A stretch of 43,141 bases of DNA from an uncultured Chthonomonadaceae bacterium (GCA_963835065.1 CAWIEK010000069.1:1-43141), one strand, 5' to 3'; shown: positions 1 through 43,141, numbered from the stretch's first letter. Numbers and translations are program-made. Notes: a model not told the origin generated them from the letters alone.

Positions 1-293
1 GTTTCAATTCCACACTGGTTCGATTAAAGCCAGGCGTGTTGGCGCCATTGATCTACAAAATTCACTGGTTTCAATTCCACACTGGTTCGATTAAAGCGTT
101 TTGCGACGGCAACGTTTCCAATTCCGTTTGCGTTTCAATTCCACACTGGTTCGATTAAAGCGGTTTGCAGCAGATCCTTTTTCCGCGAAGTGTGGTTTCA
201 ATTCCACACTGGTTAGATTAAAGCGACAAATGGAATGGCCACTTGCCGCTGTGCCGTCAAATGGTTTCAATTCCACACTGGTTCGATTAAAGC
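1..293 (-). CRISPR. CRISPR array, 5 repeats of 30 bp and 4 spacers (33-39 bp), probably truncated at the left window edge
   Basis: GTTTCAATTCCACACTGGTTCGATTAAAGC at 1-30, 68-97, 132-161, 195-224 (one C>A change) and 264-293, with unique spacers of 37, 34, 33 and 39 bp. The reverse complement ends in ATTGAAAC, the typical 3' end of Cas6-processed class 1 (I-B/III-like) repeats, so transcription is probably on the minus strand. Confidence 0.97.
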
Positions 294-440
294 GCCAGAT
301 ATAGCGCCGATCATGTGTCAGATACGCTACATGGAAGCAGATAGTTTCGACGAGTAAAGCGTTTTAGCCCTGAAAGCCCTGAAAAAGTCGTCGGCCTCCC
401 TCTCGAAGCCAGGCTATCGGAGGCCGACGACTCTTTTCTA
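294..440 (-). promoter_or_regulatory. Probable CRISPR leader containing a 14-bp inverted repeat
   Basis: Non-coding DNA at the inferred 5' end of the array. AGTCGTCGGCCTCC (386-399) pairs perfectly with GGAGGCCGACGACT (419-432), resembling palindromes seen in class 1 leaders. Confidence 0.65.
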
Positions 441-896
441 CCCACCGGACGGCATTGCTTTGTACAAAACGGTCGCTTCGTCTTCGATAAACTTCAAGGC
501 TTCCGCATACGCCTGCGCCACGCTGCCGAACTCCGCCGACGTGTCATCGCCCCGATAGTATTTTGCGCTCCGTTCAGTTCCAATAGGACGCGCTCCTTTT
601 CCACTTCCTCCGCCGTGAAATAGCGCATGGCCGTTCGGCTCAGTTTGTTGTCAAAGCCTTCAGATGATTCGCCGGAACAACCAGTTTCTTGTGCGCTTTC
701 ACCGCAATTCGATACCGCATGAAACCCTCCTGTTAGAGCAACTGTCCAGCCCCATAGCCGGGTTATGCAATTACCACAAGCAAATACAGAAAAAAGAGCA
801 AAACAACGCCAAAAACGTGAACCTTTTGCCCCACACAACCGTCTAAATAGCACAAGTGTCTACTATTCAGGCACAAAGGCTGAACGTTGGTAGTTC

Positions 897-926
897 CTAT
901 CAACTATCAACTCTCAACTATCAACT
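897..926. repeat. Heptamer tandem repeat (TATCAAC)x4
   Basis: ctatcaactatcaactctcaactatcaact; the same unit recurs at 35393, 37903, 38480 and 39546. Confidence 0.9.
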
Positions 927-933
927 CAGGAAC

Positions 934-1079
934 GGAGGTGCAAGAAGATGCTATGTTCACTCCTCCCGTGCGCCCTGATGCTTACGAGGTCACGACGCCT
1001 CTCCTCTACAATTTGACACAACGAGACATCGGGCTGGAAGCGCTGCATTGCCAAGATTTCGACGATGCCTCTACATATC
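934..1079 (+). repeat. Dispersed ~145-bp repeat, copy 1
   Basis: Reverse-complement match to 17751-17895; the core 994-1079 has 3 mismatches in 86 bp. Confidence 0.9.
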
Positions 1080-1181
1080 CTTTTCAACTCACAGGCAGCA
1101 TTAGCAATGTCCTGGATGGTACAATCACTCCTAACACCATCTGAAGATGAAGCATGTTCGGAATACCTGCGAAAGAAGAAA

Positions 1182-2693
1182 ATGAACAAACAACCCCATC
1201 TATTCGCCTCGCCCAACCGCGCTTACTCTTCGCGCCGCGACTTTCTGCGCCTCACCGGGTCAGGCTTCGGCATGTTAGCCCTGTCCGCCCTGTTAGATCA
1301 ACAAGGCGCGAAAGCAGATACCCGGCAGCGCACACCCTCAATCGAAAATCGGCAATCGAAAATCGAAAATTCAAACACCCTGAATCCCCTCGCTGCGCAT
1401 CCCGGCCACTTTCCCGCCCGCGCCAAAAGCGTGATCTGGCTGTTTATGAACGGCGGGCCGTCACAGGTGGATACATGGGACTACAAGCCGGAACTTGCCC
1501 GGCACGACGGGCGGGAACTGAAAGGCTTCGACAAAGACACGGGCTTTTTCGTGGATCAGGTCGGGCCGCTGATGAAATCGCCGTTCGGGTTCGCGCAGCA
1601 CGGTCAGTCGGGGGCGTGGGTGTCCGATATTTTCCCCGGCATGGCGCAACATGTGGACGACATGGCGTTTATTCACAGCTGCTACACGGAAACCAACAAC
1701 CATTCGCCCGCCCTGTTTGAAATCAACACGGGCATGAACCGCATGGGCTTTCCGAGCGTGGGCGCGTGGGTCACGTATGGCCTGGGTTCCGACAGCCAGA
1801 ACCTGCCCGGTTTCGTAGTCATGTACGACACGCTGGGGAGGGGACTGCCCAAAGGCTACGCGCAAAACTGGGGCGCGGGGTTTCTGCCGGGCGTGTATCA
1901 GGGAACCGCGCTCAACGCGCAGGGAGCGCCCATCAACAATCTCGCCCGCGCTGCGCAAATGACCGACGAACAGCAGCGCGCCCAACTCAGCCTGCTTTCC
2001 CGCCTGAACCACGCGCACAGCGAACCCAATCCAGCCGACGCGGAACTGGCGGCGCGCATACAGTCGTTTGAACTCGCCTACCGGATGCAGATGGCCGCGC
2101 CCGACGCCTTAGACTTCGGCAAGGAAACGCCCGAAATCCAAAAACTATACGGACTGGATGACAAGCGGTGCGCCCACTTCGGCAAGCAGTGCCTGATGGC
2201 GCGGCGCATGGTGGAGCGGGGCGTCCGGTTTGTGCAGATTTATTCGGGCGGCGAGGAAAACGAGAAAAGCTGGGACGGGCACAGCAACATCGGCGACAAC
2301 CACCGCCAATTCGCGGGCGAAACCGACACGCCCATTGCCGGCCTGCTCACCGACCTGAAACAGCGCGGACTGTTGGAGGATACGCTCGTCATCTGGTGCG
2401 GCGAGTTCGGGCGGCTGCCGCTTGTGCAAAAGGGCGGCACGGGCCGCGACCACAATCCCCATGCCTTTACAACATGGATGGCGGGCGGTGGCGTCAAGGG
2501 CGGCGTCCACTACGGCGAAACGGACGAATTAGGCCACAAGGCCACCGTCAACCGCGTCAGCGTCAACGACCTCCACGCGACCATTCTGCACCTGCTCGGC
2601 CTGGAGCATACCAAACTAACCTACCACTTCAACAGCCGCAACTACCGCCTGACGGACGTAGCGGGCAATGTCGTTAGAGACATTCTGGCGTAA
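1182..2693 (+). CDS. DUF1501 family protein with Tat signal (sulfatase-like fold)
   Basis: SSRRDFL twin-arginine motif; family motifs AKSVIWLFMNGGPSQVDTWDYKP, ARRMVERGVRFVQ, WDGH, GEFGRLP and GRDHNP. Start chosen at ATG 1182. Confidence 0.92.
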   Translation: MNKQPHLFASPNRAYSSRRDFLRLTGSGFGMLALSALLDQQGAKADTRQRTPSIENRQSKIENSNTLNPLAAHPGHFPARAKSVIWLFMNGGPSQVDTWDYKPELARHDGRELKGFDKDTGFFVDQVGPLMKSPFGFAQHGQSGAWVSDIFPGMAQHVDDMAFIHSCYTETNNHSPALFEINTGMNRMGFPSVGAWVTYGLGSDSQNLPGFVVMYDTLGRGLPKGYAQNWGAGFLPGVYQGTALNAQGAPINNLARAAQMTDEQQRAQLSLLSRLNHAHSEPNPADAELAARIQSFELAYRMQMAAPDALDFGKETPEIQKLYGLDDKRCAHFGKQCLMARRMVERGVRFVQIYSGGEENEKSWDGHSNIGDNHRQFAGETDTPIAGLLTDLKQRGLLEDTLVIWCGEFGRLPLVQKGGTGRDHNPHAFTTWMAGGGVKGGVHYGETDELGHKATVNRVSVNDLHATILHLLGLEHTKLTYHFNSRNYRLTDVAGNVVRDILA

Positions 2694-2756
2694 GATATTC
2701 AGCCACATAAAATCGAATAGAAAGCAGAAAAGTCAGCGTGAAAGCGCGAGCCACGC

Positions 2757-3194
2757 TTGATGGAGGTAAAAACGAGCATCATGGAAACACTGTCGCAACC
2801 GAAGCGTTATTTTCCAAAGCCGGGGCGTGGATTGGCAGGCAAGAAGGTGAAGAAAACGCCTGTTCAACCTGTTCTCCCGGCAGACAACGGGCAGAGCGCG
2901 GCGTCCGGTACGCCGCCGGGATCAGCAGAAACGCAAACACAGATCGCCAACCGGCTATTCCGAGAGCGGGCCGAAAAGATTGCCGATGTAGAGGTCAGGA
3001 TACATCCCGGCGAAAATGAATGGGAACCTATCTATCTCATTCTGGTTCCCGATCTATGGAGCGCAGCCTTTGATAAGATTGTCAAGCTGCGCGGCAGTCT
3101 GTATCGCAAGTATCCTGATTCAATCTTGAACGTGGAATTGCGAGGTCAACGCGAGTTAGGCGAGTGCCCGATTACAGATATTCTCATCAGTTAG
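2757..3194 (+). CDS. Hypothetical protein, probable antitoxin partner of the downstream HEPN-like gene
   Basis: 145-aa ORF ending 16 bp before a HEPN-like ORF; two-gene TA-like layout. No diagnostic motif recognised. Confidence 0.55.
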   Translation: MMEVKTSIMETLSQPKRYFPKPGRGLAGKKVKKTPVQPVLPADNGQSAASGTPPGSAETQTQIANRLFRERAEKIADVEVRIHPGENEWEPIYLILVPDLWSAAFDKIVKLRGSLYRKYPDSILNVELRGQRELGECPITDILIS

Positions 3195-3210
3195 CCCAAG
3201 ACGGAGAACC

Positions 3211-3624
3211 ATGCCTTCCAGACAACCACCACAGCTACAGATCGGGAAGCAAGCGCGTAAGCATATTGATGGCGCGTGGGAGAACTATCAGCGTTACGAA
3301 CGCTTGCTGCAAACGCCGGAAGATGCGGGATGGGCCACCGTTGCGTTATTCTATGCCGCTCTGCATCTCGTGCAGGCCAATGCGATTGCAAAAAGCGGAC
3401 GGCTTCAGGAGCCGGTTCCCGATAATCACAACGAGCGCATCAAGTATGTGACAAAGCATTTGGGCCGTATCGAAGGGGATTATACCAGACTCGAAGAGGG
3501 AAGCAAATTTGTCCGTTATGATTTGTGGCAGCCGCCGCTGGAAGAAATCGCGCGATACCACGACATAGCATTTGCGCGTATCCGAACGCATCTTGCCGCC
3601 CAAAATATCGCGTGGAGCGAGTAG
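3211..3624 (+). CDS. HEPN-like domain protein (putative toxin)
   Basis: GGAG RBS; pattern WATVALFYAALHLVQA...HNER...Y..L...S..VRYD typical of small helical HEPN proteins. Confidence 0.65.
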   Translation: MPSRQPPQLQIGKQARKHIDGAWENYQRYERLLQTPEDAGWATVALFYAALHLVQANAIAKSGRLQEPVPDNHNERIKYVTKHLGRIEGDYTRLEEGSKFVRYDLWQPPLEEIARYHDIAFARIRTHLAAQNIAWSE

Positions 3625-3695
3625 GTGACATTAAGGCTGAACCAAACCCGTACCGGCAAGCAGGAACGGCAGAAGGAAACTGTAGGGACATAGTT

Positions 3696-4190
3696 TTACT
3701 CTGCTGGCTTGTTGCGTTCTGCGAGAACGCGAAGGAAGGCGGCAGGATCAACAATCTTCAAGAAGGGGTAACGGTGCAGGAATGCCCTGCCGTCTGCTTT
3801 ACGATTGTCCATCAGGTCAAGCAAATCTGTGTCCCGGCTGACGATGTAATGCGCTTTTACAACAATTGCCAGATTTATGTAAGGCTCATCTTTCGGGTCG
3901 CGTTCATAGCGAAATTCTGCGGGAACGTTTATGGTGAAAACAGCTTTCCCTAGGATGCTTTGTAACAGTTAATTCACGACAGCAGGCGTCAGAGCGTCAA
4001 ACTTTTGCTGCAATGCAGGGCGAGAAAGCACATCACGCACTTCCTCAAGAATGTCACTGCTGTAATGAAGAGTGAACTCGCCATTTCTAAAGCCCTGTAG
4101 ACAGGCAAAAGCCGGACCGGTTTGCCGCGCTGTTCCCTGCAAAAAGGTATTACAGTCGAAAACTACATCCAGTTTGTTGTCCGGGTTCAC
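3696..4190 (-). pseudogene. PIN-domain toxin with an internal in-frame TAA at 3969-3971
   Basis: N-terminal VVFDCNTF...ILEEVRDVLSRP. After the TAA the same frame continues LLQSIL...RDPKDEPYINLA...IVSRDTDLLDL to TAA at 3696, completing a ~164-aa PIN protein. Confidence 0.85.
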
Positions 4191-4513
4191 GCTGTTTGCC
4201 CGGCAGGGCGCTTCGCAGCCTGCTTTTCTTGATAAACCTCGTTCCGCAAAGTCTCAAAGAGCAGAATCCAGTTCCTCATCTGATATTCCACTGGCTTCTA
4301 CCTGCCGATGAACGGGCGCTAAAATCTCTTCCAGCGAGGGTATTGGCGCAACAGAGACACCGGAAGCAGATACAGGCTGCTTGTCTGTTCTCACGTCTTT
4401 TTCTATCAGGACGCGAACATAATCTCCTATAGTGGGCGCTTTTTGCTCCATCGCTTTTCGCGTCAGTTCAGCAAGCGCTTCCTCGGACATGGTTATTTCA
4501 AAGGTGTAAGTTG
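4187..4513 (-). CDS. Putative antitoxin for the PIN toxin (frameshift near 4260)
   Basis: RHH-like N-terminus (FEITMSEEALAELTRKA...IGDYVRVLIE). A frame change after ELD gives LFETLRNEVYQEKQ...TA*, whose stop overlaps the PIN GTG start (GTGA). Start approximate. Confidence 0.6.
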
Positions 4514-4544
4514 TCAACTTCTGCTTCCTCGTTTCTTTCAATAA

Positions 4545-4797
4545 CGCGCATCGGCGATGTCGGCAAAACATGCTGTCTTGTCCGCGCTTTGGCAAGACGC
4601 ATAATCTGTTCTAACTGCGTGTACGAGTTCGAGTTCCGCGTGTTGTTCCGGCGTCAGTTCGCCGGACTTCTCGCGGGCAAGCAGTTCCCATGCCCGCGCC
4701 TTCACTTGCGCGGAAGGGGTAAACTCGCTAACCTCACGGGAACTGCTGCCCAGGCAATGAAGTTGATAACTTCATCATAGGCTTTGGTAAGTACCAT
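4545..4797 (-). pseudogene. Small antitoxin-like hypothetical protein broken by two frameshifts
   Basis: Stitched translation MVLTKAYDEVINFIA/GSSSREVSEFTPSAQVKARAWELLAREKSGELTPEQHAELE/YTQLEQIMRLAKARTRQ resembles a small family I recall upstream of HNH nuclease genes. End approximate. Confidence 0.55.
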
Positions 4798-4864
4798 AAA
4801 ACAAATTTTCCAATCCTTGCATTCAGGTGAGCATTCTTTGCCTGTAACGCCTTGTCATCATCTA

Positions 4865-6163
4865 TTAAGGACATAGGGTTACGTTGACAGCCTGTAATGC
4901 TTCTATGTTCTTTTTGCGGTCATACCCTTCGATTAGTTGGAAGCAGACACATGCGCCCTGAACTGCTTGTTCGCGCCTACCTTTGAATGAGGCAATACTG
5001 AAGTGGTACTCCAATCCATCCTTTGTTCTAATGAAACCCGCATTTCCGTTAGGGAGAATTACTTTGATCGTTCCACACTGTCTAGGTGTGTGCGCTTCTT
5101 GCACTTCCTTCCAATAGGAAACGAGGCTGCGTTTCAAATCTCCTCTGTTTGTGTCCGAAGTCAAATTTACTTCTAACCGAGTTGCTAATTCTTGATGAGA
5201 TGCAGGCAATTTCCAACCCTCATCTGAGTAAATCTGCATTGCAAGGAGAATATGTTGTTGTGCGCGTTCAGTTTCCTGTTGTGCTTCCGATATTTCTCCA
5301 AGCAACAGGTACAATTTCCCTTTCATTTTGTCTTCGCCGTGTCCTAATGCGGCTGACACGGCAAAGACTAATGCTTCTTCTGTTCTTCCAAGATTGAACA
5401 AGAGTTCAGCCAATTCGTATTCAATGAACCATTCGCGCTTACGCCGAGCAAGTTCTTTCAGTTTCTCGATAGCTTCCTCTCGTTGGCCTGTATGAACATC
5501 ACACAGGGCGATACGCCATCGGAACCATACATCATTGTCGTAATGGAAGGAAGCAACTTTACTCAATGCCTGCTCACAAGCTTGACGACAATCATTATAC
5601 CGCTTGTGATCGAGCAGAGCCTTTGTGCGGTGCGCAAACCAAGTTTCCAAGTGAGATGCAAGCTCTCGGCGTTTTCCCGTCTCATCAGTAAAAGCGAGAC
5701 ACTCTTGCCCCAAATATTCCGGGTTTAATTTACCAAGCCATGTTAGTATGTTTGCTGCCTGTGAAGTTGGCTTGTCTTTCAAGTAATCAATAACCTTGAA
5801 GATCGTGTGCGTGTAGGGAGAATACTGATCTTGTGCAACTAAATCAAGAATAGATTTAGCAGAATGTACAAATTGTTGCTCGTTATTGCGAATTTGATCG
5901 TTCGGTATTTTAACTTCTGATGCATAAATGCACCATGCAAGCACTTGCTTTGCGCGAGCGAAATCAGGCTGTATTTCCAGCACTCGGCGACAAACGGTTT
6001 TTGCCTCCGCAAATTCACCCATTTGACGCAAGCAGTAGGCGTACCCCCATCCATCCCAAACATTGGCTTCTTCAACGCCATCATTCCAGAGTTGCTTATA
6101 AAGAGTGGCTGCCTGTTCATACTTCTTGGCCTTGCGAAGTTCATCTGGCTCTTCCATGTTCAT
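4865..6163 (-). CDS. TPR-repeat protein with C-terminal cold-shock/OB-fold domain
   Basis: Repeated helical TPR-like units (YAYCLRQMGEFAEAKTVC, YELAELLFNLGRTEEAL). C-terminus GTIKVILPNGNAGFI...YHF...VCFQL...AVNV matches the CSD pattern. ATGA overlap with the upstream gene. Confidence 0.85.
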   Translation of the reverse strand: MNMEEPDELRKAKKYEQAATLYKQLWNDGVEEANVWDGWGYAYCLRQMGEFAEAKTVCRRVLEIQPDFARAKQVLAWCIYASEVKIPNDQIRNNEQQFVHSAKSILDLVAQDQYSPYTHTIFKVIDYLKDKPTSQAANILTWLGKLNPEYLGQECLAFTDETGKRRELASHLETWFAHRTKALLDHKRYNDCRQACEQALSKVASFHYDNDVWFRWRIALCDVHTGQREEAIEKLKELARRKREWFIEYELAELLFNLGRTEEALVFAVSAALGHGEDKMKGKLYLLLGEISEAQQETERAQQHILLAMQIYSDEGWKLPASHQELATRLEVNLTSDTNRGDLKRSLVSYWKEVQEAHTPRQCGTIKVILPNGNAGFIRTKDGLEYHFSIASFKGRREQAVQGACVCFQLIEGYDRKKNIEALQAVNVTLCP

Positions 6164-6624
6164 GCCTCTTTCATCTGGTTAAAGATCGTTTCTAACTGTG
6201 GAAAGTTGAACCGTATTGCTTCCCGGTCACCAGCATTGGGGTCAACGCGCAAAATTGCATCTGCCAGTACAACAAAGTCAAACCGACAGTTTTCATACGG
6301 CTTTAGCAAAGTATGATAATGCTGGACTTCCTCAAGAGAATGAGGAGGTACAACTTCAACCGTTGCTGGTTGTTCGCAAATCCGCTTGACATCAACTTTG
6401 ACTTCGCTGTTTCTAATCTCACTATACTGTTGAGTGTAACGCTTACGATTTGGGCTGTAGTTCACTACCAGTTTCCCATAATGCTCAGAGGCTTTGCTCA
6501 GAGATAACTTTCCCATGTGATCTTGGAAAGCATCTTCAATGATGCAGGCGGTGTATCCATTGTTTTGCAATAGGCAACAGAGTTCATCTAGTTTCGCCCG
6601 CACTTCGGATTCACAGATGTACAT
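6160..6624 (-). CDS. Hypothetical protein (154 aa), middle gene of the helicase operon
   Basis: Starts 3 bp after the helicase stop and overlaps the TPR gene start by 4 bp. Confidence 0.75.
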   Translation of the reverse strand: MYICESEVRAKLDELCCLLQNNGYTACIIEDAFQDHMGKLSLSKASEHYGKLVVNYSPNRKRYTQQYSEIRNSEVKVDVKRICEQPATVEVVPPHSLEEVQHYHTLLKPYENCRFDFVVLADAILRVDPNAGDREAIRFNFPQLETIFNQMKEA

Positions 6625-6627
6625 GAC

Positions 6628-9600
6628 CTATTGTTCCTTAATACCCTTACCCTCAACGCTCTTGAAGCGCAACAGATCAAATTGCATTCTGGCAAATGCT
6701 TGTTTGTCTTCCTTAGATTTTATGCTACCTGTTCCGTTCAGCGTGTTCACGAACCAATCAGCAGAACATTGAATTTGGAGGTATGCACACTCTGGCAAGA
6801 ACTCTAATCGTGCCGCTCTGGAAATCAACTCGAAAGCGTTTGCGGTGTAGCTACCTGTATCGAGAGAGATGTACTCCTTTCCAGAATTCAGCGAAGTCAT
6901 TTTGTGAGGATCACCCAATTTCATTTTGAATACCAATGAACTGGATGAGAGTACAGAGGCAGACGAAAGCGAAGGTTCAAACGTGTTTTTGCCCAACAAG
7001 TAGCCTGCTACCATCAGTGCGGCCTTTTTGCTGACTGGGCCTGTTTGGAACTGTGAGCTGTAGCTCTTCAGACAGGCATAACAACCATTTTCGCATGGGC
7101 AGTTACTCATCGTTTCATAGGCATAACTAATCGTCTCCTTAAGTTCAGCATATATTTTATTGATTGGAACGTTGCCATTTCCATCAAAGTCGTACAAGAG
7201 TACGTAAATCCAATTTTCAGCATCGGATTCTGGCAACATATCCGTTCGAAGCCGTAGGTCGCCTTCACTCAGCCTGAATCTGCTGACAATAGCGCGTTCA
7301 AGCGAACTGACAAAACTCATGCAGTTTTTCTTATCGTGGTTTATCTCTTCTGGAAAGGAAAGCACGATAGCATTACGTAAGATGTCATACCCAAGACAGA
7401 ATAATTCTCCAGTTTCGTCATCTTTGAATGGAAGTAAGGGTTCACCGTGCTGCACTTTACCCATGTTACGAAAGGACAAAATACCTTGATTGATAAGGCC
7501 AGTACGCATTACTTTGCCCCCGTCAGTCTCGTCAAACTCATCAGATACGCTGGATGATAAGAAGGAGCGTTTGAACTCATATACGATCTTCAGTTTGTCT
7601 TTTGGAGGTTGCTCATGTTTTCGGGCATCAAGAATTTGGTAGCTACGAATACTGGTGGAATCAAAGGTGTCAAATTCACCTCGACTGGTTAGCGTGTAGA
7701 TGCCATCTGCAAAGTAGGTAGTTGCACCCGGTACGAATTTCTGTATTGCTACTTCGGGTTCTCGCTCAGATAAGGCATATTCCCGATATTCAATATCCTG
7801 ATGTGGTTTTCTTCGGCTATGCTCTTCGTCTGCTGTCTTGTAATCAACGACATATACCATGTCATGACGAAATCCATGATCTGGATAGAAGCCAGCACTG
7901 TAGAACCACTGCTGCGGTCCTTTATTACCTCTTTTAATCTCTTTCAGTTTGGCAAGAGCATCTTTGTATGCTTCTTCAAATAATTTCTCAAATTCTTCAT
8001 CATTCTCAGTAAACAAGCCACCAAAAACTTCATAAGCGCGTTTTGCGCGAGCAGGAACATTGGCCGGATTGTAGTTAGTTCCATCGCCAACCGGATGGAC
8101 GAGAGCGTATATATGACGCATAATAACACTACGAAGTGCCGGGTCGAAGTGCGGTGGCGACACGACTCCGGCAATCATTTTGGTTGGCTGCTGGAAGTAG
8201 AAAAGATCGTGTTCATTGTCATCGCTGCAAAAGGTGACGATCAGCGCGGAATTGTCCCCATTTCCGCGTCCTGCCCGTCCTGCCCGCTGAATGTAGTTGG
8301 AGGGCATAGGAGGAACGCCGATCAGCAGAATGTCACGCAATTTGCCGATGTCAATTCCCATTTCAAGAGTTGGAGTTGACAGAATACAGTTCACGGACCC
8401 TTCTCTAATTCCCTTTTCGATCTTTTCACGTTGCTCGTTTTGCACTTCAGAACTATGAAGGGCAGCGACAAGAAGATATTTGTCTTTGAGTTCTTTGTAA
8501 TCAGCGACATCCGGCTTAGACAATCTAAGCCCAACACATTCCGGGTTTAGTTGATAACGCTTCTTACCGGCAGGAGTATCAGGAGTTTCAATCAGCATTC
8601 CCTTACGCAAAAGATCTTGGATGATATTCCGAAATTTTTTCAACGCCCAATCTGCTGACCAGTTCCTTGTATTCAAAGGCTTGTTCGCCAAGCGAGATGC
8701 TTGCGTGTGTTTGTGACTCCCAACGGTCCTCTGAACGGCAATAAAGGCTCTTGATTGTTTTTGCACTGGACAGGCGAAAACGGATGAAGTCAGAACACAA
8801 CTCGTTCAGCCATCTTTCATCCTTACGCCAGGGCATGCTTATCGCGCGTTCAGAAAGGAAGGCATTTAGCACTTCTGCTTCGGCGTCATTCAGGTTGAGG
8901 TTGGGACTCAACTCAAGTACATCTTGCTTGCCTGATTTGCGCGGTAACTCTCCGATGTAGCGGGAGTACCAGAGTGAAAATTCGCTAAAGATAGTCTTCT
9001 CAGTGTCCGTCATGGACTCCTGTGAAGGTACGTTTTGCTGTAAACGTTCAAATGCAGTCTGAAGGCCGCAGTCTTTTACTTGTTCGTGACAGAGTTCCAA
9101 GAACTTCTGTAAAAATTTATCGGCAAACTCATCCTTCAGGATACTTGTTTGACGTGATGCAATCTCGCGGTTATCAACGAAAGCGAGTAACTTCTTCTCT
9201 TGCAGGGGGCGGAAAGCAAGCAGTCCATCAACGAGACAGAACATATATTGATAGTCTTTGGTGGCTTGATAGTCTTTGGTGGTAAAGGTCAGGGGTATGA
9301 GGTTTTTGCGTACTTCCTCATAATTCAGAAAAGGAGCCACTTCAAGGTTCATCTTGCCATTTGCATCGGGAGCAAGTTCAAAGCCTCTATCGCGTGAGAT
9401 CAGCACGTCGTTGAATGTCATTAATCCATTGGAGCCAGCATCTTGTTCAGATTCGCCAGACTGCGGATCAGTTGAAATCAGAACATAGTAGATAATCTTT
9501 GATTCATCAGATTCAGCCGTCAGTGTGGCACGTAAACGCCTGTTGCTGATTTTACCAATGCATTTCTTGATGTCGTCCTTGTACACATTGAACAAAGGGG

Positions 9601-11026
9601 AACCACAATCATCGCAAAATTCCGATGCGCCCGAATGGTAGCGGTGACAGTGCAGGCATCTTTTGAGGGTGCCACTGAGTTTCTTTAGAAATAAGTGGAC
9701 ACGAAAATCAAGAATAGGTTCTTTGCCTGAATTGACGTTCAGAAAAGAGGCTGCTGACAAATACGCTCTGACAACTTTATCTGCTGACAATCCCCTAATT
9801 GCTTCCACGCAATCGTTCTCCATCATTGCAGCCAACCCGGAAACAGAGCATGGCGCAACCTTCATCTTCTCACGGATGCATTGAAATATGGGATTGGTGT
9901 ACATTGCTTGGTAAGCAACGGTTTGGCGAACATCGCTGCTATCGGATGTGGGGAATTCTTTCTCGTTCAACTCCCTGCCAGCCAGCGTACTCAAGAACGC
10001 GCAAACTTGTTCGATGCTTGGATTTGGCATACTTGCTTCATCAATAATCCCGGCAGGCAATGCAGGCATCGTGGCTAATGTAGGCATTGTTTCTTGTTCA
10101 AATTGCGGTTCGACAAGAGTATAGTCCTGAATGTCCAAAAGAGGATGAATGAAATCGTCTGGACGTTCATTGTCGCCGTCATTCTCACTGCTACTTGATA
10201 AGGTGGCACTACAAGCAATATGTAGTGGAGTTGTGTTCGCCTGTGCCTTTAGCCTACGTAACAAGCACTTAATGTGAGTTGCCTTTGCGCCACGATAAAC
10301 ATGAGCCTCATCCAGAACGACGAAGCGTAAGGATTTGGAGAACAGGCCGCTATCCTCAGGCCGCGTTAAAAGATAGTCCAACATAACATGGTTTGTTATC
10401 AGAATGTTAGGCCTATTGGCGCGTATTTCTTCGCGCGTTACAAGATGATTGCTTGACAGGCGTACTGGAGGATTCTTTTCTTGAAATTTATTCGGCGTTG
10501 CCCCCGTGTAACATGCAAAAGTCAACTTGGTATCGCGTAGTTTATCGCCGATACGCCGTATTTGATCGTTTGCTAAAGCGTTCATGGGGTATATGATGAT
10601 TGCTTGAACGCCCTCAATTTGGTGACGCAGGCAATCCTCCATTATTGGAAGCAGGAACGCTTCTGTTTTCCCACTGCCCGTTCCTGTTGCAATAACTGTA
10701 TCTTTCGGCGGCGTACCTTCCGACCCTAAAATAGACTGGATAGCCTGTTCTTGATGTGCATAAAGATGCGTGTATTCCGAAAACTTGTTTTGTACTTCCG
10801 TTGAAATGTTGCATCTTCTGCAAAACTCCCTGAAGGAAGTACCTTTCTCATATTTGCGATTGAGCGTTAAAAACAGCCTCTTATCTACTTGTAGCGACTT
10901 AGCAATTTCACCAATGGTATCATCAGACAGTTCAGAAGCAGCAAGGGTGTCGCGCACAAGTTGATTGTAGCGATCATCAATTAACTCTGTGGCGGCAAAT
11001 AGTGGATTGTTAATCAAGTCCTGCAT
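6628..11026 (-). CDS. Large SF2 DEAH helicase with DUF1998 (MrfA/Hrq1-like) Zn domain, ~1465 aa, split by one extra base in an A6 run near 8635-8640
   Basis: Motifs Q (LYAHQEQAI), I (GTGSGKT), Ia (YPMNALANDQ), II (DEAH), III (SAT), CxxC...CxxC, V (TLEMGIDIG), VI (QRAGRAGR) and DUF1998-type CPCENGCYACL. Removing one A from GAAAAAATTT joins ORFs 8603-11026 and 6628-8766. Confidence 0.92.
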
Positions 11027-11165
11027 ATAAATTCCTCATGACAAACTGCTGTATTCAGGCATCTGCAAAGAAGAAACCAGTAACATGAGTGGAAGTTCTC
11101 AAATGAACTCGCTTTTTCCTGCATCCACGCAAACAGAGGTTAAAGTATTTCGCAGAAACATTGTC

Positions 11166-12443
11166 TCAGTTTTCAGGCAATATAATATCCGTTGGCGGCT
11201 TACCGCTGGCGGGGCGTTCTATGGTGTCGCGGTACTTGATGCTGCCGTCCTGGTAGCCGCCGCCCGCCAGGTAGAAGCGATTGCCGATTGCGCCCGCGTC
11301 GTAATCGGTTCGGCTGTCCTTGCCCGTGTGCGTGAAGACGGCTTTGGTCAGTTCCATCCATTGCCCATCTGCGGTTTTGATCCACTGCCGCCCGAATTCC
11401 GCGAGACGCTTCTTCTGCCCGTTCGCGCTGTTCCAATCCTCGTCGAACGAGTACAGGCCACGCAAATAACTGCCGTCTTTGGGGGCGCGGAACCGGGCGA
11501 TGATGCCCCATTGGTGTTTTTCAGGGAAATAGAACCAGCCCGTGTAAATGGTGGCGGTTCCGTCCGGCTGCGCGGCCACGAGAAAGCGGTACGTTTGCCC
11601 CGTTTTCCAGTTGTACACCAGATGGCTGTGCCCGCCCGTGCCCTCGTTGCCGAAACTGTCCGCGAACACGCCCGCGCCCTTTGCCAGCAGTTTCACGCGG
11701 TTGTCGTCGTCCACTTTGCTGCGGTCTTTCGCCTCACCGCCGCTGTCCCAAACCGAAAAGATGATGCGCCGCTCGGTCGGGCTGTTGACCTGCATCCCGA
11801 AGTACCCCCGATGCCAGCCACACGCCATGTAGTACGACCAGAGTGGATCGGTTTTGGCCGTCACCTCGTTGTAAAACCACGTTACTTTGGCGTCCTGCGC
11901 AGTCGCGTAGCGGAGATGTACGGACGGAGCGCCGCGCTGTTCGGGGGTGGTGTTGAAATGCGCGTTTTCGGCGGCAGGCCCGCTCAACACGAGTTCTTCA
12001 ATGTCGCCGAACGTACTGCCGCTTTTTTCCACGCCTTGCAGCTCAAACCGCTGATAACCCGGCGCGGCAATGTCCACAACTCCGAACAGGACCGGAACGG
12101 GCGCAGGGGAAGCGTCGCCTGTAATGTTCGCCGTCAGGATTTGTTTGCCGACCGTGAGCCGCAGTTTTGATGTGGTAAGCGCGGGCAGGTGTGCCGTAAG
12201 GCGGATGGTGAGTTTGCCCGGCGTGTTGATTTTGCCGTACCAGACCAGTTTTTCATCCGCCCGCGTCCACTCAGTCCAGCCGTTGCGCTTGATTGTCAAG
12301 GCTTCCGGGTCGGGTTCGCTGTAGGCCGTATTGACGGCAATATACCGGGCGTCAGGAGATATTGCCGGGGGTTGTGCCGAGTGACACGCCGACGCCGGCG
12401 CAAACGAGGTAAGAACGACGGATGCAGCAAGGCTGAATTTCAT
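11166..12443 (-). CDS. Secreted DUF5077/DUF3472 domain protein
   Basis: Signal peptide; motifs APSVHL, WFYNEV, YYMACGW..GYFGMQVNSPTERRIIFSVWD, FGNEGTGGHS and LYSFDED. Confidence 0.85.
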   Translation of the reverse strand: MKFSLAASVVLTSFAPASACHSAQPPAISPDARYIAVNTAYSEPDPEALTIKRNGWTEWTRADEKLVWYGKINTPGKLTIRLTAHLPALTTSKLRLTVGKQILTANITGDASPAPVPVLFGVVDIAAPGYQRFELQGVEKSGSTFGDIEELVLSGPAAENAHFNTTPEQRGAPSVHLRYATAQDAKVTWFYNEVTAKTDPLWSYYMACGWHRGYFGMQVNSPTERRIIFSVWDSGGEAKDRSKVDDDNRVKLLAKGAGVFADSFGNEGTGGHSHLVYNWKTGQTYRFLVAAQPDGTATIYTGWFYFPEKHQWGIIARFRAPKDGSYLRGLYSFDEDWNSANGQKKRLAEFGRQWIKTADGQWMELTKAVFTHTGKDSRTDYDAGAIGNRFYLAGGGYQDGSIKYRDTIERPASGKPPTDIILPEN

Positions 12444-13117
12444 GATTTCTCCTGCGCGGCTTCATTTTTCTGCGCCGCTTCAAATTCTTTTACGCCGGCC
12501 ATAAACTGCGCGTACAGACGGGGCATTCGGCGGGCAAACTCGGCCTCGTTTGCTTCCGAGTCTTCGGGATAAGGTTTGCCCCTCGGCTGTGGGGAGACAA
12601 ACGGTTTCGTATCAGGGGAAGGTTCCGCAGGGGAAGACGGCTGTGTTGGCGGGGAAAGTTCTTCTATTGGAGTAAGTTCTAAGGGAAAAAGTTCTTCCTC
12701 CGACATGTAGCGCCCCGTTCTGGCCTTGTACACATGGTCGCACACGTAGCCGAAATCTTCAAACTCAACGTCCGCTTCGTCCAAATCGGAAAATACATCT
12801 GCCAGTGAATCCGAGTTTTCAAGCGCGGCTTCATAGACTTCTCTGCCCATAGAAAGCAGCCAGTAGCGGAAGTAGTGAAAGCCGTCGTCGGAACATCCGC
12901 TTTGAAACCAGTACGCCGCCGCCCACAAGTCCCAATGGTACGCCGCTTTGTGGAACATTCGGAAACGGCGTTCAAAGGCGATCAGTTGACTTGTGGAAAG
13001 TGGCTTGAGCAGGCGTTTCAGCCGGGCAGCCTGACGTTCGCGGCTGGCTTCTACATCGGCAGGATTCCAGCCTGTGCGCGAAGCGTCTACAAATTCCCAA
13101 AATTGCTGTTCGGTCAT
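12440..13117 (-). CDS. DUF4240 domain protein
   Basis: MTEQQFWEFVD...AYHWDLWAAAY...GCSDDGFHYFRYWLLSMGREVYEAAL...DSLAD and C-terminal RMPRLY. Confidence 0.85.
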   Translation of the reverse strand: MTEQQFWEFVDASRTGWNPADVEASRERQAARLKRLLKPLSTSQLIAFERRFRMFHKAAYHWDLWAAAYWFQSGCSDDGFHYFRYWLLSMGREVYEAALENSDSLADVFSDLDEADVEFEDFGYVCDHVYKARTGRYMSEEELFPLELTPIEELSPPTQPSSPAEPSPDTKPFVSPQPRGKPYPEDSEANEAEFARRMPRLYAQFMAGVKEFEAAQKNEAAQEKS

Positions 13118-13240
13118 GCTCGGTTCCATACTGCTTGGATTCGGGAAACAAGCCGCCGGTTCCTGCGCAAAATGCCTCGATACATGCGAAACAGGCACAC
13201 GAACAGGAATAAAAATGCCCCGGCGTGATATAATAAGCCT

Positions 13241-13819
13241 ATGGAAAACACGCCGCCGATTGTGCCGCAGATCATTGTCATTGGCGGGCCGAACGGCGCG
13301 GGCAAATCTACGATTGCCACGCGCCTGATTCCGCCGACAATGGAATTTGTCAACGCCGATGAAATCGCCAAAACACTGGCGGAAACCGTGACGGATGGCG
13401 TCAACTTTCGCGCTGGTCGCGTAGCCTTACAGCGCCTGGACGAATTGGAAGCCGCACACGCTGACATCGCCATTGAAACCACACTCGCCAGCCGTACCCT
13501 TGCGCCCCGCATCCAACGCCTACGCGCAAACGGCTACCGATTTAGTTTATACTACGTGTGGGTTCCAAGCCCCGACCTGTCTATTGAGCGGGTAGCAGAG
13601 CGCGTTCGTGGTGGTGGACACGACATACCCGAAGACGTTATTCGCCGCCGCTATAAGAGCGGACTGGAAAACTTCTTCAACATCTATCAGCCAATTGCCG
13701 ACAGATGGCGCATGTATGATAATTCGGATTTCGGCAACCCCGTTATTATTGCCAGAGGAGTGCTTCAGGTCAAGAAGCGTCCTTTGTGGAAACAACTGCA
13801 AGAGGAGAACAGAAAATGA
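13241..13819 (+). CDS. Zeta-toxin-like P-loop kinase
   Basis: Walker A GGPNGAGKST, FVNADEIA, AIETTLAS and RVAERVRGGGHDIPEDVIRRRY. Confidence 0.9.
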   Translation: MENTPPIVPQIIVIGGPNGAGKSTIATRLIPPTMEFVNADEIAKTLAETVTDGVNFRAGRVALQRLDELEAAHADIAIETTLASRTLAPRIQRLRANGYRFSLYYVWVPSPDLSIERVAERVRGGGHDIPEDVIRRRYKSGLENFFNIYQPIADRWRMYDNSDFGNPVIIARGVLQVKKRPLWKQLQEENRK

Positions 13820-14037
13820 CTGACGTGCTTGTGCGTGGCGTAACGCCGTCTGAAAGTTTCAATGACATTGAGGAAGATGAAATTGATCGCGCGGTTACGG
13901 AGGCCGTTTGGGATGCTATACGCAAGCACAAAGCGAACGGCAACCCCATCGCGGTTTGGGAAGATGGCAAAGTGAAGATCATTCAGCCGGAAGACATTGT
14001 ACTGCCGGAAGATGCAGGGCGGCCGGTGAGCGGTTAA
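13816..14037 (+). CDS. Small conserved partner of the zeta-like kinase (putative antitoxin)
   Basis: ATGA overlap; AVWDAIRKHKANGNPIAVWEDGKVKII is typical of small ORFs next to this kinase family. Confidence 0.75.
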   Translation: MTDVLVRGVTPSESFNDIEEDEIDRAVTEAVWDAIRKHKANGNPIAVWEDGKVKIIQPEDIVLPEDAGRPVSG

Positions 14038-14191
14038 TTTTTGATGATTGAAACTTGCAGGCGGGTTGGCTGCGTAGGGAACTGTGGTATAATTAGGGGC
14101 AGTTAGTCCTAATTTTGATTTATGTATTGACTCTATCCGTTCGCGGCGCGCTTTCGCGCTTGCCGCGCTTTGCATGAGGTGAAATCCGATT

Positions 14192-17100
14192 ATGGTTGCT
14201 TTGCCGAGCTTTATCAGCAAATTCTTTGACGCCAACGCCCGCGACATCGCCAAGTACCAACTGACCGTCGCCAAAATCAACGCGCTTGAACCGCAGATGC
14301 AAAAGCTGACGGAAGAGCAAATCCGCGCCAAAACCGACGAACTGCGCAAGCGCGTTCAGGACGAGTACAAGGCCAAACGCGCCGAAGCCGAACCCGGATG
14401 GGCTGTGCTGGATACCGACCAGAAGCGCCGCGAAGCCGACAGGCGCATTTACGACCCGATTTTGGACAGCGTACTGCCGGAAGCCTTTGCTCTTGTGCGC
14501 GAAGTGACCACGCGGACGCTTGGCTTGCGCCATTATGACGTGCAGATGATCGGCGGCATGGTGCTGCACGACGGGCGCATTGCCGAAATGCGGACGGGCG
14601 AAGGCAAAACACTTGTCGCCACCTGCCCCCTGTTCCTTAACGCCCTGCTGGGCAAGGGGTCGCATCTGGTCACGGCCAACGACTATTTGAGCAAGCGCGA
14701 CGCGATCTGGAACGGGCCGGTTTACCACATGCTCGGCATGAGCGTGGGCATCGTGCAAGGGCAATCTCCCGAATCCGGGGACGAGGGCGGCACGTTTATT
14801 TACGATCCCGATTACGACGATCCGCGCTCTACCTATGCCCGCCCGCTCGACAGCCGCAAAGAAGCCTACGACTGCGACATCACGTATGGCACGAACAACG
14901 AGTACGGCTTCGACTATCTGCGCGACAACATGGAGTTCAGCAAGGAAGAACTGCGCCAGCGCGAACTGCACTACGCCATTGTGGACGAAGTGGACTCCAT
15001 CCTGATTGACGAGGCGCGAACGCCCCTGATTATTTCCGGCATGGTGGAGCAAACCACCGACCAGTACAACGTCATAGATGTGGTCGTGTCCAAAATGAAG
15101 AAGGGCATTGACGACCCGAAAAGCGACAAGGATAACCCCAACGCCGACAAATTGAACCCCAACATCCATTATGTAGTGGACGAAAAAGCCAAAACCGCCA
15201 CCATTACGGACGCGGGCGTGACGTTCGTGGAAAAGGCATTGGGTTATGAGAACCTGTCCGACAACCACGAAATGATGCACTATTTGCAGGCCAGCCTGAA
15301 AGCGCACGGCGTGTTCCGCAAGGACATTGATTACGTTATCAAGACCGTAAAGGAAGAAGACGGCCCGGAAATTATCATCGTGGATGAAAACACGGGACGC
15401 CTTATGTTCGGGCGGCGCTATTCGGACGGACTGCACCAGGCCATTGAAGCCAAAGAGCATGTGGAAGTGAAAAATGAGTCGCAGACCCTTGCGACCATCA
15501 CGTTCCAGAACTATTTCCGGCTGTACAGCAAACTGGGCGGCATGACGGGTACGGCGCGGACGGAAGAAGAAGAATTCCGCAAAATCTATGCGCTCGATGT
15601 CGTGCAGGTTCCCACCAACAAGCCGATACAGCGCACCGACCACGCCGACGTGATTTACAAGACCGAAGAGCATAAAGTCAGGGGAATCACGGCGGAGATT
15701 CTGCGCATCTTCTGCAAGCAGCAGCCGCTTCTCGTGGGAACCCGCTCCATTGAAATGAGCGAGCGCGTCAGCCGGCGCATGAACCCGTCCCTGTTGGTGT
15801 TGCGCTGCCTGATCGAAGTGGCGCATGAAAAACTGGAACTGAACAAGAGCATTGACGCGGCCAAAAAGCGCCAGTACGTGGCCCTGCTCAACATGCCGAT
15901 GGAGCCTTACATCAAGTTTGAAGGCGAGGAGGGCAAGCAGACGGCCACGCGGATGCCGCCCATCAGCCTCAATCAACTCAAGCCCGTCTTCAAAGAATTG
16001 GGCATGAGCGAAAAAGCGCTTGATCCGGCCAACATGACCGACATCATGCGGATTTTCGAGGTCGGAGAAGGCGGCAAGGAACTGCTGGAAGACGCGCTGA
16101 CGCACGGCATCCCGCACAACATTCTCAACGCCAAGTTCCACGAGCAGGAAGCCATCATCATCGCCGAAGCGGGGCGCAAGGGATCGGTCACGATTGCCAC
16201 GAATATGGCGGGGCGGGGCGTAGACATTCTGCTCGGCGGCAAGCACATCAAGCAGGAACTGCCTCCGGTTGACGGCAGCGCGGTATCGCTTGCGCGGGCC
16301 GAAAAGGTAGCGGAACAGTTCGACGAAACAAGCGAGGGCGAGGACGCCGAATCCGAGGCCCCGGATGAAAGCAATTATCGCCGGTTCGGCAAGGCGGGCG
16401 TTCTGGACGCGGTGACAACCGGGGCGCTGACGGACGAAGAGCATAAACGGGCGGCGGAATCGGTACGCGCGCTCGGTGGCCTGTTCATTTTGGGCACGGA
16501 GCGGCACGAAAGCCGGCGCATTGACAACCAACTGCGCGGGCGCGCGGGACGGCAGGGCGATCCGGGCGAAAGCCGCTTCTTCGTTTCGCTTGAAGACGAA
16601 TTGTGGCGCTTGTTCGGGGATCGCGCCAACCATCCGCTATTGCGAACGTGGGACGAGCATCTGGCAATGGACGCCCGCCTGCTTTCGCGCATGATTGAAA
16701 ACGCGCAGAAGAAAGTTGAATCGCATTACTTCGAGTCGCGCAAGAACGTTCTCAACTACGACGACGTGATGAACCGCCAGCGCGAATTGATTTACAAGGA
16801 GCGACGGCGCGTGCTGGAAGGCGTAGACCTGCGCGACACGATTTTGCACTACATTCAGGAAAACATTGAGGGCGCGGTTCGCATTTACACCCCGCCGGAC
16901 GTGCCGCAAAACGAGTGGGATCTGGACGAATTGTTCAAGGAATTGGACGAGTATTTCATGCTCTACCCCGTCGTTTCCGCGAACGACTTGAAGGGCAAAT
17001 CCCGTGAGGAGATGATTGCGTTCCTGAGTGCGCATATCATCGGCGTGTACGAGGCGCGGGAGCGGGAGCTGGAGGAAGTGGAGCCGGGGCAGATGCGGCA

Positions 17101-17673
17101 GTTCGAGCGGTGGATGGCGCTGCGGGCGATCAATGACCGGTGGATGGAGCATCTGGCGAACATGGACTATCTGCGCGAAGGCATCGGCCTGCGCGGGTAC
17201 GAGCAGAAAGACCCGCTCCTCATCTACCAGAAGGAAGCCTTCGACGAGTTCGAGCGGATGCAGCAGTCCATTCAGGACGACATCGTGCGCAACCTGTTCC
17301 GTATGCAGGTGGTCGCGCCGCCGCAGCAGTTCGAGATGCCGCAGTTGGACATGCAGAGCATGGAACTGCCGCCCAACGTCGCGCCCGCCATTCCGCTGCC
17401 GGCCGCCCTGCCGCGTCCCAACCGGCGCAATCGGGAAACTACGCCAGGTGACGTGTCCGCCGCATTGGAACCGCCCATGAGCCTGGTGACAAACGTGACG
17501 GCCAACCGCGAAGGCGTGGAAACCGCAAGCGTGGCCGGAGCGGTGGAAGCGAGCAATGGCATAGGCAGCAAGCGCCGAACGGATGGCGCCCCGGCGGACT
17601 GGAAGGGTGGCCGTAACGACCCTGCTGGTGCGGCAGCGGCGAAAAGTTCAAGCGCTGTCACGGCAAAGTGTAG
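14192..17673 (+). CDS. secA: Preprotein translocase subunit SecA (frameshift near 17621 hides the SEC-C motif)
   Basis: AEMRTGEGKT, IVDEVDSILIDEARTPLIIS, ATNMAGRG and HESRRIDNQLRGRAGRQGDPG. GRNDP is followed in a shifted frame by CWCGSGEKFKRCHGKV*. Confidence 0.98.
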
Positions 17674-17675
17674 CT

Positions 17676-17720
17676 GCCCTCAACCCCTGACCCCTTCTCC
17701 CAAAAGTGTGGGAGAAGGGG
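17676..17720. repeat. REP-like hairpin / possible terminator after secA
   Basis: CCCCTTCTCCCA-aaagtg-TGGGAGAAGGGG preceded by ccctcaacccctga; a related element lies at 21137-21179. Confidence 0.7.
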
Positions 17721-17750
17721 AATTTATTAGAACAGGCTTAAAGCAGGAAT

Positions 17751-17895
17751 GATATGTAGAGGCAGCGTCGAAATCTTGGCAATGCAGCGCTTCCAGCCCG
17801 CTGTCTCGTTGTGTCAAATTGTAGAAGAGAGGCGTCATGGCCTCCGCAGCGTCAGGGCGAACGGGAGGGGTGTGGGGACATAGGACTGCACCTCC
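17751..17895 (-). repeat. Dispersed ~145-bp repeat, copy 2, followed by (GGGGTCA)x3 at 17907-17929
   Basis: Reverse complement of 934-1079. Confidence 0.9.
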
Positions 17896-18068
17896 CTTCT
17901 TAAGCAGTGGTCAGGGGTCAGGGGTCAGGAACTGCGAGCGTTCCGGCTAGCCTTTCCCTGAACAGTAGACGTTTGTACTACTATTTAGACGGAGGTGTGG
18001 GGCAAAGGTTTCGTTTGTTTCGCGTTGTTTGGCTCTTTTTTATCTTTTCTAGGAAAGGAGGCTTCTTT

Positions 18069-18489
18069 ATGGCAGACAGTTTAGAAATCTTGTCCTTAGA
18101 TGCCCCTGATAAAACGTTGTTGAGTACGAAAACAAATCCTGAGACAGCTTCCAAAAATGGGGTAGCCTCCGGCGTAACTGTTGCTCAACCTCTGCATGAA
18201 CTCATCAGCGCTACCGACAAAGCGGAAGCGGAAAAGCAATGGGGGATAGAAAAAGCAAAGGCTGAAGTAGTCGGGAAGCGCGGCGAAGAGATATACCAGC
18301 AACAGATACGGCACGAAGTAGAGGCTGCGCATCGAGGCAAATACCTGATACTTGACGTTGATACCGGCTGCTATGAGATTGGCACCGAATATTGCGGCGG
18401 CTTCACTGCGCCTCTATGAACAACATCCCGATGCAAGGCTGTACACGGTTCGTATCGGGTATCCGTCTGCCGTCAAAGCTGTAGCCTGA
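18069..18489 (+). CDS. Hypothetical protein paired with an aspartic protease (frameshift near 18390)
   Basis: AGGAGG RBS; RGEEIYQQQIR...GKYLILDVDTGCYEIG, then in another frame LYEQHPDARLYTVRIGYPSA. This pattern is typical of small proteins upstream of clan AA proteases. Confidence 0.65.
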
Positions 18490-18504
18490 AAAGGATAGTC
18501 GCTC

Positions 18505-18867
18505 GTGTTACAGGGTATTGTAAATCAAGACCTTGATCCTGCCGTTGCGTTGGGGATTTACTCTGCGGATGGAGACAGGTTCACCATTTATCCTCTGGTA
18601 GATACAGGCTTTCGCAATGAACTGGCATTGCCGGTTGCTTTCATTCAGAAGTTGAAGTTACGGAGGGGATCGGACTTCACCGCAAAATATGCCAATGGCT
18701 CCAGCGAAATTATTCCTTCGTACCTTGCAGAAGTGGACTGGAACGGCAGCCGCAAAAACGTTTCTGTAGTCGCTATGGAGGAACCCTTGATTGGAATGAC
18801 GCTGATGCTTTCCCTGCATCTGAGTATTGATGTGAGAGTTGATGGCGAAGTTTTGATTGCTCCCTGA
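18505..18867 (+). CDS. Clan AA (retropepsin-like) aspartic protease
   Basis: LVDTGF catalytic motif, ANGS flap and PLIGMTLM C-terminal motif; 120 aa. Confidence 0.85.
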   Translation: MLQGIVNQDLDPAVALGIYSADGDRFTIYPLVDTGFRNELALPVAFIQKLKLRRGSDFTAKYANGSSEIIPSYLAEVDWNGSRKNVSVVAMEEPLIGMTLMLSLHLSIDVRVDGEVLIAP

Positions 18868-18888
18868 TGCCGGTTGCGAGGATTAAAC

Positions 18889-19110
18889 ATGAAAGAGTAC
18901 GCGGTGATTTACGAGGCTGGTTTGAACAACGGGTCAGCGTATGTGCCCGACCTGCCCGGCTGCGTTTCAACGGTCAAAACGCGCGCCGATGTCGAGCGCA
19001 ACATTCAGGAGGCCATCGAACTGCATATCGAAGGCATGTTAGCGGACGGCGAACCCGTTCCTGAACCGAGCAGCGTGGCGGGCAGTGTGCGCGTTGCCGT
19101 CGTCGCGTAA
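18889..19110 (+). CDS. hicB: HicB family antitoxin
   Basis: YAVIYE...SAYVPDLPGCVS...NIQEAIELHIEGMLADGEPVPEP. Confidence 0.88.
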   Translation: MKEYAVIYEAGLNNGSAYVPDLPGCVSTVKTRADVERNIQEAIELHIEGMLADGEPVPEPSSVAGSVRVAVVA

Positions 19111-19317
19111 CGATGTCAGTTCGCCAATGTCCTGCCGACTGGCCCATGAATCTCCCATGCCCTCTGTGTCCCACTGCGCCAGAATATCGGCGGGCGTTGG
19201 ACCTGTAATCATCTGCGCGGTTTGCGGTTGTACGGCCCGCTGCACAGCGCGTTGTAGAAACCACTTTTCCCGGCGCTTGTAGGTCAGTTTGCGCCCAATC
19301 TGCGGCATTGCTACCAT
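19039..19317 (-). CDS. Small hypothetical protein
   Basis: AAGGAG RBS and an upstream TGGTATAAT; TPADILAQWDTEG...WASRQDIGE resembles small antitoxin-like proteins. The 3' end overlaps hicB convergently. Confidence 0.45.
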   Translation of the reverse strand: MVAMPQIGRKLTYKRREKWFLQRAVQRAVQPQTAQMITGPTPADILAQWDTEGMGDSWASRQDIGELTSLRDDGNAHTARHAARFRNGFAVR

Positions 19318-19543
19318 GTTTGTGTTACTCCTTCAGCAAATAACTCCGTCACCCTTCTACTCGGAGCGGTCTACTAATCTGTCTCTATCGGCGCTCCTCA
19401 ATAATGGTTTCTGAGAGTGGATAGGCTTATTATACCAGCCTTCTTTATCCCTTCTCCACAGGGTTCCACAAATTATGCCGCCTGCGAGGAAAATGACAGG
19501 CATATAGATTGCTCCGGCCACTAAATATCTGAATCCCTGACAC

Positions 19544-19581
19544 AAAAAAGAGCCGAGGGAGTGATCGAAGCTCCATCGGCC
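19544..19581 (-). terminator. Intrinsic terminator-like hairpin
   Basis: Minus strand GCCGATGGAG-cttcgatca-CTCCCTCGGC followed by TCTTTTTT. Confidence 0.55.
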
Positions 19582-19663
19582 CAAAGCGTTTACTTAGTTG
19601 AGTATAGTATAGCACGTTTTCAAGCAGAAAACAATCTATGCGCAAAAAATAGTCTATGCAATT

Positions 19664-21088
19664 TCAATTATTTTGGTCTTTTTTGGGCTTTTCGCCCTCC
19701 TCCGCTTTTTTTGGAGGCGACTGGCTTGCGGGCGCGGCTGATCTTTGCGGCAAAATCGTGATGCCGCCGCCGATGTTGCCGGTTCCATTCGGGGCAGGCA
19801 GCAATGCGCCGCGCAGATAAAAGCTGAAGTTGGGGCGTGGTCGTGATGTAGATGCGGCCATTCACCCAGCGCCATTCCAAACGCGCATAGTAGGCGAGAA
19901 TGTTGAGCATTTCGTTGAGCGGGCGGGCGGGTATGGTGGCGCTGAGAACAAAATCGTCGCCCTTGGGAACGTCCGGGTCAATCAGAATGGGAACGCCCGC
20001 CTGCTTGCCCAAATCGGCCAGAATGTCCTGCATCGGCTTCTTTTCGTTTTTGGTGTTGATGGACACGAGGTTGTTCTGCTTCAGGAACAACTGGTACTGT
20101 CCGGTATTCCCAAGATCGAAATCCTGCGCAGCCTGACCGCGCAGACTCAATTGCCCGTTACGGTTTAAGCCCGCCTGCGCATCTCCCTCGCCGCGCGTCG
20201 CTTGCTGCCCGGCAGGTCCCGCCGGGCCAGCCTCCCCAAGCGGACTGTTCGCGCCCAACGCGCGTTGGGTTCCATTCACGCCGGCGCGGTTGTTGGATTG
20301 GCGGGTAATATCGTTTTGCGCGTCTCGCGTTATTGACAGCCCCGGTTTTGTCGCTGTCCACGCGCTTTGCCGTGTTAGCGGCCTCCGATTGCCCGCCGCG
20401 GGACATGTACGCCGTCCGCGCTGTTAGCGCTGCGCCCGCGCCCTGCTGTGCCGCCGGGAGCATTGTTGCTGAAACCGCCGCCGAAACTGCCACCGCCACC
20501 GCCGCCAAAACCACCCTGACCACCTATAGCATCGCCTGCCGGAGCGCTCTGTCGGCCCTGCATGGCGCGGCTGCGCATCTGGCTGTCGGTTCCCAACACG
20601 GTTGAAGGAACCGCGTAGCCCATTCCCCGCAGTTGTTCCTGAAGCACTCCATTGATGGCCTGCGTTTTCAGCAGCAGATTGCGCAGGGCTTCCTCATCGC
20701 GGCGGAACCGGTAAATTCCCTGCTTGTCCACTTCATAGCGCAAGAACGTTTGTCGGCAGATCGCGGCGAGAACCACGTCGAATCTCTGCCCCGTTAATGC
20801 AAACGTTACGTCACCCGTTACGCTTGCATCCGGGACAAATTGCCGGTGCGCCTGATCGAAAACCAGTTTGAGCAGGCTGAGGACATCGGCATGCTGCGCG
20901 GAAACGGTAAAACTGTTGGTCGTGCCCGTAACTTGCAGCACACTGACGGGCGCGGAAGCCGACCCGTTTCCGCTGCCTGCGCCCGCCTGCGTTTCCGTCG
21001 CGTGGGGCGCGGCCCAAGCCGCCGCGTTCAGCAGTCCAATGCCCGCCATCGCGCCCATGATTCGTATTGTCGCCGCATTTAATTTCAT
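19664..21088 (-). CDS. Secreted protein with two STN/secretin-N-terminal-like domains and a Gly-rich linker, frameshifted several times
   Basis: Signal peptide ending AWA; ADVLSLLKLVFDQAHRQFVPDASVTGDVT and KPMQDILADLGKQAGVPILIDPDV. Pieces lie in ORFs 20375-21106, 20158-20523, 19668-20279 and 19664-19861. Confidence 0.65.
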
Positions 21089-21136
21089 ATCCACTCCAAA
21101 AGTCACTATTCAGCCCTTGTCAACATTTGAGAATAG

Positions 21137-21179
21137 CCCCTCTCCTATGCTTTTTGGGAGAGGGGTTGGGGTGAGGGCT
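21137..21179. repeat. REP-like hairpin
   Basis: CCCCTCTCC-tatgctttttg-GGAGAGGGG followed by ttggggtgagggc; inverted relative of 17676-17720. Confidence 0.7.
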
Positions 21180-21194
21180 GAAGTGACAGATCAA

Positions 21195-22507
21195 CTACTC
21201 TTCGCCTTGTCCCGGCAGGGAAGGCGCGACAGGCTCGGCATCGTCCGCCTCAATAACTAAAACGCGCCTCCCATCCTGCTCCTGCATCTGACCGGCAAGG
21301 CGCGTACCGCTCGTGAAGCCGCGTTTCGTATCCCGTACCTGCAAATCAAGACCTTCGTTTCCCGACGGCCTTCCAAATCGTTCGCTTTCGTACATCAACG
21401 CGAAATTACGGTCAGAAACATTCATCCGCCCGAAGGCATAGTTGTCCTGCGTCTTCTTATCCAATGACCTATCCAACGACGCAGCAAAAGAACTCAAGGA
21501 GGATGCGCTCACATCCTTGTCGCTTTGTTTACTCAGATGTTCCGGCTTTGCGGCTCCGGCGCTGGACAGCGACTCGGCATAATCCTGTCGGTTCGCGTCC
21601 GATCTGCTATCCCGTACCGCCTGCGGCGCGGTTTTGTTCTTTTGCAGCGCCCCGGTCCGGCGGTTTGCTTCTGCCAACGAGTTGTTGTCAGGCAAATTCC
21701 ACGCGCGGTTTGCGCCAAATGCCAAATTTAACTTCGCCTGCCGTTCCGCGTCCATGAAAGGCGCTGCGGTTGCAGAAGAAACGGGAGCAAGCGGCATACT
21801 TGCCGCGCGTGAGCGTAAGCGTGTCTCCCCTCCCCGCTCATGCCTGCTTTTGGCCGTGTCCAGCAGCGCAATCTGCGAAGGAACGCGCCGTTTGAACTGC
21901 AAACGAATTGGCGGGCGCAGGTTGTATCCTGTTGTGGGTGATACCTTTGCTACTCCTGCTTTGATAGTTTTGCGGTTGGACGCGCCGGGCAGCAATCCTG
22001 CGCCTGCAGGGGCGCGATCTGCCCATCCGCCATCATAAAACAAATTTTCAGGCACAGAGTCACGCGCCTGCGCAATTTGACGCTCTTGCCCGGACGCGAT
22101 ACGGCAGCTATCTGGCTGGTTTGCGGTGAAACGGGCGGGCGCGAAGTGGTCAGCCAGCCGATTGCCAATCCACATGCCGCCAGCGCGGGAACCGCCAGTC
22201 GCCAATTGATACGCCATTGCGAACGTCGCGTAGTGGGCGCATCCGCAAGGCGGGCATAAAACCCCGCGCGCAAATCTCCCGCCGACGGAATCTGCCGCTT
22301 TGCGCCTGCAAGCGATTGCTCCGCCTGCCGCCATTGCTCCTGTTCACGCCGGCAGGACGCGCAGCCGGCGATATGCCGCGCTACATCCTGCGCTTCCCGC
22401 GCGCTCAATTCGCCGTCCAAAAACAGCGCCATGCGCCCCTGAACGTGTCGGCAGATACGGGAAGGCCGGTTCCCCCCACTTATTTTGCTGTGCCCCATCC
22501 GTCGCAT
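21195..22507 (-). CDS. Zinc-binding (zf-HC2/ZAS) membrane anti-sigma factor, frameshifted near 22050-22090
   Basis: CRHVQGRMALFLDGEL...HIAGCASC (HxxxCxxC) followed by a TM segment (WRLAVPALAACGLAIGW); directly downstream of an ECF sigma. Confidence 0.85.
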
Positions 22508-23280
22508 CAGCGCCCCCCGTTTCTTTTCACAGGACTATGTTCGGCTTGTCCCTGTGACGCGAGTTCCTGCTCGTCCTGCCCGCGCTTTGCATTTTGCCGC
22601 TGCTCGGCTGCTGTTACCGTTCGCGCGCCCTGCCTGCAAACGCCCGGTTCGCCATGCGCGGCCACGTAGCAGGTTTTGAATACCGCCCGCGCCCGATGCA
22701 GGCGCACTTTGGCGGCGGAAAGCGAACATTCCAGCACGTCGGCAATCTCTTCCAAAGATAAATCCTGATAGTAGCGCAACGCCAGTATCTGTCTGTGCCC
22801 AACCGGGCATTGCATCAAAATCGTCTGTATGTCGTCGCGCTCCAACTGCTGTTCAAAAACGGCTTCGGGTTGCTGACCGGCGTCTGCGCGGCGTTCCAGC
22901 AGGCCGGGCGCTTCCAGCAGGGGCAAAAACCGCCACTTGCGCGAACCCCGCGCCGCGTCCACCGCCCGATTGGCCGCAATCCGGTACAGCCAGGTCGCAA
23001 ACCGCGCTCCACCCCGAAACTGCGGCAGCGAACGGTACACCTGCACGAACACTTCCTGCGTTACATCGCGCGCTTCTTCCGCATTGCCGATGATTCCGAA
23101 GACGATGTGATACACATAGTCCTGATATTTTCCAAACAGGCTATCGAAGGCGGCGGTTTCGCCACGCAAAAAGCGGGCGACGAGTTCTCCATCGTCGTCA
23201 ATCGTCAGGGTACGCTCTCCGTTCCCCCGGCTTCCCCAGCCTGTTTTCCACGCGGACGCGCAGACATCCTGGCTCACCAT
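22507..23280 (-). CDS. ECF RNA polymerase sigma factor
   Basis: Region 2 (EEARDVTQEVFVQVY...FATWLYRIAAN) and region 4 (LSLEEIADVL...AKVRLHRAR). Confidence 0.95.
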   Translation of the reverse strand: MVSQDVCASAWKTGWGSRGNGERTLTIDDDGELVARFLRGETAAFDSLFGKYQDYVYHIVFGIIGNAEEARDVTQEVFVQVYRSLPQFRGGARFATWLYRIAANRAVDAARGSRKWRFLPLLEAPGLLERRADAGQQPEAVFEQQLERDDIQTILMQCPVGHRQILALRYYQDLSLEEIADVLECSLSAAKVRLHRARAVFKTCYVAAHGEPGVCRQGARTVTAAEQRQNAKRGQDEQELASQGQAEHSPVKRNGGR

Positions 23281-23330
23281 CCCAAGCCCTCATTCCTGCC
23301 CCAAAGCGTTCCTGCATCCATTACGCGGAT

Positions 23331-23359
23331 AAGACGAACCGGCGGAAGAAAAGGTTACA
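23331..23359 (-). promoter_or_regulatory. Probable ECF-type autoregulatory promoter
   Basis: Minus strand TGTAAC-17 nt-CGTC, matching the AAC/CGT ECF promoter signature, about 50 bp upstream of the sigma gene. Confidence 0.65.
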
Positions 23360-23370
23360 ACAAGAGGACT

Positions 23371-23677
23371 AAACCACGGGGAACACGGAGAAGGAGAAAG
23401 ACGGGGATTGGGAACCGCGAAACACACGAACTAAACGAAAAGAGGCGAAAAGAAATAGACAGGATTAACGGGATTAGAAGGATTAAACAGGATTACGAAC
23501 TGAGAAGAGAAGCCTGTTTGTTCGGAACACAGGGGGCAGTTGCGGATTTACCTGAATTTATTTAGTCTTTTTCGTTTATTTCGTGTGTTTAGCGGTTCCT
23601 AATCCCCATCTTCTCCTTCCCCGTGTTCCCCGTGTTCCCCGTGGTTTACTTTGTTCTTCTCCGTGTTCTCCGTGGTT
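23371..23677. repeat. Nested inverted-repeat element built from 9-nt units
   Basis: AAACCACGGGGAACACGGAG pairs with (CCCCGTGTT)n CCCCGTGGTTT; GGGGATTGGGAACCGCGAAACACACGAACTAAACGAAAAGA pairs with 23566-23607; a central AGGATTAAC-like array. Confidence 0.88.
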
Positions 23678-23807
23678 CCTCTTCTGTGACGCGAGGTGGG
23701 GCCGGCAGGATGATGGGCGCGGGGCCGATCTCCTTTGGAATGTGGAGGGAAGGCGGCAGCAGGTCGCGTTGGGCGCTTCCGGGCGGCAGGGGCGGCAGCT
23801 GCTCCAG

Positions 23808-24155
23808 TCAGGGGAAGCGGCCGCCGTTTTGCGCCAGGTACTCGCGGATGCGCGTTTCAATCTGCTGGCTGCGATCCGCCAGTTCGTCCCGTTCGGCGCG
23901 CAGGGTTTCCATGCGCTCCAGCAGGTCCAGAATGATCTGAACCCCGGCCAGATTGACTTCCATCTCCTGCGTCAGTCGCCGAATCTGCCGCAATCGTTCC
24001 ACATCGGTTTCAGAGTACAATCGGTTTTTGTTTTTACGCTGTGGCGTTACCAGACCCAGCCGTTCATACAGGCGAATGGTCTGCGCGTGCATCTGGGTCA
24101 AAGAAGCCACAACGCCAATCATATATACAGGTTCTGTGTTGTGGTGCGCCGACAT
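23808..24155 (-). CDS. hspR: MerR-family heat-shock repressor HspR
   Basis: PVYMIGVVASLTQMHAQTIRLYERLGLVTP.R...RLYSETDVERLRQIRRLTQEMEVNLAGV; lies downstream of dnaK-dnaJ. Confidence 0.9.
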   Translation of the reverse strand: MSAHHNTEPVYMIGVVASLTQMHAQTIRLYERLGLVTPQRKNKNRLYSETDVERLRQIRRLTQEMEVNLAGVQIILDLLERMETLRAERDELADRSQQIETRIREYLAQNGGRFP

Positions 24156-24168
24156 GATAGGCTCCTTT

Positions 24169-24291
24169 AGGAAGTAGTCAGTAGCCAGTAGTCAGTAGTC
24201 AGTAGAGATACCTGTCTACTCAAAATTTGTACAACAGTAACAGCTTGCAAGAAAGGATTTTCTACTGACTACTGGCTACTGACTACTTCCT
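24169..24291. repeat. Palindromic heptamer element (AGTAGTC)n-loop-(GACTACT)n
   Basis: Fills almost all of the dnaJ-hspR gap; homologous to 33306-33428. Confidence 0.92.
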
Positions 24292-25385
24292 TACTTACTC
24301 CTCACCGGATCGTTGCGCAGGCGGGCGAGTTGGGTCAGCAGGTCGCGTTCCTGGTCGCTGAGGTCGCGCGGCACGGTGATTTTGACGCGGGCGTAAGCGT
24401 CGCCTGCCTTACGGTCACGCAGGGCCGGCATCCCCTTGCCGCTCAAACGCATCTTCTGACCCGTTTGTATGCCGGCGGGAACCACCAACTGCCGCGTTTG
24501 TTTATCCAGGGTTTCTACATTGATTTCGCCGCCCAGAGCCGCAACCGTATACGGCACCGAAACATCGAACAGCAGATTTTGGCCGTCGCGCTCGAACTTC
24601 GTGTTGGGCAGGACGCGCAATTGCACGTACATATCGCCCCGGCTTCCCCGCGCGTCCGCCGCGCCCATGCCCGGCAGCTTGGAGCGCATCCCGTCCCATG
24701 CGCCGGGAGGAACGTTGACCTGGCTGCTGCGCGGCGACGCGACGCGCCCGGTTCCCCGGCAGCGCGGGCAGCCTGTGGCATTGCTCAGGTCAATCTGGCC
24801 TTTGCTGTTGCGCTTCTGGCCCAAGCCCTCGCACTCCGGGCAGACGTCTTCCACCGTGACGTTGATACGCCTGGCAACGCCTGTGTACGCTTCTTCCAGC
24901 GTAATGTCCAAACCAAAATCAATGTCTTCGGCGGGCGCAGCGGAAGGCGTGACATATTCGCGTGGCGTGGACCTGACATCGCGGAAACCCGGCTTGCCGC
25001 GCGTGCCACCGCTCCCGAACATGTGTTCAAAAATGTCCTGGAAATTCACGCCGCTTTCCCCGACACTGCCGCCGAAGGGCGTTCCCCCGCCAAATCCACC
25101 CGTGCCGCCGCCCGCGCTCCCGCCGCCCTGCCGTCCTCCGCCCTGCGGAAAACCATCGGCGACCTGTTCCCATCCATCGCCAAACTGATCGAACTTCGCG
25201 CGTTTGGCTTCATCGGAAAGCACGTCGTAGGCTTCCTGAATCTCTTTGAACTTTTCTTCCGCTTTTTTGTCGCCCGGGTTCAAATCGGGGTGGTGTTTCC
25301 GGGCGAGCTTGCGGTGCGCTTTTTTAATTTCCTCCGCCGAGGCCGTTTTCGCCACGCCGAGCGTTTTATAGTAGTCTTTGCTCAT
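24291..25385 (-). CDS. dnaJ: DnaJ/CbpA-type co-chaperone
   Basis: J domain with HPD, G/F-rich linker, two CxxCxGxG motifs and DnaJ C-terminal domain. Confidence 0.93.
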
Positions 25386-25397
25386 GCTCCCCCCGGA

Positions 25398-25515
25398 GGG
25401 ATGAGATAAGGGATAAGAGAAACCCTGCTGATGGGCTTGTTTCCATTCTTGTTTCTATTGAAGAAGAGATACCAACAGTGTAGATTCTCTTATCTCTTAT
25501 GCTCTTATCTCATCC

Positions 25516-25516
<1 letters not shown>
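25398..25516. repeat. Palindromic heptamer element (GATAAGA)n-loop-(TCTTATC)n
   Basis: Fills almost all of the dnaK-dnaJ gap; the arm abuts the dnaK stop codon. Confidence 0.88.
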
Positions 25517-27421
<1,905 letters not shown>

Positions 27422-27496
27422 TCAGCGGTTCCGGCTTGCGCCTGCTGCCGTATTAGAATTGTATTGTCATTAGAATAGTTGCCTTACTTACGAGTT

Positions 27497-27526
27497 AGTA
27501 TACCATTTGAGTGTGGTGTTGTCAAG
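27497..27526 (-). promoter_or_regulatory. Sigma70-type dnaK promoter overlapped by a HAIR-like HspR operator
   Basis: Minus strand TTGACA-17 nt-TATACT. TTTGAGT-N7-TGTCAAG (27506-27526) matches 11/14 positions of the HAIR consensus CTTGAGT-N7-ACTCAAG. Confidence 0.8.
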
Positions 27527-27530
27527 GTCA

Positions 27531-27666
27531 GAAGATAAGAGATAAGAGATAAGAGAAGGACAGGGTTCATCCTGCATATTCATCCTTATCTAACTCCCAC
27601 TACGAATTTACCGATAATCACAACACTCTGGTTATTCATAACTCTTATCTCTTATCTCTTATCTTC
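27531..27666. repeat. Palindromic heptamer element (GATAAGA)n-loop-(TCTTATC)n
   Basis: Perfect 25-bp arms at 27531-27555 and 27642-27666, between divergent genes. Confidence 0.92.
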
Positions 27667-27684
27667 CCAAAGGATGTTACCGCC

Positions 27685-29977
27685 GTGACTGCTCATGAAC
27701 TGGATGCCGTGTTTACCTGGCAGGCCGCGCCCCTGGTTTCTCTGTTGCGGGAGCAGGCCGAACCTTTGGAGCGCCTGCTGGAAGCGCTGCAGGCCAACAA
27801 CGTCGTTTTTGTCATCACGGCTGCCCCTTCCGCCTGCGGCTGGCTGGATGCGCTGCGCCTGGATCGGTGCCTGCGTCAATCGCTCATGGAGTGCGCGCAG
27901 GCAGCCTGCTGGCCGCTTTTGGAAGATACCTGGGCGATTGCGCTGGACATGCAGGCGGGCGCGGAGGACTCGGAGCAATCGCTGCGTATTCATTCCCTCC
28001 GCCGCGCCCTGACGGAGCGCCTGGAAAATGAATGGCGCGCGTACAACGGCATGGCGATTTCCCTCCTTGCAGATGGTATGGATGGCACGGATGGTGAGCC
28101 TTTGCCGCCGATAGATGGCGGCGTTCCGCCCGTATTCACGCTAGCGCCCATCGCTTCGGTACGCGCTATGACCGAGATGGAAGACAACATTTCGGAATTG
28201 AACGCGCTGCTCCATATCATTGTCAACAAGCAGCTTCACGCGCAATTTCAGCCCATTGTCGCGTTGCGCGACGGGCAGGTATTCGGGTATGAAGCCCTGA
28301 TACGCGGGCCGAAAGGCGGGCTGCTGCGCAGGCCGGGCGCGCTGTACCGGGCGGCAGAAAAAGCGCGCATGGTGTCGTGGTTCGATCTGGCGTGTCAGGA
28401 GCAGTGTTTTGCCCTGGCCGCGCAAAATGGATTGCGGCATCACCTGTTTATCAACATGGAAGCGGAAGGGCTGGCGTTTATAGACATGCACGAACGCTCG
28501 CTTGGCGCGCGGGCGCGGGACGCGGGATTGAATCCGGCGAGTATTGTCATTGAGATTACGGAACGGCAGGCAGTGAAAGACTTTCCGCGCCTGATGCATG
28601 CGCTTGAAAAACTGCGGGAGCAGGGCTTTGCAATCGCCATTGACGATGCGGGTTCGGGTTACAACAGCCTCCACGCCATCGCGGAACTGCGCCCGGATTT
28701 TGTCAAGATAGACCGCGCCCTGACGCGCAATCTGGATGTCAACGGCGAACATCGCGCCCTGCTGTCCGCGCTTGTCTCTTATGCGCGCGACATTGGGACG
28801 CGCATCCTGGCGGAAGGTTCGGAAACGCGGGAAGAACTGGCGACCCTGATTGACCTGGGCGTCACCTATGGACAGGGCTATCTAATGGGCAGGCCGGCGG
28901 ATACCTTTCGGGGCGTGACGCGGGAAATGCGGGAGTTTATTCAGGCGCGGTATCGGCAGCGGGTACAACGAGAAGCCGGCAGAGATTTTACGGTAAGCGC
29001 GCTGATGCGCCCGGCAAAAATCATGGCTCCTGACACGCCGCTTGCGGAAGCGGCGCTCGCGTTTTATAAAGAATCCCAGTTTGACGGGTGTGGTTGTATG
29101 CGAAGACGGTTTTGCGCGCGGCCTCTTAATGCGCCAAAGCCTGGAGCATATTCTGGACATGGCGCGTTCGGCGCGCATGGACGATCTGGCAGGCGGGGAA
29201 ACTGTCGCGCAGTGGATGAAGACCACGCTGCTGTGCGCGGGGGAAGAAGAGGCGGCAGTGGACGTGGCGCGGCAGGCGACCATGCGGGGCGATTTGAGCC
29301 TGGATGCCGACATCGTGATTGTGGACACGGACGGGCATTGCGTGGGCGTTCTGCCGATGCGCGTCCTGATGGAAGCCGTTACCACGCAGCAGGCCAATCG
29401 CAGCCGCTACGCCGACCCCCTGACGGGTTTACCGAACCGCGTGGGATTGGAGCAGGCCGTTTCGAAGCGTTTGGAGTTGAGAGAACCGCTTGCCCTGGCG
29501 CGTATTGACCTGGCTGGGCTGGAATTTTATAATGATGCTTATGGCCTGCCGCACGGCGACAATGTCATCCACGCGCTGGCTTCCATTTTGGAGGAAGCGC
29601 TGCATGTTTATGGCGGCGACAATGGGTTTCTGGCGCACCTGGGCGGGGATGATTTCGTGGTTCTGATGCCCCCGAACAAAGCGGCGGGCATTTGCGAAAC
29701 TGTCGCGCAGCAGTTTGCGCGGCAGCAGTCCCGTTTCTACGCGCCGGAACAAACGCGGAGCGGCGTCATGGAAGTGGCGGAGCGCAACGGCAGCCTGCGG
29801 CGCGCGCCGCTGCTTTCCTGCCGCATGGCCGTTGTCACCACTCGTTCGCGCCGCTTCTCCTGCCTGACTCAAATGCTGGAAGAGGCAAACGCGCTGCTTC
29901 GGCAGATGAAGGCACAGGCTTTTTCCGGGATTGCGATGGACCGCCTTCCGCCCCGTGAGTTGCGCAAGGCCGCATAA
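27685..29977 (+). CDS. EAL-CBS-GGDEF c-di-GMP signalling protein (frameshift near 29062)
   Basis: FQPIV, YEAL, EITE, IDDAGSGY, VKIDR, then CBS-like segments, DPLTGLPNR and HLGGDDF. Removing one T from a T4 run joins 27685-29508 and 29042-29977. Confidence 0.9.
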
Positions 29978-30016
29978 AAAACCCTCTCCTGCCACATAAT
30001 ATGGCAGGAGAGGGGT
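29976..30016. terminator. Hairpin between convergent genes (terminator/REP-like)
   Basis: 13-bp stem CCCTCTCCTGCCA/TGGCAGGAGAGGG, preceded by an A run that forms a U tract on the minus strand. Confidence 0.7.
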
Positions 30017-30043
30017 ATGTCCACAAGTGGACGCCCGGTGAGG

Positions 30044-33010
30044 TTACTGCGTGACGTTGACCACGCCCGTCGTCATGCCGCCGAAGATGTTGTCTCGGAC
30101 AATGACCACGTGCTGGCCGACGCCGTTGAACACGCAGGGATAGGTTCCCGTGCCATTGGCGTTCGGATAGGGTGAGCCTTGAATTCCGGCATTATCGTAG
30201 ATGCCGATGGGCCAGCCCGGCGTCAGGGCGTAATCCGCAATGCCGTACTGCAGCTCGTAAGCGAAGTTGATGGTATTGAACGGCTGCTGCGAATGGGGCG
30301 TCGGATGGGGCGGGCTTGGCAGGGCCGGCTCATACGGCGGGAAGTTCGGGAAGCCGAAGCCATCCGTCGGATCCGCGTCAAAAGGCACGGCGAAGTCCTG
30401 GCTTCCACCGGGCAGCGTGTCGTAGATGGTGACAGCCGTTCCGAACGGCACTTGTGTCGGGAAGCCGCTGCCATTGACGGCCGTAACGGTCACGTTGGTT
30501 AACTGCCCCGTGCGTACCGCTGTGGGCAGCCGCAAATTGAAGCGGTCGAAGCCCGTGATGCTCGTGCCTACCACCTGAATGTACGCAATGTCGCCGATGT
30601 TCGGATAGTATTGCGACACATTGCCGCTGGAGTCCTGCGCCTTCATGATGTAGAAGCCCGGTATGTTGATCGTCTTGCTGAACACCACATAGGATTGGTT
30701 GTTGAATGTGACCGATCCCAGCGACATTTGCCGCCCCGTAAACGCATCCGTCAGCGACAGCGTGACCGTTCCCGTAATCGCCTGGGTCTTGTTGGTGGCA
30801 TCCAGAGCGGTCAGGGAGTAGTAGTTGGCGCGGGCCGCTTCCACTTCGCCGATCACCGGCCCAACCGAAAGCCCGCCGCCGGCGGGGAACGCCGTCCAGC
30901 CGACCGGGCCGGAAAGCTGGTAGCGCGCGCCCTGTCCCGTATTGCCCCCCTGCGTGGCGGTTGTGCCGAACACGACCAAGCGCCCCTGCGGGAAACTGGT
31001 GGACCCGCCCGGATCAAACACGGTGGGCGCGGCGGCTGTTACGAACACTTTGCCCCCGGCAACCATCGGCTGCGAAAACTTGGTGTAATCGCCGATGCTG
31101 TTGATGCCGCCGCCCTTCTGGTTGGTGTTGAAAATTTCCGTCAGGGAGCTTGCCGTGACGTTACCCTGCGCGTCCAGTGCCGGGCTGACGCGGTACGCAT
31201 GGAGAACAGCGTAGGCCGGGTTGGGCACAAACCCCTGACCCGGGTTGGGACTGCTGACATTCGCCGCTTCCACTTCCCACAGAACGCCATTCAGTCCGTT
31301 GTTGGCGGAAATCGTGGTCTGCGCGCCGGGGTACTGGAAGGTAATGGGCGAGTAGGTCGGGGGATTGGGGTCCGCCGAGCCATACGCGATGTTGTTCAAA
31401 TCCAGGGTCGCGGGCGTTCCGGGAATCACGTTGAAGCCGCGAACGGCGTCGCCTGCCGCGTGGAAGAATATCCGCACCTGTCCCGGGCTGGCGATGGGCG
31501 GCGTTCTGTCCACAAAGACGGTTGGCGCCCCGTAGTTGGATCCCAACAGGGGCACGGTAGAATTCGTGGAATTGGGGAAGGTATTGATCGCGCCCGCATC
31601 CAGATTTTGCAGCCCCCCCAGCGTGGTGCGATTCAGCAGGTAGATTTTGCCTTCCTGCCCTGCCGTGACCATCGCGGGAGGAAGGTTGGGAACAATGCCG
31701 TCCGGGAGGAGCGCAATGCCGCCCGTGCCAATATCCTGCCCGAAGTTGGTCAGATTGTCATGGTTGTAGGGCGTGAAATAGCTTTGTACCGGCAGCATCG
31801 CGGTTGACGAAGCCAGTGTGCCAATTTTCAGGACGCTTTCGCCGTATTCCGTGCCGCGGGGAGTGTTGGCGTTGAACGTGCCTATTCCGGTTGAGAAGAA
31901 CAGGCTGGAGCCGTCGGAGGCCAATCCCGCGCCGCTCATATCAATGCCGCCTTCGGTCGGCGTGGAAAAGAAGCCGCCCCCGGCGGAAGCGTTGGGCGAG
32001 GTGCAGAACACGGACGGATAGCCCAGCAGATTGGCGGTATTGAAGCCGAAGACCCAGCCATGATAGGGCGGGGAATTGTCAAACGCGCCATAAGCGACGT
32101 ACACAACGCCGTTTACCAGCGTGAGGGCGGGGCGCTGATTTTCGTTGAGCAGATCGAAGGTGATATGGCCGGCGCCATCGCGGTTATCGCCGTTGCCGGG
32201 AACGCTGATGGGACTCACAATGCTTGTAATGGGGTCCTGGTACTGCCCGACGAGCGCGGGGCTATCGAATTTTTCCTGGCCGGTGCGAATGTCAATGGCA
32301 TGCAGGCGGTGGACATAATTAGTGCCTTCCGTCGTGCGCGCCACCACGTACAGGATACCGGTCGCCTGGTCAATGACGGGCGTGCCCGTAATGCCGATGA
32401 GCGGCTCGATGTCGGATTGCGGAAAGCCAAACACGGTCGTTACATCAGTGCCATTCGTAGGCGTTCCGCCCACTCCCGGCACGTTGAAATTGACATGCCA
32501 CAGGGGGCTGGCATTGTCGCCCGTATAGGAGTTGGCGTCGTAGGCATAAACGCTGTTGTTGTTGGTGGCGAGGAAAACAACGTTGTGGGTCGTGACGCGC
32601 CCGATGCTGTTGGTGATGGGCAGGTTTTGGACGTACAGCGGCTGCGCGTACATCAGGCCATCTACGGTGCGCGTGTACAGCTTTCCGAATTGGCCCGCAA
32701 TGGAGTTTGCGGGCGTCAGCGTGGTTTCGGCGTTGTTGACGCCGTTACGGGCGTTGTTGTAGCGCTCGGTGAGAACGTCTACGCCTGCCGGCAGCGCAGT
32801 GGAGCTGCCGCCGCCGCCAATCGGCGTGGGCGTGGGCGCAACCGCCGAGGGCCGGGGCGTGACCTGCGCGGCCACCTGCGGCAGCGCGAAAAGTCCGGCG
32901 AGGGAACACCCGGCAAGGCCCGCCAGCAGAGTTCTGCGGAGCAAGGCGCGTGATTTTTCCGGTTTTGGTTTCGAGTTCAAACCGGGAGTGATGCGTGGCA
33001 TAACGGACAT
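30044..33010 (-). CDS. Large secreted PQQ-like beta-propeller protein
   Basis: Signal peptide (RRTLL...VAA); DVLTERYNNARNG..AETTLTP, VDGLMYAQPL, GITGTPVID, NQRPAL, YHGWV and KFSQPMVAGGKVFV motifs; GAGGAG RBS. Confidence 0.8.
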   Translation of the reverse strand: MSVMPRITPGLNSKPKPEKSRALLRRTLLAGLAGCSLAGLFALPQVAAQVTPRPSAVAPTPTPIGGGGSSTALPAGVDVLTERYNNARNGVNNAETTLTPANSIAGQFGKLYTRTVDGLMYAQPLYVQNLPITNSIGRVTTHNVVFLATNNNSVYAYDANSYTGDNASPLWHVNFNVPGVGGTPTNGTDVTTVFGFPQSDIEPLIGITGTPVIDQATGILYVVARTTEGTNYVHRLHAIDIRTGQEKFDSPALVGQYQDPITSIVSPISVPGNGDNRDGAGHITFDLLNENQRPALTLVNGVVYVAYGAFDNSPPYHGWVFGFNTANLLGYPSVFCTSPNASAGGGFFSTPTEGGIDMSGAGLASDGSSLFFSTGIGTFNANTPRGTEYGESVLKIGTLASSTAMLPVQSYFTPYNHDNLTNFGQDIGTGGIALLPDGIVPNLPPAMVTAGQEGKIYLLNRTTLGGLQNLDAGAINTFPNSTNSTVPLLGSNYGAPTVFVDRTPPIASPGQVRIFFHAAGDAVRGFNVIPGTPATLDLNNIAYGSADPNPPTYSPITFQYPGAQTTISANNGLNGVLWEVEAANVSSPNPGQGFVPNPAYAVLHAYRVSPALDAQGNVTASSLTEIFNTNQKGGGINSIGDYTKFSQPMVAGGKVFVTAAAPTVFDPGGSTSFPQGRLVVFGTTATQGGNTGQGARYQLSGPVGWTAFPAGGGLSVGPVIGEVEAARANYYSLTALDATNKTQAITGTVTLSLTDAFTGRQMSLGSVTFNNQSYVVFSKTINIPGFYIMKAQDSSGNVSQYYPNIGDIAYIQVVGTSITGFDRFNLRLPTAVRTGQLTNVTVTAVNGSGFPTQVPFGTAVTIYDTLPGGSQDFAVPFDADPTDGFGFPNFPPYEPALPSPPHPTPHSQQPFNTINFAYELQYGIADYALTPGWPIGIYDNAGIQGSPYPNANGTGTYPCVFNGVGQHVVIVRDNIFGGMTTGVVNVTQ

Positions 33011-33305
33011 CTTCTCCTCTCTTGAGATGATGAAGACAATGAAGACCTAAGGACAATAAGAGCGCAGAATCAGCGCGGTGTTTGGGGAGCGCCGCAATGA
33101 TCCTCAGTTTCCTTTTGCAGACGATTTTGTAACGAAAACATTCAGCAGGCAGCAGATATTGCCGCCGAGCCGAACCAAACGGGATTGAGGGGAAGCCGTT
33201 GCTGCGCGCCCGCCATTTCAGCGGGCGCAGCCGAACCTATACTATATTAACACACAAACGCTTGCTTTCCTGCATGGCTGCGGAAAAAAGAGGAAGAATT
33301 TTGGA

Positions 33306-33428
33306 AAGTAGTCAGTAGCCAGTAGTCAGTAGTCAGTAGAAATACCTGTTCACTCCAAGCAGTTGGGCACAGGAAGCGCCTGTAAGAACGGGTTCTACTG
33401 ACTACTGACTACTGGCTACTGACTACTT
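33306..33428. repeat. Palindromic heptamer element (AGTAGTC)n-loop-(GACTACT)n
   Basis: Perfect 36-bp arms at 33306-33341 and 33393-33428; the right arm supplies the TAG stop of the reductase gene. Confidence 0.95.
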
Positions 33429-34496
33429 GATGTCCATATTACTGCTATGCACCTGCTTGAACTTGATGCTGGGGTCAACGACGGTTTTGGCGTGGTAGAC
33501 GGCGGTGCAGATTTCGCCGACTCCCGTTGCGATCAGTTTCAGCTTGCCGGGATAGGAGGTGCTGTCGCCTGCCGCATACACGCCAGGTAAATTGGTCTGC
33601 ATGTACTGGTTGACGACAATATCCTTGCCGTCCAGCGTGATGCCCCAATCGCGGATCGGTCCGATGTCGGTATTAAAGCCCAGATTTATCAACAGGCCAT
33701 CCACTTCCAGCGTTTTTTCTTCTTTGGTGCGGTTGTCCACAATCACGGCGCGGCGAACATGGTCATCCCCCTCCACGCGCACCATCTCATGAAACAGCAG
33801 AGTTTCCACGCGGGAGCGGTTGAGCAGCCAATCCACGCTGTCCTCGTGCGCCTTGAACACGTCGCGGCGGTGGATCAGGATGATTTTGTCGGCGTGGTCT
33901 TCCAGATTCATCGCCCAATCGAGGGCGGAGTCGCCGCCGCCGACAATCAGCAGGTTGTGGCCTTGAAAGTGGCTTTTATCCTTGACAAAGTAGTGGACGC
34001 CCCGCTCCTCAAACTCTTCCAAACCGGGCGCGACAAGTTTTTTGGGTGAAAACGCGCCCGCGCCGGACGCGATAATCACGGTACGGGTGCGGTGCGTCCC
34101 TTTTTGCGTGGTGATGGTAATTGTTTGGTCTTCTTCATGCTGAAGTTCCAGCACCATCTCGCCCAGGCAGATCGCGGGGGAATAGCGCATGGCCTGCGTG
34201 ACCATTTCGCGCACCAGGTCTTTGGCAAGCACTTTGGGAAAACCCGGCATGTCGTAGATATATTTTTCCGGGTACAGCGCGGCCAACTGCCCGCCAAGAT
34301 CGGGCAGGCTGTCCATGATTTTGCACGTCATGCTGCGCATACCCGCATAAAACGCGCCGAACAGTCCGACCGGCCCGCCGCCGATGATGGTTATATCAAA
34401 AACTTCGTTGGGATCGCCACACGAGGCATCCGCATGGATCGCGCCGGGCTGCGTTGCCGTCACAGTTTGTTTCTCAGCTTCCAGTGTTGCAGTCAC
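33423..34496 (-). CDS. Ferredoxin-NADP+ reductase (YumC-like, TrxB family)
   Basis: IIGGGPVGL, GGQLAALYPEKYIYDMPGFP, GGGDSALDWA, HRR and AAGD...YPGKLKLIATG; lacks the TrxB CxxC. Confidence 0.92.
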   Translation of the reverse strand: MTATLEAEKQTVTATQPGAIHADASCGDPNEVFDITIIGGGPVGLFGAFYAGMRSMTCKIMDSLPDLGGQLAALYPEKYIYDMPGFPKVLAKDLVREMVTQAMRYSPAICLGEMVLELQHEEDQTITITTQKGTHRTRTVIIASGAGAFSPKKLVAPGLEEFEERGVHYFVKDKSHFQGHNLLIVGGGDSALDWAMNLEDHADKIILIHRRDVFKAHEDSVDWLLNRSRVETLLFHEMVRVEGDDHVRRAVIVDNRTKEEKTLEVDGLLINLGFNTDIGPIRDWGITLDGKDIVVNQYMQTNLPGVYAAGDSTSYPGKLKLIATGVGEICTAVYHAKTVVDPSIKFKQVHSSNMDIK

Positions 34497-34736
34497 GCTT
34501 GCTGTTTCCTTCCAATTCCGTTGCTTACTTCTTTAGTCTTACTCGTCGCTTCTTCGCCGGACTTTCCCGCGCTTGCCGCGCAAGCCGGATCGTCCCAACA
34601 TTCTGTTCCAACAGAATGTTGTATCACATATTCAACCTTAATTGTGGCACAATCGGCGGTTTGTCCGCTGTGTTTTCGGCAAAAATAATAGCGCAGGCGC
34701 TCCCATCGGTGGGAAGCCTGCGCTTTCTTTCCATCC

Positions 34737-35021
34737 GGGCAGTTGCAGTCAGAAACAACCTACCAACATGGTGTAGCGCATGGCTGCAGCCGCGAGTGGT
34801 TCGAGAACGGACGACTGAAAAGCGAAACTTATTACGAATATTCCGTTCCTGTCTATGCCAAAGTTTGGAATGAGGCAGGCCAATTAGTCAGCGATTACAC
34901 GCTTGGGAAAGACGAGCCTGCTTCTTCCTTATTGCAGTCGTTCCGCAGTTTCTATGGGGATGCCGGAGCAGAGTCAAGTCACAAAGACAAAGCGCTGCAA
35001 GAACAACTGGCAAATGTCTAA
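34737..35021 (+). pseudogene. Fragment of a MORN-variant repeat (YwqK-like) protein
   Basis: GQLQSETTYQHGVAHGCSREWFENGRLKSE...WNEAGQL; no convincing start codon or RBS. Confidence 0.55.
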
Positions 35022-35055
35022 ACTAATGTGACGGCGATTCGGATTTGAAGATTGT

Positions 35056-35084
35056 TTGACAAAGCGGCGAACATAGCCCATAAT
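35056..35084 (+). promoter_or_regulatory. Sigma70-type promoter of the T-box/valS leader
   Basis: TTGACA-17 nt-CATAAT. Confidence 0.75.
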
Positions 35085-35107
35085 AAGAGAAGGATTTTTG
35101 TTTTGCA

Positions 35108-35370
35108 GTGGCAATGAAGGAGAAGAGTAAGCGCGGGCCGGGTTCCAGAGAGGGAGGGGTTGGTGGAAACCTCCTGACCCATGCCGCGCTGAACGTCGCT
35201 CTGGAGCCGCGCCGGGTGCGCCCGTTATCGCGCGTTCGAGTGTCCGCAAGCCGCCCGCTCTGGTGCCGGTCTGCGGAAAGGAAGGTGGTACCGCGCGCCG
35301 CGCCTGATGTCACGTCAGCGCCCGCGTCCTTCCGGCAATCACTGGCCGGGGGCGCGGGCGCTTTTGCGTT
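35108..35370 (+). ncRNA. T-box riboswitch with Val specifier (GUC)
   Basis: AGTA, AGAGA and GGTGGAA stem I motifs; GAAC-GTC specifier at 35195-35197; CCGTTA F-box; AAGGTGGTACCGCG T-box at 35282-35295; terminator GCGCCCGCG...CGCGGGCGC-TTTT; valS downstream. Confidence 0.92.
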
Positions 35371-35392
35371 TGGCTGTCCCTTCGGCGCTAAA

Positions 35393-35442
35393 CAGTTGAT
35401 AGTTGATAGTTCGTAGTTGACAGCAAGGCAGGAACTACGAAC
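35393..35442. repeat. Heptamer element (GTTGATA)n with a short counter-arm
   Basis: cagttgatagttgatagttcgtagttga...gaactacgaact, between the T-box terminator and the valS start. Confidence 0.85.
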
Positions 35443-35482
35443 TTTTAGCGCCCTTCCACTTAGATACGCACCGGAGAAAACC

Positions 35483-38477
<2,995 letters not shown>

Positions 38478-38479
38478 GG

Positions 38480-38574
38480 GTTGATAGTTGATAGTTGATA
38501 GTTCATGCTACGGCAAATATGCTGGCAATGGGCACAAGCATTAGGAAGATGCAGGGAACTATCAACTATCAACT
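38480..38574. repeat. Palindromic heptamer element (GTTGATA)n-loop-(TATCAAC)n
   Basis: Fills the gap between the convergent stops of valS and the M48 gene. Confidence 0.9.
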
Positions 38575-38576
38575 TT

Positions 38577-39482
38577 TTACTTGACGCCGTACCGATAATC
38601 TTTGTTGTCAATGATGGCTTGCGCTTTGTCAATGCGGGCCTGGGTAACGGGGTGGTCACGCAGCCATTCGGGGTCGCCGCCGCCCTGCCGGTGTTCCAGC
38701 CGCGCCAGTTTGTCGAAGAAATGCACCATGCCGTTCGGGTCGTAGCCCGCTTCCGCCGCATAGGAAAGCCCGCGCCGATCCGCCTCGTATTCGTCGTCGC
38801 GGCTGTATTTCAAGCCCACGACGCCCGCGCCCAATCCGGCAAGCTGATTGTACGTCGGGTTGGGAATGAAGATATTGATGAGCAGGCTGGTGGTGATGCT
38901 GGAAGACAATTGGCGGGCGGCATGGCGCGCGGCCACATGCCCGCACTCATGCCCCAGGACGCAGGCCAGCGCGTCGTCATCATCCCCCATCATGTCGAGC
39001 AGGCCGCGAAACACATAAACGGGGCCGCCGGGCAGGGAAAAGGCGTTGATATCTTTCACGTCCAGCACTTTGAACGTGTAATTGATGCCGGGGCGATCCA
39101 GGTGCGGCAACAGGCGTTGCCCGATGGCGCGAACCCGGTCCGCATCCGGGGATTTGGTATCCACGCGAAACTGCTGCTCCACTTCGCGGGACGCTTCCTT
39201 GCCCAAATTGATTTCCTGCTTGGTGGAAAGGAAACTCTTGGTGCGGCAGCCGGTCAAGCCGCTCAAAGCAGCAAGGGTAATACATGCCGGAATCAGGCGC
39301 GTCCATCGGGAGGAACGAACGCAACACGTGGCAGAAGTATTGACAGGCGTTGCGGGGAACAACGCGCCAAAAGGATTGCAAGCGGGGAGGGTCTTGCGCA
39401 GAAATGAGAAAGAAACACGCATGAAAGGCCAAACCTCACTTTCAGCAATGCGGGAAAAACGATCAAACAAAAGCGCCTGCAA
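38577..39482 (-). CDS. M48 family zinc metallopeptidase, probable lipoprotein (start uncertain, likely downstream of 39482)
   Basis: INAFSLPGG, LACVLGHECGHV (HExxH), YSRDDEYEAD, GYDP and DHP; lipobox LTGC. Confidence 0.9.
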   Translation of the reverse strand: MQALLFDRFSRIAESEVWPFMRVSFSFLRKTLPACNPFGALFPATPVNTSATCCVRSSRWTRLIPACITLAALSGLTGCRTKSFLSTKQEINLGKEASREVEQQFRVDTKSPDADRVRAIGQRLLPHLDRPGINYTFKVLDVKDINAFSLPGGPVYVFRGLLDMMGDDDDALACVLGHECGHVAARHAARQLSSSITTSLLINIFIPNPTYNQLAGLGAGVVGLKYSRDDEYEADRRGLSYAAEAGYDPNGMVHFFDKLARLEHRQGGGDPEWLRDHPVTQARIDKAQAIIDNKDYRYGVK

Positions 39483-39551
39483 GAAATCACGCCGAAATTA
39501 TGTTCGAGGCATCAACAATATAACCAACCACCAGCCACCAATTTCTATCAA

Positions 39552-40935
39552 CTACGAACTATCAACTATCAACTGCTTACTTCGCCCCTGATGTTCGGCA
39601 AAGGCTTTGGCGCGCAGTTCGACATAACGTTCCACGCGGTTGAGGGCGAATCCTGCCCGCCCCGGCAATTCTCCCAAACCGCCCAACTTTTCATGCGAAC
39701 GCAGCAGCAGCAGGCGGTGATTGACGCGCTCTTCGGGCAGCCAGCGATATTTGTAACCCTCGTTGCCGCGCAAAAAGTCGAACTCCGTACAGCCTTCTTC
39801 GATGGCCTGCCGAATTGCTTTGCCGGTCAGCAGCGTGCCCAAACTGTATTTGCTGAGTTCCGGCGCGAACCCACCCAAATAATAGAATGTGCGCCCGCCC
39901 CACATAAAGCAGTACAAGGCGGCGCGAATGGTTCCGTCTACAGTGAGCAGATGCAGGCGCAGCCAATCGCTTGCCAAAAACGCGCGGGCGACATCGCGGT
40001 GAAACGCCTGTACGCGCTTGCTTCCCAACACCCCCGGCAGCCAGCGCGCGTTCCAGCGTTTCTGGTGCAAATCAAACAACGCCGTCATTCCCGCTTCCAA
40101 TGTCTGCTCATCGGCGCAATGAAAGCGTACATTTTCAAACGTTTTATCCAGCAGGCGTTCATAGTAGCCCAGATTGGAGCGCATTTTTTTACTCAGCCGC
40201 GCCGTCAGCGTCTTCCAATCCGCAGGCAACGTCAGATACGGACAAGGCTCCATCGGCAAGGAGGTTGAGGGGGAAGAAAGTGATGAGTGATGAGTGATGA
40301 GTGATGAATGGGATTCTAATTCATCATTCATCATTCCGCGTTCAGCATTTCCTGCTGTTCCCTGTTCCCTGTTCCCTGTTCCCTGTTCTTATCTCTTGAC
40401 CCCTGACCCCTGACCCCTGACCCCTCTGCTGCGTCAGCAGCGGACAATCGGCGCGTAATTGCTGCAAGTCGGCCATGTCCCAGCCGCGCAATTCTTCCCG
40501 GATGTAATGGCAGAGGGCGTGGGCGGCGGCGGCTTCCCATTCGGGCAGGACAAGCGGGCCGAGATAATCGCTTTGCCCGGTTCCGATCCAGGCGAGGCGT
40601 CGCAGGGGCGTTCCTAAATGAAAACTGGTGTAAAAGGGCGCGATCCCAATAAGGACTTCGGCACGGGAACCACTATTTTGCTGAAATGGCGTGGATACCG
40701 CCGGCTCAACAAGAAAGGCCGCTTCGCCATCTGTGCCGCGTGTTGCCGCCTCCGCCGCAGACGCCCAAAACAACAGGATACGGGGGCGCTTACGCGCTCC
40801 AAAATGCCGCCACCAGGCCGCGTTCCATTCCCACGTTTGGAACGGCGTTGCCTGCGGGCATTGCGCTTGAAGCGCGCGCCACTGCCGCTCCAGCGTATTC
40901 AGAGCCTCACGCTCACTGATTTCCACGATCCTCAA
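39552..40935 (-). CDS. GNAT family acetyltransferase (CelD/BcsL-like), split inside a repeat insert
   Basis: N-half TPFQTWEW..AWW.HF...GIAPF...SDYLG; C-half LFDLHQKRW...YYLGGF...YSLG...FDFLRGNEGYKYRW. The frame break lies within the 40279-40425 repeat block. Confidence 0.88.
40279..40425 (-). repeat. Composite heptamer insert in the GNAT gene: (GGGGTCA)n-(GGGAACA)n-70-bp module
   Basis: Directly visible tandem units; includes the module shared with valS. Confidence 0.93.
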
Positions 40936-41047
40936 TGCGCTTCCATCCTCCCCGATTTCCCTTGCGCCTGAAGCGTCCGCGCTTCATCGTCAGGCAATTA
41001 TATCATCTTTCGGCGTTGCTTGTCCATGCCGGCTTGACTCTCACCCC

Positions 41048-41076
41048 TTGACGCTCCTTCACGTTTCTGCTACAAT
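41048..41076 (+). promoter_or_regulatory. Sigma70-type promoter
   Basis: TTGACG-17 nt-TACAAT with an extended TG, 33 bp before the ATG at 41110. Confidence 0.65.
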
Positions 41077-41109
41077 TCGCGCAATTGTTTCGTAGGAAGG
41101 TTCTTTATC

Positions 41110-42111
41110 ATGTCTGCCGCCTCTGTCACGCCAAACGCCGCGCCGCCAATCACAGCGCGCGCTATTACCAAAGCCGTTGTTCCCGCCGCCGGGTTGGGAA
41201 CGCGCCTGCGCCCGCTGACGCGCGCCTTTCCTAAAGAACTGCTGCCGGTCGGACGCGAACCTGTGTTGTCGTATATCGCAACGGAACTGCGCGAATCGGG
41301 CATTACGGAAGTTCTCTTCATCGTTTCCGACAGCAAGCCGCAAATACGGGATTTTTTCGGCAACGTTTATGAAGGTGAGCGTCCCGACCTGCCGCCCCTG
41401 AATTGCGAGTATGTCACGCAGCGCGAACAGCGCGGTTCCGGCGACGCCCTGCTGTACGCGCAGGAATGGGTTGCGGACGCGCCCTTTGTTGTGGCGTTTG
41501 GGGACTGCATTATTGAGGGAACAGGGAACAGGGAAAAGGGAACAGAAGAGGAAGCAGAAGACAGAAGACAGAAGACAGAAGCAACACTTACCTATGGGAG
41601 AACTGTTCCCTGTTCCCTGTTCTCTGTTCCCTTACAGCGCCTCATCGCCACGCACCGCGAACAGCAATCCGAAGCGACGGTGCTGGTGGAGCGGGTGGAG
41701 CGGGCGAAGGTATCGCGGTATGGCGTGGTTGCGCCCCGTATGGTGTTGACGGAAGTTCCTACTGAGCCGTTTGCCTTAGCCGACATTGTGGAAAAACCTC
41801 GCGTGCAGGACGCGCCGAGCGATCTGGTGATTGCGGCGCGCTGGGCGCTGAACCCTTCGGTATTTGTTTTGCTGCGGGAAACCACGTTGGATGCGCGGGG
41901 CGAGCGCAACATCACGGATGCGGTACGCGCGCTTGGGCAGTTGGGAAAGCCGTTGTGGGCCGTGCCCCTGCGTCCCGGCGAAGCGCGGCGCGACATCGGC
42001 AACTTTGAAAGTTTTTTCGCGCAGTTCGTGCGGGCGGCCTTGCGGGATGCGGAATTCGGCAACGCCGCCCGTCAGGTGGCGCGGGAAGAACTGAACCGAG
42101 AAGAGGAATAA
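41110..42111 (+). CDS. Sugar-phosphate nucleotidyltransferase (GalU-like) with an in-frame repeat insert
   Basis: KAVVPAAGLGTRLRPLTRAFPKELLPV, Q..QRGSGDA, FVVAFGD, SRYGVV, IVEKP, ITDA and DIG. Confidence 0.9.
   Translation: MSAASVTPNAAPPITARAITKAVVPAAGLGTRLRPLTRAFPKELLPVGREPVLSYIATELRESGITEVLFIVSDSKPQIRDFFGNVYEGERPDLPPLNCEYVTQREQRGSGDALLYAQEWVADAPFVVAFGDCIIEGTGNREKGTEEEAEDRRQKTEATLTYGRTVPCSLFSVPLQRLIATHREQQSEATVLVERVERAKVSRYGVVAPRMVLTEVPTEPFALADIVEKPRVQDAPSDLVIAARWALNPSVFVLLRETTLDARGERNITDAVRALGQLGKPLWAVPLRPGEARRDIGNFESFFAQFVRAALRDAEFGNAARQVAREELNREEE
41515..41632 (+). repeat. Palindromic composite insert (GGGAACA)n-(AGACAGA)n-loop-(TGTTCCC)n
   Basis: Encodes EGTGNREKGTEEEAEDRRQKTEATLTYGRTVPCSLFSVP directly after the GD motif. 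Confidence 0.92.
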
Positions 42112-42312
42112 TCCACTAAATCGTGAGAATGAAGGCGCAAAACGACAGAAATAGCATTGCTTCTGGTATGATAGTAGCAACTTGAATTCGTGCCGTCCTC
42201 CCCTTTTGTTTGTCACACCAATTCCTTCGGCACGTTTCCTACCATTAAATAACCAATACACGACAGAACCAGCAGCGGAAAACGCGCGAAAACATCTGGT
42301 CAGGAGGAAGGG

Positions 42313-43141
42313 TTGAAAGTTCCCCTTGCGGACTTGCGGGCACAGTATGCGCGCTTGAAAACCGACATTGACGCGGCGGTTGCTGACGTGCTGGCAAGCG
42401 GCGGTTATATTGACGGCGACCGAGTGCATCGGCTTGAAGATGATATTGCGGCGTTGTGCGGCGCGCGCTATGGCATTGGCGTCGCTTCCGGCACGGATGC
42501 GCTGGTGTTAGCCTTCGTTGCCTGCGGCGTCGGCGCGGGCGATGAGGTGATTACCACGCCGTTCACGTTTGGCGCGACCACGGAAGCCATTGCGCTTGTC
42601 GGAGCCACAGCCGTTTACGCGGACATTGATATTTGCACGTTCAATCTGGACACCAGCCAGATTGAAGCCGTGATTACGTCGCGCGCCAAAGCTATACTTC
42701 CCGTAGACTTGTTCGGGCAAATGGCGGACCGGGCCGCGCTTGCCGACATCTGCCATCGGCACAAGCTGTTTTTGATTGCCGACGCGGCGCAGGCCATTGG
42801 ATCGCTGCAAAACGGCCAGCCGGTTGCCAGTTCCGCGGATGTGACCACGCTTTCGTTTTATCCGACCAAAAATCTGGGCGCGGCGGGCGATGCGGGCATG
42901 GCGCTGACCAATGACGCCGATCTTGCGCAAAGCATCCGCAGCCTGCACGGGCACGGGCAAAAAGGTTATGGCTACCACGAGCGCATCGGCTATTGCAGCC
43001 GTCTCGACGCGCTGCAGGCCGCGATTTTGAGCGTAAAGCTGCCCTATCTAAATGATTGGAACGAGGCGCGAAGACGCAACGCCATGCGCTACAACGAATT
43101 GTTGGGCGACCTGAGCGGCACGGAACTGATGCTGCCCAATT
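42313..43141 (+). CDS. DegT/DnrJ/EryC1/StrS PLP-dependent sugar aminotransferase, runs off the right edge
   Basis: Not in the ORF track. AGGAGG RBS and TTG start; MKVPLADLRAQY...ASGTDAL...GDEVITTPFTF...DAAQAIG...SFYPTKNLGAAGDAG...SRLDALQAAIL. Confidence 0.93.
   Translation, partial: MKVPLADLRAQYARLKTDIDAAVADVLASGGYIDGDRVHRLEDDIAALCGARYGIGVASGTDALVLAFVACGVGAGDEVITTPFTFGATTEAIALVGATAVYADIDICTFNLDTSQIEAVITSRAKAILPVDLFGQMADRAALADICHRHKLFLIADAAQAIGSLQNGQPVASSADVTTLSFYPTKNLGAAGDAGMALTNDADLAQSIRSLHGHGQKGYGYHERIGYCSRLDALQAAILSVKLPYLNDWNEARRRNAMRYNELLGDLSGTELMLPN

What the first reader, a model, noticed from the sequence alone, without database searches (positions are those of the whole stretch)
897..41632. 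A family of modular heptamer-armed palindromic elements occupying gene ends and protein loops
Seen: about 15 short elements use at least eight different 7-nt units (TATCAAC, AATCGAA, GGGGTCA, AGTAGTC, GATAAGA, TCATCAC, GGGAACA, AGACAGA) plus 9-nt variants. Most share one architecture: a mainly purine-rich tandem arm, a loop of up to ~90 nt, then the reverse-complement arm. Different units are also chained into composites. Intergenic copies start within about 3 nt of a stop codon (dnaK, dnaJ, valS, M48) or supply it (reductase, GNAT). Coding copies use only stop-free readings. No transposase is in the window. Known partial precedents: cyanobacterial STRR heptamers, Rickettsia palindromic elements inserted in-frame in genes, and, from memory, similar arms around four-helix-bundle and GxxExxY genes. 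Inference: many unrelated sequences sharing period and geometry are hard to explain by slippage alone. They may be cargo-free forms of a dedicated mobile or recombination system that also creates new peptide sequence.
Basis: partly seen in the sequence, partly recalled or inferred. Interest (0 to 1): 0.88.

Follow-up and report, generated by a model that had tools for sequence, protein, structure and literature searches.

The report
Hairpin cassettes that swap repeat arms
This bacterium's genome holds about 900 hairpin-shaped inserts built from short 7-base repeats, and close relatives keep an insert at the same spot but built from a different repeat, sometimes around a small gene, which points to a likely undescribed copy-and-replace system that also puts repeat-coded peptide stretches into over 200 predicted proteins.

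Summary
Confirmed. The window is a contig of an 8-Mb Chthonomonadales genome with 3,359 period-7/8 arrays and 895 two-armed hairpins. Polarity is fixed (1,591 vs 4). Arrays peak at four units and almost never reach five, unlike slippage microsatellites. The same arms enclose this genome's four-helix-bundle genes (7/8-mers) and GxxExxY nuclease genes (9/10-mers).

The main new result is in-place replacement. At 59 orthologous sites in a congener, 38 hold a hairpin of another unit, 2 the same unit, 7 nothing. Strain haplotypes inside the assembly (92-99.7% flanks) differ by whole arms, and at one site by gene-bearing cassette versus gene-less hairpin. Wobble pairs and loop orientation show no preference for the mRNA strand. 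Over 200 genes, valS included, carry in-frame modules.

Best reading: non-autonomous forms of a shape-defined cassette whose arms are rewritten at DNA level by copying from other arms, then re-paired by template switching. The trigger is inferred, not shown.

Inverted heptamer pairs are published for Xanthomonas. This scan noted the gene-plus-arms design before in at least 12 other genomes. My ten paper searches found no report of the cassette link or of arm swapping.

The parts
880..926 (+). Short hairpin: degenerate GTTGATA-type arm (880-893), 3-nt loop, CTATCAA array (897-926); lies inside a copy of a ~300-nt repeat (774-1085)
   Evidence: fold z -3.3
1339..1370 (+). Lone 3'-type AATCGAA/AATCGGC module in frame in the N-terminal region of a DUF1501 gene (reads SIENRQSKIEN)
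17905..17929 (-). CAGGGGT array at the matching position of a second copy of the ~300-nt repeat (17748-18048)
23372..23677 (.). Nested gene-less element of the 9/10-mer class (outer ACACGG(A/G)G arms as around the C39 GxxExxY gene; inner ACCGCG.. and CAGGATTA modules) between an ECF sigma gene and a MerR gene; outer arms kept in G001 and G002, interior differs
   Evidence: fold z -9.3
24169..24291 (.). CAGTAGT hairpin directly after the dnaJ stop; CAGGTGT arms in G002, TTGTTTG-type arms in G001
25400..25515 (.). GATAAGA hairpin filling the dnaK-dnaJ gap from the dnaK stop; GATACGA in G002, AGAAAGG in G001
27531..27666 (.). GATAAGA hairpin (86-nt loop) in the divergent gap between the dnaK promoter region and an EAL gene; GATAGGA type in G002; no array seen in G001 (one flank anchored)
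33306..33428 (.). CAGTAGT hairpin that supplies the TAG of the pyridine-nucleotide oxidoreductase gene; no arm next to this gene in G001 or G002
35394..35420 (+). GTTGATA arm with only a short partial partner, upstream of valS
36884..36954 (+). In-frame GATGAAT/TCATCAC hairpin in valS (about aa 468-491); other units in frame at this spot in G001 and G002; segment shorter in 22 measured outside sequences
37817..37924 (+). In-frame chain CAGGGAA + CAGAAGA + CTATCAA in valS (about aa 779-814), unpaired; replaced by other units in G001 and G002
38471..38582 (.). GTTGATA hairpin between the convergent valS and M48 peptidase stops; loop differs by 11 substitutions and 3 gaps in the C43 haplotype with flanks 0.2% different
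39523..39574 (-). Unpaired two-module chain (GTTGATA + GGTGGTT on the minus strand) that supplies the GNAT gene's TAG
40275..40425 (-). In-frame chain CAGGGGT + CAGGGAA + GATGAAT/TCATCAC hairpin inside one GNAT-family gene (about 39552-40935)
41516..41632 (+). In-frame CAGGGAA hairpin with an inner CAGAAGA module in a nucleotidyltransferase gene; GGGAAAA/GGGAAGA + GATACGA in G002

Best explanation
These are gene-less forms of a shape-defined cassette (a G-rich arm of about four and a half 7-8-base units, a loop or a small gene, then the complementary arm) whose arms are replaced in place, likely by DNA copying from other arms in the genome followed by arm-to-arm template switching. Shown: the architecture, the fixed polarity, the cap below five units, shared arms with four-helix-bundle and GxxExxY genes, same-site unit replacement between species and between haplotypes, single-arm replacement, and mirrored variants in the two arms. 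Inferred: (1) the inverted arms extrude as a hairpin or cruciform and are cut near the centre, by the GxxExxY PD-(D/E)XK nuclease or by host SbcCD; (2) the G-rich 3' ends prime on any of ~3,000 other arms through a few shared bases and copy inward, bringing in one module, a chain, a whole element or a cargo gene, which keeps polarity by descent; (3) fold-back synthesis makes the second arm complementary; (4) selection keeps elements that sit between a stop codon and the next ribosome-binding site, or in tolerant protein loops, where unmatched stop-free halves persist.
For: Polarity 1,591 vs 4; partner within 250 nt for 1,597 of 3,359 arrays, against 37 in one displaced window each. Exact copies for the 12 commonest units: 2:780, 3:416, 4:563, 5:22, 6:1, 7:1. 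G002: 38 of 59 orthologous sites have a hairpin of another unit, 2 the same unit, 7 are empty; units are closer than random (2.7 vs 3.4 +/- 0.13 edits). G002's commonest unit GATACGA stands opposite at least 8 different G000 units. Haplotypes: CGGGTGT vs AAAAGGAG arms around a partly shared loop with flanks 99.7/98.0%; cassette vs gene-less TAGGCAT hairpin with flanks 96.9/99.7%. Left arm alone replaced at the C19 GxxExxY gene. Mirrored variants 55% vs 31 +/- 2%. G.U 296 vs A.C 309 on the mRNA strand in 400 tight co-directional elements; loop orientation 29 vs 28. Arms 97% pure, loops 53% alike. Different-unit neighbours 5'-then-3' 415 vs reverse 9 (many are one-letter variants). GxxExxY has invariant D63, E73, K75, Q87 and a PD-(D/E)XK fold. 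SbcD is present. Template switching is known to homogenise arms and invert spacers (PMC8604942, abstract).
Against: No donor locus was found for the changed loops (valS-end, C36, C61, C37). Outer modules are purer than inner ones (105 vs 55 of 209 pairs), the reverse of 'newest at the centre'. GxxExxY genes go with 9/10-mer arms, while most elements are 7/8-mers whose cargo is the four-helix-bundle protein, which has no known catalytic role. G001 has 7/8-mer elements and no PF05635 hit. Many relatives carry cassettes without an expansion in the stretches sampled. Swapped haplotype sites often have one flank at 92-97%, so the allele may come from a sister population and be older than the 99% figure suggests. 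The model does not explain why the period is 7 or why arrays stop below five units. No activity was measured.
Confidence: 0.55

Rival explanations
1. Domesticated RNA hairpins: the stems are kept because they act on transcripts (RNase III sites, stabilisers or spacers between operon genes, as in 23S rRNA intervening sequences), and the sequence turns over under selection for pairing.
For: Sites are kept while sequence changes. 650 of 818 intergenic elements are in co-directional gaps (background 3,351 of 4,807) and 452 of 762 end within -12..+6 of a stop (null 297 +/- 10). RNase III is present. Lone arrays show the G-rich reading on the mRNA 64 vs 34 times. Coxiella's S23p-bearing IVS is cut by RNase III in a 28-bp stem (PMC4990558, passages).
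Against: No G.U excess on the mRNA strand (296 vs 309; wide gaps 144 vs 204; inside ORFs 10 vs 91). No U-tract (17 of 650). Loop orientation is random. Only 93 of 451 coding arrays are paired. It offers no route for cassette/gene-less exchange between haplotypes.
Confidence: 0.15
2. Templated de novo repeat addition: a polymerase or reverse transcriptase, helped by the Avd-like pentameric four-helix-bundle protein, adds just under five units to each G-rich 3' end at a central break, telomerase-fashion.
For: Sharp cap at 33-34 nt for heptamers. G-rich strands point to the centre in 57 of 58 metagenome cassettes, with 42 different units. The cargo protein hits the Avd model weakly and matches PDB 2GSC, five chains. 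Avd is a pentamer that binds an RNA stem-loop with all five protomers (10.1101/2023.10.23.563531, passages). Changed loops lack donors.
Against: The two RT genes are a group II-like one beside cas1-like pieces and a retron-like one in another operon. Array-rich G003 has no RT hit (79% complete). No adenine bias in loops. No template RNA was identified. Octamer and 9/10-mer arms are also about 27-38 nt, which fits a length limit as well as a unit count.
Confidence: 0.15
3. Ordinary long heptamer microsatellites that arise and drift locally by slippage, with template switching making the second arm; no exchange between sites.
For: Heptamer repeats are over-represented in many bacteria and slippage was proposed (Mrazek 2007 as cited in PMC4692102). 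Orthologous units are somewhat related. Mixed arms such as AGGCATT/AGGCATC look like drift intermediates.
Against: Peak at four units and cliff at five. One unit-length indel among 103 arrays in 244 kb of haplotype duplicates. Unrelated units swap at ~99% flank identity. About 100 CAGTAGT elements share a 54-62-nt loop family. MutS matches in 31 of 31 genomes. The arms travel with two gene families across taxa.
Confidence: 0.08
4. Classical MITEs or REPINs mobilised by a transposase elsewhere in the genome, inserting repeatedly at hot spots.
For: Filled and empty sites exist; nested inner elements are gained or lost in loops; inverted ends.
Against: No conserved terminal sequence across the 7/8-mer families. 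No target duplication seen by eye at about a dozen filled/empty pairs (flanks only ~80-85% alike). Single arms are replaced with gene and other arm kept. The gene that looks like an IS200/RAYT transposase by its sequence is flanked by an unrelated palindrome (not scanned with a profile).
Confidence: 0.07

Closest known systems
Xanthomonas GGGAATC and Nostoc GGGGA(C/T)T heptamer repeats (Rehm et al. 2015, PMC4692102; passages and section 10 read); cyanobacterial STRR (as cited there)
   Same: Heptamer tandem arrays, mostly four units, 70-75 convergent inverted pairs per Xanthomonas genome, close to the upstream ORF, rare between divergent genes.
   Different: One dominant unit read as a G-quadruplex; about 185 arrays against 3,359 here with dozens of units. 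The paper's main text has no mention of helix-bundle, GxxExxY, XCC0516 or transposase (supplements not read). No unit replacement at kept sites was seen in the parts read.
23S rRNA intervening sequences with an S23p / four-helix-bundle ORF (PMC4990558, passages; PF05635, TIGR02436)
   Same: Small ORF of the same protein family in the loop of a ~30-bp stem; patchy distribution.
   Different: Here the cassettes lie between or inside protein genes, the stems are tandem-repeat arrays, nearly all copies are gene-less, and there is no sign of selection on the RNA strand.
Rickettsia palindromic elements (review PMC10969869, passage)
   Same: Palindromic DNA inserted in frame in unrelated housekeeping genes, adding peptide.
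   Different: RPEs are ~150-bp sequence families with a conserved peptide. Here the inserts are chains of ~31-nt modules, mostly unpaired, in 215-240 genes, and their sequence is replaced while the site is kept.
MITEs and REP/REPIN-RAYT systems (review PMC10969869, passages; REPIN paper PMC3116915, search listing only)
   Same: Short non-autonomous inverted-repeat elements in hundreds of copies, mainly intergenic, with rarer gene-bearing forms.
   Different: No shared end sequence, no target duplication seen, cargo genes are not transposases, single arms are exchanged.
Quasi-palindrome template switching (PMC8604942, abstract)
   Same: Arm homogenisation, spacer inversion, multi-base changes in coding DNA.
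   Different: Acts within one locus; does not by itself move units or cargo between sites or set arm length.
Diversity-generating retroelements (Avd; 10.1101/2023.10.23.563531, passages)
   Same: Cargo protein is distantly similar to Avd (below cut-off).
   Different: No linked RT, no template/variable repeat pair seen, no adenine bias.

Membership tests
Xanthomonas/Nostoc-type long heptamer repeats (STRR, LSSR7) | Tandem heptamer arrays far above chance, modal four units | tested here: met
   compare
Xanthomonas/Nostoc-type long heptamer repeats (STRR, LSSR7) | Inverted pairs close to the upstream stop, depleted between divergent genes | tested here: met
Xanthomonas/Nostoc-type long heptamer repeats (STRR, LSSR7) | One dominant G-tract unit able to form a quadruplex | tested here: not met
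   Dozens of units; most common ones (GTTGATA, AGGCATT, AGTAGTC) have no GGG
Slippage microsatellite / contingency locus | Frequent unit-number change, smoothly decaying length distribution | tested here: not met
   1 unit indel in 103 arrays; 563 four-copy vs 22 five-copy runs
23S rRNA IVS with S23p ORF | PF05635 ORF inside terminal inverted repeats | tested here: met
   3 of 3 genes in G000; 11 of 13 in relatives; 58 of 71 metagenome loci
23S rRNA IVS with S23p ORF | Located inside a 23S rRNA gene | tested here: not met
   The three G000 cassettes lie between protein-coding genes; no Rfam hit in the window
23S rRNA IVS with S23p ORF | Excised from RNA by RNase III | not testable with these tools
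   RNase III gene present; no RNA data
MITE | Conserved terminal inverted repeats shared among copies and with a transposase element | tested here: not met
   Arms differ by unit among copies and between haplotypes; genes between arms are PF05635, PF13366 and a few others
MITE | Target-site duplication | tested here: inconclusive
   None seen by eye in filled/empty alignments; flanks ~80-85% identical, so short duplications could be eroded
REP/REPIN-RAYT | RAYT transposase flanked by the same repeats | tested here: inconclusive
   A TnpA-looking gene (C42:76421) is flanked by a different palindrome; no profile search for RAYT was run
Rickettsia palindromic elements | In-frame insertion in unrelated genes | tested here: met
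Rickettsia palindromic elements | Conserved ~150-bp palindrome encoding a conserved peptide | tested here: not met
   17 of 18 orthologous coding inserts share no unit; 93 of 451 are paired
Diversity-generating retroelement | Adenine-specific variation | tested here: not met
   Column conservation A 0.76, C 0.67, T 0.74, G 0.70 in 74 loops
Diversity-generating retroelement | RT gene beside avd | tested here: not met
   Both RT genes are on other contigs than the three PF05635 genes, in other contexts
Holliday-junction-resolvase-like nuclease (for the GxxExxY cargo) | PD-(D/E)XK fold with intact site; junction cleavage | tested here: inconclusive
   Fold and residues met. Best matches tie below Z 8: Cas4 SSO0001 Z 7.8 (rmsd 3.3, 96 aligned), Hjc Z 6.8 (rmsd 3.1, 84 aligned); no Foldseek match at E<=0.001. 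Substrate untested.

The most novel reading that the evidence does not exclude
A cross-phylum class of mobile cassette defined by geometry rather than sequence: ~31-nt polar repeat modules act as interchangeable recombination arms that a small nuclease and a pentameric Avd-like protein cut, measure and rewrite. Genes, hairpins and peptide modules are swapped among thousands of sites without a transposase, and in this genus the system has become a genome-wide source of replaceable protein loops, even in valyl-tRNA synthetase. It would also account for the long-noted excess of heptamer repeats in bacteria.
Probability: 0.4. Interest if true: 0.93.

Novelty: categorically new. Interest (0 to 1): 0.83.

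Why it matters
The excess of heptamer repeats in bacteria is a long-standing unexplained observation, and the GxxExxY family (16,752 representatives at 50% identity) and the four-helix-bundle family have no assigned function. This genome ties the three together and gives concrete, testable substrates: named sites where cassette, gene-less hairpin and empty state alternate among close relatives. If the arms are swapped by an enzyme, it is a transposase-free way of moving small genes and of exchanging 10-40 residue loops in over 200 proteins. If host repair does it alone, it is a striking case of molecular drive on structure instead of sequence. It also explains recurrent low-complexity peptides (GTGNREQ, STINYQL, SLITHHS) that annotation would read as protein motifs.

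Tried and rejected
RNA expression: no RNA holder listed; this is no evidence either way. DNA contigs of four runs laid on the window showed ~96-97% relatives whose contigs stop at or run on unlike into several elements, but the letters were not displayed, so I draw nothing from it. Rfam: no hit in the window. Intrinsic terminators: rejected, U-tract after 17 of 650 stems. DGR-type mutagenesis: rejected. Loss of mismatch repair as cause of the expansion: MutS matches in 31 of 31 genomes. NHEJ: Ku not found in G000-G002. RT link: RT in 12 of 31 genomes, not tracking array density. 'Inner modules are younger': the test went the other way. General loop hypermutation: 16 of 17 haplotype loop pairs have 0-2 substitutions; one has 11, which could be an imported allele or a consensus artefact. 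Donor search for changed loops: none. Solved relatives of GxxExxY by sequence: none. A plasmid tblastn with ValS gave no useful taxonomy. Paper searches: 0 hits for heptamer + tandem repeat + four helix bundle + inverted and for four helix bundle protein + 23S rRNA intervening sequence + repeats; GxxExxY in 3 papers, 2 listed; the one read had an incidental mention; some searches gave the precedents cited. The library lacks most subscription journals; no supplements were read. Limits of my counts: gene calls come from my own hexamer caller, which mis-called some window genes; array counts include the assembly's duplicated stretches (~3%); only 828 kb of G002 and ~430 kb of G001 were compared; other genomes were sampled at 3-45 kb each.

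Full report
**Source.** The window is the whole of contig C69 of an 8.0-Mb, 57% GC assembly. Its ValS is 66-73% identical to Chthonomonadales records, so the organism is an Armatimonadota. Two genomes of the same genus were available, G002 (ValS 87%) and G001 (79%).

The window has 25 period-7 TRF rows against 0 in each of 20 shuffles. All six stop-codon statements are correct. Genome-wide there are 1,330 exact heptamer arrays of three or more copies and 123 octamer arrays, against none in a Markov simulation. With mismatches allowed there are 3,359 period-7/8 arrays, 1.3% of the genome, plus about 250 arrays of a 9/10-mer class. They form 1,819 clusters.

**Architecture.** 1,597 of 3,359 arrays have an inverted partner within 250 nt; a displaced control window gives 37. 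Merging gives 895 two-armed elements, median 115 nt. Of 818 intergenic ones, 650 are in co-directional gaps and 56 in divergent gaps (background 3,351 and 807 of 4,807). 452 of 762 end within -12..+6 of a stop, against 297 +/- 10 for random placement in the same gaps (my own gene caller). Arm length is capped: exact heptamer runs peak at 30-33 nt and fall to 9 at 35 nt; for the top 12 units there are 563 four-copy runs and 22 five-copy runs. G002 peaks at the same length, and Xanthomonas arrays are also mostly four units (PMC4692102 section 10), so the mode is unlikely to be an assembly artefact.

**Cargo.** All three four-helix-bundle genes (PF05635) lie between arms of three different 7/8-mer units. 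All three GxxExxY genes (PF13366) lie between 9-mer-type arms, one pair mismatched. In relatives, 11 of 13 and 18 of 20 such genes have inverted arms. Over own and related loci the period is 7 or 8 for 14 of 16 four-helix-bundle genes and 9 or 10 for 17 of 23 GxxExxY genes. In metagenomes, 58 of 71 four-helix-bundle loci with enough flank (9 of 80 dropped for short flanks) have arms, against 5% for cross-locus pairs; 50 have period 7, with 42 different units, and 57 have the G-rich arm first. A few other genes sit between arms in G000. GxxExxY keeps invariant D, ExK and Q residues and folds confidently as a PD-(D/E)XK nuclease; Cas4 and Hjc are among tied matches below Z 8. The four-helix-bundle protein matches 2GSC and, weakly, Avd.

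**The site stays, the sequence is replaced.** After dnaJ the arms are CAGTAGT here, CAGGTGT in G002 and TTGTTTG-type in G001; after dnaK they are GATAAGA, GATACGA and AGAAAGG. In 828 kb of G002, 59 unique orthologous sites gave 38 hairpins of another unit, 2 of the same unit, 6 unpaired arrays, 4 hairpins without a 7/8-mer array, 7 empty and 2 other. The reverse search gave 46 arrays, 4 of the other class and 4 short or empty among 54. In G001, 30 sites gave 8 array hairpins (one keeping the unit), 2 arrays, 3 other hairpins, 9 empty and 8 other. Density is about 420 per Mb in G000 and 290 in G002 (score >=36); at score >=40 it is 60 in G001, 227 in G003 and 0-28 in small samples of 25 others. 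One site is a four-helix-bundle cassette in G000, a gene-less GATACGA hairpin in G002 and empty in G001; another is a cassette in G000 and empty in both. At the C19 GxxExxY gene only the left arm differs from G002. Some 'empty' sites keep a one-unit stub beside the ribosome-binding site, and nested inner elements come and go in loops. I saw no target duplication.

**Swaps between haplotypes.** The assembly holds ~244 kb of duplicated stretches at 91-99% identity. Of 62 anchored site pairs (some counted twice), 48 are the same. Five distinct sites show replaced arms or elements (C36/C61, C25/C37, C50/C70, C32/C63, C23/C8), two more are partial or doubtful, and the rest are small differences. 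C36/C61 has CGGGTGT versus AAAAGGAG arms around a partly shared loop, flanks 99.7/98.0%. C25/C37 is cassette versus gene-less hairpin. Change is all-or-none: paired arms inside aligned blocks show 0 substitutions in 892 nt against 2.4% for intergenic DNA, and only 1 of 103 arrays differs by a unit. Caveat: swapped sites often have one flank at 92-97%, so alleles may be imported from a sister population.

**DNA, not RNA, symmetry.** Oriented to the mRNA, 400 tight co-directional elements have 296 G.U and 309 A.C mismatches (p 0.63); a stem selected as RNA should favour G.U. Inside ORFs the ratio is 10 to 91, so coding stems are weaker on the mRNA. Loops of the CAGTAGT family point either way (29 vs 28). 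Variants in one arm are mirrored in the other in 55% of cases against 31% for arms of other same-unit elements. These loops are homologous, 54-62 nt, but only 53% alike, while their arms are 97% pure: old loops, young arms.

**Proteins.** 451 family arrays lie inside 215 genes with coding signal on both sides; a looser count gives 277 clusters in 240 genes. Most are unpaired chains of a 5'-type module followed by a different 3'-type module. Of 20 orthologous coding sites, 18 hold arrays in G002, 17 of them sharing no unit; 18 keep the frame. Both ValS inserts are confined to the genus: the first segment is 58, 74 and 67 aa in the three genomes and 27-44 aa in 22 others measured (two more could not be measured by the pattern and carry other short inserts). 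Translation of these peptides is predicted, not shown.

**Mechanism.** I commit at 0.55 to in-place replacement by DNA copying: hairpin or cruciform, central cut (GxxExxY or host SbcCD), priming of G-rich ends on other arms, inward copying, then fold-back repair of the partner arm. It accounts for polarity, lineage-specific unit pools, hybrids, nesting and cargo exchange. It does not explain the period, the cap, the missing donors for changed loops or the purer outer modules. RNA function (0.15), telomerase-like addition with a pentamer as ruler (0.15; the telomerase comparison is from my own knowledge), local slippage (0.08) and transposase-driven MITEs (0.07) are the rivals.

**What is known.** Rehm et al. 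describe the same geometry for one unit in Xanthomonas and read it as quadruplex DNA. Rickettsia elements insert in frame. rRNA intervening sequences carry the same small ORF. Template switching homogenises arms. None of these families' defining features is fully met. Earlier notes of this scan record the gene-plus-arms design in at least 12 other genomes and different heptamers at one protein linker; they are leads, not support. What this genome adds is the direct evidence of arm and cargo exchange at fixed sites, the length cap and the strand-symmetry test.

**Verdict.** Real, large in scale, and not a member of any family I could test. Interest 0.83.

Noticed in passing
window 774-1085 (+) and 17748-18048 (-); 162 blastn hits genome-wide: A separate ~300-nt repeat: ECF-like promoter motif (GAAC-N16/17-GTCTAA, consensus recalled), variable spacer with or without a heptamer hairpin (52 CTATCAA, 50 short, 8 with CTAACAA/AAACCCT, 1 TGACCCC), a Shine-Dalgarno with a very short ORF, then a ~100-nt core 91% alike among copies ending before a T-rich run. 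No Rfam hit. Found only in the three genus genomes of 31 searched. Possibly an unknown small RNA or mobile element; deserves its own study.
   Followed up: partly
window 1-291: End of a CRISPR array, ~30-nt repeat with ~35-nt spacers, at the contig edge.
   Followed up: no
window 4865-11026 (-): Locus with DEAD helicase, Helicase_C plus MrfA Zn-binding domain and a TPR/DUF7017 gene, candidate defence island; the helicase may be split by a frameshift. No heptamer arrays in it.
   Followed up: no
window 21135-21180 and 29980-30015: A different short palindrome family (CCCCTCTCC...GGAGAGGGG) with many hits in G002; a similar palindrome sits in frame in the ValS loop of G013.
   Followed up: no
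window 38500-38560 vs G000:C43:70745: Loop of the valS-end hairpin differs by 11 substitutions and 3 gaps in 53 nt, mostly purine-to-pyrimidine, with identical arms and flanks 0.2% different; no donor found.
   Followed up: partly
window 34600-43141 vs G000:C43:66163-74692: 98.5% duplicate; one of about 29 contig pairs showing that the assembly mixes strain haplotypes and carries indel errors (GNAT at ~40390; probably dnaK near 27150).
   Followed up: partly
G000:C24:82671-83577: A TAGGCAT arm followed by a MazF-like toxin-antitoxin pair (by sequence appearance) where G002 has a four-helix-bundle cassette.
   Followed up: partly
G000:C70:4941-5528, C9:133534-134886, C12:75935-76189 and C12:70655-70909: Other genes enclosed by matching arms: a 195-aa nucleotidyltransferase-looking protein (10-mer arms), a 450-aa membrane protein (9-mer arms), an 84-aa protein in two copies. 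Not profiled.
   Followed up: no
window 25552-27165 (+): Long antisense ORF to dnaK matching Pfam NAD-GH, a known shadow-frame artefact (recalled).
   Followed up: no
G000:C49:677687-678569: CAGTAGT hairpins fill gaps even inside a ribosomal-protein operon.
   Followed up: no
L380-L384: Five viral contigs encode a four-helix-bundle relative; their flanks were not examined.
   Followed up: no
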